The notes beneath the pieces were generated by a model. That model was not told where the DNA came from. It did not search any database and saw only the letters and a program-made list of their open reading frames with translations. The position numbers were made by a program, and so were the translations under genes. Source: an uncultured Gammaproteobacteria bacterium (GTDB taxonomy: Bacteria; Patescibacteriota; Microgenomatia; Levybacterales; UBA12049). Taken from it: a stretch of DNA of 54,080 nt. This document shows positions 1 to 54,080 of this stretch, one piece after another; the stretch's first letter is position 1, and every line of letters starts with the position of its first letter. The stretch is taken from NCBI GenBank assembly GCA_964610465.1, contig CAZSWA010000009.1, positions 1-54,080 of the forward strand. The letters are read 5' to 3'.

Positions 1-91
1 ACTTGCTACTCACGTTACACCTTGTGCCAACTCCTTAAGAATACCCAAAGTCAAGTGCACTATTTCTTGTCGATAAGTTAAACATGCTTGA

Positions 92-226
92 AAACTTGAG
101 AAATGTAAATTTTTCACATACGCTAAATGTAATGATGCAATTCTAGAGTATAAGGAAAGCGGAAATTGGCTGCGGACATTAGCTAACATTAGACCAGCTT
201 TTGCTTCAAATTCCTGTTTGCTATAA
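92..226 (+). pseudogene. Decayed C-terminal fragment of a large serine recombinase
   Basis: Frame 2 reads KLEKCKFFTYAKCNDAILEYKESGNWLRTLANIRPAFASNSCLL*. AILEYKESGNWL aligns with ALLEYQRTRDVL at the end of the LSR at 9230-10804. There are in-frame stops upstream. Confidence 0.5.
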
Positions 227-587
227 TCGCAATTAGCTGTATGTCAAGAGAACATATTCGTCGTGAATTACAAAACTTGGCATGGAGAGCAAAGGACACA
301 ATTCAAAGACTTCAAAATGATGATTAAGAGGATTTGGCCAATATTGTGAAACAAGTTGACTTGCTTTCACAGATGCATCAAAGGCGGTTTTATATACTTC
401 ATCTAATATTATTTTCTCTTCAGAAGATATAAATTGATAATACTAACTTTTGTTAAGGCAAGCACTAGTGTCTCTACCATAAGATCAGCTATTTTATTTC
501 TTTTCATATTTCAGTTCATACATCATATTACCACAAGAGGTTAAAATTCAGAAGAGGCTAATAAGGTTTTCTGAAGCTAAATATTAG

Positions 588-623
588 GTGCTGGCACTGG
601 TTGACTTTGTCGGAACTTTTTAC
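588..623 (+). repeat. att-like half-site (P'-type arm), copy A
   Basis: gtGCtggcactggttgactttgtcgGAACtttttac. It resembles the inverted copies at 5962-5997 and 9152-9187, and GTGCTGG recurs at 10748-10754. Confidence 0.7.
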
Positions 624-707
624 AAAAATAATTTGCAGCAAAGTTTTAGTGATAAGTAACACACTTTAGTATTGACTCTAAAGTCATCTTTTGTATACAG
701 TTAATAT

Positions 708-1454
708 ATGCGGAAAATATTTCTCTTTATTTTGTCTTTAACAATCTTATATTTTTTATTAGCAAATAACATCAACACGTTTGCTTTAGCTTCTCAAAGA
801 GTACCAATAATAACTTATCATTACATCCGTGATTACAATAATGCACAAGACCCAATAGGTATCAGGCTTTCAGTATCTCCCGCTATTTTTGACAAACAAA
901 TGAATTATCTTACATCCCATGGATATACGCCTATTACTCTTGATATGCTCTATGGCATATGGAATGGTCAAGCTCAATCTCCAACAAAACCAGTAGTATT
1001 AACCTTTGATGATGGATATATTGATTTTTACGCTAATGCCTATCCAATTTTAAAAAAATATAATTTCCATGCAGTTTCTTTTGTAGTAACAGGCTTTGTG
1101 GGAAAACCTGCCTATCTTTCCTGGAGCAATATTAAAGAAATGCAGTCATCTAGTCTAATTTCATTTGAAGCACATACAGTAACTCATGCGTATTTACCAA
1201 GATTATCGTATGCAAATATGTTGAATGAGCTACTGCAGAGTAAAACAACACTCCAATCTCAAACAGGTGTGGTTATTAATTTTATTGCCTATCCATATGG
1301 TGCCTCTAATGGGACAGTGCAAAATGCTGCTGCAAAAGCAGGGTTTGTTGGAGGACTTGGAACGTGGGGAGGATATGCGTCGTATAAGAGTATGAACATG
1401 CCACGTTTTTATGCAAAAAACTCATTACAAAGTATTTCTTCACTATTACCTTAA
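708..1454 (+). CDS. Secreted polysaccharide deacetylase (CE4/NodB-like)
   Basis: N-terminal hydrophobic signal; motifs PIITYHYI, LTFDDGY, HTVTH, AYPYG. Confidence 0.92.
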   Translation: MRKIFLFILSLTILYFLLANNINTFALASQRVPIITYHYIRDYNNAQDPIGIRLSVSPAIFDKQMNYLTSHGYTPITLDMLYGIWNGQAQSPTKPVVLTFDDGYIDFYANAYPILKKYNFHAVSFVVTGFVGKPAYLSWSNIKEMQSSSLISFEAHTVTHAYLPRLSYANMLNELLQSKTTLQSQTGVVINFIAYPYGASNGTVQNAAAKAGFVGGLGTWGGYASYKSMNMPRFYAKNSLQSISSLLP

Positions 1455-1489
1455 TACCCTTTAGGGAAAATTTATTTTCAAAGTTATTG

Positions 1490-3514
1490 TTAATTACAAG
1501 CGTGTGTATAAGCATCTAACTTTCTGTTCTTCAATATTCCACTGAACTGTAGTTGTTTTGCTTGTGGACAAAACTTATCTGTTGTCATACCTGTATCTGT
1601 ATATTCTGATGCAAAGACAGGTTTATCACTATATATAAATGGTGTCATGTCACTACACCAGCCCTGTTGAAAACAATCTTCGGTAATTGCAAAATCAAAA
1701 TAGGGAAGTAAGTCATGTACTTGCTCACTATCGTTTTTCAGTCCAATAAGAAGCCCTCGCTTGTGTGCTTCTTGAGAAACCCACTTGTTAAAAGTAAGTT
1801 GGTCGTCATAGGTGAGCGAGAATCCTGTATCTTCCTGGTATCCATGGATATTATCTGGCTCAACAGCGTCAAATCCTTTCTGTTGGCACATATCTAATCT
1901 TTTTTGCAAAATAGGTCCAATAATACTTAACTGCCGAATATCTAGCCATTTTTCTCCAGACCAATTAGTGTAGTCTTTGCCAATAACGCTTTGAGGAAAT
2001 TGACTCGCATCACCTCTCCAATTTTCCCACGAACCCATACTTATGTAGCAAATAACCTTACTTCCTTTTGCATGCAAGGTATTAACTACAGCCATATCAT
2101 TTTTCTCGTAATCTATATCAAATACTTTAGCATCAACTGACGTGTCTACATCACCATCAAGCTGCCATTGCCAAGAAGAACCAATAAGACTACTCCAATT
2201 GGTTTGACTAGTTGGAGAGATTATTGGAGAAATTGAAGGAGTGTTTGCCATTTGTTTATTGCCAAAAATTTGTAGCACATCATTATCATAGGTAATGTGT
2301 CCATCTTGATGCGTTACTCCAAGTCCAAAACAATCATCATATCCCCACAAAGTCCAGCCAATATGATTTTGTTCAAATATATATTTTACGTCTTTTAACC
2401 ACTGAAGTTTAGATTGTCTTGGTGTTTGTTTGCAATACACACCAAATTCACCAACCCAAATAGGTACATTGTTGTTTTTCTTTGACCAGTCAACTGCTCT
2501 TTGAATAAATTTTGCAAGTGTTTCTTTGTTCCATCCTTGGTCACAGTATCCTTGTACTTCATCTCGAGCATTATCGGTAGTTACTTTTGCAAGTACTTGT
2601 TCACAATTTGATGGGTTTTCAGGATACTCTAAGTTTGCAATAGAAGGATATGAATCTCCGCCCCAATCAGCACCCTGATGCGTAAACGCCATTGGTTCAT
2701 AGAAATGGAAAGAATAGATAATATTTTTATCTGTTGATGGTTTTACATTTTCTAACCCTTCAATGCCTCCCCAATTTGCTCCGATTGCAATGATGGTATT
2801 GTCTGGTGCTTGCTGTCTTACTGTTTGAATAAGTTGATTTTGCAACTTCAGCCACTCTTGTTCTTTGCCATCAAAGACAGGTTCATTCAAGAGTTCAAAG
2901 TAAACATTGTTTGTATCAAATTTGGTAAGGTGATTTGAAAAATTTCTCCAGAAAACTAAAAAATCTTGGGCATTCTTCTGATTCTCAAATGTTTTTTGTT
3001 CGTCATGAACATCGACAACAACAGCTATATGATGAGAAAGAATACGTTCAATTGCTTTATCAATAAATGGAAGCATGTGCGTGTTGATTTTTGTCAATGT
3101 AGTTGCGTCAAAAATATATTGAGGAGCAATAGATAAACGAACATGAGTAAAACCATTGTTTTTAATCAAGCTTAAATCATCATCAGTAATATAATTTGCA
3201 AAGTACTTGTCACTCTCATCAAGAGGGAACCGAAACCAGAGTGAAATATCAACACCTCTTTGCAATTTATTTACTCCTGAAGAAACATCTGTAATTTCTT
3301 TTTTATTTATTGTAGAAACATGTTTCATGTTATTTATGTCTGTATATTGGAAGATATAAAAAAATATTGTCATAATTAGAAATAGTAAAAATAAGCTGAT
3401 TAGGCTTAAAATAACAAAAAATTTCTTTTTTTTACTACCTAGAGTGATAGATTCTTTAGAAATAGCGTAGGTATTTTGTGCATTAGGTAATTTGGTAGAT
3501 TCTTTTATCTTCAT
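1490..3514 (-). CDS. Membrane-anchored two-domain glycoside hydrolase (GH5 + GH114-like)
   Basis: TM helix; GH5 motifs HVRL, ELLNEP, SFHFYEP, WVGEFG; Pro/Ser linker; C-terminal WQWQL, VICYISMGSWENWRGDA, GFDAVEPDN, GLKND, ASEY typical of endo-alpha-1,4-galactosaminidase-like GH114. Confidence 0.88.
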   Translation of the reverse strand: MKIKESTKLPNAQNTYAISKESITLGSKKKKFFVILSLISLFLLFLIMTIFFYIFQYTDINNMKHVSTINKKEITDVSSGVNKLQRGVDISLWFRFPLDESDKYFANYITDDDLSLIKNNGFTHVRLSIAPQYIFDATTLTKINTHMLPFIDKAIERILSHHIAVVVDVHDEQKTFENQKNAQDFLVFWRNFSNHLTKFDTNNVYFELLNEPVFDGKEQEWLKLQNQLIQTVRQQAPDNTIIAIGANWGGIEGLENVKPSTDKNIIYSFHFYEPMAFTHQGADWGGDSYPSIANLEYPENPSNCEQVLAKVTTDNARDEVQGYCDQGWNKETLAKFIQRAVDWSKKNNNVPIWVGEFGVYCKQTPRQSKLQWLKDVKYIFEQNHIGWTLWGYDDCFGLGVTHQDGHITYDNDVLQIFGNKQMANTPSISPIISPTSQTNWSSLIGSSWQWQLDGDVDTSVDAKVFDIDYEKNDMAVVNTLHAKGSKVICYISMGSWENWRGDASQFPQSVIGKDYTNWSGEKWLDIRQLSIIGPILQKRLDMCQQKGFDAVEPDNIHGYQEDTGFSLTYDDQLTFNKWVSQEAHKRGLLIGLKNDSEQVHDLLPYFDFAITEDCFQQGWCSDMTPFIYSDKPVFASEYTDTGMTTDKFCPQAKQLQFSGILKNRKLDAYTHACN

Positions 3515-3649
3515 GTCTTTAGTGTGAAATGTAGATGAAGCAAAGTCAACATATACTTGAATTCGTTAGATGAATTTCGAACACAAACAGCTTCTAGAAT
3601 TGCTAAAATATCCAGAACTTATTCACCAACAGTTATCCAAATTCTTAAG

Positions 3650-3940
3650 TTATCGAGTTAGGTTATTATAAATTCTGTTAGCTTCAGTAATGGTCTGATT
3701 AAGTTGGGTTTGTGGATTATTTCTAAAGTTAATAATGTTGTCTTCATTATAGTTAGCCTGTCGATAAAGTATATTTTTAAATAGTTGATTTAATATTTCT
3801 AAAAAATTGCTTTTACCCACACCATTTGGACCAATAAGTATGTTAAGGTTTTTATCAAATGTTATTTTCTGTGCTCTATTTATGTCGTTTTTATCTTCAA
3901 AACTTAATATGTTGGATACTTGGATATAGTTTATTTTCAT
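3650..3940 (-). pseudogene. Truncated ABC/SMC-type ATPase (N-terminal fragment)
   Basis: MKINYIQVSNILSF...NILIGPNGVGKSNFLE (Walker A). Only 96 aa, with no Walker B. Confidence 0.75.
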
Positions 3941-4015
3941 TTTAATTGCTTGCTAGCAATAATAGCACTTTTAAGATGGAATTAGTAGAATAATCAATTC
4001 GAATTGTTTTTGATT

Positions 4016-4627
4016 TTATGATTCCAGTGGGCTTGTTTCTATTCTCCTTTTAGCTTTAAATTTCCAAAAGTAAATAAAAGCAACAAGAGCAACATCACCA
4101 ATAAGACCATAGAATGGTCGTACATAAAGAATGCTCAAGGGTTTTCCAATAAGGGTAAGAATAGTAAATACATAAGCTACTACTGCTACTGTCCATGGGA
4201 GTGGGTCTTCTGAATTAGGTTCTGCTTTAATTTTAAGGATAGTCATGGTTGTTGCAGCAAGGTCAATGATAAGGGTAAGCCAAATGGCAGTAGCATTACT
4301 TTTGGTTATATACCAAATACCTATCGTATAGAGAGTGAAGACAAAGAGCAATCTATCCCATCTAGAGCTATCCCGTATGCCATATTTTAGAGAAAGCAGA
4401 AAAATAATAAGACTTCCTACAAAAAAGGTAAGAGAAATAAGCACGGAAGCTCTACCTCCAGCAAAGTACTGAGAAAAGAAGACAATGCCATTCATAATGA
4501 CAAAAACTAACCAACTCAATTGATGAGGCTTTGTTCGTTTCTTCAAAATGGCTTGAATATATGGAACAGTACAATAAATTGCTAAAGCTGTTGAAAGAAA
4601 TGCAGAGACGCTAATAACTAAGTTCAT
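4016..4627 (-). CDS. Integral membrane protein (PQ-loop-like)
   Basis: About 6-7 hydrophobic segments; PYI..ILK..TKP...SW motif and a second KxxPxSE...W repeat. Confidence 0.7.
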   Translation of the reverse strand: MNLVISVSAFLSTALAIYCTVPYIQAILKKRTKPHQLSWLVFVIMNGIVFFSQYFAGGRASVLISLTFFVGSLIIFLLSLKYGIRDSSRWDRLLFVFTLYTIGIWYITKSNATAIWLTLIIDLAATTMTILKIKAEPNSEDPLPWTVAVVAYVFTILTLIGKPLSILYVRPFYGLIGDVALVAFIYFWKFKAKRRIETSPLES

Positions 4628-4688
4628 AAGCCTATTGTAGCATAGGGATAAACTTCTCTATGGTTTCTACATAGGGCAGCTTTATATA

Positions 4689-5921
4689 TCAAATTATATC
4701 AATTGTATTACCCATCTTTCTAATTTTGTCTCCCATCCTGTATATGATAACTGCCAAAAGTAATCCAGCAAACATTAGTGCAACCATACCAATAATAATT
4801 TCATTGATTAATCCTTTTGCTGTCATATACCCAACTACAGGAGTACCAATGACATACGCAATAGACTCAAGAAAAGAAGCAGCAGAAAGAGTTGTAGCTC
4901 GATGATTCGGATCTATAGCTTTATTTATTTGAGTACTAAGCATTGGTATGTTCACATAAGTTGCAATTTGAAGAATAGTAAGACCGACAAGAGATACTAT
5001 AAGTAAGCTCCCTAAATTTACTCCAATACCAATAGTGCAGATAAGACCTAAAACAAAAATTGTGCCCGGAACGAAAAGTTTTGATGCATATTTTCTCACT
5101 AGAAACAAAGCAAATATGGTAAAAACTAATGCCAAAGATATTGCTGCAGAAATAGAATTAATAGGAAATCCTGCGTGTTGGTATAAAATTGGTCGTAGAA
5201 TTCCTGCTGTAAATACAGAGTATGAGAGTCCTTGAACAAGTAAGTACATTGGCACAATCCAAGCTATTTTGAGTTTAAAGATTTCTTGCACTCCAGATTT
5301 TAATTTGTAGAAGTATGCCTTTATCTCATCTGCTGCTTCAGGTTTTGGTTGAAATCTATCAATAACAGCAAGTTTATATAGAGGTATTAACATAAGGAGA
5401 AAAGTTATTCCTCGAAATAAAAAGGGTAATCTATCAAAATGTGCATAGGCTATACCTCCAATAAATACTGATATTATGAAAGATACTCTAGCAATAATAT
5501 TGTTATTTGTAGTAACTTTATGCCATAAATCCTCTTTTCCATGACTCTTTAAATAGTCATACATCATTGCGTCATCGGCACCAGTTTGAAAAGCAGTTCC
5601 AATGTAATACAGCAAGTCACCTAAAAAAATCATCACCCCAGTTGTTGCCAATCCCCACAGAAAAAAGCCTAGGCCATTGAGAATCACTCCGAGAATTACC
5701 ATGTTTCTTCTACCAAATTTATCTGCCAATGCTCCTGTAGGAATATTTGCCAACATTCCTATACCAAATGTTATGGCTTCAATAACCCCAAAAGTACTAA
5801 TACTAATAAATTTTTCACTAAAAAAAACCAATATTCCAGTAGCGAACCAAGTACCAACAAGAGAATAGTATATGTAATAAAGTCGTATTTGTTTGTTAAT
5901 GTCAGTGACCATTAGAAGCAT
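4689..5921 (-). CDS. MFS transporter
   Basis: 12-TM pattern; MFS motif A GALADKFGRR; C-terminal RATTLS. Confidence 0.92.
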   Translation of the reverse strand: MLLMVTDINKQIRLYYIYYSLVGTWFATGILVFFSEKFISISTFGVIEAITFGIGMLANIPTGALADKFGRRNMVILGVILNGLGFFLWGLATTGVMIFLGDLLYYIGTAFQTGADDAMMYDYLKSHGKEDLWHKVTTNNNIIARVSFIISVFIGGIAYAHFDRLPFLFRGITFLLMLIPLYKLAVIDRFQPKPEAADEIKAYFYKLKSGVQEIFKLKIAWIVPMYLLVQGLSYSVFTAGILRPILYQHAGFPINSISAAISLALVFTIFALFLVRKYASKLFVPGTIFVLGLICTIGIGVNLGSLLIVSLVGLTILQIATYVNIPMLSTQINKAIDPNHRATTLSAASFLESIAYVIGTPVVGYMTAKGLINEIIIGMVALMFAGLLLAVIIYRMGDKIRKMGNTIDII

Positions 5922-5961
5922 TATCTCATGAAATCAAGCAAGGTATAAAGCAGAATTTTGA

Positions 5962-5997
5962 CTATAAAAAGTTCCTACATAGTTCAAAAGAGCCAGC
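5962..5997 (-). repeat. att-like half-site, copy B (inverted)
   Basis: Minus strand reads GCtggctcttttgaactatgtagGAACtttttatag, nearly identical to 9152-9187. Confidence 0.75.
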
Positions 5998-6014
5998 TAC
6001 AGTCGTCCATAATC

Positions 6015-6047
6015 CATAGTCTGATTGGACTATGTGAGAACTTTTGG
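6015..6047 (+). repeat. att-like half-site, degenerate copy C
   Basis: ttggactatgtgaGAACtttt is an inverted match to aaaaGTTCctacatagttcaa at 5967-5987. The GC core is absent. Confidence 0.6.
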
Positions 6048-6066
6048 TATACTTTAGCTAAGCTCC

Positions 6067-6366
6067 ATGCAAAATACAATTCCAAAAGCATTTATTGCAC
6101 TTTTCTTTCTTCTAATCATTTTTGTATGGTCTATAACAGTTTTTCAAAAACAAAAATCCAAATTCTCTCTCATGCAACTTTCTGGTTCAGTATTGTTACT
6201 CTTTGTTGCGCTGTTTCATAGCTTTGAAGAATTTCACTTATTTACTTTTATGCAGTGGGGACAACCGCACAGTATTGGACATTATCTTGACTTCTTCAGT
6301 GCAATCCTTGGCGTGTTGTTTTTCTTAGTTGGAATAATATCTCCTTTGTTTGTTAAGCGAAAATAA
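6067..6366 (+). CDS. Small membrane protein (3 TM)
   Basis: Hydrophobic ORF with H..E....F..MQWG.PHS.GHYLD; TATACT just upstream of the ATG. Confidence 0.75.
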   Translation: MQNTIPKAFIALFFLLIIFVWSITVFQKQKSKFSLMQLSGSVLLLFVALFHSFEEFHLFTFMQWGQPHSIGHYLDFFSAILGVLFFLVGIISPLFVKRK

Positions 6367-6526
6367 AGGTTTAACACGTTTACATTTTCCAGGTATGATT
6401 AATCTCAAAAATTTGCATAGGTGGAAATCTAGATGAGCTAATTATAGCCTAATAATTGTTGTTTTACGAGGTATATGAATTTGAGTTAGTAGAATTTAGG
6501 AGTCTTCCAATTATTCCCGTTACTAT

Positions 6527-7177
6527 TTATATTCTATTTAAGAGTTTATAGCCAATGATAGCCAGTGCTTCGTGAAGAAAGTCCCTATTCGTGAGATTGT
6601 TTTTATCTTGTTCCCAACAAGGGCTATTACTAGCAGGTGATACCGAGTACGTATAATGTAATTTTGATGCTATCAGTTCTGCTCTAGCAATTTGGTAGGG
6701 TTCAGTAACTATGATAACCGAATGCAATCCAGCTTGATTTATTACTTTTTGAGAAAATAAAAAGTTCTCATATGTTGAGGTTGATTTATTTTCCATTAAA
6801 ATAGCTGTTAAAGGAACACCAGCTTTAGTAGCGATATTTTTCATAGTTTCAGCTTCATTTGCGCCATCTTCTTTATCGGTTCCTCCTGACATAAGTATTT
6901 TTGGAGCATAGTGGTCTTTATATAGAGAAACAGCTTGGTCTACTCTGGCAATAAGACAAGGATTTAAATGACGCTTGAGGACAAAGCCCTTTTTTTTGCA
7001 AATGGGACCATAACAGGAAGTACCACCATAAGCAGCACCACCCAAGACTAAGATAACATCTGATTTAACTTTTGTATCTTGTTCTGCCATTTTGTCAACA
7101 TAAAATAACAGTGAAAAAAATAAAAGTAGAGATGATACTGCAATTATCGCAAGCAAAATGAGTAGTTTTTTCCTCAT
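6527..7177 (-). CDS. YdcF/DUF218 (SanA/ElyC-like) family protein
   Basis: N-terminal TM; motifs DVILVLGG, ILMSGG, EAETM, ENKSTSTYEN, IIVT..YQ..RA. Confidence 0.9.
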   Translation of the reverse strand: MRKKLLILLAIIAVSSLLLFFSLLFYVDKMAEQDTKVKSDVILVLGGAAYGGTSCYGPICKKKGFVLKRHLNPCLIARVDQAVSLYKDHYAPKILMSGGTDKEDGANEAETMKNIATKAGVPLTAILMENKSTSTYENFLFSQKVINQAGLHSVIIVTEPYQIARAELIASKLHYTYSVSPASNSPCWEQDKNNLTNRDFLHEALAIIGYKLLNRI

Positions 7178-7307
7178 CTGAAGTTCTATTGTAAATTGAA
7201 ATTATTGAAGATACAAGAGTATGTAGACGTGTATACATAGAAGATACGAAAATACTAAAAAAAGGTATTTCTACCTTCTTTTAGCTGAGATAACAAGAAA
7301 CTTATTG

Positions 7308-7916
7308 TTACTTTGTTCCTGTTGGTTTTACTTTTCTTGCAGGCTGTGAGTTATCTCGAATAGTGGTAGCAGTTACAGTCTTGAGTGTTCTATCCCATAG
7401 ACCGTCTACTTTCACTTTGTCATTTACAACTATGCTTGATAAAGCAAGTGTCATGCCTTTCCTATCAACAATTTTTGTTGTAGAAGTTGTACTAACTGTT
7501 TGCTGACCTCTATTCATTGTTTGTAAAACAAACCCATTACTAGTTAACGAGCTCACAGTACCAACAAAGGTATCATTCTTTTCTTGAATTGACCCGTCAC
7601 GAATGAGTTTTGCAAGAACGGTAGTTTTGCTCGTATCTGTCCATGTACCAGCAACATTAATATGGTCTCCAACAGATACTTGATTAAGAGATGATTGTGC
7701 GCCAAATCGTCTCACAATCTTTGTACTATTATCTGTAGTAATGGTATAACTATGATTTCTATAGCTGACAGTAAGTGAAGGAGCGCTGACTGCGGTTACT
7801 TTGGCACCTGTCATATGCGCTTCGTTATTTGCTGCATAACTTGTAGATACTACGCCTACGCCAAGCATTACAAAAACAAAGACAAAAAAGCTAAGTATTT
7901 TTGTAAAATTTCTCAT
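7308..7916 (-). CDS. Secreted protein with two beta-rich repeats (DUF5666-like)
   Basis: Signal peptide; two repeats of G.V..vs.....T..T...TKIV.R.....L..v.V.D.v.V.G.W; SD GGAGGTG upstream. Confidence 0.75.
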   Translation of the reverse strand: MRNFTKILSFFVFVFVMLGVGVVSTSYAANNEAHMTGAKVTAVSAPSLTVSYRNHSYTITTDNSTKIVRRFGAQSSLNQVSVGDHINVAGTWTDTSKTTVLAKLIRDGSIQEKNDTFVGTVSSLTSNGFVLQTMNRGQQTVSTTSTTKIVDRKGMTLALSSIVVNDKVKVDGLWDRTLKTVTATTIRDNSQPARKVKPTGTK

Positions 7917-8022
7917 CTCATCACCTCCTTTCGGTATCTTTTATAGTAAAACAGAACAATAATCTTAGCAAGCACATCAATAATAATTATGTGTATTTAA
8001 GAGCAATTACGGTGAAAAATGT

Positions 8023-8574
8023 CTATCTTAAACCTAAGAGAAAAAATCCAATACCAAAAATTGCTACTAAAACAGATATATACCAAAATGATTTTCGTCT
8101 AAGAAGTGCACTCATTGCAGAAAGCGCAATTGCAATTTGAAAGAAAGTAACTGAGAGTGCTTCATTATGATGCTTTTCAAGTAACTTATCAGATTCTTTA
8201 TTTTCCTCTGCTGCTTGTTTCTCAAAGTCTTGTGCTTGTTTTTGAATAGCATTTTGTTCTTTAGTATATTTTGTAATGTCAGATTGTAATGTTGTATCTT
8301 TTGATTGTTGGAAGAACGCTTCTGCAAGGTTTTTCTTTATTCCTTTTGCCTGATAATAATTCCATTGGTCTGAAGCTTTTGTTTGATACAATATTGCATT
8401 ATTTTTATGAAGTACAGCTTCATTAGAATAGCTTCCAGACAGCAGTGAGGCAATTGCAGCAAAAACAGCTATTAATGCAGTAGTAATTGCTAAATATTTA
8501 TTCCAGCTTCTTGCATGTTCAGTCACTTCTTCAAGCTTTTCTTTCGTTTCTTGTACGATACTCTCTTCATCCAT
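8023..8574 (-). CDS. DUF4337-like membrane protein
   Basis: AITTALIAVFAAI, ASDQWNYYQAKGIK and FQIAIALSA motifs. Confidence 0.8.
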   Translation of the reverse strand: MDEESIVQETKEKLEEVTEHARSWNKYLAITTALIAVFAAIASLLSGSYSNEAVLHKNNAILYQTKASDQWNYYQAKGIKKNLAEAFFQQSKDTTLQSDITKYTKEQNAIQKQAQDFEKQAAEENKESDKLLEKHHNEALSVTFFQIAIALSAMSALLRRKSFWYISVLVAIFGIGFFLLGLR

Positions 8575-8587
8575 AATAGTAATTGCA

Positions 8588-9022
8588 TTATTTTTTCTTC
8601 TCTAATATTTCAAGAATTTTATCTTGCTGCTCATTGATTTTATATATCTCAGCAGTTAACGTGTGAATTGCCATAAGTGTATCATGGTCATGCTCGGCTC
8701 GAGCATCACTTGCTGCTGCTTGTACATTCTGACCAACAATAATTATTGGAAGTAGTACTAACTGAAGAAATGTTTGAGCAATCCAGGCCACGATAATAAT
8801 TGGGTCATGTGATTTAATGGCTGCAGGTAGTGATATTAATGCTAAAATGGCAAATACATATGCACACCACATTGAACCAACTATTTTTGTAATCAGTACT
8901 GCAAGAAATGTGTTAATTCTTCCTACAGGACTATCTCCATGCACGTTCTTTTGCACATGTTTATTTAAGACTAGTTTGTGCTTATGAGTACGTGCTTTTG
9001 TTAATTCATTACTAGATGTCAT
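8588..9022 (-). CDS. DUF1003-like membrane protein
   Basis: VGSMWCAY, WIAQTFLQLVLLPIIIVGQN; C-terminal coiled coil. Confidence 0.75.
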   Translation of the reverse strand: MTSSNELTKARTHKHKLVLNKHVQKNVHGDSPVGRINTFLAVLITKIVGSMWCAYVFAILALISLPAAIKSHDPIIIVAWIAQTFLQLVLLPIIIVGQNVQAAASDARAEHDHDTLMAIHTLTAEIYKINEQQDKILEILEKKK

Positions 9023-9151
9023 AGTTTAGCTTGCATTTTAACAAATGGATGGGATAGATTCAAGTTAATATTGGGGTTTGAAAGTATTAATAGTGGTTAA
9101 TAAAATATAAATTAGAAAGAATATTTATTCTATCAAGCATATCTATATTCT

Positions 9152-9187
9152 CTATAAAAAGTTCCCACATAGTTCAAGATAGCCAGC
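9152..9187 (-). repeat. att-like half-site, copy D (inverted)
   Basis: Minus strand reads GCtggctatcttgaactatgtggGAACtttttatag, immediately upstream of LSR1. Confidence 0.75.
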
Positions 9188-9229
9188 AAGCTTAGGTTTG
9201 AAACCTGTTGGGCTGACCATCTTGACTGT

Positions 9230-10804
9230 TTGCATATAATCCATAACAATGGTAGCGTGACACAAGATGGTGATGCAATCAGTATTAATAGAATCAGCTC
9301 TAAGCAACAAGATGAAGGCTACTCACTTCCTCAGCAAGCCAAATTAAACAAAGAAACAGCTGCAAGAGATGGCAGACGGATAATAAAAGAGTTCAACATT
9401 ATTGAGTCTGCAAAAGCAAGCGAAAAACGAGATGATTTCAATGAAGTAATTGAGTACCTCAAAAAGAACGACAAAGTACAGTTTGCTTACATTGAAAAAC
9501 CAGATAGATTAACCAGAAACCTCAAAGACATTGTGCTCACATATGACCTTGTCAATAACTATGACAAAACCTTTGTGTTCTCACGAGATAACTTTATCTT
9601 AAGCAAAAGCTCAAACTCTCATGCAAAGTTCCAGTTTGATATTAAAGCAATCCTTGCCAAAAACTACATTGATAACCTCTCAGATGAGGTGAAAAAAGGA
9701 CAACGTGGAATGCTTGAGGAAGGTAAATGGCCTGGTGGTTCAACACCCACAGGATACATCAAAGTAAACAAACTACTAGTCCCAGATGCAGAGCGAGCAC
9801 CATTTATCAAAAAAGCATTTGTGTACTATGCGTCTGGCAAGTATTCACTCAAAACTGTCAAAAAAGCACTAGATAAAGAAGGCTTCAGGACACTCAATGG
9901 TAAACAGTTGACTAAAAGTAATTATCATCAAATTCTGAACAACCCAATCTACTATGGCGTCATTCGCTGGAACAAGAAACTCTATCAAGGCAGTTTTGAA
10001 CCACTTATTGACCAAGCACTATTTGAGCGAGCACAAGCAATGCTTATTCGTACTAAAAACGGTGAGACAATCCCAACCTATAGCAAACACTTATTCACGT
10101 ACCAGCGGGCTCTCAGATGTGGTGAGTGTAATTGTCTAATAACAGGGGAAATGAGAACTAAGAAAAACAAAGGCAATGGCAAGGTACACAAATGGATTTA
10201 CTATCACTGCACACACTTTAAGAACTGCTCACAATGGGGCGTAGTCAGAGAAGAACGAATTGATGATGACATTGTCAAACTACTTGAACGAATACATATG
10301 GATGCAGAAACTACTGAACACCTGAAAAACAGACTTAAAGAAAGCCACTATGAACATGTTCAGTACAGAGAGAAAGTTGTCGGAGAGATTAACATCAAGC
10401 TCTTTCGAGTGCAAAACAATCTTGACCAAATTTATACTGACAAACTGGATAAGATTATTGATGAAGAGACATTCAAACGAAAAAGAGCTGAATTTCTCAA
10501 AGAACAGGCTTGTTTAACAGAGGAAATAAAGAAACATCACATAGCTGATAAGAAGTACGTTGACTTTGGCTGTCTTGTGTTAGATGTTGCTCATGTAGCT
10601 TCAAAAATCTACAAGGTTAGAAACCAAGAGCAAAAACGTCAACTGCTAAATTTCATATTTTCAAACCTCTATCTGCAGGATAAAACAGTGCGTAATAGCT
10701 TCAGAGAGATATATGTGGCACTACTGGAGTATCAGAGAACAAGGGATGTGCTGGGGATACCGGTCAAGAACCCTTTAGTCGTTATAGCCCCTGACTCACC
10801 CTGA
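9230..10804 (+). CDS. Large serine recombinase (LSR1); true start probably GTG at 9257
   Basis: Resolvase-type catalytic region RISSKQQ...SL..Q and DRLTRN; recombinase domain (PTGY, ILNNPIYYG, EPLID..LF); zinc ribbon CGEC..YYHC..C; coiled coil. Confidence 0.95.
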   Translation: MHIIHNNGSVTQDGDAISINRISSKQQDEGYSLPQQAKLNKETAARDGRRIIKEFNIIESAKASEKRDDFNEVIEYLKKNDKVQFAYIEKPDRLTRNLKDIVLTYDLVNNYDKTFVFSRDNFILSKSSNSHAKFQFDIKAILAKNYIDNLSDEVKKGQRGMLEEGKWPGGSTPTGYIKVNKLLVPDAERAPFIKKAFVYYASGKYSLKTVKKALDKEGFRTLNGKQLTKSNYHQILNNPIYYGVIRWNKKLYQGSFEPLIDQALFERAQAMLIRTKNGETIPTYSKHLFTYQRALRCGECNCLITGEMRTKKNKGNGKVHKWIYYHCTHFKNCSQWGVVREERIDDDIVKLLERIHMDAETTEHLKNRLKESHYEHVQYREKVVGEINIKLFRVQNNLDQIYTDKLDKIIDEETFKRKRAEFLKEQACLTEEIKKHHIADKKYVDFGCLVLDVAHVASKIYKVRNQEQKRQLLNFIFSNLYLQDKTVRNSFREIYVALLEYQRTRDVLGIPVKNPLVVIAPDSP

Positions 10805-10868
10805 AGCTAAATAAGACAAATGAGACAGTGAAACAACATATTCTACATGCCTATATTATAACCTATAG

Positions 10869-11579
10869 TTATATTGCGGACAACTCATCTATTTCTATTT
10901 TTACATCTTTCTCTTCTCGGATTAATCTTTTTAAGAAATTAATAACTTCTACTTTATTCTCCATATTAACAAGCATAGGAATGTCCATGTGTAAAGTTAA
11001 GTATATAATTCTTTCCACTGATGTGTCTCCTGGCAAGTATGTCAATAATTGTTCTCTTGCAGATTTTACTGCACTTGTGATTTTATTTTTTAATCCTTCT
11101 GGCATTCCCTGAGTAACTTCTCGAGTTACTAATTCTTCGTCTTCTGTTTTAAGCCTTCTTGTGTTTTCCAAGATGTACTTTCTCTCGTCATCTGAAAAAC
11201 CGACATTTTTTGATTCAAGCAAACATATTGTCCCTCTGGGATTTTTTGCTTCAATATCAGGAGTCCTTGCATGATTATCTTCAGGGATGAATTTAACGTT
11301 TGTATAACCCGATTCAACGAGGTAATTAAAACCCCTCACCTCAGCCATTGTTTCAAAAAATTGGGACCAGCCTCGCAATGGATGTTTCGTTACTCGGCCA
11401 ATTAATTTCTGCTTAACGATTTCCCAACTTGCTGTATCTAATTTTTGAAGGGCAATTTCATAGGGTTCGAATATATTGGGTACCTGCTTAATCGCATTTG
11501 GAAGTTGAACTCTAATATCATCAGCCGGAGCATGAGCGTCTGCCGTTGAACAAAATTCCAATAGTCGTGTAAATTCCAT
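10869..11579 (-). CDS. Putative PD-(D/E)xK nuclease-like protein
   Basis: E..G...L...G...V.FIPE....TPDIEA...LLESKNV pattern. Start moved to the ATG at 11579 to remove overlap with the divergent gene. Confidence 0.6.
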   Translation of the reverse strand: MEFTRLLEFCSTADAHAPADDIRVQLPNAIKQVPNIFEPYEIALQKLDTASWEIVKQKLIGRVTKHPLRGWSQFFETMAEVRGFNYLVESGYTNVKFIPEDNHARTPDIEAKNPRGTICLLESKNVGFSDDERKYILENTRRLKTEDEELVTREVTQGMPEGLKNKITSAVKSAREQLLTYLPGDTSVERIIYLTLHMDIPMLVNMENKVEVINFLKRLIREEKDVKIEIDELSAI

Positions 11580-11640
11580 AGTGCCATTATACTCCAAACC
11601 TAAAAACATTTTCGGGAGAAGCGTATAATAATACTTAAAT

Positions 11641-12303
11641 ATGGAAAACAGTAAAAAATGTATTTTCTGTGGTAAACAAGCGGATACGCGAGAGCATATT
11701 CCGGCAAAAAACTTTTTTAAAGATATACCTAATAAATCTTTAATCACTGTTCCTACCTGTAGAATGTGCAACGTCAGCTTTCAGAAGGATGAAGACTTTT
11801 TCAGGCAATTTTATGTCTCCATGTTACAAGACAGATCTGCCGAAGCAAAAAAGCTCATGGATGGTGAAATAACTCGGTCTATACTCCGAGCGCCTGCACT
11901 CGGACAGCAGATGTTTAGCCAAATGAAATTAGTGGATGTTTATACAAAAGCAGGGGCATATAAAGGGAAAATGACCATGTATTCCGTAAGTGATTCGGAT
12001 AGGACAAGAATTGATCGTGTTGTTGATAAAATAGTCAAAGGTCTTTTTTATCATGAATTTGGACAAGTCATACCTGAGGATTGGGTTATAAAGAATATTT
12101 GGATTACTCCCAAAGTTGAAAAAGACCAGGGTCTTGATGAAATGGCCAAAAAGCCTTTATGGCGCGTTATTAAGGAAGACACTTTTGCTTATTGGGTAAA
12201 TTACGTGCCGGAAACTTTCCAATCGGTTTGGATATTGGATTTTTTTAAAATTCCACTCTTCTATGTCTTGGTGTTAGATAAAAAAACAGCGCATCAGGAA
12301 TAA
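11641..12303 (+). CDS. HNH-type endonuclease domain protein
   Basis: CIFCG...TREHIPAKNFF...TVPTCRMCN N-terminal zinc/HNH pattern. Confidence 0.75.
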   Translation: MENSKKCIFCGKQADTREHIPAKNFFKDIPNKSLITVPTCRMCNVSFQKDEDFFRQFYVSMLQDRSAEAKKLMDGEITRSILRAPALGQQMFSQMKLVDVYTKAGAYKGKMTMYSVSDSDRTRIDRVVDKIVKGLFYHEFGQVIPEDWVIKNIWITPKVEKDQGLDEMAKKPLWRVIKEDTFAYWVNYVPETFQSVWILDFFKIPLFYVLVLDKKTAHQE

Positions 12304-12348
12304 AAAAGAATCACTTCTTTATTTTATTACCTCTGTTATTAATCATTC

Positions 12349-14058
12349 TCATTTTTCTGTCTTGGGTAAACTTGTGATTTCCTCAGGCACCTCTCCTATT
12401 TGCACTACATGTCCAGATATGTCTAACGTATTAATTGATCTACTTACTTCCTTTTTCGTCCTAGGATATTTCTTAAGAAATTCAGGATTTTCACTTTCTA
12501 AGTAGACCGTACAATAAGTTCCTCCCTGTCCATTTTTGAGATCCCTTCCATGAAGCAATCCTTCTCGACGCAGTTTTTTTGCTGAAGCTGGATAGACGTT
12601 AAACTTATCTTTTAATTGTGAATTTGAAAACCACTCTCCTTCATTATAAAACAAGTGCTTCTTTAATAGAGGAATAACCCCTTCTTTTATATTCTTCCAA
12701 CAGTTGTTGCAATACAAAGCATCTGGTGTCCACCATGTTTCATTTCCATAATGACCTTCATAGCATATTCCGCAGTTATAATACCCATCTGTGTCCAGGA
12801 AAAATCCCTCTGGCTCTTTTTCGAGTCTTCGTTTTCTCGTTGCATCTATTCCTTCCTGTTCTCCTCTTATTTCCGCAAGTTTTACCCAAGTGCTCGCGCT
12901 ATATTTCATGCGCTTTTCAGGGTCTATTGGTTTTTGTGGTTCTTTTTTCTTTTCGTAAAGCTTTATCAAATCTTCCTCTCGTTCGTATCCTTTGAGTCTT
13001 CCCGACAGAAAACCCAATCGATAACTTACTCCATCAACCAATCGCCAGTTGGTGTTTTCTAGTGTACTTTTAATCAGCTTCTCAAGTGTATTTGTGCTGA
13101 TGTTTTCTCTTCGGGAAGTATCAGCATCCTGCAAAGTAAATGGAGTAAAAATAAATTGTCCAATTTCAGGCGAGCTAAAGGTAAGCTTTGTGTAGTTTGC
13201 TTTTTCAAGGACTTCTCCTAAAAGTTTTTCAAGTTCAACAATGGTTAGTTTCTTCAGCTTGCTTACTTGCTGATAAGCAGTATTGTCGTACTTTTGTCTT
13301 GCTTCCTGATGTATTTGATCAGCAAACTCCATTGCTTCCAGTTCAAATAAATACTTTTCTCCTTCTTCATCTGATAGGCAAAAAACTGTTCTATACTTTT
13401 CCAATAGCTTTTTATCTTCCTCCTCCTTTTTCTTTTGCTCCTCCTCCCATTTCTTATGTTCTGCATCGCTTTTGGTAAGATCAAGGATATCTTTTTTTGA
13501 ATAGCCGCAACCTTTGCATTTGTAAAGTGTAGTTATAATCTTTCCTTTCCTACTACCTTTTACATCCAGCTCTTTATTGCATTTGGGACAAAGGTCAGGT
13601 TCTGAAACACGAATTTCACCGTCATCGTACACCCATTGCTGCTTTTTACATTCCGAACATTTAAATAGGAACATCATACGCACAATTGGACTATCAAAGG
13701 TGTAATCAAGATGTTTTGAGAAATTAAAAAACATTGAACCTTTGCAAAGAGGACATTTTATACCTACCGGTACAGGAGTATAATCCTTTTTATCCTGCTT
13801 GAGCTTATCTTCATCCATCCACTTTTTGATTGTTTCTTTCTTGTTTTTATACTCCTGCGCTTGAGTGAACCATAAATGCCAGTACATAATTTTTGTAGTA
13901 TCACTATATTTGTCCTCTTTGGGCATATCTTTAAATTCTTCATTGGTTAAGCTTTTTTGATAGACGTCTTGGAACATTTCAATAACTTTAAGGCATGATC
14001 TTATTGTAGAAAGGTCGTAGCGGTCAATATAATGCTGTTCGTCATGAAGATATTGCAT
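12349..14058 (-). CDS. Hypothetical protein with multiple zinc ribbons
   Basis: CPLC, CSEC, CPKC, CKGC, CGIC and CNNC pairs; possible C-terminal HTH-like segment. Confidence 0.75.
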   Translation of the reverse strand: MQYLHDEQHYIDRYDLSTIRSCLKVIEMFQDVYQKSLTNEEFKDMPKEDKYSDTTKIMYWHLWFTQAQEYKNKKETIKKWMDEDKLKQDKKDYTPVPVGIKCPLCKGSMFFNFSKHLDYTFDSPIVRMMFLFKCSECKKQQWVYDDGEIRVSEPDLCPKCNKELDVKGSRKGKIITTLYKCKGCGYSKKDILDLTKSDAEHKKWEEEQKKKEEEDKKLLEKYRTVFCLSDEEGEKYLFELEAMEFADQIHQEARQKYDNTAYQQVSKLKKLTIVELEKLLGEVLEKANYTKLTFSSPEIGQFIFTPFTLQDADTSRRENISTNTLEKLIKSTLENTNWRLVDGVSYRLGFLSGRLKGYEREEDLIKLYEKKKEPQKPIDPEKRMKYSASTWVKLAEIRGEQEGIDATRKRRLEKEPEGFFLDTDGYYNCGICYEGHYGNETWWTPDALYCNNCWKNIKEGVIPLLKKHLFYNEGEWFSNSQLKDKFNVYPASAKKLRREGLLHGRDLKNGQGGTYCTVYLESENPEFLKKYPRTKKEVSRSINTLDISGHVVQIGEVPEEITSLPKTEK

Positions 14059-14070
14059 ATAACAAATCTT

Positions 14071-15846
14071 TTACTTTTTACCTAACCATTTATTCATTAT
14101 TTCAAAATATTCTGGATATTTAGAGACAACCTTCCTAAACGTTGCTTTAGTTTTTGGATTAACTGGCATCTTTGTAAGACAGTCTACAGCAACACTTATA
14201 TCTCCAATGCTAGTTATTCCATCTGGATAAATTAATAAATAATTCAACCATTGCAAAAACTCATCATAACCATTTTTATCATAAATCATTTTAAGTATTT
14301 TCCCGTTATAGTGATATGGCCACCAGCTTAACTGATAGAGATTATCTTTTGTCGCTGTTTGTTCTAAATACGGACGCTCCACCTGCAAAGATTTCTTCCA
14401 TAGATCAATACATTCTTCAAAATTTTTATCTATAAAATCAGATATAAAATAATACAAGTTAACCATGACATCATGGTCATAAGTTTGGGTTAATAATTTC
14501 ATGTATTTATATGAAATTTTGAATGTATCATCAAAATTTACACCCGGCTCTTTTGGTAAGTGCCAAAAAGACCAAGCAAATCCCGATTTGACCTCACTAG
14601 GATAACTTATTAAAACTTTTTCAAGCTGTTCTTTAAAATAAAAGTCATCAAAATTTTTTAATGACTCTAGTCTTTCTTTTGAAAATACATATTTTAAAGA
14701 TTCTGCATTAAATAGCTTTGAACGAAATTCCGCAAAGAAAATTAAAAGGTTTCGAGTTTCTTCTTTTTGGAATTTAGTTTTAATTTTCAATACTTCATAA
14801 TCACAAAGATAGGGAGGATTATGATTAATAGCTTCTTCATAGGAATACGCATAGGTAGGTATGCCATCTTCGCAGTTGAAAAGACTAAATGTATTATGCT
14901 CAACAGCATCTTTGGGTGTTGCAGTAAGACCTAATTGCAGAGCGTCAAAATAGTCAAAAATATTTTTGTAAACATTGTAGATCGATCTATGACTTTCATC
15001 TGCCACAATCATATCGAAAAAAAGAGGACTTAGTGGACAATCCTTATCCTCGATAATATTGAGCATTGTTGGATAGGTTGCAACATAAACTCTTCTATCT
15101 GTTACTATTTCACTTTCGCCAATTTTTGGCCAAACAGGCGCATTAGGAAGGTATTCTTTAAAAGCATCAAGAGCTTGATTGCGAAGAGCAATGCGATCAA
15201 CAAGAAATAGCACCTTTTGGACTCGATTGGTTCGCATCAAAACATCAGCCATTGAAACACAGGTTCGTGTCTTTCCCGTACCAGTTGCCATAACAAGAAG
15301 GGCTTTTCTCTTTCCTTTGTCAAAACTTTCAAAAACTGACCGAAGTGCCTCTATCTGATAAGGCCGCCCTGAGAGATCTCGGTTAATAAGCTCTTGAGAG
15401 ATAGGTTTCTCATTTTTTCTCAAGAAGAGAAGTCTTTCTAAATCCTTTTTTGTTGAGAAGCCATATACTTTTCGAGGTGGATATTTTTCTGTATCCCAAA
15501 AATAAATATCATTACCATTAGTGTAAAAAACAAATGGCATATCTCGGCCTGAGTTTTTTTGAATATTTTCAGCGTACTGCCTGGCTTGCTCTTGTCCGAT
15601 TCGTGCATCTTTTGATGTCTTTTTTGCCTCAACAACAGCTAATGGGTACCCATCGTCTCCAAGAAGTGCATAGTCTGCAAATTGGAAGCCTTGATATTCA
15701 TTCTCTGGCTCTTCAATGCCTTCTGGTAAACCTACCCAAATATCTAATTCTGATGTCACTTGAGCGGGATTATGTACATCCCAACCAGCTCTTAACAACC
15801 GTACATCAATTATCTCTTGCCGTGTTTTTGCTTCGTTAATATCCAT
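14071..15846 (-). pseudogene. hsdR: Type I restriction enzyme R subunit (N-terminal half) fused to an unrelated C-terminal fragment
   Basis: NEAKTRQEIID..L..AGW, ADYAL..LAVVEAKK, MATGTGKT, DESHRS, GLTATP. Helicase C-domain motifs are missing after about aa 362. Confidence 0.8.
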
Positions 15847-16110
15847 ATGATCATTTCTCAGCTATATTATAGCATTTGATAGCTTCAAATCGGTTAGAAG
15901 ATTCGTTCGAATCCGTGGCGAACGACCACATTGAGGAATTACGAACGCTAGCTTCAGTATCCAGTCTTTAAGGGCGTGAATGATGAGGGTACGGTTGCGA
16001 GGCTGCACGTGTTTGCTGCGGGCACTAGATGACATTAGAACCTCTTTAGCTTCAAAAAATTACAATTACATAACTTCCTTAATCTAAAATTGTGATATAC
16101 TTAAGTCTGT

Positions 16111-16359
16111 ATGTTGCCTCTTTTAATCTCTGGTTTATTACTGGCACTACTTATTGTCACCTTTATATTTCAGAATACATCGCCTGTTATCATGCATTTT
16201 TTGGCATGGCATTTTCAGGGGTCACTTGCCCTTCTTCTGTTTCTCACATTTATATTCGGAATCATTATCAGCTTATTGGTTGCTATACCATTGCTTTTTA
16301 GAGGAAGAAGAAAAAACCTTGTCACAAAAGAAAAAGCTGAAGATTTGTTGCACCACTAA
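16111..16359 (+). CDS. LapA/DUF1049-like small membrane protein
   Basis: F.FQNT.PV..HFL.W.F.GSLAL pattern between two TM helices. Confidence 0.8.
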   Translation: MLPLLISGLLLALLIVTFIFQNTSPVIMHFLAWHFQGSLALLLFLTFIFGIIISLLVAIPLLFRGRRKNLVTKEKAEDLLHH

Positions 16360-16367
16360 AGCTTTTC

Positions 16368-16721
16368 TTATACGTATTGTGCTACTCTTTCCAGCAACTT
16401 ATCCATATCAAATGGCTTTGTCATGTAATCATCTGCTCCTGCATCGTGAGCAATCTTCTCGGTATCTTGGTTTGCTGAAATCATGATAATAGGAATATGT
16501 TTTGTTGGTTTCTGACTCTTTAGATACCTACAAACATCTCGTCCATCCACACCTTTCATCCAAATATCTAAAAGTAGCAAGTCAGGTAAATAGTCACGAA
16601 CCATTTGCGCTGTATGCCCATTAGCCGTTGACTTAACTTCATATCCTGCATCTTCTAGCATCATTGTAAGTACAGCTACAATATCTTTATCATCATCAGC
16701 AACTACTATTTTTTTCTTCAT
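16368..16721 (-). CDS. Single-domain response regulator (CheY-like receiver)
   Basis: VADDD, LLLDIWM, PIIMISA, GADDYMTKPF. Confidence 0.95.
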   Translation of the reverse strand: MKKKIVVADDDKDIVAVLTMMLEDAGYEVKSTANGHTAQMVRDYLPDLLLLDIWMKGVDGRDVCRYLKSQKPTKHIPIIMISANQDTEKIAHDAGADDYMTKPFDMDKLLERVAQYV

Positions 16722-16775
16722 ACTATTTCTATCCTCTCGAAACAGGTCTTATTAGTGTATCACGGAAAATACAAT

Positions 16776-19700
16776 CTAGGATGTAAGAACTGTGTGAATG
16801 TTTGAATTATCTTTCTTTTTTAATGGTAACGTAAAATAAAATGTTGAACCTTTACCTTTTGTGCTTTCTACCCAAATTTTCCCATAATGTCCTTTTACAA
16901 TTTCTGCTGCGATATATAATCCTAATCCGAATCCAGCTACATTCATCTCCTTTTTATCACCTGTTCTATAGAAACGTTCAAATACTTTTTCCTGATCTTT
17001 CTTGGTGATACCAAATCCAAAATCTTGGACACTCACAATGGCATTTTTTTTATCAGTCGCAAGCCTAACAATCACTTTATCTGCATTTGGTGAGTACTTG
17101 ATAGCATTAGTAATCAGATTAACAAGCACCTGCTCAATGCGGCTTTGGTCTCCATATACTTGCTCTTTTATTTCTCCTTCTTTAATAATTTGATGAGTTT
17201 CAGTCGCATATTGAAAATCGACAATCGCCTTTGCGACTACTGCATCTAAATCAAATTTCTTTTTTTCGAGTACTAATTTACCTGCCTGAATCTTGCTGGT
17301 GTTGAGTAAATCATTAATTAGACTGGTCAGTCTGTCTGTTTGTTTATTGATATTTTGTATAAGGTAGGTATCTTTACTGTCTCCTCGAAGGGATAGGCGT
17401 TTCTCAAGAATCTGGGCATACCCTTTCATAGTGGTAATAGGGGTCTTGAGTTCATGAGAGGCAATACCGATAAACAGGTCTTTTTGTTTTTCAATGTCTT
17501 TACGATCAGTAATATCTTCAATAGCAAGCAGAATATTTTCTCCATCTTTATAAAACTTACGGGCATTGAGAAGCATGATCTTATGTCCGATTGAAGGAAA
17601 GGTATGCTCTATCTCATAATTATCAAAGGCATTATTTTTCGGCAAAATTTCATTTAAGAGCTTGCGCAGGACGGGAATATTCCATTGACCATTTCCTAAA
17701 TCGTAGACAAAGTTTCTCGTTGTTTCCTCTTCTGTTACTTGGAACAATTGCTGAAAGGATCTATTTGTAGTTTTCACTCGCAGGTCTCGATCTAAAATAA
17801 GCAAGGGCACTTGTACTGTTCTAATAATTGCTTCCGCATAATCACGTGCCTCAATGAGCTGTTCATTGCGGTTTTGTAACTCCTCATTCACGGTAACTAA
17901 CTCTTCGTTGGTTGACTCTAGCTCTTCCTTGCTTGTTTCAAGTTCTTCATTGATACTTTGCAGTTCTTCATTACTTGAGAGAATTTCCTCGTTTGCTGTT
18001 TGCAGCTCTTCATTGGTAGCTTCCTGTTCCTCGGTAATAGAACGCATATCCTCACGAACTTGAGCAAGCTCCTGTTCCAACTCTGCAATCCGCTTGTCTT
18101 TGGCTCCACGTTTAGAATGTGTTACTTTTTGCTCACTTGGCAATATTTCTGCTTGAGATACTCCCTTTGTATCTTCAAATAAAACCAGATAATGAGGCTC
18201 TGTTGCTGCTGCCTTGAGAGGGAGCACCTCTACTGTAACGTGCCGTATAGTGGGACTCTGACTTATTGGTATATTTTCTTTTCTGAAAGGACTACCACTT
18301 TTTCTTACTTTGGAAATAGCACTGCGTAGCTCAAATCCTAAGCCCCCTTTTGCCATTTTTATCAGATTAAAACTTGGCTTACCTTGATGAGGTTCGAGAT
18401 ATTCTCCAGTTGAACCACGAAATTGGATAATCTCTAAATCATTGCTTACTACAACACTTGCAGGAGTATAGTGACTTAAAAGGATCGTATCCGCTTCTTT
18501 CTGTATATCAACTGAATCTACTGCGTCTTCAACTATAACATCTGAACTACTTGCATCTTGCCTTTCCAACTTAGGATTTATTATGCCAAAATTAACTATA
18601 CCTCTTGTTGCTGCGCCTTTTTTGGTATAGATTTTATATTTTTTGTCGATTTGAGAAAAAAGCTCGGGAGACGAACCAACAGCTTCTGATTTTCCAAGTA
18701 TAAGAAACCCTGCTGGTTTAAGCGCATAATGGAAGGCACGAAGTATTTTATCTTGTAAACCTATATCTAGATAAATCAAGAGATTACAACAGCTTATCAA
18801 ATCAAGTTTGGAAAACGGAGGGTCACCAAAGACATTATGCGGAGCAAAGATGCACAACTCTCGAATGGACTTACTAATTTGATACACTCCATCTGTTTTC
18901 TCAAAAAAACGGGTTAGACGCTCAGGCGAGATATTAACAATTTCATCTTGTGAATAGATCCCTGTACGCGCTTTTTCAATCACAGATTTACTGACATCTG
19001 TTCCAAAAATCTGAACAGGAATGTTGAGTGACTTATCAGTTAAGAACTCAGATAACGATATGGCTATTGAATAGACCTCTTCACCTGTTGCACATCCTGG
19101 TACCCAGATACGGATTGGGTCTTTATCTAACCTATTCTCTACCATGCGTGGGAAGATTGTGTCCTGTAAAAATTGAAATGCCTGTGGCTCTCGGAAAAAA
19201 CTTGTGACATTTATAAGGAGATCATCGCAGAGAAGAGCTATCTCGCCGTTATTTTCTTTCAGATACTCTACATAATCTTTGAGAGTTTTGATTTTATTAA
19301 GAAGCATTCGCCTCCTGATACGGCGTTGCATCGTAGCTCTTTTATAATGGCGAAAGTCAATGCCAGAGCTTCTGTTCAGCATGGAAAAAATCTTTGCTAA
19401 TCCATCTGCATCCTCAGGCAGTTCCCGATTATCTCGTGATGTTTTAAGCTGTTGTAAAAAGGGATGGTTATTCATCCTTGTTAATTCCTCGGCAATTCTA
19501 GTAGGTGAAAGAACAAGATCTACATACCCAGAGGCAATAGCAGCTTTCGGCATCCCTTGGTATTTAGCTGTTTCATCTTGAGCAAAAGTAATGCCACCTG
19601 CGCTTTTGATAGCCTTAAGTCCAAGCGTGCCATCTGAAGCGGTTCCTGATAGAACAACACCAATTGCTTTCTCCTTTTGACTTTCGGCAAGAGAGCGGAA

Positions 19701-20054
19701 GAATTGATCTATAGGCATATGGAGTTTGTTACCAGTGCTACGAGTGGTAAGTTTGAGGACTCCATTTATGATGGTCATATCTTTATTATGTGGAATAACG
19801 TAAACATGATTTGGTTTAACATGGGTTTCATCTTTTGCTTCCGAAACTGGCATTGCCGTTGCTTTAGATAAAAGGGTAGCCAAGATACTCTCATGTGTGG
19901 GATCAAGATGCTGGACTAAGACAAAACCCATGCCTAAATTCGTGGGAAGAGCTTTCAAAAGCTGAGTAGCTGCCTCTAACCCTCCAGCAGATGCGCCAAT
20001 ACCGACAATGGGAAATTGCCTTTTCGTTGCCTTTTCATTATTTGCTTTTGACAT
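16776..20054 (-). CDS. CheB methylesterase-CheR methyltransferase-PAS-histidine kinase fusion
   Basis: GASAGG, VQHLDP, SGTASDG (CheB); INVTSFFR, GCATGEE, DLISCCN (CheR); acidic coiled coil; ASHELKTP H-box; NAIKY, D.G.GI, GFGLGL. Confidence 0.95.
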   Translation of the reverse strand: MSKANNEKATKRQFPIVGIGASAGGLEAATQLLKALPTNLGMGFVLVQHLDPTHESILATLLSKATAMPVSEAKDETHVKPNHVYVIPHNKDMTIINGVLKLTTRSTGNKLHMPIDQFFRSLAESQKEKAIGVVLSGTASDGTLGLKAIKSAGGITFAQDETAKYQGMPKAAIASGYVDLVLSPTRIAEELTRMNNHPFLQQLKTSRDNRELPEDADGLAKIFSMLNRSSGIDFRHYKRATMQRRIRRRMLLNKIKTLKDYVEYLKENNGEIALLCDDLLINVTSFFREPQAFQFLQDTIFPRMVENRLDKDPIRIWVPGCATGEEVYSIAISLSEFLTDKSLNIPVQIFGTDVSKSVIEKARTGIYSQDEIVNISPERLTRFFEKTDGVYQISKSIRELCIFAPHNVFGDPPFSKLDLISCCNLLIYLDIGLQDKILRAFHYALKPAGFLILGKSEAVGSSPELFSQIDKKYKIYTKKGAATRGIVNFGIINPKLERQDASSSDVIVEDAVDSVDIQKEADTILLSHYTPASVVVSNDLEIIQFRGSTGEYLEPHQGKPSFNLIKMAKGGLGFELRSAISKVRKSGSPFRKENIPISQSPTIRHVTVEVLPLKAAATEPHYLVLFEDTKGVSQAEILPSEQKVTHSKRGAKDKRIAELEQELAQVREDMRSITEEQEATNEELQTANEEILSSNEELQSINEELETSKEELESTNEELVTVNEELQNRNEQLIEARDYAEAIIRTVQVPLLILDRDLRVKTTNRSFQQLFQVTEEETTRNFVYDLGNGQWNIPVLRKLLNEILPKNNAFDNYEIEHTFPSIGHKIMLLNARKFYKDGENILLAIEDITDRKDIEKQKDLFIGIASHELKTPITTMKGYAQILEKRLSLRGDSKDTYLIQNINKQTDRLTSLINDLLNTSKIQAGKLVLEKKKFDLDAVVAKAIVDFQYATETHQIIKEGEIKEQVYGDQSRIEQVLVNLITNAIKYSPNADKVIVRLATDKKNAIVSVQDFGFGITKKDQEKVFERFYRTGDKKEMNVAGFGLGLYIAAEIVKGHYGKIWVESTKGKGSTFYFTLPLKKKDNSNIHTVLTS

Positions 20055-20259
20055 ACTCTCCTTTTTTATGATTTGGTTTAACCATTGTTAATAGGTCATC
20101 TTTTGTAAACCGCCAATCCCCTCGTATTCCAACTTTCAAACCAGGGAGTGCTTTAGAGCGTGCCCACCTGCGGATAGTACCGACATTTACTCCTAAAAAT
20201 TCAGCAGCTTGTTGTACGTTGAGAAGTTGATTAGTTTTGGAATTAGTCTCCTTATTCAT
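20038..20259 (-). CDS. Excisionase/MerR-like helix-turn-helix protein (HTH_17-like)
   Basis: LLNVQQAAEFLGVNVGTIRRWA...RGDWRF; overlaps the start of the CheB-CheR kinase. Confidence 0.88.
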   Translation of the reverse strand: MNKETNSKTNQLLNVQQAAEFLGVNVGTIRRWARSKALPGLKVGIRGDWRFTKDDLLTMVKPNHKKGEYVKSK

Positions 20260-20278
20260 ATTGGTCTATACTAGTACA

Positions 20279-20312
20279 TCTTACTACTTATTATATAAGA
20301 AAGATAGTAAGA
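20279..20312. promoter_or_regulatory. Inverted repeat (candidate operator) between divergent HTH genes
   Basis: TCTTACTA (20279-86) ... TAGTAAGA (20305-12). Confidence 0.4.
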
Positions 20313-20376
20313 CTACAGTAATAAACACACAAGGAGTTGGTCGAGAATGCATACTCCTTGTGTCTATATTGTGAGA

Positions 20377-20604
20377 ATGGGTAAACCCATAACTCACAGA
20401 CGAATACTTCTAAAATTTGGAGAAAGATTACAAACGGTGAGAAAATCAAAAGGAATAACTCAAGAAGAATTGGCTGTAAAACTATATATGCACAAAAACT
20501 ACATTGGACTCATTGAAAGAGGTGAGAGAAATCCTACTATAAGAACACTTTATAAACTTGCGAAGGCTCTTAAAGTAAATGCTTCAGAATTATTACCTTT
20601 TTAA
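20377..20604 (+). CDS. XRE/Cro-C1 family transcriptional regulator
   Basis: FGERL..VRKSKGITQEELA...YIGLIERGERNPT...KLAKAL; start taken at the second Met. Confidence 0.92.
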   Translation: MGKPITHRRILLKFGERLQTVRKSKGITQEELAVKLYMHKNYIGLIERGERNPTIRTLYKLAKALKVNASELLPF

Positions 20605-20831
20605 TAAACTCCTTCACTGTCACATGTTCCCTTACAATGTTTCTACTCAGAGTAAAGGGGTGCATTTTTGCAAAAGTCCTTTTATATTTAGGTGGTAGTG
20701 GTGTATGTTTCCCTAGCAAAATAAGGTATAATATGCATGAATTTACGCATAAATAGTTATGGATAAATGATAGAAATATTGAGGAGTTTGAGCTTACAGT
20801 ACCTCATGTCTCTCTTTAAGAACAAGAAATT

Positions 20832-21281
20832 ATGGCAGGTAGAATCTATATCAAAACAGCAAATGGAAAATCTCAGCGAAGGAAACCGACCAACAAGCAG
20901 ATAAAATTTCTGCACTACCTCTCACAAGGCTATTGCAAACGACAGAGTATGCTTAAAGCGGGATACTCTGTTTCATCCGCAAATGTCCCCAAAAATCTTT
21001 TGAGCAAGCCTACGATGCAGGCAGCTATGGAAACCATGACTGATACACTCGTACGCTCTGGACTCACAGCAGAATATGCAGCAGCAAAACTGGCAGAAAT
21101 GCTAGAAGCAACAAAAATAGTTAATAGTAAAGAAGTTCCAGACTACACCACGCAACTCAAAGCATTTGATATTTGGCTAGATGTTATAAAGGAAGCTGAA
21201 AAGCAAGGCAATGCAAAAGAATCGCCTAAAAGAAGCCTAACTATCACAGAGTTTATTAACGGCGAAATAAATAATCGTTAA
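20832..21281 (+). CDS. Terminase small subunit-like protein
   Basis: PTNKQIKF..Y......S..KAGYS.SSA....LL.KP N-terminal pattern; PDY..QLKA near the C-terminus. Confidence 0.65.
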   Translation: MAGRIYIKTANGKSQRRKPTNKQIKFLHYLSQGYCKRQSMLKAGYSVSSANVPKNLLSKPTMQAAMETMTDTLVRSGLTAEYAAAKLAEMLEATKIVNSKEVPDYTTQLKAFDIWLDVIKEAEKQGNAKESPKRSLTITEFINGEINNR

Positions 21282-21309
21282 TTTCTCACAAAATAATATT
21301 AATATTACA

Positions 21310-23208
21310 ATGAAAATCAACATTAGTTCCTTATGGCAAAGCTTAGGTATTGAAGACAAGGCAGGTCTGGTACAGCAGCTATATGACGCATATTACGGTG
21401 AAGTTTTAGTCAGTGGGGATATTATCCACGTTAAAGGATTCCAAGCAGAACAATATGTACGTAATCATTCAAAGGTCTGTGGATTTCATAATGAGGAAAC
21501 TCTCAAAGAAATAACAGAATTTGGAGCAATTACCCCTATAGATCATGACCGTAGCAGATTTCCTTATTATGACAAGACTATTGGAACAAATGTTTATAAG
21601 GTATTAATCGACTGGGAAAAAGTTGGTCAATATGCAGGTTTTCTTCAAGACCATGAAGCGAACGATCAGTACGGTTTTGCCCAACAGAAACAAATCATAA
21701 GAAAAACTTTACAAGAACTGGATAAAAAAAGTAAATATAAAGATTTGGTTATCTCTGAAAAAATACTTGGTAAATATCTTGATCACGCATCAATTGCACA
21801 AGCAGTACATGGCGATGATAGTCCTGATCGACATGTTAAATTTGTTGAAACGCTTAAAGGTTTAGAAAAGGACGGATTCTTGGTAATTAAAAAAATGCAG
21901 TTTAATTTTAATGCTGTTCCTATCCCTATAGAAGAGGAAACGGAACGACTCCAGGAACCCTTTTATGTAGATGAAGATGCTTATTTTTACCCAGCAGAGC
22001 ATTGCAAAATAACAGTAGCGCTTTCAGATTCTAAATCGATTGAGGGGGTCTTGCTAAAAGAAGAAGCAAAGCATGCCATTCCCGCAGAAGCAATACTTTC
22101 AGCTATTGAAGAAGATGAGGACGTCCGTGAGCAAGAAGAATTTTATAAGGACAAAATACAGCTTGTCAGCAAATTGTTACAAATATGCACTCCTGAATTT
22201 TTAGAAGTGGAGCTGCGTTCACCAGCACATCTGGTACAAAATGATGACTTTAGAGCTGGCTTCGATCATCCTAGCATTCTGGACACTTTAAAAAAGAAAA
22301 AGGTATTTACGAAGGTTAAAGATTTGACTTATAAGCAAACGTCTAGCCTAATGTATTTGGCTACAGTGGACTATCAAAACCTATGTAAATTTGCAGAAGA
22401 ACTGCATGATGAAGTAGAAGCACAAGGGGAAGTCTATGGTTTTGAGATACAAAAAAAGATTTTATTGAACCGTCTCAAGGAAGTTTTTAATCAGTCTCCT
22501 CAGGAAAATACCTTTAAAGTTTCGGAAGCATTATTAGGCTCTTATAAACCAGAGAATCGTACTAGTAGACCTGCGGGAATCTCATTAACTCGCCCAGATA
22601 AAGAAAGGCCTGATATTCGTTACCAATTCATGCGTACCATGCGGGCTTTAGAAAAAGAAAAATATTTTGAAATTAGCTCAGTGAACTTTGATTTCTATGC
22701 TGAGCCTAAGCAAACTTCGGAATCGAAAAAGCGAGCAATTTGGGGTTCTGATGAGCCATTCGAGTACTATTCACCACAGCATTGCCAAGTTGCATTAAAG
22801 TTATCTACTGAAACAAAACCCTCAGGGTCTTCCAGCAAGAGCATTACTGTAGAAGATTCACGGGGACTTCCAAAAGATGAAATTTATACTTGTGGCAATC
22901 TTACAATTAATATTACAGCAGCTACACTTAAATATAAAGACAATCCAGAGATTGACATACAACCTGGAAACCAAGAAATTCAACTTTTGATAATGCTAAT
23001 TAAAAATCATCGAGTTGTTAAATATGCTGAAATCGCAAAAGAAATAGAATCAACCTCTTTTGTTAGTGAAGACGTTGGAAGAGCTGTTGGTTATATAAGA
23101 AAAACATTAAGAGACGTATTATTACAAGCAGGTATGAACGAAAGTGAAATAAAAAGAATGATTGTAACCATAAGGAAAACAGGATATAAATTGGTATGTC
23201 CAAACTAG
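21310..23208 (+). CDS. Hypothetical protein with an internal duplication and a C-terminal OmpR-type winged helix
   Basis: Two homologous units of about 240 aa; tail YTCGNLTIN...QEIQLLIML...VV.YAEIA...I..LR..L...IVTIRKTGYKL. Confidence 0.75.
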   Translation: MKINISSLWQSLGIEDKAGLVQQLYDAYYGEVLVSGDIIHVKGFQAEQYVRNHSKVCGFHNEETLKEITEFGAITPIDHDRSRFPYYDKTIGTNVYKVLIDWEKVGQYAGFLQDHEANDQYGFAQQKQIIRKTLQELDKKSKYKDLVISEKILGKYLDHASIAQAVHGDDSPDRHVKFVETLKGLEKDGFLVIKKMQFNFNAVPIPIEEETERLQEPFYVDEDAYFYPAEHCKITVALSDSKSIEGVLLKEEAKHAIPAEAILSAIEEDEDVREQEEFYKDKIQLVSKLLQICTPEFLEVELRSPAHLVQNDDFRAGFDHPSILDTLKKKKVFTKVKDLTYKQTSSLMYLATVDYQNLCKFAEELHDEVEAQGEVYGFEIQKKILLNRLKEVFNQSPQENTFKVSEALLGSYKPENRTSRPAGISLTRPDKERPDIRYQFMRTMRALEKEKYFEISSVNFDFYAEPKQTSESKKRAIWGSDEPFEYYSPQHCQVALKLSTETKPSGSSSKSITVEDSRGLPKDEIYTCGNLTINITAATLKYKDNPEIDIQPGNQEIQLLIMLIKNHRVVKYAEIAKEIESTSFVSEDVGRAVGYIRKTLRDVLLQAGMNESEIKRMIVTIRKTGYKLVCPN

Positions 23209-23325
23209 CCCCGCTTTTAATCCGCAAATATTCCGTAATTTTCACCATTTAATTTCCGTTTTCATTTTTGCTTCTGCATAGGAAAATTGGTCTGGTAGCG
23301 CAACAAGTTTGCCACCAAAACCAAT

Positions 23326-23598
23326 ATGACTATTAATCAAGAATCAATAAACAGATTACGTGTTGAAGACTTTTATTCAACCACCGATCTTGCATTGGCT
23401 ACAGCAATTTCCTTATTTTTTCCAATCGAAGCAATAGATAAAACTTCTAACTCTTATAAAGCACAATTCCTTTTTCGCAGAAGCAAAGAACTTGACCAGC
23501 TTGTAGAAGCAGTTTGGAAAAACGAGCTAAAAGTATCTCCACTTGCTTATTTCAGTCAGTTGAAAAACATTAAAGCCCGACTATATGCAAGCCGTTAA
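23326..23598 (+). CDS. Small conserved protein (DUF5659-like)
   Basis: F.TTDLALA..I......AIDK.....A.F.F......LV...W..EL.VSP..YF..LK.IK.RLY. Confidence 0.75.
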   Translation: MTINQESINRLRVEDFYSTTDLALATAISLFFPIEAIDKTSNSYKAQFLFRRSKELDQLVEAVWKNELKVSPLAYFSQLKNIKARLYASR

Positions 23599-23752
23599 TT
23601 CCTTACCGAAAGAAGAGATTGAAGAATTTAAAAGACTGTATAAAAAAATTTATAAAGTCGAGCTGAGTGATGAAGAAGCAACTCGTCGAGCTAACAATCT
23701 TTTTGCTTTATATCTTGCAGTATATGGCTCAAGCAGAAAAACAAAAATATGA
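23585..23752 (+). CDS. 55-aa hypothetical protein (below the ORF-track cutoff)
   Basis: MQAVNSLPKEEIEEFKRLYKKIYKVELSDEEATRRANNLFALYLAVYGSSRKTKI*. It overlaps the upstream gene and is ATGA-coupled to the Prim-Pol gene. Confidence 0.75.
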   Translation: MQAVNSLPKEEIEEFKRLYKKIYKVELSDEEATRRANNLFALYLAVYGSSRKTKI

Positions 23753-25785
23753 CAAATAAAGATTACGCATTACAATATTTAAAATTAGGTTTATCAGTTA
23801 TTCCAACACATGGCAAGAAACCACTCATAGCTTGGCAGAAATACTCCAAAGAAAAGCCAACTATAGAAGAAATAGAAGCATGGTGGACACAATCGCCAAA
23901 TGCTGATATTGCTTGCCCTACGGGTGAGGTATCAAATTTAGTAGTGGTTGATGTAGATGGTGGCGAAGTACCTTCCTTGCCTGCCACAGTCACTTCTGAG
24001 ACTAGTCCAGGACATTTTCAATACTTCTTTAAGCATCCTGGTTTTCCTATTCAAAATTCAGCAAAAATTATTGCTCCTAATATTGATATTCGAGGAGATG
24101 GTGGGTTTGCCGTTCTACCACCTTCTAGACATTTTAACAAAGAGACGGGACAGCAGGATTTTACTTATAGATGGGTTAATTCCCCTGAAACAACGGAACT
24201 TGCAGAATTACCATCTTGGGTAATGGAAAAAATAAAGGAGAAAAAGGATGTCGAAACACTTGTGCAAGGTTCAACACAGGGATCTCGTAATAACGACGCA
24301 GCATCCTTAATTGGCTCGTTGCTTGTACGGTATCCTCAAAGAGAGTGGGAATCAATTTGTTGGCCGCTTGTTGAAGCATGGAATGATAGAAACAATCCAC
24401 CTCTACCTTTAGGAGAGCTGCAAAGCGTTTTTAACTCAATTAAAGCAAGAGAGCTAAGCAAAAACCCACGACAAGACAGTCCACCTTATACAGTTGGCAC
24501 TGACTTGTCTAGGGTTGCAGATATTCCAGCTCTTGAGACAAATACAATCTCCTATACACCTCTTTTGTTATCACAGTTATCCTCTGAGGAAAATCCTGTC
24601 GAATGGGTATGGGAAGGATTTTTAGCAAGAAAACACTTAACACTACTTTCAGCGCTGTGGAAAGCTGGTAAAACCACTCTTATTACCAATCTGTTAAAAG
24701 TGATGCAGGAAGAAGGAAATTTAGCAGGACAAAAAACTCACAAGGCTAATGTTCTTATACTTTCCGAAGAATCTGGAACAATATGGGCACGAAGACGAGA
24801 CGAGCACGATATAACATTACCTGTCTGGATATTATCACGACCTATCAGACGAAAACTCGGATATAACGAATGGGTTACTCTCCTTGAGCAAACATCACAA
24901 TTTTGCAAAGAAAACCAGATTGATCTATTTATTATTGATACGCTCTCTGCTTTTTGGTCTGTTGACAACGAAAACGACGCTGCTAGGGTTGCCGCAGCGC
25001 TTCTTCCACTTAATCATTTACTGGACAAAAATATTGCAGTACTTCTGGTGCATCATTTTCGTAAATCAGGTGGCGACGAAGGAACAGCATCCAGAGGATC
25101 GGGTGCTCTAGGAGCAGGCGTTGATATAATGGCTGAATTTTCAAGACTAGATAGCACAGATCCGCATTGTACGCAGCGGGTAATAAAAACCTACTCTCGG
25201 TTTGAGGAATCACCTAAAGAAGTGGTTATTGATTATATCGATGATGAGTACACAACAATTGGTACAAAGGCTGATGTTAAACGAGCGGAAAAACTTGAGG
25301 CAGTTTCAAAGGCATTAGCAGACTATCCAGATGGAGTAACTATATCTGAACTTCATGAAAAATGGAACAGCGAGGAATTTGGCAAAACTCCTTCCCGAAG
25401 AACATTGCAACGGTATTTAACAGATTTGGTGAATCAAGGCACAGTCGTTATAATCGGCACTGTAAAAATAAAAGGTGGAAATACGCCGCTTTATAAGCTC
25501 TCAGAAATAGTAAACCCTGGACAATTTACCCCCGACAAAGAGAATAGATCAAATGGATTTCCAAGCCAAAACCTTAGTCAAGACAGTGATTCAGAAGATT
25601 TGTCAAAGGTTGATGGGATAAAAGACGCATTGGTTAAAGAGGAAAAGGAACTTAGATATGCATTGCGAGAAAAAGATAAAAAATCAGAGGATTACGCAGA
25701 GATTTATAAAAAATGGTTTGCAGCCCGTGAGAAAGGAGTGGAAATGGGAGTGTTCCAATTTTTTGTTCCCTCTCCCACTGAATAG
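23749..25785 (+). CDS. Bifunctional primase-polymerase with PriCT and RecA-like AAA helicase domains
   Basis: LSVIP..K.P, LVVVDVD, IDIRGDGG..VLPPS; GSRNN (PriCT); KAGKT, FIIDTL, VHHFRK..RGS; C-terminal wHTH-like region. Confidence 0.9.
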   Translation: MTNKDYALQYLKLGLSVIPTHGKKPLIAWQKYSKEKPTIEEIEAWWTQSPNADIACPTGEVSNLVVVDVDGGEVPSLPATVTSETSPGHFQYFFKHPGFPIQNSAKIIAPNIDIRGDGGFAVLPPSRHFNKETGQQDFTYRWVNSPETTELAELPSWVMEKIKEKKDVETLVQGSTQGSRNNDAASLIGSLLVRYPQREWESICWPLVEAWNDRNNPPLPLGELQSVFNSIKARELSKNPRQDSPPYTVGTDLSRVADIPALETNTISYTPLLLSQLSSEENPVEWVWEGFLARKHLTLLSALWKAGKTTLITNLLKVMQEEGNLAGQKTHKANVLILSEESGTIWARRRDEHDITLPVWILSRPIRRKLGYNEWVTLLEQTSQFCKENQIDLFIIDTLSAFWSVDNENDAARVAAALLPLNHLLDKNIAVLLVHHFRKSGGDEGTASRGSGALGAGVDIMAEFSRLDSTDPHCTQRVIKTYSRFEESPKEVVIDYIDDEYTTIGTKADVKRAEKLEAVSKALADYPDGVTISELHEKWNSEEFGKTPSRRTLQRYLTDLVNQGTVVIIGTVKIKGGNTPLYKLSEIVNPGQFTPDKENRSNGFPSQNLSQDSDSEDLSKVDGIKDALVKEEKELRYALREKDKKSEDYAEIYKKWFAAREKGVEMGVFQFFVPSPTE

Positions 25786-25787
25786 CT

Positions 25788-26387
25788 ATGAGTACTAATA
25801 CAAAAGATATGACAAAAGTATCGCATGTGGAAAGCTCAAAAGAAGTAGTTAAAAAAATCGATATAAAAGAGTTTATCAGTGGCTGTGCTATCGGTGATGA
25901 TCCAGTTGCGGTTTTGAAGCAAGCGCAGCATGACTTAGACAATATTGAAGATAAACAAAACATGACTGCAAAGTCCAGTCTTTATAAAGTATTAACGCTC
26001 TACGAATTTGATAAAGGGATTCTCGCAACATCCGCACTTCCTGAGAAATATCGCACCTTCTGCATTGATTTTAGCCGAAATTTGCAGAAAGAGTACAAAT
26101 GCGAATCGCCAAGTGAAAAAGCTACTGCGGAGCTTGTTGCTTTAAATTTTGTACGAGTCATTATCATACAGGATAAAATAACTTCATTTTTGGCATTAGG
26201 AAGTGTTACTGATACTACTGCAAAGTATTTTGCTGATTTAAGTAAAGAAATGGATAGAGCAAATCGTCATTATCTAAACTCCTTACAAACTCTAAAAGCA
26301 ATTAAATTACCAGCTCTTGAAGTAAATATAAAAACGCAAACGGCGGTTGTGGGACAAAATCAGATAGTACAAGCAAATAACAAATGA
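25788..26387 (+). CDS. Hypothetical protein of the element core
   Basis: 199-aa ORF coupled to its neighbours; DRANRHYL.SLQTL..IK.P..EVNIK...AVVGQNQ tail. Confidence 0.8.
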   Translation: MSTNTKDMTKVSHVESSKEVVKKIDIKEFISGCAIGDDPVAVLKQAQHDLDNIEDKQNMTAKSSLYKVLTLYEFDKGILATSALPEKYRTFCIDFSRNLQKEYKCESPSEKATAELVALNFVRVIIIQDKITSFLALGSVTDTTAKYFADLSKEMDRANRHYLNSLQTLKAIKLPALEVNIKTQTAVVGQNQIVQANNK

Positions 26388-26707
26388 TAAAGCCATACGA
26401 TTTAGGAAAAAATAATTTAGTCGAGTATAGTCAAAAAATAAACATTGACGATATTGTTCGGCAAATAAACAAAGACCTGAAACATCAAATGTTGCAGTCG
26501 TCCATAGAAGTTATGGGGTTACAACTCAGCTTGCTTACCTCTAGTACGAGATTTCATGGAAAGCGGTATTGGTTTGCCTGTCCAGTTTGTAATAATAGAA
26601 CTGGAACAATTTATAGACATCCGATTACTTTACAAGTTGGCTGTAGAAGTTGCTTAGGAATACAATATAGAAAACAGCGATTTAAAGGAATGCTCGAAGG
26701 AGCTTAA
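26384..26707 (+). CDS. Zinc-finger protein
   Basis: RYWFACPVC...IY....VGCRSCLGIQY; ATGA overlap with the upstream gene. Confidence 0.8.
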   Translation: MIKPYDLGKNNLVEYSQKINIDDIVRQINKDLKHQMLQSSIEVMGLQLSLLTSSTRFHGKRYWFACPVCNNRTGTIYRHPITLQVGCRSCLGIQYRKQRFKGMLEGA

Positions 26708-26713
26708 ATTTTC

Positions 26714-26742
26714 TTGACATTCAAGATCAAACTGAATATGAT
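26714..26742 (+). promoter_or_regulatory. Sigma70-type promoter of LSR2
   Basis: TTGACA (26714-19), 17-bp spacer, TATGAT (26737-42). Confidence 0.8.
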
Positions 26743-26747
26743 AAAGA

Positions 26748-26832
26748 TGTGCTCAGAGATATAGGTGGAGTTTTTTAGTGCCCTCATTGGACAGGACTTC
26801 ACCGTTCTGAGCACAACCAGTGGGGGCGCTTA
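26748..26832 (+). ncRNA. Structured 5' leader (hairpin plus pseudoknot or alternative stem) of LSR2
   Basis: TGTGCTCAGA/TCTGAGCACA; GGTGGAGT/ACTTCACC; loop AGTGCCCTCATTGG pairs with CCAGTGGGGGCGCT (14 bp, 3 G-U). Confidence 0.65.
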
Positions 26833-26841
26833 ATTATTAAT

Positions 26842-28488
26842 ATGACGAATAAAACTGATAACCTTGAGTATTTTATTTATGCACGTAAAAGTACGGAGTC
26901 AGAGGATAGACAGGTTCTCTCCATTGATTCACAAAAAAGCGAATTGCAAGAAATTGTCAAAAGAAACAGTTTAACAATTGCCGATGTTAAGCAGGAATCA
27001 CACTCAGCAAAAGCTCCTGGAAGACCAGTTTTTAATGAATTACTTGATGAAATAGAGCATGGGAAAGCACAGGGCATAATCGTCTGGAATGTTGATCGTC
27101 TTTCCCGAAATTCGGTTGACACAGGTAGACTTATTTATCTTTTTGATATAGGAAAGCTCCATGAAGTTATTACACCAAGCCAAGTATTTCGAAACACTCC
27201 TAATGATAAATTCTTATTATCACTACTTTGCTCAACTGCAAAGCTGGACAATGACAATAAAGGCATTAATGTAAAACGAGGATTGAAAGCCAAAGCTGAA
27301 CTTGGTATTTATCCAGCTCCTGCGCCAACTGGCTACGTAAATAACAAATTTGCTGAAAGAGGAAATAAAACGGTGGAAATTGATCCAGACCGTTTTGATC
27401 TGGTGAAAAAAATGTTTGAGATGGTTCTCTCACAAAAATACTCTGTTCTTCAAGTTTTGAAAATAGCCAATGATGAATGGAAATTTAAGACAAAGGAAGG
27501 AAAGAAACTCGGAAGAAGCACATGGTATCGAATGCTTACAAATCCTGTATATGCAGAAACCTTTGAGTATCCGTTAGGGAGTGGCAACTGGCATAAAGCA
27601 ATTCACAAACCAATGATTACCGACGAACAGTTTAACTTTCTCCAAGTCATTCTGGGCAAAAAAGGTAAACCCAAGCCCAAAACGCACCTTTTTGCATTTA
27701 CTGGACTTATGCGATGCGGTGAATGCCAAGCTATGATTACCTGCGAGGAAAAAATTAAAAGGCAAAAGAATGGAAATGTTCATCACTATATTTACTATCA
27801 CTGCACAAAGCGAATAAATCCCAATTGCACACAGGGGTCAATTGAGGAGGAGGATCTCAAGACAGAAATTAAAAATAAATTAGGCAAAATAAAAATTCCA
27901 CCAGAGCTTCATGATTGGGGTTTGCGTCAAGTAAAGAGAGTTAATAAAAATGAGACGGAATTTACTACAAAGATCCTTACTAACCAGCAAAAAGCTTATA
28001 ATGACGTTTTGGCACAGATAAGTGAATTAATAGACATGCGCTCTTCAAAAGAGATCACTCGTGAACAGTTGATGGAAAAGAAGCCGCCACTTGAAAAGGA
28101 ACGAGATCGACTAAAAGAACTCCTTGATGGAGTGGATGACAGAGTGAAGAAATGGCACAGGAAAGCTGATGAAATATTTGACTTTGCAAGAGACGCTGCG
28201 GAAGAGTTCAATAACGGTGGCTTGGAAAAGAAACGGGAGATCCTTTCAAAACTTGGTTCGAACCTCATTCTAAAGGATAAAAAGCTCTATGTTGACCTCG
28301 AAGAAACGCTTGTCCCTATGATTGAAGCTGCAAAGGAAGCAAAAGCAATTGAAGAACGGTTAGAAACTGTCGAAGGGGTTGATAGGACAAGCCAATTGGA
28401 AGTCGCTTACGCTGAAAGTCCAGTAATGCTGGGAAGCCTGGATTCGAACCAGAATAAACAGATCCAAAGTCTGTTGTCCTACCATTAG
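26842..28488 (+). CDS. Large serine recombinase/integrase (LSR2)
   Basis: YARKSTE, SAKAPGRPVF, DRLSRN, APTGY, CGEC..YYHC..C. The C-terminus LGSLDSNQNKQIQSLLSYH is the antisense of tRNA-Gln. Confidence 0.96.
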   Translation: MTNKTDNLEYFIYARKSTESEDRQVLSIDSQKSELQEIVKRNSLTIADVKQESHSAKAPGRPVFNELLDEIEHGKAQGIIVWNVDRLSRNSVDTGRLIYLFDIGKLHEVITPSQVFRNTPNDKFLLSLLCSTAKLDNDNKGINVKRGLKAKAELGIYPAPAPTGYVNNKFAERGNKTVEIDPDRFDLVKKMFEMVLSQKYSVLQVLKIANDEWKFKTKEGKKLGRSTWYRMLTNPVYAETFEYPLGSGNWHKAIHKPMITDEQFNFLQVILGKKGKPKPKTHLFAFTGLMRCGECQAMITCEEKIKRQKNGNVHHYIYYHCTKRINPNCTQGSIEEEDLKTEIKNKLGKIKIPPELHDWGLRQVKRVNKNETEFTTKILTNQQKAYNDVLAQISELIDMRSSKEITREQLMEKKPPLEKERDRLKELLDGVDDRVKKWHRKADEIFDFARDAAEEFNNGGLEKKREILSKLGSNLILKDKKLYVDLEETLVPMIEAAKEAKAIEERLETVEGVDRTSQLEVAYAESPVMLGSLDSNQNKQIQSLLSYH

Positions 28489-28499
28489 ACGACTTCCCA
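28429..28499 (-). tRNA. tRNA-Gln (TTG)
   Basis: TGGGAAG/CTTCCCA acceptor stem; ACAGA-CT-TTG-GA-TCTGT anticodon arm; GGTTCGAATCC T-arm; CCA not encoded. Confidence 0.96.
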
Positions 28500-28810
28500 A
28501 TGTCTTTCTTTCTTAACTGTCAAAATTTTGTTTTTAAACTTTTTCTCTTTCAGAGTCTGTTGTGTCCACCTGTTCGGCATCCTGACTTTCAGTCACCATA
28601 TATAGATGAATCCCCAATGATTAACAAAGATAACTGGAGTCGTGCTGTTAAGTATGACTCCCAATATAAACTGCAGGTTCAATGATATCAAATTGAGCTT
28701 GTTCAAGCAAGAAAAAGAATATGTAAGTTGGAATAGGCATTTGTATACTTATCATATATAGGAGATATGAAACCATCTTGAAAAAATAATATCCTGTATA
28801 TTATAATATT

Positions 28811-28826
28811 AACCAAACGTTCGGTT
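28811..28826. promoter_or_regulatory. Palindromic operator upstream of the TetR gene
   Basis: AACCAAACGTTCGGTT lies between TATAAT (28802-07) and the ATG. Confidence 0.65.
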
Positions 28827-28831
28827 TATAT

Positions 28832-29671
28832 ATGAACAAGGGCTCAAAAGCGGTTTTAGCAAATAAAGCGCGTATCTTACAAGAAGCAGAAAACCTTTTT
28901 GCGCAAAAAGGATATAGTGATGTTTCAATTCGTGATATTTCAAAGGCAACAAAACTTTCACACGGAGCTATTTATCATCATTTCCAAAGTAAAGAAGACC
29001 TCTTTTGTGAACTTATTGAACAGAAATCTGAAGAGTTATCTCCAATCATTCGTAAATCTGTTGCAGGAAAAGATACAGTACGGGAACGTCTTATCACTAT
29101 GATTGCAGCATATTGTGCCTGGTAACCTCAAAAACGACAAATGTTAGAACAAGGATTTGAGGAAATTCAAAAAATAACTGACAGTAGACATACAGAAAAG
29201 ATAAAAAGACTAAGTGAAAAAAATGAGAAGATATATACAGCTCTCTTCGAAGAGGGGGTTCGTAATGGTGAAGTAGTAGACTATAACACAGAGCTTCTGT
29301 CTATGATTTTACAAGGTATATATAAAAGCGTAAGCGCAAGCTATATAGCAAACCAGATGGAAGCAGTTGATCTTGCAAAATTTATTGTAGATATATTTTT
29401 TGAAGGAGTAAAAAATAAAGAAAAAATTCATACTAAGTCACATGAAAATAAAACATATACAGACGCTTTCTATCAAAAGTTACTCAACAAATATATTTCA
29501 GTTGAAACACAAAACAAAGAAATATTCAAAGGAATACTTACTTCTATTGACAAACAACAACTGCAAATCGCTATTGTAAAAACTGACGGTAAAAAAGTAG
29601 ATTTAAAAAATATTTCTTTTGTTGCTTATATCGCAAAATCAGAAGTGAAGCAGATTGATGAAACAAAATAA
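28832..29671 (+). pseudogene. TetR/AcrR regulator with an extra C-terminal domain, interrupted by one in-frame TAA (29123-25)
   Basis: ILQEAENLFAQKGY..SIRDI...GAIYHHFQSKEDLF. ORFs 28832-29125 and 29141-29671 are in the same frame. Confidence 0.8.
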
Positions 29672-29722
29672 ACATATTGCTACTTCTCTTGCTCCATTTT
29701 AATGCTATACTGAATTTACTCT

Positions 29723-30346
29723 ATGTTCGTGTCTTTGTTGCCTATATTAGATAACTTAAGCGATAGTATTGTTCCCTTTCTGACGCATCAGATTTATCTT
29801 GCACCTATTATATTTCTTATTATCGAGGAAGCAGGTTTTCCTTTTCCGATTTCTGACTTTGTAATCGCATATACAGGATATCAAGTACGCTTAGGGCACA
29901 TCTCATACTTTGTCGCATATTTCATACTTATAATTGCGGACTTGGCTGGAGCATCCATTCTGTATTTTTTGTGCAGCAGGTATGGCGCTTCAGTTATTGC
30001 CCATTTTGGCAAATATATTGATTTGGATACCAATAAATTAAAGGTAGTCGAAAAATATTTCAGGAAATATGGACCTCTGGTTATTATTTTTGGCCGGCAT
30101 ATTCCGGGATTTCGAATACCTATTACTGTTTTTTCAGGCATCTCTGAAATAAAATATGGGACTTTTCTTATCAGTACACTTTTATCAATAATGCTTTGGA
30201 TTCCATTTTATCTTGCAGTAGGGGAAAGACTTGGACCTAGAACAGTTAAGCTTTTTCATGCTAGTCATTGGTCCTATCTTCTTATTTTGCTGCCGTTTCT
30301 TCTATCCATTGTACCGTTTCTCTTTTTGAGAAAGAAAAAAAAATAA
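29723..30346 (+). CDS. DedA family membrane protein
   Basis: EEAGFPFP, F.KYG..VIIFGRHIPGFR. Confidence 0.93.
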   Translation: MFVSLLPILDNLSDSIVPFLTHQIYLAPIIFLIIEEAGFPFPISDFVIAYTGYQVRLGHISYFVAYFILIIADLAGASILYFLCSRYGASVIAHFGKYIDLDTNKLKVVEKYFRKYGPLVIIFGRHIPGFRIPITVFSGISEIKYGTFLISTLLSIMLWIPFYLAVGERLGPRTVKLFHASHWSYLLILLPFLLSIVPFLFLRKKKK

Positions 30347-30940
30347 TTACTTCTGTTGACTATAGAGACCGATGAATTCTGTCTGATCGACTATATGGCT
30401 ATTCATTGCATCTTCAACCGCTTTTTTATCAACGGCCTGAGTTTCGTCAAAATGTAAAATTGTATCAAGTGCATAGAGTTTGAAAAAATATCTATGTGTC
30501 CCGCTTGGAGGGCAAGGACCACCATAGCCTGGTTTGGCAAAACTTGTTACCGCTTGTATTCCATCCTGTGGAATGCTATTTTCTGCAACATCTTTTGCTT
30601 TGGGATTTATATTGTAAACTACCCAATGTACCCAGGTACCCATCGGAGCATCAGGATCATCAACTATCAAGACTAAACTTTTTGCATTGTGTGGAACATC
30701 CTCAAATATAAGGGGAGGATTAACATTGTTACCATTGCAAGTATATTTTGATGGGATTTTTGTATTATTTACAAATGCTGGACTTGTAATTTTCATACCT
30801 TTACTCTTATTTATTGTAACAGAATTATTTTGTGTAGAAGTGCTATTTCTAAAACTATCAAAAACTCCAGATTTTGCAGTGATATATATTACAACGAGAA
30901 AGATTAATATAATAATTGTAATATACGAATTTTTTTTCAT
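30347..30940 (-). CDS. YbhB/YbcL (PEBP/RKIP-like) protein with an N-terminal anchor
   Basis: DDPDAP.GTWVHWV, GYGGPCPPSGTHRYFFKLYALD; start taken at MKKN. Confidence 0.93.
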   Translation of the reverse strand: MKKNSYITIIILIFLVVIYITAKSGVFDSFRNSTSTQNNSVTINKSKGMKITSPAFVNNTKIPSKYTCNGNNVNPPLIFEDVPHNAKSLVLIVDDPDAPMGTWVHWVVYNINPKAKDVAENSIPQDGIQAVTSFAKPGYGGPCPPSGTHRYFFKLYALDTILHFDETQAVDKKAVEDAMNSHIVDQTEFIGLYSQQK

Positions 30941-30996
30941 TATCAATTTGAAAATACAACAATAATCAAAAAAACTCAATAAGTTAAAAATAAGGA

Positions 30997-31476
30997 TTAG
31001 GAAGTCTTACTTCGAAGTCTTTTTATGTCTTGTGTTATTGCTTTTGAAAGTTGAGGAATATGTTCTTTATCTTTAGCGTTATCCTCATCTTCTTGTGGAA
31101 AAAATAATTCTTGTAGTGGCATCTCAGCTAAAGACGAGACTTGTTTTTGTCTCATATCTTGAACAAAAAAGTCATTATGATTTTTTGTAGAAATATATTT
31201 ACCTTCAACATATTCATTGAAATTAGTTATTGTTCTGATAAAAACCAGTTCAGGATCATTTTTCTCTTTCGCAATTTCTTTTTGCAGGTTACCATACTCA
31301 GCATCAAATCCCATTGAATATCCTTTACTCATAAGATCATCTACAAAGCTCTCTCCTTGCTCTCCATGTATCATCTGTTTTCCTCTGGAAATTTCAGCGG
31401 GAGGAGACAGGAGTATTGCTTTTCCTGTTTCACTTACTCTATAAACTATTGATTCAGCTTGTGAATTTTTACGCAA
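30997..31476 (-). CDS. Hypothetical protein
   Basis: 159-aa ORF with plausible composition; no recognised motif. Confidence 0.55.
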   Translation of the reverse strand: MRKNSQAESIVYRVSETGKAILLSPPAEISRGKQMIHGEQGESFVDDLMSKGYSMGFDAEYGNLQKEIAKEKNDPELVFIRTITNFNEYVEGKYISTKNHNDFFVQDMRQKQVSSLAEMPLQELFFPQEDEDNAKDKEHIPQLSKAITQDIKRLRSKTS

Positions 31477-31629
31477 AATGCCATATTCAACCTATCTTCT
31501 GTCACCTGATGATTTTTCAATATATTCCTTCATATTTAACTTTCAATTTTATACTCAAGCTCTACAGTTGTCAATTACAAATTGTAATCTATTTGATGGT
31601 AATTTAACTAATTCTATGATAGGCTTTTT

Positions 31630-31929
31630 GTGACTATGGCTAAAGGAGAAAAAGAATCATTTGACTTTACACAATGTAAGTATTGTGAAGAATGTAAGCT
31701 ATCTAAAGCTGCAGATAAATTGAGAAAAGGTAGAATAAAAAGTGGAGTACGCTTTGAGAATTATATCAAGGCACTTAAAAATGAAGCTGGTCCAAATTCA
31801 ATAGGAGAGATTATAGAAGAAAAAGACGAAATTACCGTTTTATGTAGTGGAAATGAGCGAAAAATTCCACCTTTTAATAGTCAATTCCTTACTCCTGAAG
31901 GGCAAATTATATTCTACAAAAAAAAGTAG
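31630..31929 (+). CDS. Hypothetical protein
   Basis: 99-aa ORF with CKYCEEC. Confidence 0.5.
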   Translation: MTMAKGEKESFDFTQCKYCEECKLSKAADKLRKGRIKSGVRFENYIKALKNEAGPNSIGEIIEEKDEITVLCSGNERKIPPFNSQFLTPEGQIIFYKKK

Positions 31930-31932
31930 CTA

Positions 31933-32499
31933 TCAAGTATTTTTTCTAAATGCTTTACCAGGATACCAAGGAGTACCAAGCATGGGAAGTAAATATCTAT
32001 CAAGTCCTACCCATCCGGCAACTCTCCATGCAAGTATCAAAAAGAGTTCAATCAAAAACATGAAGGGATTAATACTGACAGTACCGGCAAAAAGATAATT
32101 GATATTCATAAACGCTCCAAAAAATGCCGCAATGCCGGTAAATAGTCCCAAAATAAGCGCAACTCCTACCAGAAATTCTCCAAATGCAACCATATAAGAA
32201 AATACCGCAGCATTGGGCAAAACAAAATTTTGCAACCAACCACCATACCAGCTTGACACGTCTGGATGTGGACTATTCATCTTATGCATTGCTCCCATCA
32301 AAAATCCTGTGAGAGCAACTCCCGCTTTGGGACCCACCCACATGGGATTTATTATCTTTTCATAGCCTGCAACAAGCCATTGCCAGCCAATATATACACG
32401 GAAAATAAGCCATAACCAGCCGAGTCTCGTATCACCAAATAAAAATTGAGAGAGAGGTGGTTCAAGAATTTGTAACATGCTTTGTGATGCTTTTGCCAT
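31933..32499 (-). CDS. DoxX family membrane protein
   Basis: R.YIGWQWL.AG.EK, VAFGE.LVG.ALILG.FT, N.NYL.AG.VS.NP, AGW.GLD. Confidence 0.9.
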   Translation of the reverse strand: MAKASQSMLQILEPPLSQFLFGDTRLGWLWLIFRVYIGWQWLVAGYEKIINPMWVGPKAGVALTGFLMGAMHKMNSPHPDVSSWYGGWLQNFVLPNAAVFSYMVAFGEFLVGVALILGLFTGIAAFFGAFMNINYLFAGTVSINPFMFLIELFLILAWRVAGWVGLDRYLLPMLGTPWYPGKAFRKNT

Positions 32500-32678
32500 A
32501 TCTCATTTATAATAAATTTATTATGGATGAGCTGTCAATACCTTGTCTATGATCTCTGTCACAGATGTATGAGAAGACTGGTAGTATACTAGAGTTCATT
32601 TCAACACTTCTTCTATCATCTCCCATTCTTTCATCTTAATTTAATAACTATTAAAAATAATTATGTTATGCTTATTAT

Positions 32679-33722
32679 ATGGATGAAATGAATATACTAC
32701 TGGAACCGAATCAAAAAACAGTTCTTTCTTTGCAGAAAGCGGCAGTTATTGGCAGTTTTATTGTCATTGCGATAGGAATATTGTGTCTTTTAGGATGGCA
32801 ATTCCATATTGTATTTTTGACAAGTTTTTTTCCTGGGATTATTGGCATGTATCCTCTTTCAGCAATCGGTTTTATCTGTTCAGGCAGTGCGTTACTCCTG
32901 CAGCTTAAAAATCAAAAAGAAAGTATAAAATCATGGGGCTCTTTAGGAAGTCTTATCCTAAGTATCATCGTAATTCTTATCGGAGTGTTTACTAGTATTA
33001 CATTTGTAAGCGGGAATTCTTTTGGAACGGATGCACTTTTTTTTGCGAACAAGTTCATTGGAAATAGAATTTCTCCTAATACTGGTATAAGTTTTTTGTG
33101 TATTGGAATCGCGTTAGTTTTTCTTCAATTTCATTATAAAAAATACTTTACACGTACTGCACAAATATTCATTTTAACAGCTGCAATAATAAGTATGCTT
33201 GCAGTAGTAGGGTATGCATATCAGGAGTTTTTCTTTTACCAATTCATATCCTTTAGTCCTATGCCTTTAAGTTCAGCCCTTACCTTTGCGATTTTTTGCC
33301 TTGCACTTCTTGCTACTCGCTCAAATGGCGGTTTTACTCAAATTTTGACCCGCAATACTCCAAGTAGTGTCCTGGCACTTCGTCTTATCATGATTTCACT
33401 TATCCTGCCTGCAATATTAGGATGCATTGGCTTACTTATAGAACAGTTACACTATATTAATACACAAACAGTAAATGCGTTACTGGTTATCGCAAATAGC
33501 GTTGTATTTTCTATAATAGTCTGGATAAATACGAGAAGCTTACAAAAACTGGAGCTTGAAAATCTCATTATTAAAAATCAACTGGAACAAAAGAATATTA
33601 AATTAGAAGGAGATGCCAAAGCACTGGCGGCAAAAGTTATCAGTATGGAAGAAGATAATGAAAAAAGGGAACAATATGAAAGTCTTATCCTTAAAACGAC
33701 CCCTCTCCAGCCGCTGAAATAA
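32679..33722 (+). CDS. Polytopic membrane protein resembling the sensor module of histidine kinases, with no output domain
   Basis: About 7-8 TM; LLGW, M.P.SA..F, R.SPNT, M...SA..F motifs; ends in a coiled coil. Confidence 0.7.
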   Translation: MDEMNILLEPNQKTVLSLQKAAVIGSFIVIAIGILCLLGWQFHIVFLTSFFPGIIGMYPLSAIGFICSGSALLLQLKNQKESIKSWGSLGSLILSIIVILIGVFTSITFVSGNSFGTDALFFANKFIGNRISPNTGISFLCIGIALVFLQFHYKKYFTRTAQIFILTAAIISMLAVVGYAYQEFFFYQFISFSPMPLSSALTFAIFCLALLATRSNGGFTQILTRNTPSSVLALRLIMISLILPAILGCIGLLIEQLHYINTQTVNALLVIANSVVFSIIVWINTRSLQKLELENLIIKNQLEQKNIKLEGDAKALAAKVISMEEDNEKREQYESLILKTTPLQPLK

Positions 33723-33793
33723 ATAATTCTCACATCTCATTATAAGATTGCTAAAAAGTTGACAACTCTATACTCATCAATTACCATTACCTT

Positions 33794-33873
33794 GTGAATG
33801 AGGTAAAAGTTTTTATTTCATATTCAAGTAAGATAAGGATTTTGCAGGTGAAATTAAGCGACCGGAAGTATGA
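33794..33873 (+). pseudogene. TIR-domain N-terminal remnant
   Basis: VNEVKVFISYSS then, after a 1-nt frameshift, DKDFAGEIKR. Preceded by TTGACA-17-TACCAT. Confidence 0.6.
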
Positions 33874-33915
33874 TAGTCAAGATAGGGGATAATTTACACG
33901 ATTTTAATGGTTGTG

Positions 33916-34034
33916 AACGGTGGAAGAACGGTGAACGGTTCGAAACGGTAAAAAGCTCGTCAAACCAAGCTAATAACGGTGGCTAAAAAGATTTATTTAT
34001 TGACCGTTAGGGTTGAAAAGGTGCCGTTAACGGT
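33916..34034. repeat. Cluster of AACGGT hexamers next to the tRNA-Gly 3' end
   Basis: AACGGT at 33916, 33927, 33934, 33944, 33975 and 34029; inverted copy at 34003. Confidence 0.75.
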
Positions 34035-34063
34035 AAATGATCCATTTCAACAAAAACTTTTTG

Positions 34064-34136
34064 AGCGGGCGATGGGAATCGGACCCACTGCCTTCTCCTT
34101 GGCAAGGAGACGTTCTAGCCGGTGAACTACGCCCGC
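34064..34136 (-). tRNA. tRNA-Gly (GCC)
   Basis: GCGGGCG/CGCCCGC acceptor stem; TCTCC-TT-GCC-AA-GGAGA; T-loop TCCGATT. Confidence 0.93.
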
Positions 34137-34227
34137 GCATATGCAGTATACCAAAAATACTTCATAGCCTCAAGTAATTAATATACGTATGATTGGCAAA
34201 TAAGTATATTATGGGATAATTTATCCT

Positions 34228-35077
34228 ATGGAACGAGTGCAACCAACATCAAAAGAATGTAGAGGTATTACCTTTTATACTGGGCCTGTCTATCATGGAA
34301 CAAGATTAAAACAAGGTATGGATTCACATACTATAGATATTAGTATGGATTACAGAAATTATTCATTAGGAAAATCTTCAAATCCAGAAGTTTCTACACT
34401 TTTAGGTGATAACAGTTTTACTCTTGGTCCCGCTTTATATACAACAACTGATATTGATTAAGCAAAAAAATATGCAGTATTCCGTTCATTTAGAAATGAT
34501 GTCCCATAGTACAGACACTGAATTTACAAAATGCAAAATTATTTGATTGTAGAACTATTGATGGTCAACAAAATGCACGAATACCTTTGTCAGTTGCTGA
34601 AGGTTGGAGAAATTATTTTGAAGCAAATAGAGATTTAATTGAGGCTTGGCTCCATGAAAAAGGTAGAGAAAATATGTATGAGTGGTATGAAAAACATCAG
34701 ATAATTTCTTATTCCCGTTTTCTTACGACCTATATTGAACGTTTAAAAAGTGGCGAAATTCGCGAACCAGTTCAGAGAGATATCAGTATCCCAGCAGTAG
34801 GAAAAGACTGTGATGACGAATATACCTACTCAAAAAGAAGAAACTTGGATATACGGGATATGCTAAGAACATATGCTGGTGACCCAAAATGGACAGCACC
34901 TACGGAGGACTATGGGCAAGATTTGTAGTTGACCAATTGCAATGTAATGGCGTTATCGCAATAGAAGGAGGAGACGCTACATATTTTAAGTATGTTCCCA
35001 CTATTGCTCTCTATAAACTTTCTCCATCCTTTATTTCAGATAAAAAATCAGGAGAACTAACAAAAGATTCTCAGTAA
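34228..35077 (+). pseudogene. Fragmented ADP-ribosyltransferase-fold gene
   Basis: VYHGT, LGPALYTTTDID*AKKYA across a stop, later LQCNGVIAIEGGD; several stops and frameshifts. Confidence 0.6.
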
Positions 35078-35102
35078 CTTAACAAAATGCTACAATTGGT
35101 AA

Positions 35103-36200
35103 ATGACGAAGCAGAAGAAAGAAATTTATTCAGAGAAACTTACCCAAAAGCCGAAACGTCTTTATATTCTTGACTCACTTCGTATCTTTGCAATCCTCGG
35201 AGTCGTCTTCATACATGTTTCAAGCAAGTCGCTGGAACTTGCAGGATATGATATCCAAAGAGTGCCTCTGAGTCTTTTTCTCAATCAAGCTGCGAGATTT
35301 GCAGTACCATTATTTTTTCTCATCTCAGGATTTGTTCTTGAGTATAATTATCAGAAGCTCAATCTCACTCAATTTTTTCAGAAACGACTAAACAAACTAG
35401 CTGTTCCTTACATCATCTGGAGCATTATTTACTATATTACCCTTAATCGACATCCTCTTAAAGAATTAGTGAGCACTGATTTTGTCAAACAACTCTTGCT
35501 TGGCACTTCATCTATACAGCTTTATTTTATCCCCGCAATTGTTATCCTTTATCTTCTCTTTCCAGTTTTTCATAGATACTTATCGTGGTTTTTTAAAAAA
35601 TGGTTTATCGTTTTAGCAACTATCATCCAAATCATACTTCTGTTGTATGATTATTACTTTAAGATTCCTTTACCTGATCCACTACGCATTGCACTTCTCA
35701 ATGCCTATCTTTTTGTAATGGGCATGATGTTTACTCAGAATTATCAGAACATTCTTTCGTATATCAAACAGTATATAAAAACTGTGCTTTTTCTTTTTGT
35801 ACTCTCTCTGATAGTAATTTTCTATGAAAGCCGGATAAATTATCTTAATACTAAAATGATAGGTTTTATCGGATCACAATGGAGAGTTACTATCTATGTA
35901 TATATGCTTATGGTAACAGCGCTTTTTGTGTTTTGGTCCCAGAAATGGATTAGTAAATATGAAAATATAATAGGGAAGATGAGCAGGCTTACTTTTTTTG
36001 TATTTTTTGTACATGTATTATTTATAAGTTTTTTCTGGCATGTAATCGGTAGCTATCTCTACAGTAAAACTGCCAGTCATATTCTTGAGAATGTCCTGTT
36101 TGACCCAACTGAATTTATTATTGTCGTTCTCTTGTCTTTTGCAACATCCTATGTAGTAAGCAGGATACCCAAAATTGCCCCACTACTTGGAATAGGTTGA
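35103..36200 (+). CDS. Acyltransferase-3 family membrane protein
   Basis: LDSLR.FAILGVVFIH, RFAVPLFFLISGF, KR..KL.VPYIIWS, QLYFI. Confidence 0.92.
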   Translation: MTKQKKEIYSEKLTQKPKRLYILDSLRIFAILGVVFIHVSSKSLELAGYDIQRVPLSLFLNQAARFAVPLFFLISGFVLEYNYQKLNLTQFFQKRLNKLAVPYIIWSIIYYITLNRHPLKELVSTDFVKQLLLGTSSIQLYFIPAIVILYLLFPVFHRYLSWFFKKWFIVLATIIQIILLLYDYYFKIPLPDPLRIALLNAYLFVMGMMFTQNYQNILSYIKQYIKTVLFLFVLSLIVIFYESRINYLNTKMIGFIGSQWRVTIYVYMLMVTALFVFWSQKWISKYENIIGKMSRLTFFVFFVHVLFISFFWHVIGSYLYSKTASHILENVLFDPTEFIIVVLLSFATSYVVSRIPKIAPLLGIG

Positions 36201-36283
36201 ATTTCCCAATTTTCCAAAAATGTGCTTTTACAAATGATACATAACATGCTATTCTTTGCTTATCTTTTATAATCTAGAATACT

Positions 36284-36691
36284 ATGAAAGCATTTGGTAT
36301 TTTTGCAGGTATCATTCTTCTTTTTTCTTTTCTGATTAGTTTACATTTTATGACACAAGCTGCACCTCAACAAATGGTAAAAGGAATATCAGATGAAGCA
36401 GCAACTCCTACCCAAATTGTTTCTCCCACTTCCACTCCTATCCCCACTATGACTCCTACACCAACTCCAACATCGAAAATAAAACCCAAACCTACTTTAG
36501 AACCAACTCTTATCCCAACCGCTACTTCCACCCCCTCAGCAACACTTCCTCCGATATATCAATCTCAAGATACTCCTTCATCACAACCCGAAGGTGCAAC
36601 TGCAAAATGTGAAGATGGCACATATAGTTTTGATAGACAAATACAAAATGCTTGCCAAAAACATGGCGGAGTTGCACAGTGGAATTATTAA
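36284..36691 (+). CDS. Surface protein with a Pro/Thr-rich linker and a DUF3761-like domain
   Basis: TM, PT repeats, GATAKCEDGTYSF....ACQKHGGVAQW. Confidence 0.85.
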   Translation: MKAFGIFAGIILLFSFLISLHFMTQAAPQQMVKGISDEAATPTQIVSPTSTPIPTMTPTPTPTSKIKPKPTLEPTLIPTATSTPSATLPPIYQSQDTPSSQPEGATAKCEDGTYSFDRQIQNACQKHGGVAQWNY

Positions 36692-36763
36692 AACGATAAA
36701 AATCCTGCGTTGACTCTGATGATAATTGACAACCTGCGCTTGCTATTGGAATAATAGTATTAC

Positions 36764-37984
36764 ATGCTTGATCAAATTTCACAAACGAATACAAATCCTG
36801 ATTGGTTTGATAATCTTCTTACTGTTGCTATCCAAAGCAGAGCAAGTGATATTCATATTGAACCACAACGTGAAGAAGTAAGCGTAAGACTACGTATTGA
36901 CGGGCTTCTTCATAAAGTAGGAACTATAGGCAATGAAACAAAGGACAATATTATTTCCAAAATTAAAGTAATGTCCAGCCTTGATATTACTGAACGAAGA
37001 GTTGCGCAAGATGGACATTTTGAGATTAAGTATAATAATAGAATTTATAATTTCCGTGTCTCAACACTTCCCACTATGTATGGAGAAACAGTGGTTGCCC
37101 GTATTTTTAATCGGGAAGATATATTTCTTAATATTGAGACATTGGGATTTCTTCCGGATCAGCTGAAGTTAGTACAAAGAATTATCAGTAAATCTACAGG
37201 AATTGTGCTTGTGACTGGGCCTACAGGTTCAGGCAAAACCAATTTATTATATTCAATTCTCAATGCTATCAACAAAACTGACCAAAGTATTCTGACACTT
37301 GAAGACCCGATTGAATACGAATTAGCCAATATTAGACAAACTGCGATAAACGATGAGATTGGGTTGACTTATGCCAAAGCTATGCGTGCAGTCACCAGAC
37401 AGGATCCAGATGTCGTTATGGTAGGAGAGATTCGAGATTCAGAAACTGCAGATAATGCGATTCAAGCAGCACTTACCGGCATTAGTATTTTTTCATCGTT
37501 TCATACATTTGATGTACCTGCTCTTGTGACCAGATTTTTTGAATTTCATATAACTCCTTCAATTGTTGCCCAAGTTATTGAAGGCGTAATATCAACCAGA
37601 TTGCTTCGTAAAATTTGTGACTCATGCAAGACTCAATATCAACCGCAAACTGATGAAATACAAAAAATGCAGGAGTATATACAAACACTTCCAGTACCAA
37701 TTGCTATACCACAAATGCTCTATAAGGGAACTGGATGCAACAAATGCAACAAAACAGGGTATTTTGACAGAACAGGAATTTATGAAATTGTTTACTTTGA
37801 TGATGAAATAGCAGCAACTATTATTGACCGGAAATCAGTTGCAGAGCTTACCAAGCTGCTGAGGCAAAAAGAGATAAAAACACTTCGTCAGGTAGCATTT
37901 GAGAAAATAGTGCAGGGAATAACAACTTTTGATGAAGTACTAAGAGTTTTAGGCCAAGTATCTTCCATCGAGTACCGTCAATAA
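36764..37984 (+). CDS. GspE/PulE/PilB family secretion or type IV pilus ATPase
   Basis: ASDIHIEP, RIDG, GPTGSGKT, TLEDPIE, RQDPDVVMVGEIRD, tetracysteine motif. Confidence 0.95.
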   Translation: MLDQISQTNTNPDWFDNLLTVAIQSRASDIHIEPQREEVSVRLRIDGLLHKVGTIGNETKDNIISKIKVMSSLDITERRVAQDGHFEIKYNNRIYNFRVSTLPTMYGETVVARIFNREDIFLNIETLGFLPDQLKLVQRIISKSTGIVLVTGPTGSGKTNLLYSILNAINKTDQSILTLEDPIEYELANIRQTAINDEIGLTYAKAMRAVTRQDPDVVMVGEIRDSETADNAIQAALTGISIFSSFHTFDVPALVTRFFEFHITPSIVAQVIEGVISTRLLRKICDSCKTQYQPQTDEIQKMQEYIQTLPVPIAIPQMLYKGTGCNKCNKTGYFDRTGIYEIVYFDDEIAATIIDRKSVAELTKLLRQKEIKTLRQVAFEKIVQGITTFDEVLRVLGQVSSIEYRQ

Positions 37985-38000
37985 GGTATAATGATGAGCT

Positions 38001-38282
38001 ATGAACAAAAGATTAAATGAAGCGTTAAGACATTACAAATATGAACGTAGAGGCAGTACGTCTGGGGGAAAAAAAAGATTAAGAGATATACGAGTTCATG
38101 CTGAGGTTATTGGTATGACAGAAAAACCAAACCAACGAATTGGTCACTCATTTCAAAAAATGCTTGAACAGCAAGCTGATATACTTGAGCGTCAACTGAA
38201 AGCTTCATGGGATGCAAAACATTCACAAGTACCTCAAACTATATTCTCTTCAAAAGATGTAAAACAGCAAAGTGACTATTAA
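38001..38282 (+). CDS. Hypothetical protein
   Basis: 93-aa ORF; TATAAT 8 nt before the ATG. Confidence 0.5.
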   Translation: MNKRLNEALRHYKYERRGSTSGGKKRLRDIRVHAEVIGMTEKPNQRIGHSFQKMLEQQADILERQLKASWDAKHSQVPQTIFSSKDVKQQSDY

Positions 38283-38555
38283 GATAAGAAGAAGCAAATT
38301 TGAAATTCCGCCGAGTATAAAAACTCCAAAAAGAGATAGTACCCATAGCACCAGAAAAATTCCGGCGATTTCTCTAAAAGGACTTGGCAAAAGACTCGTA
38401 ATCCAGGTAATAACAACAAATACCAATATATCATGTAAGGTAATAGTCCGTCCAAAAAGAACAAAGAGTATTCTATTAAGAAAAAAGAATGGCCTCATAA
38501 ATCCCACAATCCAAAGAATAATAATGATAACAAGAAGCGTTTGAATCACGTTCAT
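38250..38555 (-). CDS. Small membrane protein
   Basis: Highly hydrophobic; LPSPFREIA motif. Confidence 0.75.
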   Translation of the reverse strand: MNVIQTLLVIIIILWIVGFMRPFFFLNRILFVLFGRTITLHDILVFVVITWITSLLPSPFREIAGIFLVLWVLSLFGVFILGGISNLLLLILIVTLLFYIF

Positions 38556-38599
38556 ATATTCTTATTGTTACAGAGAGAAAAAGAAAATGCAACTGAAGC

Positions 38600-39268
38600 T
38601 TAAATTACTTTATATATGCCAACACTAAGCTTGTTATTCGCATAGCGAAATTCTATGTTGATTGGTATATTATAGCTATTTTTAATATATAAATTTTGTT
38701 GCTCATTGACTGTCTCCTCATCAGGAGCATTATAAATAGCAACACCATATTGAGCTGGAATTTCAGGAATTACTGCAAAATTATGATTTGTCGGCGCGTC
38801 TGTAGTGAGTTTTGCATCCTGTGCAGCCCAATTGATAAGGGATGCCAAATGACACACTCCATCTCCTACAAGATATCCGTCAGATTTAAATCCTTCCTCA
38901 GAATTAAAATGTGCATTTGATGTCTTGACTACGTTATTTCTAAATTCAGAAAGAATACTATCATGAAATGCAAATGTTTGACCCGGATTTAAAGTAAATT
39001 CATAATAGGAAGGTTTTTCTATTATATTCCAGTCAATATCATAGGCATTTCTTACTTTTCCGCTTAAATAGGCAAGATTAAGAAGGATATTGTCCTTAAA
39101 TACCTGGTTTACCATAGCATTACCATTTCTATCCTTTAGAGAGAATTCATGCCTGGCAAGCAACACCTCTCTTGGGAAATAGCTTACCAATAGTAAGATA
39201 GGCTCAATAGCCTGAATAGTAATGATAAAAAACGCTGCCAGAGAAGTTAACACTACAGTATGTTTCAT
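38600..39268 (-). CDS. VanW family protein
   Basis: L.PGQTFAFH, GDGVCHLASL, NLYI.N; start taken at MKHT. Confidence 0.85.
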   Translation of the reverse strand: MKHTVVLTSLAAFFIITIQAIEPILLLVSYFPREVLLARHEFSLKDRNGNAMVNQVFKDNILLNLAYLSGKVRNAYDIDWNIIEKPSYYEFTLNPGQTFAFHDSILSEFRNNVVKTSNAHFNSEEGFKSDGYLVGDGVCHLASLINWAAQDAKLTTDAPTNHNFAVIPEIPAQYGVAIYNAPDEETVNEQQNLYIKNSYNIPINIEFRYANNKLSVGIYKVI

Positions 39269-39355
39269 AAAGCCAGAGTATATCATACTATAAGCCATAT
39301 TTCAAGTCCAAGACTTCTCCTTTACTTTTTTTCAAACTTCTACTACTCTAGATAT

Positions 39356-40090
39356 ATGGCAAAGAAAAAAATAAAGAAATTTTCAGCCTTTCTTTTTCCT
39401 GTTACCTTCATTTTTGCGGTTATTTTTCTTTTTTTCTCAATAGATATTTTCTTTTTTACAGTAAGACAGGGGAATCAAAATTGCGCTAACACTATAAGCT
39501 GTGCATATAACTTGAATGGAAATTACGAGAGTACCAGGAAGGGTGTGTTTATGAATAAAGTTGTATACTCTCCACCCTTTGAAAGTGAACTTGCCAATCT
39601 TCCTGCTTTTAAGAAATCAAATGTTCTTGGAACAACTACTTCAGACACCAAACGTATTTTTGTTGATCTGACCAATCAAAAACTCTATGCGTTTGAAAAT
39701 GGAAATCTCGTATTTAATTTTACTGTTTCTACGGGCAAATGGAATCCAACCCCAACCGGAGATTTCAGAATTTGGATAAAACTGCGCTATACCCGTATGA
39801 CAGGAGGTGACAAAGCAAAAGGAGATTACTATGACTTACCAAATGTACCTTTTACAATGTTTTTTTATAATAATAAGATCTTAAAATCCTGGGGATATAG
39901 TTTACATGGAGCCTATTGGCACAATAATTTTGGTCATCCGATGAGCCATGGATGTGTCAACATGAAAATTGCAGATGCAGAACAACTCTATAATTGGGCT
40001 AATCCGCCAACACAAGGATATACGACCTATACTACACAAAATAATCCTGGAACTCTTATCACCATTTATGGCGTAACACCAGTGGAATGA
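39356..40090 (+). CDS. L,D-transpeptidase (YkuD/ErfK family)
   Basis: VDLTNQKLYA, VSTG..PTPTG, HGAYWHNNFG.PMSHGCVN; start taken at MAKK. Confidence 0.93.
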   Translation: MAKKKIKKFSAFLFPVTFIFAVIFLFFSIDIFFFTVRQGNQNCANTISCAYNLNGNYESTRKGVFMNKVVYSPPFESELANLPAFKKSNVLGTTTSDTKRIFVDLTNQKLYAFENGNLVFNFTVSTGKWNPTPTGDFRIWIKLRYTRMTGGDKAKGDYYDLPNVPFTMFFYNNKILKSWGYSLHGAYWHNNFGHPMSHGCVNMKIADAEQLYNWANPPTQGYTTYTTQNNPGTLITIYGVTPVE

Positions 40091-40123
40091 AAGAGCGTAG
40101 TGTAAAGTAAAATATTTGTATTT

Positions 40124-40879
40124 TTATAGACTGTATCCTCTGCTTGCTGCAGCATTGAGAATTCCTTGCGTATTCCCTCCATAGGAGTACAAACCACTCA
40201 TTATTGAACCATGCTGTGCAAGATAATTTGCAGCGGTATAAATTGCATCTACCGCATTATTGATATCTGCTTTTCCATCTCCATTGCCATCAACTGCATA
40301 TGCTTTCCAGGTATCCGGCATAAATTGCATAGGACCTTGTGCGCCTGAACCCTCAGCATTGAATATTGCACCATCTCGAAGTGTTGTCTCTGTCAAATGA
40401 ATACCATAGAGAATTTGCCATGGAACTCCATACTTTTCTCCAGCTTTTTTATACACATCATCAAAAGGTGATGTAGGATAATCCTGTGATGCATGAACAA
40501 CGCTAGGTTGGCTTATCGATAAAGAAGTATGCGATTGTGCAACTATTTTTTTAAGCTTTTCCTGTAGTTTTGGTTTGAGTGTATCAGGAGTATCAGACGG
40601 ATTCAGCCGTATTTTGAGCGTAGAATTAAGTTTGAGTTCATTTGGATTTTGTATAGTATCATTGTCATTCCAAACAGTTGTCCAAAAACTACTATCTCCG
40701 TAAAAACCCTGGGCAATAGTATAAATTGTGTCATCCGCGAGTACTTTATACAAAGAGTAGCCAAGAGGCACTTGCATAGAGAAATACGTTGTTTGTGCGT
40801 ATGCTTGTTGAGGAAAAGAAACAGGGTTTGAGAGTGACACGATAGATGCAATTGCGATAGGCAATAGTGCGTATATCAT
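40124..40879 (-). CDS. LysM domain + lytic transglycosylase (SLT) protein
   Basis: Y.V..DDT...IA..FYG....W..V...N....NPN.L; YGVPW.IL.GIH.TE, GAQGPMQFMP.TW, DGNGDG, DAI.TAANYL. Confidence 0.9.
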   Translation of the reverse strand: MIYALLPIAIASIVSLSNPVSFPQQAYAQTTYFSMQVPLGYSLYKVLADDTIYTIAQGFYGDSSFWTTVWNDNDTIQNPNELKLNSTLKIRLNPSDTPDTLKPKLQEKLKKIVAQSHTSLSISQPSVVHASQDYPTSPFDDVYKKAGEKYGVPWQILYGIHLTETTLRDGAIFNAEGSGAQGPMQFMPDTWKAYAVDGNGDGKADINNAVDAIYTAANYLAQHGSIMSGLYSYGGNTQGILNAAASRGYSL

Positions 40880-40911
40880 AAAAAAAGCCAACTACTTAGT
40901 GAGCAGTCGGC
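40880..40911 (-). terminator. Terminator-like hairpin plus U7 directly before the LysM-SLT start codon
   Basis: GCCGACTGCT-CACTA-AGTAGTTGGC-TTTTTTT-ATG; promoter TTGACA-17-TAGAAT at 40952-40924. Confidence 0.6.
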
Positions 40912-41105
40912 AAAACACAAGGGATTCTATACTATTAAATACTCTTTGTCAAACTGAGCGGTTAACCAATAACTACAAGATTCTCGATTCCCACGCTGAG
41001 CGTGGTCACTCGAAGAATAAAATAGCAGGACTGAGTAGTTACGGTTTGTCTGTTATCAATAACCTGAAAGTACAAAACAATCCTTATTAAAGGTATACTG
41101 AGAAA

Positions 41106-41807
41106 TTAGTGAGAAACTTGTGGGGAGAAAATTACACCTTCCAGAATAGGTGAAAGGTGAAGAATGCCCTTTATTTGGTCTTCAGGAAGGGCATTTGGCC
41201 TATAAGGACGCGGATTTGCCAACGCGTCTTTCTCATCTACAGCTTGAAGCACAGGAAGAATTTTAAGAGTTGTCTCTCTTATTGTATCTGGTAAGCTGTT
41301 TATATAGGATTTTTCTTCATTGTCTTGTTCATGCATATGAGACAACCTGGTGAGAGCTATTACTTCTGACGGATATCTCATACGTGCTACTATATCTGCT
41401 CCATCCCGCGTATGACGTATATCAAATCTTCTCTGTTTAGCTTTATCCCATCTTTCATTCTCCCAATAGGGAAATTCTGGGTATCTTATACTTTTCCCTG
41501 AGTCATGTAATAGTCCGGCTATTGTAGCAATTCCAATTTCTCTCTCATTAAAACCTAACCTAGAAGCTACTCTTGCAATATCACGACCAACACGTTCAGA
41601 ATGAACACCTGTGTCTTTGTCCTGTTTATACAAATACGTTAATAATTCACTCGTAGCATGTACAACTGTACCATCAGCGTATATATATGGATGCAGCTGA
41701 GAGTCTATTTCCTTAAAAAAAGGCGTAGGGAGAATATGTGCTGTTTCAATGGTGGATTGCCTTGTATATAGGCTAGGATTTACATCGATTTCTGTTGTTT
41801 CTAACAT
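41106..41807 (-). CDS. HD-domain phosphohydrolase (HD-GYP-like)
   Basis: HSERV, LLHDSGK, H...G, VD..DAL...RPYR. Confidence 0.85.
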   Translation of the reverse strand: MLETTEIDVNPSLYTRQSTIETAHILPTPFFKEIDSQLHPYIYADGTVVHATSELLTYLYKQDKDTGVHSERVGRDIARVASRLGFNEREIGIATIAGLLHDSGKSIRYPEFPYWENERWDKAKQRRFDIRHTRDGADIVARMRYPSEVIALTRLSHMHEQDNEEKSYINSLPDTIRETTLKILPVLQAVDEKDALANPRPYRPNALPEDQIKGILHLSPILEGVIFSPQVSH

Positions 41808-42050
41808 ACCTCTTACCGTTTTCTTTCTAAAATCTTACTTTTATGGACCCTACTATATTACTAGTACTCCCTAAAGTCAAGCTAAGCAATAGGCATTATT
41901 AGAACGATAGAATTCAATCTACATCATTTATTCAAAAAACTATAATACATAGAGTCATGAAAGTATTGAAATTACTTTTGTATATTAACAGTAAATGTTC
42001 TTTCGTCTTAGATATTAGTCAGACTCATCAGTTTTGCAATATCAGCAAAA

Positions 42051-42221
42051 GAGAACAAGAGAGTGAAGGAAAAGTGCTGCAAGCAGCGACTTTTGGCATA
42101 TGCCTTCACTCTCTCACCAAGAGAAACTCAGAAGTTTTACTTCCACCAGCAAATGAGGCGGAGCATATGACTTCTAAGTCCCTTTCTCGGTGTTTGATGT
42201 GAGCCTAGCTCTCTTGTTCTC
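42051..42221 (-). ncRNA. Multi-stem structured RNA 3' of the GC-rich operon
   Basis: 13-bp closing stem and two long internal hairpins; A-C mismatches on + become G-U pairs on -. Confidence 0.55.
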
Positions 42222-42257
42222 AGGTGATGAGAGAAGCGAGTTAGATTGTAAGTACTC

Positions 42258-44129
42258 CTATCCTTGCGTCGTGCCTGCAGGCAGGCTCTTATCTACAAGA
42301 CTACTCACCACAGCATGTGTATCTGTGGGAAGTTTTTGTCCTGGTGCTTGAACGACAACTGTAACAGTGTCGCCACTTTGCATCAAAGCAGCAACAGAGT
42401 TTGGCATCGCCACCCAGAACACGACGTTATCAGGAATTCCTGTACCATGGAGCTGGAATATCCGATACTCAGTCCCGCCTTGATTGACCAAGACATTACT
42501 CAGGTGCGTTACCGTACCTGTAAGCGAAATCGTTCCACCAGCGTTTGGAATGGTTCCTGGTGGAAGCGTTCCGCTAAGCTGCTGCTGGTAGAGTCCTACC
42601 AACGTTGTTAGATCCTGTGCATACAAGACCTTTGAAGGGTCAGTTGTGTATGCGGTATCCAACAAACTAACACCTCGATAGGTATCTCCTTGGTTAACGA
42701 CACAGTACCAGACGTATCGGGAGTAGATCTGCTGCAGCTGACAGAACTCAGGGTCAAGCTGTGCCCTCTGACTCACCGAATCAAGATACTTCTGAATGAT
42801 CTGCTGTGCAGCAGATTCAGTTGCACCTTTCAAGGGAATGTTTATGGCAGCCCCACTCGTTGGGTTAACAACGAGTTCTCCGACCATAGTTGTGTCGGAA
42901 GAATTGGGACTGGTGTACGTGAAGACGTATTGGGCATCACCATGACCAGTCAGCTGATAGCTGGAGCTGTCAATGGAAACTTGCCCTGTTTGTCCCCACG
43001 GAATGCATACATAATGGTTGGCGTATTTCGCCCACCAATTGGACGCAAGGTCCTGTATGTAATCCTCAGGGTAAATCCGGTCAACCCACGAAGGGATTTG
43101 ACTAACGGACTTCCACCAGGTTATCTCACCTGTTTGTGCATCGACGGCAATCATGCCGACGATTTTCTTCCCTTCATATCCGACTACCGGCTGCTCCAGG
43201 GAGCCGGTGTAAAACGGACGGTCGTCACCATCTCTCACTTCCATACCGTGCAGGTCATCAACGACCAGACCACGCGCGAATGGTAGCGTAAAATGGTAGT
43301 AAACGTACCTATCCAAGTCGTTATCCATGGGCCAGCCTAAATCTGGCACGTAGTGGATCTTAAAGCCGCCACGGTACACCGCTTGAGCATTTGGATCCTC
43401 TGCGCTTACGATTACATAGCCAGGGCTATTGCCACCGGCATTGTTAAAACTCTGCTGGTCGGAAGGTTTGAGATCAACAATGTAGACCCAGCGTCCATCC
43501 AATTTCTGAAGGTACGCTATGCCTGGCTGCAGATATGACCCGATGTCACCGGGAAACGCCTGCCGTGCTTTTGCAATCGCTACTTCTTGAGTGACCCGAA
43601 TCAGGTGATTTGGATCAGCATCAGGAAGAGTTCCTGGTGTTCCTTCCTTTGGTTGGAAAAGCTGGAGCATCTTTGCTGTGCCAGAAGGGTCACACCATGG
43701 GGCTTGCCCATTGAGTAACCAGTGATTTGGCTCAACAAAAGCCATCATACTACCAACCCACCAGGCAAAAACACAGATGAGGAGAATGATAGGAATACCT
43801 CTTGCGAAGTAAACTCCTACTCCACCCTCATAGTCACCTATGCCATTGGCATACGATAACAACCATGTAGTTACAGCAAGCAGAAGCGAACCCCCGATAA
43901 GAGGGAACACATTTGCCTCAGACCACATGGTAGAAACGTCTGGTGTAGCAGCTCCGAAGAACACCCAACCTGCAAGAAATCCTACAACGAAGTTAACCGT
44001 TGCATTCACTCCTGCAAGCACAAGCCGTTTTGGAAACGGCGTGTCGGTGAACAACCCTAACGGAATCACGAAGGCCGCAATCGCAAATACAATTGCGTAC
44101 GGAACTTCTGCTGCCAATGCCGAATCCAT
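42258..44129 (-). CDS. Large membrane-anchored protein (about 4 N-terminal TM, extracellular beta-rich region, C-terminal OB-like domain)
   Basis: 623-aa ORF; SD GGGAGGT; PGYVIVSAED, P.WVDRIYP motifs. Confidence 0.85.
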   Translation of the reverse strand: MDSALAAEVPYAIVFAIAAFVIPLGLFTDTPFPKRLVLAGVNATVNFVVGFLAGWVFFGAATPDVSTMWSEANVFPLIGGSLLLAVTTWLLSYANGIGDYEGGVGVYFARGIPIILLICVFAWWVGSMMAFVEPNHWLLNGQAPWCDPSGTAKMLQLFQPKEGTPGTLPDADPNHLIRVTQEVAIAKARQAFPGDIGSYLQPGIAYLQKLDGRWVYIVDLKPSDQQSFNNAGGNSPGYVIVSAEDPNAQAVYRGGFKIHYVPDLGWPMDNDLDRYVYYHFTLPFARGLVVDDLHGMEVRDGDDRPFYTGSLEQPVVGYEGKKIVGMIAVDAQTGEITWWKSVSQIPSWVDRIYPEDYIQDLASNWWAKYANHYVCIPWGQTGQVSIDSSSYQLTGHGDAQYVFTYTSPNSSDTTMVGELVVNPTSGAAINIPLKGATESAAQQIIQKYLDSVSQRAQLDPEFCQLQQIYSRYVWYCVVNQGDTYRGVSLLDTAYTTDPSKVLYAQDLTTLVGLYQQQLSGTLPPGTIPNAGGTISLTGTVTHLSNVLVNQGGTEYRIFQLHGTGIPDNVVFWVAMPNSVAALMQSGDTVTVVVQAPGQKLPTDTHAVVSSLVDKSLPAGTTQG

Positions 44130-44133
44130 CTTG

Positions 44134-44769
44134 CTACCTCCCGTTTGTGAGGCTAAGGTCAGGATTTGCTGCCACAGTTAAGGGCAGTTGTGCCTGTACT
44201 TGATTAATAGATGTCAACACGGATGTTGGTTGGGAAGGGGTTACCTTCCACAACTGACCTTGCTGGTCAAACATCCAAAAGGTTGGAAGAACTGTACTTC
44301 CAGGCTCAGGGTTTATAACGAAGGCCTGGAGCACGTTGAGATTGTACGAGTCTCCACCAAGAACGGTGAAGTTGACGCCTGTCCCATGAACGCTTGCAGA
44401 GGTAATCTGGTACACGTTCATAGCTTTAGTCCACATAGGACTAAAAGGAACTCCATACTCAACTGAGTAATACACACCTCCGTTCTTTAGCAAAGCAAAG
44501 TTGACAACATTTACCTCATTGCGAAGTTTGGCGGCATCTTCAATAGAATACCACCTCATATTCGCAAACCAATCCCTGGAAGAATTGGGGGTTGTTGTCG
44601 GATTCATGGTCGAGACAACACTCTGGTTGCCAGGGTTTGTCTCAAACCTGTTAGGACCGGTGTGGAAAGTGTAATAGAATCTCTGCCACAAGAATGTGGC
44701 GATGAGTGCTATTACTATAGCTCCCACTATAGTCCCTAATAGTACTTTGGCCTTCGGACGGATCCTCAT
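44134..44769 (-). CDS. Single-TM hypothetical protein
   Basis: 211-aa ORF; SD AGAAAGGA; 4 nt from the next gene. Confidence 0.8.
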   Translation of the reverse strand: MRIRPKAKVLLGTIVGAIVIALIATFLWQRFYYTFHTGPNRFETNPGNQSVVSTMNPTTTPNSSRDWFANMRWYSIEDAAKLRNEVNVVNFALLKNGGVYYSVEYGVPFSPMWTKAMNVYQITSASVHGTGVNFTVLGGDSYNLNVLQAFVINPEPGSTVLPTFWMFDQQGQLWKVTPSQPTSVLTSINQVQAQLPLTVAANPDLSLTNGR

Positions 44770-44823
44770 CAGGGTATCCTTTCTTTAGAAACTTCTGTTA
44801 CTGCTGATGTTTTGTACTTACTG

Positions 44824-45005
44824 CCTTCTCCTTTCTCAACATCACCCTTTCTGAAAGCAAGCTACTACTTTCATAAAAGGTGAGAAGAAAGGAAAAGGTG
44901 CATCACATCAAATTGTTAATGTGCTGCAATTACCCATAAACAAATCAAATATTGTTATAGGATAAAATGCGATATAGTTATATCAGTCCAATGATAGATT
45001 GTCAA
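44824..45005 (-). promoter_or_regulatory. Promoter, boxA-like motif and leader hairpin of GC-rich cassette 1
   Basis: TTGACA-17-TATAAC (45005-44977); GCACATTAACAATTT (44924-44910); long hairpin 44824-44898. Confidence 0.55.
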
Positions 45006-45146
45006 CTATGGGATAGAAAAAAGAGCAAAAGGAACGACGAAACCTTTGAGAGAAACAAAAGAGTCGAAGAAGAACAAAAATGAACTCCGAAGATCCCAAA
45101 ATGAAATGAATGGAATCGAACTAGTGAAGCTAATGCTAAAGATTTG

Positions 45147-45202
45147 TGCCAAGAGTCAAATTAAACTGACTCAGTCCCGCTGAGCGGGATGCCTTAGCCA
45201 CC
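45147..45202 (-). pseudogene. tRNA-Phe-derived fragment (D-loop to 3' end) with a substituted anticodon arm
   Basis: Colinear with the tRNA-Phe 60 bp away; anticodon arm replaced by TCCCGC-TCA-GCGGGA. Confidence 0.65.
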
Positions 45203-45206
45203 TTTG

Positions 45207-45279
45207 TGCCGAGAGTCAGAGTCGAACTGACATAGCCTGTTCTTCAGACAGGTGCCTTGACCACCTTGGCTATCTCGGC
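45207..45279 (-). tRNA. tRNA-Phe (GAA)
   Basis: GCCGAGA/TCTCGGC; CCTGT-CT-GAA-GA-ACAGG; GTCAG-TTCGACT-CTGAC. Confidence 0.95.
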
Positions 45280-45307
45280 AGAAAAATTAGGTTGTTTAAA
45301 GATTCTA

Positions 45308-45373
45308 CAGAGTTGAACTGACTTAGTCCCGCCCTCCGGCGGGATGCCTTTGGCCAACCCTAACTAGCTTGGC
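45308..45373 (-). pseudogene. tRNA-Phe-derived fragment (5' end to T-arm) with a substituted anticodon arm
   Basis: GCCAAGCTA...AAGGCA-TCCCGCC-GGAG-GGCGGGA-CTAA-GTCAGTTCAACTCTG. Confidence 0.6.
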
Positions 45374-45511
45374 AAACTTATGACTTGGGATATTATACCA
45401 AATTAAAGCCTAGTTATCAGCAATTATCTCTTCATACCTACTTTATAAACCTATGAGTTCACTGTAAAAAGCTTGCTTACTATAAAACAAATTTGTATAC
45501 TTACCATACAA

Positions 45512-46090
45512 ATGGAAAAGTTTCTCCCTCTCGCAACTCTCTGTATACTCATTGTAGGGCAACTCTACTGGTTAATAAGTGAAAGAAAATCTGAAAAAGC
45601 CAAACCATTAAAACAATCAAGAACTTCCATCTCGTATTTCAAAAGGTTTATTATAGGAATAATTGATTTATTTATTGTTTTACAATTAATTTCTTTTGTT
45701 TCCTTTTTGCCATTGCCACAGATTCCTTTTCTTTCTTTATTTGGATTTTGTTTAGTATGTATAGGAGCATTGATAAGTGTACAAGCTCGACGTGATCTGG
45801 GCAATAATTGGGCGCATGCTGTAGACTATCAAATAAAAACAAATCATGAGCTTGTAACACAGGGTATTTATCGTTTTATACGCCATCCGATATATATTGG
45901 ATTACTTTTCGGATATGTTGGAGCTGAATTAGTGATACATAGCTATATTGCAATCATTTTTTTTATAGCCGGAGGGTGTCTGGCTTACCTGCAAGCAAAG
46001 AGAGAAGAAAAGCTTTTAAGTAATTACTTTGGAGAAAAATATAAAAAATATATGAAGCACTCAAAAATGTTTATTCCTTATTTTTTCTAA
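45512..46090 (+). CDS. Isoprenylcysteine carboxyl methyltransferase (ICMT/PEMT) family protein
   Basis: LG.NW, HELVT.GIY.FIRHPIY.G, REE..L...FGE.Y..Y. Confidence 0.92.
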   Translation: MEKFLPLATLCILIVGQLYWLISERKSEKAKPLKQSRTSISYFKRFIIGIIDLFIVLQLISFVSFLPLPQIPFLSLFGFCLVCIGALISVQARRDLGNNWAHAVDYQIKTNHELVTQGIYRFIRHPIYIGLLFGYVGAELVIHSYIAIIFFIAGGCLAYLQAKREEKLLSNYFGEKYKKYMKHSKMFIPYFF

Positions 46091-46094
46091 TATG

Positions 46095-46167
46095 TGGACC
46101 CTGCAAGATTCGAACTTGCGACCTTCTCAGTGTAAATGAGACGCTCTACCAGCTGAGCCAAGGGTCC
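46095..46167 (-). tRNA. tRNA-Val (TAC)
   Basis: GGACCCT/AGGGTCC; TCTCA-TT-TAC-AC-TGAGA; GCAAG-TTCGAAT-CTTGC. Confidence 0.96.
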
Positions 46168-46246
46168 AGACGTTCAAAGCAAATTATAATGGATTTCCCT
46201 GTGAGTAGCAAGAATTACAAGATTGCTTCGTCTGGGACTCCCAATG

Positions 46247-49200
46247 TTATTTTCTTAGTTTGGATTTCCCTTCAGAACTCTGGAAAATATAGTAATATAC
46301 AACAGGTATGAAAAAGAGCATGATGCTTCCTGAAAAAAGAAGGCCTGCAATAATTGCTCCTCCCAATCCTTGCCACAGAGCATTTGATAAAGTAATCGGG
46401 ATAAGTCCGACAATTGCAGTAAAAGATGTAAGTGCAATTGGTTCAAGCCGGCTTTCTGCAGCATCAACAATCGCATTGGTAAATTCAAGACCTGCTTTAA
46501 GATTTTGATTAATCTTATCAACAATAAGGATAGAATTTTTGACAACAATTCCAAAAAGAGCAAGCGTACCGATAAGCGCCGGGAAAGACAACGGCGTATG
46601 GGTCAGGGCAAATACAATAAATACACCGGAGATAGAAAGGGGGATAACAAGCATCACAATAAAGGCTTTTCTGAAAGATGAAAATTGCAATACCATGGTG
46701 ATAATAATAAGGAGGAAGGACAAAATCATTGCCTGGAAAATTGAATTTACAGATTCCTGGTTTTGCTGATTGACTCCGCCTGTTGTCCAGGAATATCCTT
46801 CGGGTAAATTGAGTGAGTCTGCATATTTTTCTAAGTTTGCATTTTTCTGACTTACTGAATATCCTTTGGTCACACTTGCAGTTACTGAAATAGTTCTCTT
46901 TCCACTTTCTCTGGTAATTAATGTCGGGTTGGGTTTAAGCGTTATTTTGCCAAGCGCGATAAGCGGCAGAGGACCAGTCTGGGTTGGAATCATAAGAGTA
47001 GTTAATCCTTGGGTTGTTTCAGGACTCGTATCAGTACGAAGTACTATATCCTGTTCTTGGGTATTACCTTGTTCTATTTTTACTTTACTGTCCAATGTAA
47101 ATCCGCTCGCATAGGTACGAAGCCAAAGTCCCAATTGATCCTGTGTCACACCTGCATCAAGCATTTTTTGATAATCTGGTGTAAATACAATTTTGCTGGT
47201 GCCTGACTTTATTGATTTATCAATATTAGTCACTCCTTGCTGTTTTGTAAGATATGCTTCAATTTTGTTGGCATAGGTATCCAGAACGGTTAAGTCATCA
47301 CCAAATAATTTAATTTGTAAATCCGATCCAGCAGGCGGTCCTCCGCTTTCTTCAATGACTGAAAACTTGCCTTTTTGATAATTTGCATATCTATCACGAA
47401 TCATTTGCGCTAAATCGATTGAGGAAATTTTTTGTTGATTGGTTGGTGGGAGAACAACAGTAATTGTTGCGATATTGCTTCCTCCACTTGATGGACCAAA
47501 ACCTGTATCAGGACCTGACCCGACATCAAGAGTTGCCAATTGTACTTCAGGAAGTTTGCGGATATCATCCATTACCTTCAAAGCTTCAGCTTGTGTCTGC
47601 TCAACTCTTGTTCCTGCCGGTAACTCAAGTGAGATGTTTAGTGATTCCTGGGCGCTTGCCGGGAAAAATTCATTGCGTACAAACCCAAGAGGCAAAAGCA
47701 CATACGAAAAAATAGAAAAAATAATAACTGCAGCTAAAGCCTTGCGCCTGTTATTTTTGCTTGAAAGAATGGCATGAAGCACTGATTGATATTTTCTACT
47801 GATAACATCAAAACTGATAAATCCTTTATCCAGATAACGAGCAAGTCTATTTCCTTGTGATTGTCTTTCAGGCCTTCTTCTATTCTGAGCAGAACTAAAT
47901 CGCTTTACCAAAATACTTCGTATCTGAAAATAAATAAAAAGATTTAACGCAAAGATAATTGTTGCAGGGACAAGTGCTACACCTTTTGGCACAAGAAGAA
48001 AAAATACTCCAATAACTAAAAGTAAAATAAGAATCCGAAATAGCATCATGACTCTGTAGGGCACTTGTGGCTTAAGCGCCATAATAACAAGAGGCAAGGT
48101 AACAAACATGGCAACACCAAAAGAAGAAAGGAGAGCGCTTGAGACAACAATTGGAATTGGTTTTATGAATTCTCCGATGATTCCGGTAGATAAAAGTAGT
48201 GGAACAAAAGCCCAGACAGTAGTAAGAGTAGTAGTCAGAATTGCAGTCCTGAAATCCCGCCAAACCAGAAGGCCTGCCTGCATTGGAGTAAATTTATTGG
48301 TGCGATAGTAGGAAGAAAGTGCTGAAATAACAACAATCGTATCATCTACCAGAAGTCCAAGCGCCAAAAGCAGAGAAAAAAAGGCAATAAAACTCAAATC
48401 GATATTGGTCAAACGCATAACAATAAACGTGATAAGAAACGTCAATGGAATTGCTGATGCTGCAATAATTGCCTGTCGCGTGCCAAGAAAGATTACAATT
48501 ACCAGGAACACTAGAACAAAAGTAATGAGTAAATCCCGTACTAGTTCGTTAAACTGACGCGTTATCATGTTGCCAGTATCAAGCACTGTTGATAGAGTAA
48601 CCTGGCCTTTGTATTTTGCCAAAAACGCATTTACTGTATCATGTGCGTCTTTATCAGCAGTTGTCACGTTGGAAGAACTTTTTTTAAAGATACTAAATGT
48701 GATAGCAGGTGACGAAGCACTCCGTGAAGTTGCAAGATAGGAACTCGTAGTTCCTGGTTGCTGACGAATCGCAACGGTTGCAATATCTGAAAGAAACACA
48801 CTTGTCCCGTCCGCCAGCTTAATTCTTAGGTTTCTTAAATCGTCAACTGAGGTGATTGTCGGGTCAATGGTTATTGAAAATGAAGATGCAGAGGTATCAA
48901 TAGTTCCTCCAGGTTGGGCTTTAATGGCAGTAGTTACCGTTTGGGAAAGAAGCGCTGGATTTACACCATATGCTGCGATTGCCTGTGGCTTTATCAGCAC
49001 TTGAATCTCCTGGTTATTAAGTCCACTGGTTATGACTTGATTCACAGTCGTTACATCTTTTAGCTTGTCTTTTAAATTGCGGCTGAAACGGACTAATGAT
49101 GCTTCATCCTGACCGCTGATACTAAATACCCAAATTGGCGCATTCTGAAAATCAAGTTTTTGCACTTGAGGAGTAGTTGCGTCTTTTGGCAGATTGCTCA

Positions 49201-49597
49201 CAGTCTGTACAGCTGTTTGGACATCACTTTCCGCTTTATCTGCATCAACCCCTGAATTAAATTGAATGATTACAGATGAGACAGAATTTTGTGATGTTGA
49301 AGTCATCGTATCAATATTTGGCACGTTACTTACTGCTTGTTCAATAGGAATAGTAAGGAGTGACTCGACATCATTTGGCCCTGCTCCAGGCAAAACAGAA
49401 GAAACAGTTACAATCGCGATGTTTATGGTTGGGTTTAAAACGCGGGGGATATTTAAAAAACTTATAATTCCAATGACAAGAATCATAAAGATGATAAGAA
49501 TCACCAGACGTGCATTGCGAAGATACCGCGCAATTAAGCTATTATCTAATCGCGGGTCGAATTTTAATTTACGTAAATAAGAAGTAAGTATTGCCAT
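46247..49597 (-). CDS. RND efflux permease (AcrB family)
   Basis: PGAGP.DVE...T.PIE, GLLVDDTIVV, GIVVKNSILIVD, RLEPIALTS. Confidence 0.95.
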   Translation of the reverse strand: MAILTSYLRKLKFDPRLDNSLIARYLRNARLVILIIFMILVIGIISFLNIPRVLNPTINIAIVTVSSVLPGAGPNDVESLLTIPIEQAVSNVPNIDTMTSTSQNSVSSVIIQFNSGVDADKAESDVQTAVQTVSNLPKDATTPQVQKLDFQNAPIWVFSISGQDEASLVRFSRNLKDKLKDVTTVNQVITSGLNNQEIQVLIKPQAIAAYGVNPALLSQTVTTAIKAQPGGTIDTSASSFSITIDPTITSVDDLRNLRIKLADGTSVFLSDIATVAIRQQPGTTSSYLATSRSASSPAITFSIFKKSSSNVTTADKDAHDTVNAFLAKYKGQVTLSTVLDTGNMITRQFNELVRDLLITFVLVFLVIVIFLGTRQAIIAASAIPLTFLITFIVMRLTNIDLSFIAFFSLLLALGLLVDDTIVVISALSSYYRTNKFTPMQAGLLVWRDFRTAILTTTLTTVWAFVPLLLSTGIIGEFIKPIPIVVSSALLSSFGVAMFVTLPLVIMALKPQVPYRVMMLFRILILLLVIGVFFLLVPKGVALVPATIIFALNLFIYFQIRSILVKRFSSAQNRRRPERQSQGNRLARYLDKGFISFDVISRKYQSVLHAILSSKNNRRKALAAVIIFSIFSYVLLPLGFVRNEFFPASAQESLNISLELPAGTRVEQTQAEALKVMDDIRKLPEVQLATLDVGSGPDTGFGPSSGGSNIATITVVLPPTNQQKISSIDLAQMIRDRYANYQKGKFSVIEESGGPPAGSDLQIKLFGDDLTVLDTYANKIEAYLTKQQGVTNIDKSIKSGTSKIVFTPDYQKMLDAGVTQDQLGLWLRTYASGFTLDSKVKIEQGNTQEQDIVLRTDTSPETTQGLTTLMIPTQTGPLPLIALGKITLKPNPTLITRESGKRTISVTASVTKGYSVSQKNANLEKYADSLNLPEGYSWTTGGVNQQNQESVNSIFQAMILSFLLIIITMVLQFSSFRKAFIVMLVIPLSISGVFIVFALTHTPLSFPALIGTLALFGIVVKNSILIVDKINQNLKAGLEFTNAIVDAAESRLEPIALTSFTAIVGLIPITLSNALWQGLGGAIIAGLLFSGSIMLFFIPVVYYYIFQSSEGKSKLRK

Positions 49598-49710
49598 AAA
49601 AAAAACGAAAAATGCAAAGCGAAAAACGCAAAATTACAAATGCAGAATACGAAATGATTTTTCTTTTTTGAATTGTTGTTTTACCCTTTTCGCTTTACGT
49701 TTTACATTAA
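49598..49710. repeat. Degenerate heptamer-repeat palindrome in the MFP-RND intergenic region
   Basis: aatgcaaagcgaaaaacgcaaaattac... is mirrored by ...ttttcgctttacgttttacatt. Confidence 0.6.
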
Positions 49711-49713
49711 TTC

Positions 49714-51111
49714 TTAGTTTGTCCTCACTGTGTCTCCTGAAACGATATTCCTATCTAGGATTACCTGGTCTCCTGTATAAAGTCCGCTTGTCACTTCTAC
49801 ATAACTGCCAAAGACATTTCCAAGCGTTACTGTCCGGGTTACTGCTTTCTGGTTTTGCACAACGAGAAGATAATTGGTATTCTGTGTCTGGTATATTGCA
49901 TCAAGCGGAACAAAGGGAACCGCTGATGAAGTATTTACATTTCCAACAGGAATTGCAATTTGCACATACTCTCCATCAGTTGCTGAGATATTTATATCAT
50001 CTGACAAAGGATATACGATAGAGTAGAGCTGACCATCAGTTGCTTCTGTCGGGACAAAAGATGGACGTACCTGATAGCTCGTATTGTTACTATATAGAGT
50101 ACTGGTATCAAGTGTTGAGATATTTCTTGCAATATATCCTGGCACATCAACAATTGCTGATGCTTTGTTATTGGTTGAAGTTATCTCAGCAAGCGGCATT
50201 CCGGGATTTACTTGTTGTCCAACTCTTACATACACACGCTCCACAGTTCCTGAGAATGGACTGGCAGGAAACATCGTTGCTGCATTCACTTCTGCCATAT
50301 TTGCCTGTAATTTGCTTACTTCTTTATTTAACTCAAGTGATTTTTGTTGGACATCAAGCTGAGCAAGCGCTAAGTCTCTCTGTGTATCAGCCAGGCGTCC
50401 TTGAGGTTTCCCGCTATCTGTCTGCTCCTGCAAATTACTAAGTGCTTGTCTCAGTTGATTTTGAGCACCTTGCAATTGATTAATTTGTGATTCTTCCTGA
50501 AGGATAGTTGCCGGTTGAGCGGTTGGATTATTTTTGTCATTGGTAAGTTGCTGATTTAATGTGTCAAGCACTGTTTGATTGGTATTCACAAGCGAGCTTG
50601 TCTGGCTTGCAGATTGTGAAGCAATTGCTTGCATATCAGTGAAGTTATCATGATTGATATTGCCAATATCACGTTGTTTTTGAATTACATTGTTTTGTTG
50701 GTCAAATGTATCAAGGACATTTTGATACTGAGTCTTTGCAATTTGCGCCTGAAGTGCCGGAGCGTTACCACCTTGATAATTGCTGGAAAGAGTAAACAAT
50801 TGTGTGCCTCTTGCTACACTATCTCCTTCAGACACAAAAATATTTTGTACAATTCCAGGAGCAAGAGCGACAATCTTGACAACTCCTGATTTATCAATTT
50901 TTGCCTGAAACATGGCTTTTGGTGTTTCACCAATATTGTAAGTATGAACTGTCTTTACTTGCACGGCAGCGGTTTTCTGCGGTTTTGGTTTACTCAAGAC
51001 ATTGCCGATTATAATAATAAGAAAAAGAAGTGCAAGGGTAGTAAAAAATGAAATGAGTGGTCTTTTTTTGATAAAAGCAGTTATGTGTGTATATAATCCA
51101 CGATAAAACAT
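49714..51111 (-). CDS. RND efflux periplasmic adaptor (HlyD/MFP)
   Basis: TM; lipoyl halves GIV..I.VSEGDSV..G and SPFSGTV...V..GQ.V.PG; long coiled coil; VP..AI, VEV.SGL..GD.VI. Confidence 0.92.
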   Translation of the reverse strand: MFYRGLYTHITAFIKKRPLISFFTTLALLFLIIIIGNVLSKPKPQKTAAVQVKTVHTYNIGETPKAMFQAKIDKSGVVKIVALAPGIVQNIFVSEGDSVARGTQLFTLSSNYQGGNAPALQAQIAKTQYQNVLDTFDQQNNVIQKQRDIGNINHDNFTDMQAIASQSASQTSSLVNTNQTVLDTLNQQLTNDKNNPTAQPATILQEESQINQLQGAQNQLRQALSNLQEQTDSGKPQGRLADTQRDLALAQLDVQQKSLELNKEVSKLQANMAEVNAATMFPASPFSGTVERVYVRVGQQVNPGMPLAEITSTNNKASAIVDVPGYIARNISTLDTSTLYSNNTSYQVRPSFVPTEATDGQLYSIVYPLSDDINISATDGEYVQIAIPVGNVNTSSAVPFVPLDAIYQTQNTNYLLVVQNQKAVTRTVTLGNVFGSYVEVTSGLYTGDQVILDRNIVSGDTVRTN

Positions 51112-51386
51112 AAAAATAGATACTTCTCTCTGCTGAAATACACGAGGCAGCTTAGGTAGAATTCAATAGCTCTACTATATACCATATAGCCTCATTTGTC
51201 AAAATATTTTTGAATTTATTGAAGGAAATTTAAAAAATTGAAATATGAGTATTTCATGAAAAAAGCCTTTCGAGGAACTTCCTTTATGAAGTTATGAGAT
51301 CTCGTACGATTCTGAAGACTCGCAGAGTCTGCACGACCTGCATTTTCGAAAAATGCAAGACGAAGAAAATAATCTTTTTTTGTATG

Positions 51387-51484
51387 AAAAAAGCCCCCTT
51401 GGTAATTGATTTGGGAATTCCTCCTGCTGAAGATATGCTCCAGCAATCGGTTTTCCTTATTCAATCACCTCCTAGCGGGGGCTT
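51387..51484 (-). terminator. Long hairpin with U-tract 3' of GC-rich cassette 2
   Basis: AAGCCCCC/GGGGGCTT, GGTAATTGA/TCAATCACC and TGCTG/CAGCA nested stems; A-run at 51387-92. Confidence 0.65.
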
Positions 51485-51508
51485 CGTTTTGCAACTTTCT
51501 TGTTGCGG

Positions 51509-51874
51509 TTAGGCTTGCGCTGCTCTAAAACTAGAATAATGCAACATGATGCTATTGGGTGGATAGAGCCAGATCCATACACTATGGATTCGGCCATCCA
51601 CCGTATTATGATGTACTTCAAGATGTACCCATCCGTGTGGATAATACATCGCTTTCAACCTGTTATATACAGGTCGAAGCAGTGCTTTCCTTGCTTTTTT
51701 GTTTTGTGGAAGAGTCCGTCCTAAGATGGAGGCCGCTTGCTCCTCAAGCTCTATGCCCTCAGTCAAGAGGACAACTGTCCCGTGAAGAACTTGCTGAATC
51801 TGTGCTACCACGGCTTTATCGAGCTCTCGCTTGATCAGCAGTGCAGCTGCACTAAGACGTGCTTCCATTCCCAA
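51509..51874 (-). CDS. Hypothetical protein (start uncertain, possibly frameshifted)
   Basis: 121-aa ORF. The SD AGAAAGGA and ATG near 51894 are out of frame with it. Confidence 0.5.
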   Translation of the reverse strand: MGMEARLSAAALLIKRELDKAVVAQIQQVLHGTVVLLTEGIELEEQAASILGRTLPQNKKARKALLRPVYNRLKAMYYPHGWVHLEVHHNTVDGRIHSVWIWLYPPNSIMLHYSSFRAAQA

Positions 51875-51952
51875 GAACTGCGGTGCATTGTCATCGTTCC
51901 TTTCTGCTTGTGAGCTTTTTAGACTATGCTGACGTATTACAACAACGCGCTA

Positions 51953-52308
51953 CTAGTTCTCAAACAGTACATAAAGCTTTCCTTCTTCGAAGAAGGCATC
52001 GTAGCGGATTACCACCCATCCGATTCCTCCTTCAACTCTGCCTAGGAAATTAAATTCGCTAGGCGCTGGATCCGTTTTTGGAACAAACTTCATATCTAGA
52101 ATCCAAGTTGAGAACTCAACACCTTTGGCCCCTCTAAGATGAAAATCTTGCAAGGGGTTATAGGATGTCCAAACCCATCTCTTACCTGGTTGTTGGCGAT
52201 CTTAATACACTCGTCCAACGACGGTCCATCAACAATGCGCACTTCTTTGACAACTCTGCGCTTTGCTCCCTCAATAGAGAGACGACCTTCGAAAAGCGGG
52301 GTAGCCAT
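51953..52308 (-). pseudogene. Hypothetical gene apparently split by a frameshift
   Basis: SD AGGAGG precedes MATPLF at 52308; the overlapping ORF 51953-52153 continues in another frame. Confidence 0.5.
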
Positions 52309-52329
52309 CAAAAACCTCCTGACCTGAAC

Positions 52330-52557
52330 TACCTCCCAAATGGTCAGCATGCTGCTTACAAAAACTAAATTATAAGCAAAATGCCTTCCATTTGAGAGGT
52401 ATTTCCGTCGAGTCAAACTCGACTTCACCAAGACTGATTTAATTCGCAACAATTTTAAAGTGCAATTTAAAAATAAAGACGTACTCTAAAAAATAATTGT
52501 TTTCTTTGCATGTCCTTATTTCTATAGTAGAGTAGCAAAAAAGAAGAAACATGTCAA
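52330..52557 (-). promoter_or_regulatory. Promoter, boxA-like motif and leader hairpin of GC-rich cassette 2
   Basis: TTGACA-17-TACTCT with an extended TG (52557-52529); TGCACTTTAAAATT (52464-52451); hairpin 52330-52401. Confidence 0.5.
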
Positions 52558-52783
52558 ATGCTATAGGTTTAAAATTATCTGGAACAAAAGACTATGAGCA
52601 GCTATCAAAAGAGAGGAACTTTCATTCAAAGGACTCCTAAATAGAGCGATTTATCTCATTGCTCTTAGGAAGCACGTCTTAAACTTATATTGTACCTGAT
52701 ATCTTTCATCCAGGATACTTCTTATAAACTCCGGAAAAGGTAATCTACTTCTTATCATAATTTCAATTTGATATACTAAAAAT

Positions 52784-53224
52784 ATGTTATATTGTACACC
52801 ATTTCTTTTATTTGATGGTAATTGTGCAGAAGCAATGACGTTTTATCACGAGTGTCTTGGTGGAGAATTAACTATCACTAAGCTTGGAGATTCTCCCATG
52901 AAAGACATGCTTCCTAAAGAAAAGTGGGAAAGAACTATCAATGCGCATCTCAAAAGTAGTGAGATTGAAATATCAGCGACAGACTGGATGGCATCACCAG
53001 CATACAATCCAAAACAAGGAAATACATTTGCTATATTTGTCATTGGACAATCATACGATGAGTTAAAGGTAGTTTTTGATAAACTCTCAGAAGGAATAGA
53101 TAAAGATAAAGAAGAAAGCCGTTTTCAAGAGCTGCATGATCTGCCCTTTGGAACCTACGGACAGTTTACTGATAAATTCGGTGTTCATTGGATTTTTAAA
53201 GGAGATAGGAAGCTTAGGATATGA
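52784..53224 (+). CDS. VOC/PhnB family protein
   Basis: PFL.FDGNCAEAM.FY...LGG, YGQFTDKFGVHW. Confidence 0.92.
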   Translation: MLYCTPFLLFDGNCAEAMTFYHECLGGELTITKLGDSPMKDMLPKEKWERTINAHLKSSEIEISATDWMASPAYNPKQGNTFAIFVIGQSYDELKVVFDKLSEGIDKDKEESRFQELHDLPFGTYGQFTDKFGVHWIFKGDRKLRI

Positions 53225-53545
53225 AAGTATGTCAGTAAAAGATTTAACTCAAACCTACTACGAGAGTCTTAATCAGAAAAATGATAAATGACAAGAATTT
53301 TGAGAACAAAACATCTGGATTGAACGTACGATTAGTTTGAATTATAAATCCAAACAGCTCTATTCTGACTCGTCACTTTTCTCGGGTGCAGGGGAGAGAA
53401 CACGGTTAGAACCTTGATCGAATCAATTGACTGGAATCCTATACCTGATTTCTCAAATACAATATTCCTAACGGCATAAACTCTCAACCTTAACATTTAT
53501 TTTCCAGAATTAACCAGAAAATTCATTCTAATAAAAAGATTACTG

Positions 53546-54080
53546 TTATATTACAAGCGGAATCCCTATTGCCTGATAAAGCTCTTTTCTTTGTGCCGTT
53601 ACTCTCTGTTGATAAGGAAAAATATCTTTCAAGGAATATTGATAATATCCGCAAACAGCAGACCAAATAGCTTTGTTAGGCGTATCTGGATCGTTTATCA
53701 TCGCACTAGCAGGATATTTATGAGTCATTCTAAAGCAAAATTCTTCTGGGTCTTCTCTTGTTACAACGTATAATTTTAATCCGTATCCATTTATTGCATC
53801 AATCAATATTTTGTTAATATGTTCGTCTCTAAAACCGTATCCTATGATAAGAAGTTTTACCTCATTTCTGTTTAATACTTCTTTAAAAAGTCTGAAGTAC
53901 CATTTCAGTAATGGAACTCGATCAATTGCTCTTTCCTTGTTAATACCAATTACTTTAATGCGATCTCCGTCTTGCGTTACCCATCTTAATGAACCATGAA
54001 GTTTAATATAGGCAAATTCATTCGGATTCCGGTATGTACACTTAAAAATCCGGCACTTGTTTTAAAAACTCATTAGGAGT
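53546..54080 (-). CDS. SIR2-like domain protein, 3' part (window edge; apparent 1-nt frameshift near 54045)
   Basis: Frame open from 54061: YIKLHGSLRW ... LLIIGYGFRDEHIN. Confidence 0.75.

What the first reader, a model, noticed from the sequence alone, without database searches (positions are those of the whole stretch)
169..28449. Serine-recombinase island partitioned by a family of att half-sites with the attP/attB 5-bp offset
Seen in sequence: related half-sites with a GC core followed 21 nt later by GAAC at 590(+), 5997(-) and 9187(-). Weaker copies lie at 169(+, GACC), 6015(+), 3556(+) and about 15920(+). Where the two intact LSR genes end (10750 and tRNA-Gln 28428), the same GCtgg core is followed by GAAC after 16 nt. 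Established: LSR zinc-ribbon-domain motifs sit 5 bp further from the crossover in attP than in attB, and a symmetric core such as GC permits either orientation. Inference: unrelated cargo blocks (for example 590-5997 and 6015-9187, each with inward-pointing arms) are units added, excised or inverted by the LSRs. That would be an integron/shufflon-like array run by serine recombinases rather than one prophage.
Basis: partly seen in the sequence, partly recalled or inferred. Interest (0 to 1): 0.85.

Follow-up and report, generated by a model that had tools for sequence, protein, structure and literature searches.

The report
Gene-cassette island stacked at tRNA-Gln
The span is a pile of inserted DNA units stacked against the end of a tRNA-Gln gene, separated by conserved junction sequences that imitate the tRNA end, and two serine-recombinase genes sit exactly at such junctions, which suggests (but does not prove) an integron-like gene-capture system.

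Summary
The three strong sites (590+, 5997-, 9187-) are real copies of a sharply bounded 36-nt motif. 6025+ is a weak copy. 169, 3556 and about 15920 are not members. The sites at 10750 and 28428 are a second conserved arm ("motif-2") and the 3' end of tRNA-Gln.

The motif occurs in 41 of 194 genomes of this small-genome family. There it usually forms same-orientation arrays of one- or two-gene cassettes beside tRNA-Gln.

LSR2, and homologues of LSR1, end exactly at the GC beside tRNA-Gln. LSR1 itself ends at the same GC beside motif-2. The span therefore reads as two tandem LSR elements: E1 at 590-10751 and E2 at 10750-28429.

Cassettes recur in different array positions and genera. One G121 cassette lies next to the tRNA in one copy and next to another cassette in the other.

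Not shown: any recombination, junction reads, or LSR dependence. 15 of 41 motif-bearing genomes lack an LSR. The junctions do not fold like attC, and no tyrosine integrase is nearby.

Verdict: partly supported. This is an SCC-like or integron-like variant; the enzyme is inferred.

The parts
1..49 (.). Multi-copy repeat at the contig end (IS-like). It hides what lies left of the island.
   Evidence: Shared at 98-100% with nine other contig ends. A Logan record over it has depth 505 against 40 for the rest.
545..589 (+). Left arm of junction S1, holding two GARGCTAA words.
   Evidence: Sequence. The same word lies 5-19 nt before the GC in many junctions of relatives, and right beside tRNA-Gln in G022, G081 and G011.
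590..625 (+). Motif-1 copy S1, with GC at 590-591. It is an attP-type right arm and the proposed left end of element E1.
   Evidence: 38.7 bits. Its orientation fits tRNA-Gln on the minus strand, as in 15 other genomes.
708..5921 (.). Cargo block A: polysaccharide deacetylase, a GH114/GH5 hydrolase, a 96-aa fragment of a defence-type ATPase, an unknown protein and an MFS transporter.
   Evidence: Pfam and PADLOC.
5962..5997 (-). Motif-1 copy S2, inverted relative to S1.
   Evidence: 39.7 bits. Repeats D3 and I1.
6025..6045 (+). Weak partial motif-1 copy (profile positions 11-31), back to back with S2.
   Evidence: 13.3 bits, E 0.004, against a best of 8.9 in shuffles. The homologous flank beside C15:28195 is 77.5% over 80 nt.
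6067..9022 (.). Cargo block B: an unknown protein, DUF218, DUF5666, DUF4337 and DUF1003.
   Evidence: Pfam. The DUF218 gene is 76.7% identical in DNA to a gene beside a motif-1 copy in G134. The DUF4337 and DUF1003 genes have paralogues on C15 in swapped order.
9152..9187 (-). Motif-1 copy S3, inverted, 43 nt upstream of LSR1.
   Evidence: 37.3 bits; sequence.
9230..10804 (+). LSR1, an intact large serine recombinase of 524 aa.
   Evidence: Resolvase, Recombinase and Zn_ribbon_recom domains; phrog_95 integrase at 9e-65; catalytic-domain alignment to 3GUV. Homologues at 69-71% in G037 and G040, and 13 of 22 metagenome homologues, end flush in tRNA-Gln.
10750..10829 (+). Junction S4: GC at 10750-10751, the motif-2 arm (10750-10788), then a GAAGCTAAAT... 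word. Proposed attL of element E2.
   Evidence: Motif-2 profile at E 8.9e-09. About 80% identical to the stretch that follows the LSR2-type gene of G004. Motif-2 recurs at 11 sites in 9 other genomes.
10869..15846 (.). E2 cargo: three unknown proteins (the 569-aa one is shared with the G004 element) and the N-terminal half of a type I restriction R subunit.
16368..20054 (-). Response regulator and a CheB-CheR-PAS histidine kinase.
   Evidence: Pfam. Paralogues lie beside junctions on C15 and near tRNA-Gln(CTG) on C6.
20038..20259 (-). A 73-aa HTH_17 (excisionase-type) protein, candidate directionality factor.
   Evidence: PF12728 at 1.3e-13.
20347..26707 (+). Satellite-like module: cI-type HTH, small terminase, unknowns, DUF5659 and a PrimPol-helicase. 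No capsid genes were found.
   Evidence: Pfam and PHROGs.
26842..28488 (+). LSR2, an intact large serine recombinase of 548 aa. Its last 20 codons read through tRNA-Gln on the opposite strand.
   Evidence: Pfam; phrog_95 at 7e-73. 28% identical to LSR1.
28428..28499 (-). tRNA-Gln(UUG). The GC at 28428-28429 covers the discriminator position and the next base. Proposed attB-type right arm and attR of E2.
   Evidence: ARAGORN and Rfam; sequence.

Best explanation
The span is a composite island stacked against the 3' end of tRNA-Gln(UUG). Its units meet at bipartite junctions. The left arm carries a GARGCTAA word. Then comes a GC. The right arm imitates the acceptor/T-arm end of tRNA-Gln.

There are two kinds of right arm. 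Motif-1 (590, 5997, 9187, weak 6025) has the GAAC block 5 nt further from the GC than the tRNA does, which is the attP-type register. Motif-2 (10750) keeps the tRNA register.

The window holds two tandem recombinase-bearing elements. E2 (10750-28429) is a satellite-like element with LSR2 flush against the tRNA. E1 (590-10751) carries LSR1 and was pushed away from the tRNA when E2 inserted.

The likely mechanism is that large serine recombinases join a circular unit (left arm-GC-mimic arm) to the tRNA end. New units would then enter next to the tRNA, and older ones pile up behind it. Units without a recombinase, the small cassettes of relatives, would be moved in trans.

Shown here: the site family, its anchoring to tRNA-Gln, the flush position of the LSR genes, and reuse of cassettes in different positions.

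Inferred: that LSRs act on motif-1, the exact crossover, any present-day activity, and the origin of the inverted copies.
For: 1. Real family. Nine strong copies in the genome lie on two contigs (E 5.5e-10 to 5.5e-06). The motif occurs in 41 of 194 genomes and 30 of 89 genera of the family, while the reversed control pattern hits once. None was found in the 16 genomes of two sister families.

2. Anchoring to tRNA-Gln. Of the 41 genomes, 15 have tRNA-Gln within 10 kb on the predicted side and strand, and 2 more at 18-28 kb (G024, this window). 12 have at least 8 kb of flank and none; 12 contigs are too short. My rough chance estimate is about 1% per genome.

3. Cassette geometry. In 61 of 74 motif instances a convergent ORF stops within 400 nt of the T-rich end. 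The median gap is 18 nt, 44 are within 40 nt, and 10 use a stop codon inside the motif.

4. Same cassette, two contexts. In G121 a 520-nt unit, 88% identical, is followed by tRNA-Gln on one contig and by the next cassette's motif-1 on another. Identity runs from motif-1 through GAGGCTA.

5. Exchange across genera. The RibD_C gene with its motif-1 is 74-86% identical in DNA across genera, which exceeds the 73-80% seen for flanks within one genus.

6. LSRs at the same GC. LSR2 abuts tRNA-Gln. LSR1 homologues in G037 and G040 and 13 of 22 metagenome homologues also end flush in tRNA-Gln. LSRs of five further clades do so in G024, G027, G132 and G170.

7. attP-like arrangement. G004 shows an LSR2-type 3' end, then GC, then motif-2, with the same 569-aa and HTH genes as E2.

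8. Two further islands have the layout motif-1 ... LSR ... tRNA-Gln: L120 (10.4 kb) and G170 (5.3 kb).

9. The 5-nt shift matches the attP/attB rule for the zinc-ribbon motif (PMC3783163).

10. The junctions have no hairpin (z -1.06 to +1.39) and match no Rfam family, which fits a double-strand protein site.
Against: - No recombination product was seen. Only contigs were available, and the 622/9189 'joint' is a cross-match to motif copies on contig C15.
- LSR presence is barely enriched: 26 of 41 motif-bearing genomes against 78 of 153 without the motif. G121 has at least 8 copies, and G014 has an array, with no LSR found.
- Only 4 of the 17 tRNA-linked islands hold an LSR between motif and tRNA.
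- The arms are strongly asymmetric. Motif-1 is best conserved at +13 to +34, beyond the 25-bp half-site of the studied LSR.
- Motif-2 shows no 5-nt shift.
- LSRs next to motif-1 islands belong to different clades, 25-35% identical, so no single clade is tied to the motif.
- The G121 pair diverges in the 4-7 nt before the GC, so the crossover is not fixed to GC.
- The three copies in this window break the family's rule on ORF orientation.
- An exact 456-bp duplicate on C15 is not bounded by junctions.
Confidence: 0.55

Rival explanations
1. Fossil scars. The junction arms are leftovers of successive LSR-element integrations at tRNA-Gln, each followed by deletion. Nothing moves now, and small cassettes are not mobile units.
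For: 15 of 41 motif-bearing genomes have no LSR. No variant junctions appear in the contigs. The island holds truncated genes: an HsdR half, an ATPase fragment, and a PAS-HisKA fragment on C15. The copies in LSR-free G014 are weaker (E 5.7e-08 to 0.0064).
Against: The arrays are regular. ORF stops lie a median 18 nt from the motif, and left arms are near-identical within a genus. The motif is conserved over 30 genera. One cassette sits in two contexts with intact arms. Cassette identity across genera is high.
Confidence: 0.15
2. Expression signals. Motif-1 and the GARGCTAA arm are binding sites for a regulator or promoter/terminator parts of genes that lie downstream of tRNA-Gln. The arrays arose by ordinary duplication and gene turnover.
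For: Left arms carry an extended -10-like TGnTATAAT reading into the cassette ORF. In this window all four copies, and C15:8976, lie 17-170 nt upstream of a co-directional gene. Motif-1 contains two GAAC-type blocks 11 nt apart (my reading).
Against: The motif travels with the ORF upstream of it, not with the ORF it would regulate. In 61 of 74 cases it abuts a convergent stop codon. It has a sharp edge at the same GC where LSR genes meet tRNA-Gln. It mimics the tRNA end, and a variant beginning GCGG lies next to a tRNA-Ser whose end begins GCGG. No sigma-70-like spacing is present within the motif (my reading).
Confidence: 0.15
3. Another recombinase runs the arrays, for example the two or three Xer-like tyrosine recombinases present in every genome, or an unrecognised enzyme. 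LSR elements merely use the same tRNA-Gln hot spot.
For: Arrays exist in genomes without any LSR. All five genomes tested hold tyrosine recombinases. The asymmetric, long arms are unlike studied LSR sites.
Against: In 4 of the 5 genomes no tyrosine recombinase lies near an array; in G024 one sits next to the LSR inside the island, about 15 kb from the motif. There is no attC-like fold. The LSR genes are flush with the very GC that bounds the arms, in at least 7 clades.
Confidence: 0.12

Closest known systems
Staphylococcal cassette chromosome (SCC) elements and their composite islands, run by the Ccr large serine recombinases
   Same: Units insert at the 3' end of one conserved housekeeping gene and stack in tandem. 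They are demarcated by short repeated integration-site sequences. Some units lack a recombinase and depend on one supplied in trans. Source: search listing and abstracts of PMC3900703 and PMC13739063; details otherwise recalled.
   Different: The target here is tRNA-Gln, not rlmH. The junction arms are long (36-40 nt), conserved across 30 genera, and imitate the target. Many units are single genes of 0.5-1 kb with their own promoter-like arm. Kinship of these LSRs to Ccr was not tested.
Phage and ICE large serine integrases (A118/LI, phiC31, Bxb1 type) with attP/attB
   Same: Same domain set. The integrase gene lies at one element end. The crossover is presumed at a central dinucleotide. The outer sequence block sits 5 bp further out in the element-borne arm than in the host arm (PMC3783163).
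   Different: Studied sites are 40-50 bp and roughly symmetric. Here the two arms are unrelated, conservation reaches +34, a second arm type lacks the shift, and the sites recur as arrays.
Integrons (IntI tyrosine recombinase, attI, attC)
   Same: Same-orientation arrays of short cassettes anchored at one site. The recombination site follows, and sometimes contains, the ORF stop codon. The cargo is of typical cassette kind: GNAT, glyoxalase, NUDIX, DHFR-like.
   Different: No IntI lies next to the arrays. The junctions do not fold. The site is conserved in sequence rather than in structure. Cassettes seem to carry their own promoter arm.
tRNA-gene genomic islands of tyrosine integrases, with displaced tRNA 3' fragments (Islander-type)
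   Same: Islands pile up at a tRNA gene and are marked by tRNA-like repeats (abstract of PMC4383910).
   Different: The repeats here are not copies of the tRNA end but a conserved mimic with a 5-nt insertion. The tRNA is not split. No tyrosine integrase is involved.

Membership tests
Large serine recombinase integrative element | Integrase with resolvase catalytic domain, recombinase domain and zinc ribbon | tested here: met
   LSR1 and LSR2 both carry PF00239, PF07508 and PF13408, although the LSR1 PF13408 hit (21.7 bits) is below Pfam's curated cut-off of 25.3. Both hit phrog_95 integrase. The LSR1 N-terminus aligns to resolvase 3GUV, including the R-x-S-S stretch.
Large serine recombinase integrative element | Integrase gene at the element end, beside an att junction with a host target | tested here: met
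   LSR2 is flush with tRNA-Gln. LSR1 homologues are flush with tRNA-Gln in G037, G040 and 13 of 22 metagenome loci.
Large serine recombinase integrative element | Element arm and host arm share inner positions, with the outer block shifted 5 bp outward in attP | tested here: inconclusive
   Met for motif-1 against the tRNA end: GAAC at +22-25 against +17-20, shared GCTGG and CTGGA. Not met for motif-2, which is in the same register.
Large serine recombinase integrative element | Short (40-50 bp), roughly symmetric attP with similar P and P' half-sites | tested here: not met
   Left and right arms are unrelated, and motif-1 is conserved to +34. Only this window has inward-pointing motif pairs.
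Large serine recombinase integrative element | Recombination between the sites by the enzyme | not testable with these tools
   Only contigs could be laid, and they show no true joints.
Integron | IntI-type tyrosine recombinase next to the array | tested here: not met
   PF00589 hits in G000, G004, G011, G014 and G024 are not adjacent to arrays, except one inside the G024 island about 15 kb away.
Integron | attC sites that fold as imperfect hairpins | tested here: not met
   Five junctions folded on both strands give z-scores from -1.06 to +1.39.
Integron | Array of same-orientation cassettes, each ORF followed by its site | tested here: met
   G004 7 of 7, G121 5 of 5 and G134 4 of 4 copies share one orientation. 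The median gap from stop codon to site is 18 nt. This window's own copies do not follow the rule.
SCC-type composite island | Tandem units at the 3' end of one housekeeping gene, bounded by repeated integration-site sequences, some without a recombinase | tested here: met
SCC-type composite island | Ccr-family recombinases and the rlmH target | not tested
   The target here is tRNA-Gln. Relation of these LSRs to Ccr was not examined.
Shufflon | Rci tyrosine recombinase and many inverted repeats that flip segments | tested here: not met
   No tyrosine recombinase lies in the span. Copies share one orientation in 14 of 17 multi-copy loci.

The most novel reading that the evidence does not exclude
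This is a serine-recombinase counterpart of the integron, spread through a whole family of small-genome soil bacteria. The 3' end of tRNA-Gln would serve as the fixed capture site. Single-gene cassettes would each carry a promoter-bearing left arm and a right arm that mimics the tRNA end in the attP register. Diverse LSRs, which themselves come and go as cassettes, would insert and remove them in trans.
Probability: 0.35. Interest if true: 0.9.

Novelty: new variant of a known kind. Interest (0 to 1): 0.7.

Why it matters
If LSRs do run these arrays, gene capture in ordered cassette arrays is not unique to integrons and their single-strand attC chemistry. It would have arisen a second time with a double-strand serine-recombinase mechanism, in bacteria with very small genomes where accessory gene space is scarce.

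The family offers natural site sets: the tRNA end, a mimic shifted by 5 nt and an unshifted mimic, with dozens of variants. These directly test the model of attP/attB discrimination by zinc-ribbon placement. They could also supply new orthogonal integrase-site pairs for genome engineering.

The cassette catalogue would be a map of the accessory functions these organisms trade.

Tried and rejected
Classical integron: rejected. No IntI lies near the arrays and the junctions have no hairpin.

Known RNA family: none apart from tRNAs in the window.

Sigma-54 or ECF promoter reading of TGGCAC/GGAAC: rejected by eye, on wrong spacing and no conserved -10.

Displaced tRNA 3' halves of a tyrosine-integrase island: rejected. 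Motif-1 and motif-2 are conserved families of their own and could not rebuild a tRNA.

Junction reads: the runs are kept as contigs only. The three listed joints are cross-matches to other motif copies or short low-side matches, so this is neither support nor refutation. All four runs may be the source sample.

A 456-bp exact duplicate on C15 and the RibD_C genes of G011 and G014 were examined for junction-bounded homology. Neither is bounded by junctions.

A tRNA-Gln-like arm for LSR2 elsewhere in 1-28380: none found beyond motif-1 and motif-2.

A motif-1-like stretch inside the LSR1 3' end (10706-10733) matches a G004 copy at 21 of 25 positions by eye but scores only 5.2 bits. I treat it as not significant.

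Similarity of window 160-190 to the flank of tRNA-Gln(CTG) on C6 is 15 nt at E 0.17 and was dropped.

Taxon: not obtained (one search gave none).

Literature: searches (listings and abstracts only) show no paper describing serine-recombinase cassette arrays at tRNA-Gln. Supplements are closed, and att-site tables of LSR surveys could bear on this.

Of the 35 metagenome loci, 22 were analysed. The 13 dropped (L130-L135, L137-L143) were cut before the LSR 3' end or were distant.

Full report
LAYOUT. The window is contig C9 of a 1.36-Mb, 32-contig genome with 36% GC and 97.65% completeness. The finding's span contains, in order:
- assorted cargo genes at 708-9022;
- LSR1 at 9230-10804;
- unknown genes and the N-terminal half of a type I restriction R subunit at 10869-15846;
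- a response regulator and a CheB-CheR-PAS histidine kinase at 16368-20054;
- a satellite-like module at 20038-26707, with an HTH_17 excisionase-type protein, a cI-type HTH, a small terminase and a PrimPol-helicase, and no capsid genes found;
- LSR2 at 26842-28488, whose last 20 codons run through tRNA-Gln(UUG) at 28428-28499 on the other strand.

THE OBSERVATION. The sites at 590(+), 5997(-) and 9187(-) are the strongest direct and inverted repeats of the first 30 kb. They form a 36-nt family with sharp edges; the consensus is GCTGGCACTAGTGGACTATGTAGGAACTTTTTATAG. The genome holds nine strong copies: these three and six on contig C15, all six in one orientation.

With a profile of 61 copies, the window's three score 37-40 bits. 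6025-6045 scores 13.3 bits. Nothing else exceeds the best of 20 shuffles, 8.9 bits.

The loose rule, GC then 21 nt then GAAC, is at chance level: 16 seen against 12 expected. With the five-letter core GCTGG it picks exactly the three strong sites at gap 21, and exactly 10750 and 28428 at gap 16.

BEYOND THE WINDOW. The motif is a property of the whole bacterial family. It is found in 41 of 194 genomes and 30 of 89 genera, against one hit for the reversed control pattern. It was not found in the 16 genomes searched from two sister families.

In relatives it forms arrays. G004 has 7-8 copies, G121 at least 8, G134 has 4, and G011 and G014 have 3-4. In 14 of 17 multi-copy loci all copies point the same way.

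Over 74 instances, a convergent ORF stops within 400 nt of the T-rich end in 61. The median gap is 18 nt, and 10 use a stop codon inside the motif. On the GC side the next ORF starts a median 80 nt away.

The cargo is a mixture: GNAT, glyoxalase, NUDIX, DHFR-like RibD_C, methyltransferase, ferrochelatase and many unknowns.

ANCHORING TO tRNA-Gln. Of the 41 genomes:
- 15 have tRNA-Gln within 10 kb on the predicted side and strand;
- 2 more have it at 18-28 kb (G024 and this window);
- 12 with at least 8 kb of flank have none there, one of which (G190) has it on the wrong side;
- 12 contigs are too short to tell.

G022, found only at 3 mismatches, fits as well. Both tRNA-Gln isoacceptors carry arrays in genus g23.

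JUNCTION ANATOMY. Read on the strand opposite to the tRNA, each junction has three parts:
- a left arm with a GARGCTAA word, which in several genera is preceded by an extended -10-like TGnTATAAT that reads into the cassette ORF;
- a spacer of 3-19 nt ending in GC;
- a right arm.

The right arm is one of three things:
- tRNA-Gln itself;
- motif-1;
- motif-2, which appears in the window at 10750-10788 and at 11 sites in 9 other genomes.

After the GC the tRNA end reads TGGGAAGCCTGGATTCGAACC. Motif-1 reads TGGCACTnnTGGACTATGTrGGAAC. They share TGG, CTGGA and GAAC, with GAAC at +17-20 in the tRNA and +22-25 in motif-1. Motif-2 keeps the tRNA register.

This 5-nt shift is what Rutherford et al. 2013 report for the zinc-ribbon motif of attP against attB. 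They also report a 25-bp attP half-site (PMC3783163, passages read).

A variant of the motif that begins GCGG lies 430 nt from a tRNA-Ser whose end also begins GCGG. This is a hint only: two genomes and one sequence type.

The junctions do not fold.

CASSETTE REUSE. In G121 the same 520-nt unit, 88% identical, lies next to tRNA-Gln on contig C10 and inside an array on C6. Identity runs from motif-1 through the body to GAGGCTA. The two copies then differ in a 4-7-nt spacer before the GC and the neighbour's arm.

Other examples, all:
- A RibD_C gene with its motif-1 is 74-86% identical in DNA across at least five genera. Flanks within one genus are 73-80% identical.
- A 1.5-kb unit shared by G134 and G135 (90.6%) ends 2 nt from a GC.
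- A G004 cassette ORF recurs in G084 at 85%.
- The window's DUF218 gene is 76.7% identical to a gene beside a motif-1 copy in G134.

The motif is thus linked to the ORF upstream of it. That argues against it being an operator for the gene downstream.

THE RECOMBINASES. LSRs are common in this lineage: 104 of 194 genomes have PF07508. Their 3' ends run antisense into the 3' ends of tRNA genes: Gln, Asn, Ser, Ile and Glu.

LSR1's closest homologues, at 69-71% in two genomes of a sister family, end in tRNA-Gln with the break exactly at GTGCTG. Of 22 metagenome homologues analysed (of 35 returned):
- 13 are flush with tRNA-Gln;
- 3 are flush with tRNA-Asn;
- 4 are followed by tRNA-like or other arms without a tRNA, one of which (L116) is in the shifted register;
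- 2 are cut.

In the window LSR1 is followed by motif-2 and a 28-nt GAAGCTAAAT... word. In G004 the same 80-nt module, about 80% identical, follows an LSR2-type gene whose last bases before the GC resemble those of LSR2. That module sits next to homologues of E2's 569-aa protein and HTH. This is the arrangement expected for the joined (attP) form of an E2-like element.

Hence E2 is 10750-28429. It inserted between tRNA-Gln and an older element, E1, whose LSR1 once abutted the tRNA. E1 plausibly reaches its motif-1 arm at 590. Two other islands have the same outline: L120 (motif-1, 8.8 kb, an LSR1-clade gene, tRNA-Gln) and G170 (5.3 kb).

WHAT WEAKENS THE LSR READING.
- No recombination was seen. 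The public runs are contigs, and the listed joints are cross-matches.
- LSR presence is only slightly higher in motif-bearing genomes, 26 of 41 against 78 of 153. G121 and G014 have arrays but no LSR.
- Only 4 of the 17 tRNA-linked islands hold an LSR.
- LSRs beside motif-1 islands belong to clades 25-35% identical.
- The arms are asymmetric and longer than studied LSR half-sites.
- Motif-2 has no shift.
- The crossover cannot be placed closer than the few bases up to the GC.
- The window's own copies are atypical. Two strong copies are inverted, and every copy precedes a co-directional gene. That would fit a symmetric attP or past inversions, but nothing shows which.

VERDICT. The best reading (0.55) is an SCC-like composite island of LSR elements and cassettes anchored at tRNA-Gln, with tRNA-mimic arms. 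Rivals are fossil scars (0.15), expression signals (0.15) and another recombinase (0.12).

I found no description of such arrays in two literature searches (listings and abstracts only). I rate it a new variant of a known kind, with interest 0.7.

Noticed in passing
L021:10185-10244 (G022) and L033 near 2340-2400 (G084): Motif-1 is interrupted by a 17-nt perfect palindrome with what looks like a 4-nt TTGA duplication. It resembles a tiny hairpin insertion element that targets the motif.
   Followed up: no
window 166-210 and 16012-16056: A 45-nt repeat, 80% identical (E 4e-4), same strand. Both copies start with a GCTGCGG-like stretch and contain the reverse of the GAAGCTAA word. The second lies in a 500-nt non-coding gap with T-loop-like scraps at 15896-15930. 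It may be an old internal junction of E2.
   Followed up: partly
contig C15 13399-13854 and 25455-25910 (L001, L002): An exact 456-bp duplicate holding only a glyoxalase gene. Its ends do not coincide with junctions. It is either a recent copy made by another route or an assembly effect.
   Followed up: partly
window 1-49 and the ends of most contigs of G000: Contig ends fall into a few families of shared terminal repeats; the window's own is shared with nine other ends. A Logan record over window 1-46 has depth 505 against 40 for the rest, so a high-copy insertion sequence fragments the assembly. Whether C9 and C15 adjoin is unknown.
   Followed up: partly
L022:9131-9373 (G037): An inverted, near-identical copy of the last 110 nt or so of the LSR gene is joined at GC to an arm in the shifted register (GCTGGCACT...CAAAC). 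It lies 6.6 kb from the LSR that abuts tRNA-Gln. It could be a product of wrong-orientation recombination at a palindromic core, or a second element remnant.
   Followed up: no
L070:1158-1683 (G047); L072 (G060): A motif-1 variant beginning GCGG lies 430 nt downstream of tRNA-Ser(TGA), whose end also begins GCGG. The inner part of the arm may co-vary with the target tRNA.
   Followed up: partly
window 14071-15846 and 3650-3940: Truncated defence genes sit inside the island: the N-terminal half of a type I restriction R subunit (profile positions 197-541 of 1107) and a 96-aa N-terminal piece of an AAA_15/Gabija-type ATPase.
   Followed up: partly
window 16368-20054; C15 20235-24209; C6 31819-32483: Paralogous response-regulator/CheB-CheR-kinase pairs sit beside junction sites or tRNA-Gln genes three times in one genome, and a PAS-HisKA fragment forms a cassette at C15 10807-11490.
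   Followed up: no
window 28464-28483: The long Logan contigs of all four runs end inside tRNA-Gln. This could reflect a branch in the assembly graph (alternative neighbours of the tRNA) or merely tRNA sequence shared with other organisms.
   Followed up: no
window 8023-9022 against C15 26071-27108: The DUF4337 and DUF1003 genes recur on C15 at 72-77% DNA identity but in swapped order.
   Followed up: no

Follow-up and report, generated by a model that had tools for sequence, protein, structure and literature searches.

A probable stacked island beside a tRNA-Gln gene

The window, the whole stretch of 54,080 nucleotides that was analysed, comes from an uncultured soil bacterium, and the hosts of the recombinase lineage described here are Microgenomates-type (CPR) bacteria. 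It contains two recombinase genes (LSR1 and LSR2), a set of short half-sites (which we refer to as arms) and a tRNA-Gln gene, arranged as follows.

573 to 589, plus strand: left flank of site 590 (B-type half), consisting of the L motif CTGAAGCTAAATA plus 4 nt; a similar motif adjoins tRNA-Gln in genome G011 and several relatives
590 to 623, plus strand: arm A1, a P'-type half-site and proposed attL of element E1; tail frame 591 to 659, giving LALVDFVGTFYKNNLQQSFSDK (stop)
590 to 10749: proposed element E1, with LSR1 at its right end
5964 to 5997, minus strand: arm A2, an inverted half-site; tail LALLNYVGTFYSQNSALYLA (stop)
6015 to 6056, plus strand: weak arm-like copy facing A2, with 17/22 matches to the reverse complement of A2 (nhmmer E 0.83)
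9154 to 9187, minus strand: arm A3, an inverted half-site 70 nt 5' of the LSR1 start; tail LAILNYVGTFYREYRYA (stop)
9257 to 10804, plus strand: LSR1, large serine recombinase of 515 aa; start GTG at 9257, with TTG at 9230 open too
10750 to 10754, plus strand: GCTGG junction in the LSR1 frame; crossover within GCTG, the dinucleotide not pinned down
10750 to 10830, plus strand: T4 arm, of a second right-arm family, proposed left end (P') of element E2; present LSR1 tail GIPVKNPLVVIAPDSP (stop)
10750 to 28427: proposed element E2, with mobile-element genes and LSR2 at its right end
10831 to 26841: E2 body, with an HsdR/ResIII fragment, a CheB-CheR-PAS-kinase fusion, a small-terminase-like gene and a Prim-Pol/AAA_25 primase
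26842 to 28488, plus strand: LSR2, the last 61 nt overlapping tRNA-Gln on the other strand
28428 to 28499, minus strand: tRNA-Gln(ttg), anchor of the whole island

LSR1 is intact, its reading frame (9230/9257 to 10804) ending in ...RDVLGIPVKNPLVVIAPDSP. Pfam searches returned a Resolvase domain (PF00239, E 2.1e-15, residues 19-167), a Recombinase domain (PF07508, E 9.7e-17) and a Zn_ribbon_recom domain (PF13408, E 2.8e-4) whose 21.7 bits lie under the 25.3-bit cut-off. In homologue alignments the R.SS..Q motif matches invariant columns S10 and S11 (13 homologues), and four invariant Cys are present. By this domain set LSR1 is a large serine recombinase, predicted to catalyse attP x attB recombination; the predicted fold of the homologue P0050 has long helices at 352-441. 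In the LSR1 frame G10750 closes a GTG codon, the next codon being CTG, and residues past ...RDVL come from DNA across the crossover.

The half-sites at 590 (plus), 5997 (minus) and 9187 (minus) are 34 nt each, all begin with GCTGG, like the break point at 10750, and each encodes an open, homologous tail of the LALVDFVGTFY type in the LSR1 frame. A 23-nt half-site pattern gave two exact matches, against none in 100 shuffles. The three are genuine repeats, and their tails read exactly as the original prediction had written them; the family extends beyond them to a fourth, weaker copy near 5997, to nine on contig C15 and to numerous copies in other genomes. What 10750 shares with the half-sites is GCTGG only (at 590 also the preceding GT), which by itself is at chance level; the break point is credible because homologue conservation stops at that codon and because the tRNA starts there in relatives. 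As had been proposed, 590 and 10750 make a proper attL/attR pair in direct orientation, the left flank of 590 being of the kind that adjoins tRNA-Gln in relatives. We take 573-589 to be native sequence beside the tRNA-Gln 3' end.

Element E2, which lies with LSR2 between LSR1 and tRNA-Gln, had been overlooked in the original prediction. Over 80 nt its T4 arm is 82.5% identical to what follows the recombinase gene in G004. The arm is also found next to other left flanks in G111 and in G093 (in the latter 1.3 kb from tRNA-Gln), and holds a second copy (10802-10814) of the 13-nt motif of 573-585. With E2 stacked against LSR1 at 10750, the tail that LSR1 now carries would be read from E2's left end. 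There is a parallel in G407: 5 kb beyond a recombinase whose tail, LVENVRTSYVTSH, is of the arm type lies a second recombinase, which runs into tRNA-Asn. The cargo genes of E1, on the other hand, all look ordinary. The stretch from 590 to 28428 is probably a stacked island at tRNA-Gln, with the LSR1 frame spanning the GCTG crossover; we infer that A1 is LSR1's own partner, and likewise the order of the stacking events.

Other candidates were rejected. The T4 arm (10750-10830) and the sequence right of 9187 resemble tRNA-Gln to the eye but are not recognisable as decayed copies of it (409 and 1814 of 2000 shuffles, respectively, reached the local-alignment score), and the 13-nt direct repeat 573-585/10802-10814 was discarded as the true crossover since homology among arms and relatives breaks at GCTGG instead. 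A crude ungapped test of dyad symmetry, comparing the reverse complement of the LSR1 3' end with A1, gave 12/30 matches (shuffles, 0.30), and in the same test pairs with A2, A3 and T4 were not significant (best pair at most 13/30), a weak negative.

The crossover lies inside the recombinase frame across the lineage

All 38 close homologues of LSR1 (51-74% identical) are conserved through ..D(W/V/E)L and divergent thereafter, conservation ending about 18 codons ahead of the recombinase stop, and at least 18 of the 38 carry antisense-tRNA tails, for example ..DSNPNKRIQ.PLSYH. In 9 of 12 related loci (8 Gln, 1 Asn) the junction is where a tRNA called by ARAGORN on the opposite strand begins, whilst in a tenth the contig terminates within such tRNA-like sequence; further afield, the recombinase stop coincides with a tRNA call in 19 of 29 additional loci of the order and 13 of 23 of the class. 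Within the same genome, the LSR2 frame overlaps tRNA-Gln and the LSR3 frame overlaps tRNA-Leu, both antisense. The predicted crossover inside the recombinase frame is therefore seen across the family and in two other recombinases of the genome itself. With the crossover in that position recombination rewrites the C-terminus, a claim borne out in relatives, in which protein conservation ends and the tRNA begins at the junction.

An alignment scan of viral contigs for free-form junctions yielded eight loci. Four recombinase frames were read: L079, L080 and L082 enter tRNA-like sequence (L079 and L080 reach the contig end within it), and L081 reaches the contig end before the junction. The arm pattern had no match in the viral contigs, and a single-protein scan of them found nothing.

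Arms form a large family with a codon-like signal

The arm family comprises at least 137 distinct copies in Microgenomates-type genomes. Left flanks vary among copies and conservation sets in abruptly at GCTGG: the information content is 0.4 bit at -1, climbs to 1.2-1.8 bits once the G of GCTGG is reached, and lasts until +33 (137 copies). The L motif precedes 29 of the 137 arms and never follows one. In the known contexts, arms point towards the tRNA-Gln gene; they also lie upstream of a recombinase on the same strand in C9, L013, L014, G004, G024 and L131, as do arm-like tails in L011 and L015.

Several observations tell against the stacked-island reading. At up to 3 mismatches there is no A-type arm in the genomes of the two closest LSR1 relatives (74% and 71%), and with nhmmer only 2 of 11 related loci having at least 4.8 kb of upstream flank contain one. 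Among 80 metagenome loci, none of 130 arms is entered by a recombinase frame, and the free-form junction was thus not observed for the A-type arm; upstream of these arms no open stretch exceeds 106 codons, and the longest does not resemble a recombinase. What looked in L119 and L123 like the C-terminal end of a recombinase joined to an arm was dismissed, its 'LGSN' match being the translated GGATCGAACC box with no recombinase upstream.

Variation among the arms follows codons. The weak columns (6, 9, 12, 21 and 33) correspond to wobble bases when the arm is read in the recombinase frame (137 copies), changes at two-fold codons are restricted to synonymous ones, and the 11 codons are open in 127 of 137 copies. 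Single changes number 55 synonymous vs 49 non-synonymous where 27 synonymous are expected, an excess whose significance is overstated because the arms are related by descent; the remaining two sense frames have no synonymous excess and one antisense frame a weaker one (41 vs 23 expected). Related tails not followed by a tRNA occur in about 12 of 120 homologues that are only 35-41% identical (GWDDFRTLKW, LVDEFRTLNW, GWDDVGTYF). Conservation of the half-site tails is thus codon-like in the recombinase frame. The GGAACTTTTT part of the arm is invariant even at four-fold sites, which points to a constraint at the DNA level.

Arms also occur in same-strand arrays at spacings of 0.6-5 kb. Contig C15 carries nine on one strand with neither a recombinase nor a tRNA; contig G004:C22 also carries nine, with one to four small genes per interval and a conserved block of about 150 nt that includes the TGCTATAAT box; G011 and G014 carry three each, beside tRNA-Gln and pointing at it, without any recombinase, and no LSR1 homologue was found in G014. 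The tRNA-proximal junction in G011 resembles an unoccupied site, its L motif directly adjoining tRNA-Gln. These arrays, this junction and the invariance of GGAACTTTTT would all suit an integron-like cassette-accretion platform at tRNA-Gln, on which a serine recombinase acting in trans stacks recombinase-less units and the tail is a by-product of a DNA motif. We regard this as unlikely. A full cassette site requires the left (L) flank, present at only the 29 arms given above, and an inverted partner arm is not general: inverted matches upstream of arms reach at most 17/22, are mostly 10-13, and are about the same in the downstream control, a comparison in which no attC-like hairpin was found either. 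No cassette turned up at two locations or in circular form, and three-base periodicity together with synonymous-only change at two-fold codons is hard to explain by DNA recognition alone.

A single arrangement in the contigs of four runs

Site orientation within E1 bears on a different explanation, a programmed inversion switch, put forward in the original prediction, in which LSR1 flips 9188-10749 or 5998-10749 and so toggles its own tail and orientation. Both A2 and A3 are inverted relative to 10750, A3 only 70 nt ahead of the LSR1 start, and L005 has an inverted arm-like copy 5.2 kb ahead of its recombinase. For Bxb1 and phiC31 a palindromic central dinucleotide is reported to remove the polarity of a site; GC, if it is the central dinucleotide here, is palindromic, and polarity would be lost. 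However, each of four runs from one study, which is probably that of the source sample, has one 28.4-kb contig that spans 26-12000 with no differences and one arrangement. Because contigs drop rare variants, this is weak evidence against inversion and speaks neither way on rare inversion or excision. No relative was seen with a flipped recombinase. The sole joint of the 'opposite strands' kind was a 6.5-kb contig whose match is to the C15 copies, at 2-3 mismatches. We consider programmed inversion very improbable.

The view that the arms serve as promoter or terminator modules, ordinary regulatory repeats matching LSR1 at GCTGG by chance, can be given almost no weight: C9 arms do each lie 36-120 nt upstream of a same-strand gene, with TTGAAC/TTGACT and TATA-like hexamers, and arms on C15 and G004 just 3' of opposite-strand genes, but this placement is inconsistent between C9 and C15, the GCTGG boundary is sharp, arms gather next to tRNA-Gln and ahead of same-strand recombinases, and their variation is codon-like.

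A proposed exchange of the tail at each recombination

Under the stacked-island reading, the attachment-site crossover of the LSR1 lineage would fall within GCTG, about 18 codons before the frame ends, so that the last residues of the recombinase would always be read from DNA lying across the junction. Since its own recombination site cuts the gene a few codons before the end, each integration, excision or stacking event would change the tail. In the free circle the tail would come from the other end of the element, a 34-nt P' arm encoding 11 LALVDYVGTFY-type residues, followed by a few that are unconstrained; on integration at a tRNA 3' end (here tRNA-Gln) it would be the antisense of the tRNA; and once a further element has stacked in, it would be the P' arm of that element. 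The proposed order at this locus is attL at 590 (native flank/A1), E1 with LSR1, the LSR1/T4 junction at 10750, E2 with LSR2, and the LSR2/tRNA-Gln junction at 28428. A crossover between 590 and 10750 would release a 10.16-kb circle in which the LALVDFVGTFY... tail is restored, whilst A2 and A3, as solo inverted copies inside E1, could formally invert 5998-10749 or 9188-10749 to give the other two tails.

We tentatively extend this to a model that is speculative and may well prove wrong, in which the tRNA-Gln 3' flank is an accretion platform for elements and recombinase-less units, and the P'-arm tail is needed for the integration-competent state, a built-in directionality switch replacing or complementing an RDF. 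If an arm-supplied tail is needed for integration, the enzyme would read its own recombination state from its C-terminus. The original prediction had suggested that the tail could control directionality or stability; the codon-like conservation of the arm tail would be indirect evidence that it affects activity. P0050 modelled with its native tail has a mean pLDDT of 74.9, with tail helices at 516-551 (pLDDT 58-67) after a disordered 487-515; the fold was built on a 13-sequence alignment and its low-confidence tail is too weak to place docking.

Relation to known systems

The Mx8 integrase was reportedly studied by Tojo in 1996 and Magrini in 1999. In this myxophage (IntP/IntX) attP lies inside the integrase coding sequence, and integration makes a new int 3' end with altered activity, according to the part of the account drawn on here (PMC6070905). 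The crossover thus falls within integrase coding sequence as in LSR1, but Mx8 encodes a tyrosine recombinase and is a single phage, whereas LSR1 has serine recombinase domains only, belongs to a broad lineage and has at least three alternative tails, one supplied by a stacked second element. The 'suicidal' archaeal integrases of the SSV type, also tyrosine recombinases, likewise carry the site within the frame of the integrase, whose gene is altered on integration (PMC7253208, in the sections consulted); there the gene is split and inactivated, whilst LSR1 exchanges only about the last 18 codons and keeps its catalytic, recombinase and zinc-ribbon domains intact. Recombinase tail exchange is accordingly known for tyrosine integrases (Mx8, SSV), and we found none for serine integrases in the literature searched, including PMC10083194, whose att-site tables might hold cases.

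The large serine integrases phiC31, Bxb1, A118 and SPbeta resemble LSR1 in domain set, in the reaction attP x attB to attL + attR and in having the recombinase gene at the element end. In the portions of the literature we drew on, the directionality of such phage-type enzymes is set by a separate factor (RDF) and an att site inside the integrase frame is not described; the LSR1 sites differ further in that no dyad symmetry was detected in them. Integrons share with the arm arrays a succession of short gene units, each closed by a conserved recombination site in a single orientation, but the arms conserve a half-site only, without an attC-like hairpin, and their arrays are anchored at tRNA-Gln. 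Classic tandem islands also stack several elements at one tRNA gene; in the excerpted description (PMC4383910) they rely on tyrosine integrases and duplicate the 3' part of the tRNA, whereas local alignment against shuffles found no significant tRNA-like repeat at the inner junctions of the LSR1 island.

For annotation, the database 'C-termini' of many LSR1-lineage recombinases consist of antisense tRNA, and the point at which protein conservation stops directly reveals the att site. The choice between integration and excision by serine integrases is normally explained by a separate directionality factor, and we know of no signature common to such factors by which the apparent lack of an RDF gene next to LSR1, noted in the original prediction, might be judged. 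A lineage in which every recombination changes the C-terminus of the enzyme would be a testable alternative to a separate factor, and four tail variants of one enzyme are at hand, each defined in sequence (the present T4, A1, A2 and A3). Beyond the recombinase itself, the half-site arrays beside tRNA-Gln hint at an unexplored route by which small-genome CPR bacteria may collect accessory genes.

The LSR1 recombinase and its source genome

The genome holding the window comprises 1.36 Mb in 32 contigs (97.65% complete), the window being the whole of contig C9. LSR1, at the right end of the proposed element E1 (590-10749), has the domain set of a large serine recombinase and ends in ...RDVLGIPVKNPLVVIAPDSP. 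Homologues bear names (Levyibacteriota, Roizmanbacteria, Daviesbacteria) that suggest candidate-phyla bacteria of the Microgenomates type. At its left end (1-46) the contig has a repeat common to 10 contig ends of this genome; in the runs it is covered by an 852-nt contig at 270-500x depth, versus 22-40x elsewhere, and is probably a multi-copy element which breaks the assembly.

Features of the window
590, plus strand: half-site (arm) A1, 34 nt starting at GCTGG
5997, minus strand: arm A2
9187, minus strand: arm A3
TTG 9230 or GTG 9257 to 10804, plus strand: LSR1, with resolvase, recombinase and zinc-ribbon domains
10750-10830: arm T4, encoding the present LSR1 tail
10750-28427: proposed extent of element E2
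26842-28488, plus strand: LSR2, a second recombinase of the same class
28428-28499: tRNA-Gln(ttg)

The attachment site lies within the recombinase frame

The original prediction placed the crossover at 10750, inside the LSR1 frame, and this was correct, though the comparison with relatives decides it and not the match to the half-sites, which taken alone is limited to GCTGG. Among 38 homologues (51-74% identical), conservation extends to ..D(W/V/E)L and halts there, at the junction codon, many of the tails beyond reading ..DSNPNKRIQ.PLSYH. At 9 of 12 related genome loci a tRNA gene on the opposite strand (8 Gln, 1 Asn) starts at exactly this codon; at the remaining three, one contig ends within such a tRNA sequence and two carry different tails. 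In a sample of 29 recombinases from the whole order, 19 frames likewise ran into a tRNA (Gln, Asn, Ser, Trp, Ile), and six more had a T-loop-like GGATTCGAACC directly after the stop; a class-wide sample, drawn with a more distant query, gave 13 of 23. In the window itself LSR2 and tRNA-Gln(ttg) overlap by 61 nt, and a further large serine recombinase, the third in this genome (L002, contig C18: 85-1845), runs antisense into tRNA-Leu(gag), with a second tRNA-Leu, (cag), 115 nt further on. Because the conservation stop and the antisense tRNA recur across relatives, and with LSR2 and the C18 recombinase, a reading frame spanning the attachment site is, on this comparison of sequences, a trait of the lineage.

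A family of right-hand half-sites

The three half-sites proved to be true repeats (a 23-nt pattern gave 2 exact matches, versus none in 100 shuffles), and translated in the LSR1 frame they yield precisely the three alternative tails that had been claimed. Aligned, they share sequence rightwards from GCTGG and none leftwards; A2 and A3 are solo, inverted copies within E1. A profile built from these three located nine further copies, all on one strand, on contig C15, whilst a pattern search was positive in 9 of 40 related genomes, its reversed control giving zero matches there; it also recovered copies from 105 metagenome stretches (at least 130 copies, from the 80 stretches listed). In an alignment of 137 distinct copies and their flanks, each column carries 0.0-0.4 bit of information as far as position -1; the G of GCTGG reaches 1.2 bits and the columns after it 1.6-1.8 bits, and the signal declines past +33. 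The arms are right-hand half-sites attached to many differing left sequences, the mark of site-specific recombination at the GCTGG boundary.

The C15 arms (8941-28199, minus strand) follow one another at intervals of 0.6-5 kb, for the most part immediately 3' of genes on the plus strand. The contig has neither recombinase nor tRNA, and the array looks like a stack of units without a recombinase. In another genome (L043/L044, G004:C22:26694-36284) nine same-strand arms are separated by one to four small genes and a conserved inter-unit block of ~150 nt holding a TGCTATAAT box, a GGTTCGAATCC box and the left-flank motif of site 590, with a recombinase followed by a T4-like arm 9 kb past the final arm. 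Since a conserved left flank accompanies only 29 of 137 arms and an inverted partner arm is rare, these arrays of recombinase-less units of 0.6-5 kb do not consist of full sites of the integron kind.

Arms with a recombinase nearby share its strand and are located upstream of it (site 590, L013, L014, G004, G024, L131); L013 and L014 both adjoin tRNA-Gln, and in G024 the arm is 16.4 kb upstream of a recombinase abutting tRNA-Gln. G011 and G014 have three arms each, directed at a tRNA-Gln from a distance of 1.3-3.8 kb, and no recombinase intervenes. A peptide-motif scan adds arm-like copies in L011 and L015 and a second one in L013. The scan also picked up one inverted arm-like copy, similar to A2 and A3, on the minus strand of L005 (position 4832); it has the tail LALLNSFQTYDW and is situated 5.2 kb upstream of a recombinase closely related to LSR1. 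On its left, site 590 carries a GAAGCTAAA-type motif, which precedes 29 of the 137 arms and follows none; this motif directly adjoins the tRNA-Gln 3' end in G011, as do variants in several other relatives. Site 590 is therefore built like a canonical attL, with a native flank joined to a P' arm.

Coding and recognition constraints on the arms

The weak columns within the arm (6, 9, 12, 21, 33) are all third codon positions in the recombinase frame. Single-base changes from the consensus in 28 arms comprise 55 synonymous (27 expected) and 49 non-synonymous, an excess absent from the other two sense frames and weaker in the antisense frame that has common wobble positions; as the arms are related by descent, its p-value makes the signal look stronger than it is. 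The GGAACTTTTT part does not vary even at four-fold sites; hence recognition at the DNA level constrains the arm as well. Tail lengths past the 11 conserved codons look random. Of 120 database homologues, ~12 that are only 35-41% identical to LSR1 and do not run into a tRNA have related tails (GWDDFRTLKW, LVDEFRTLNW, GWDDVGTYF and others). In a structural model of the homologue P0050, the native tail of 34 residues has three short helices (pLDDT 58-67) preceded by a disordered linker, which would fit a folded appendage but goes no further.

Several points weigh against the arrangement or are gaps in its support. Besides the scarcity of conserved left flanks and inverted partner arms, and the lack of a recombinase and a tRNA on C15, a recombinase frame running directly into this arm type was seen in 0 of the 130 copies listed from metagenome stretches, no dyad symmetry could be demonstrated when the arms were compared with the LSR1 3' end, the genomes of the two closest LSR1 relatives have no A-type arm, and no LSR1 homologue was found in G014, although arms are present. 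The alternative, inverted arrangement is absent from the contigs of four runs of one study, probably the source of the window; contigs can miss rare forms.

A probable stack of elements at tRNA-Gln

T4 (80 nt past the LSR1 junction) is 82.5% identical to the sequence after a G004 recombinase which itself is only 26% identical to LSR1, and T4-like sequence begins at GCTGG beside unrelated left flanks in G111 and G093, in the latter 1.3 kb from tRNA-Gln(ctg); T4 is therefore a second right-arm family. An exact 13-nt direct repeat, CTGAAGCTAAATA, occurs at 573-585, in the flank of site 590, and at 10802-10814, inside T4, where it overlaps the stop codon of LSR1. The motif is also present in the T4-like arms of both G004 and G111.

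Between T4 and tRNA-Gln are genes for a Prim-Pol/AAA_25 primase, a small-terminase-like protein, a restriction-helicase fragment, a CheB-CheR-kinase fusion and LSR2, a content that marks the stretch as an integrated element, E2. The fusion (16776-20054, minus strand; 1092 aa) joins CheB methylesterase, CheR methyltransferase, PAS and histidine kinase domains and is unusual cargo within E2. Two minus-strand frames look like gene fragments within the island: 14071-15846 (591 aa) has an HsdR N-terminus and ResIII helicase core with an unrelated C-terminal half, and 3650-3940 (96 aa) has the N-terminal P-loop part alone of an AAA/SMC-type ATPase.

In G407 (L222, C3, reverse strand of 1-20000) a recombinase with the arm-type tail LVENVRTSYVTSH is followed 5 kb later by a second running into tRNA-Asn, whilst its relatives lie directly at tRNA-Asn; this tandem, inner recombinase with arm-type tail and outer into the tRNA, is a clean example of stacking. 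Given this parallel, with T4 as a right arm and E2 as an integrated element, the simplest reading of the window is a stack at tRNA-Gln, which would run flank / A1 - E1 - LSR1 / T4 - E2 - LSR2 / tRNA-Gln; either order of arrival fits.

Relation to known integrases

The Mx8 integrase has attP within its gene, int, which on integration acquires a new 3' end and altered properties (PMC6070905), whilst SSV-type archaeal integrases have the site inside their own frame and are split upon integration (PMC7253208). Both are tyrosine recombinases, whereas LSR1 is a serine recombinase. A literature search for an att site within the frame of a serine integrase, or for serine recombinases of CPR bacteria beside tRNA genes, returned nothing relevant, and the portion of PMC10083194 on overlap and distance makes no mention of a site inside the recombinase frame. 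The principle is thus already known for tyrosine integrases, and the literature search turned up no description of it for serine integrases. As anatomy, the tail-exchange arrangement of LSR1 is well supported by the sequence comparisons, and the exchanged tail may have a functional role.
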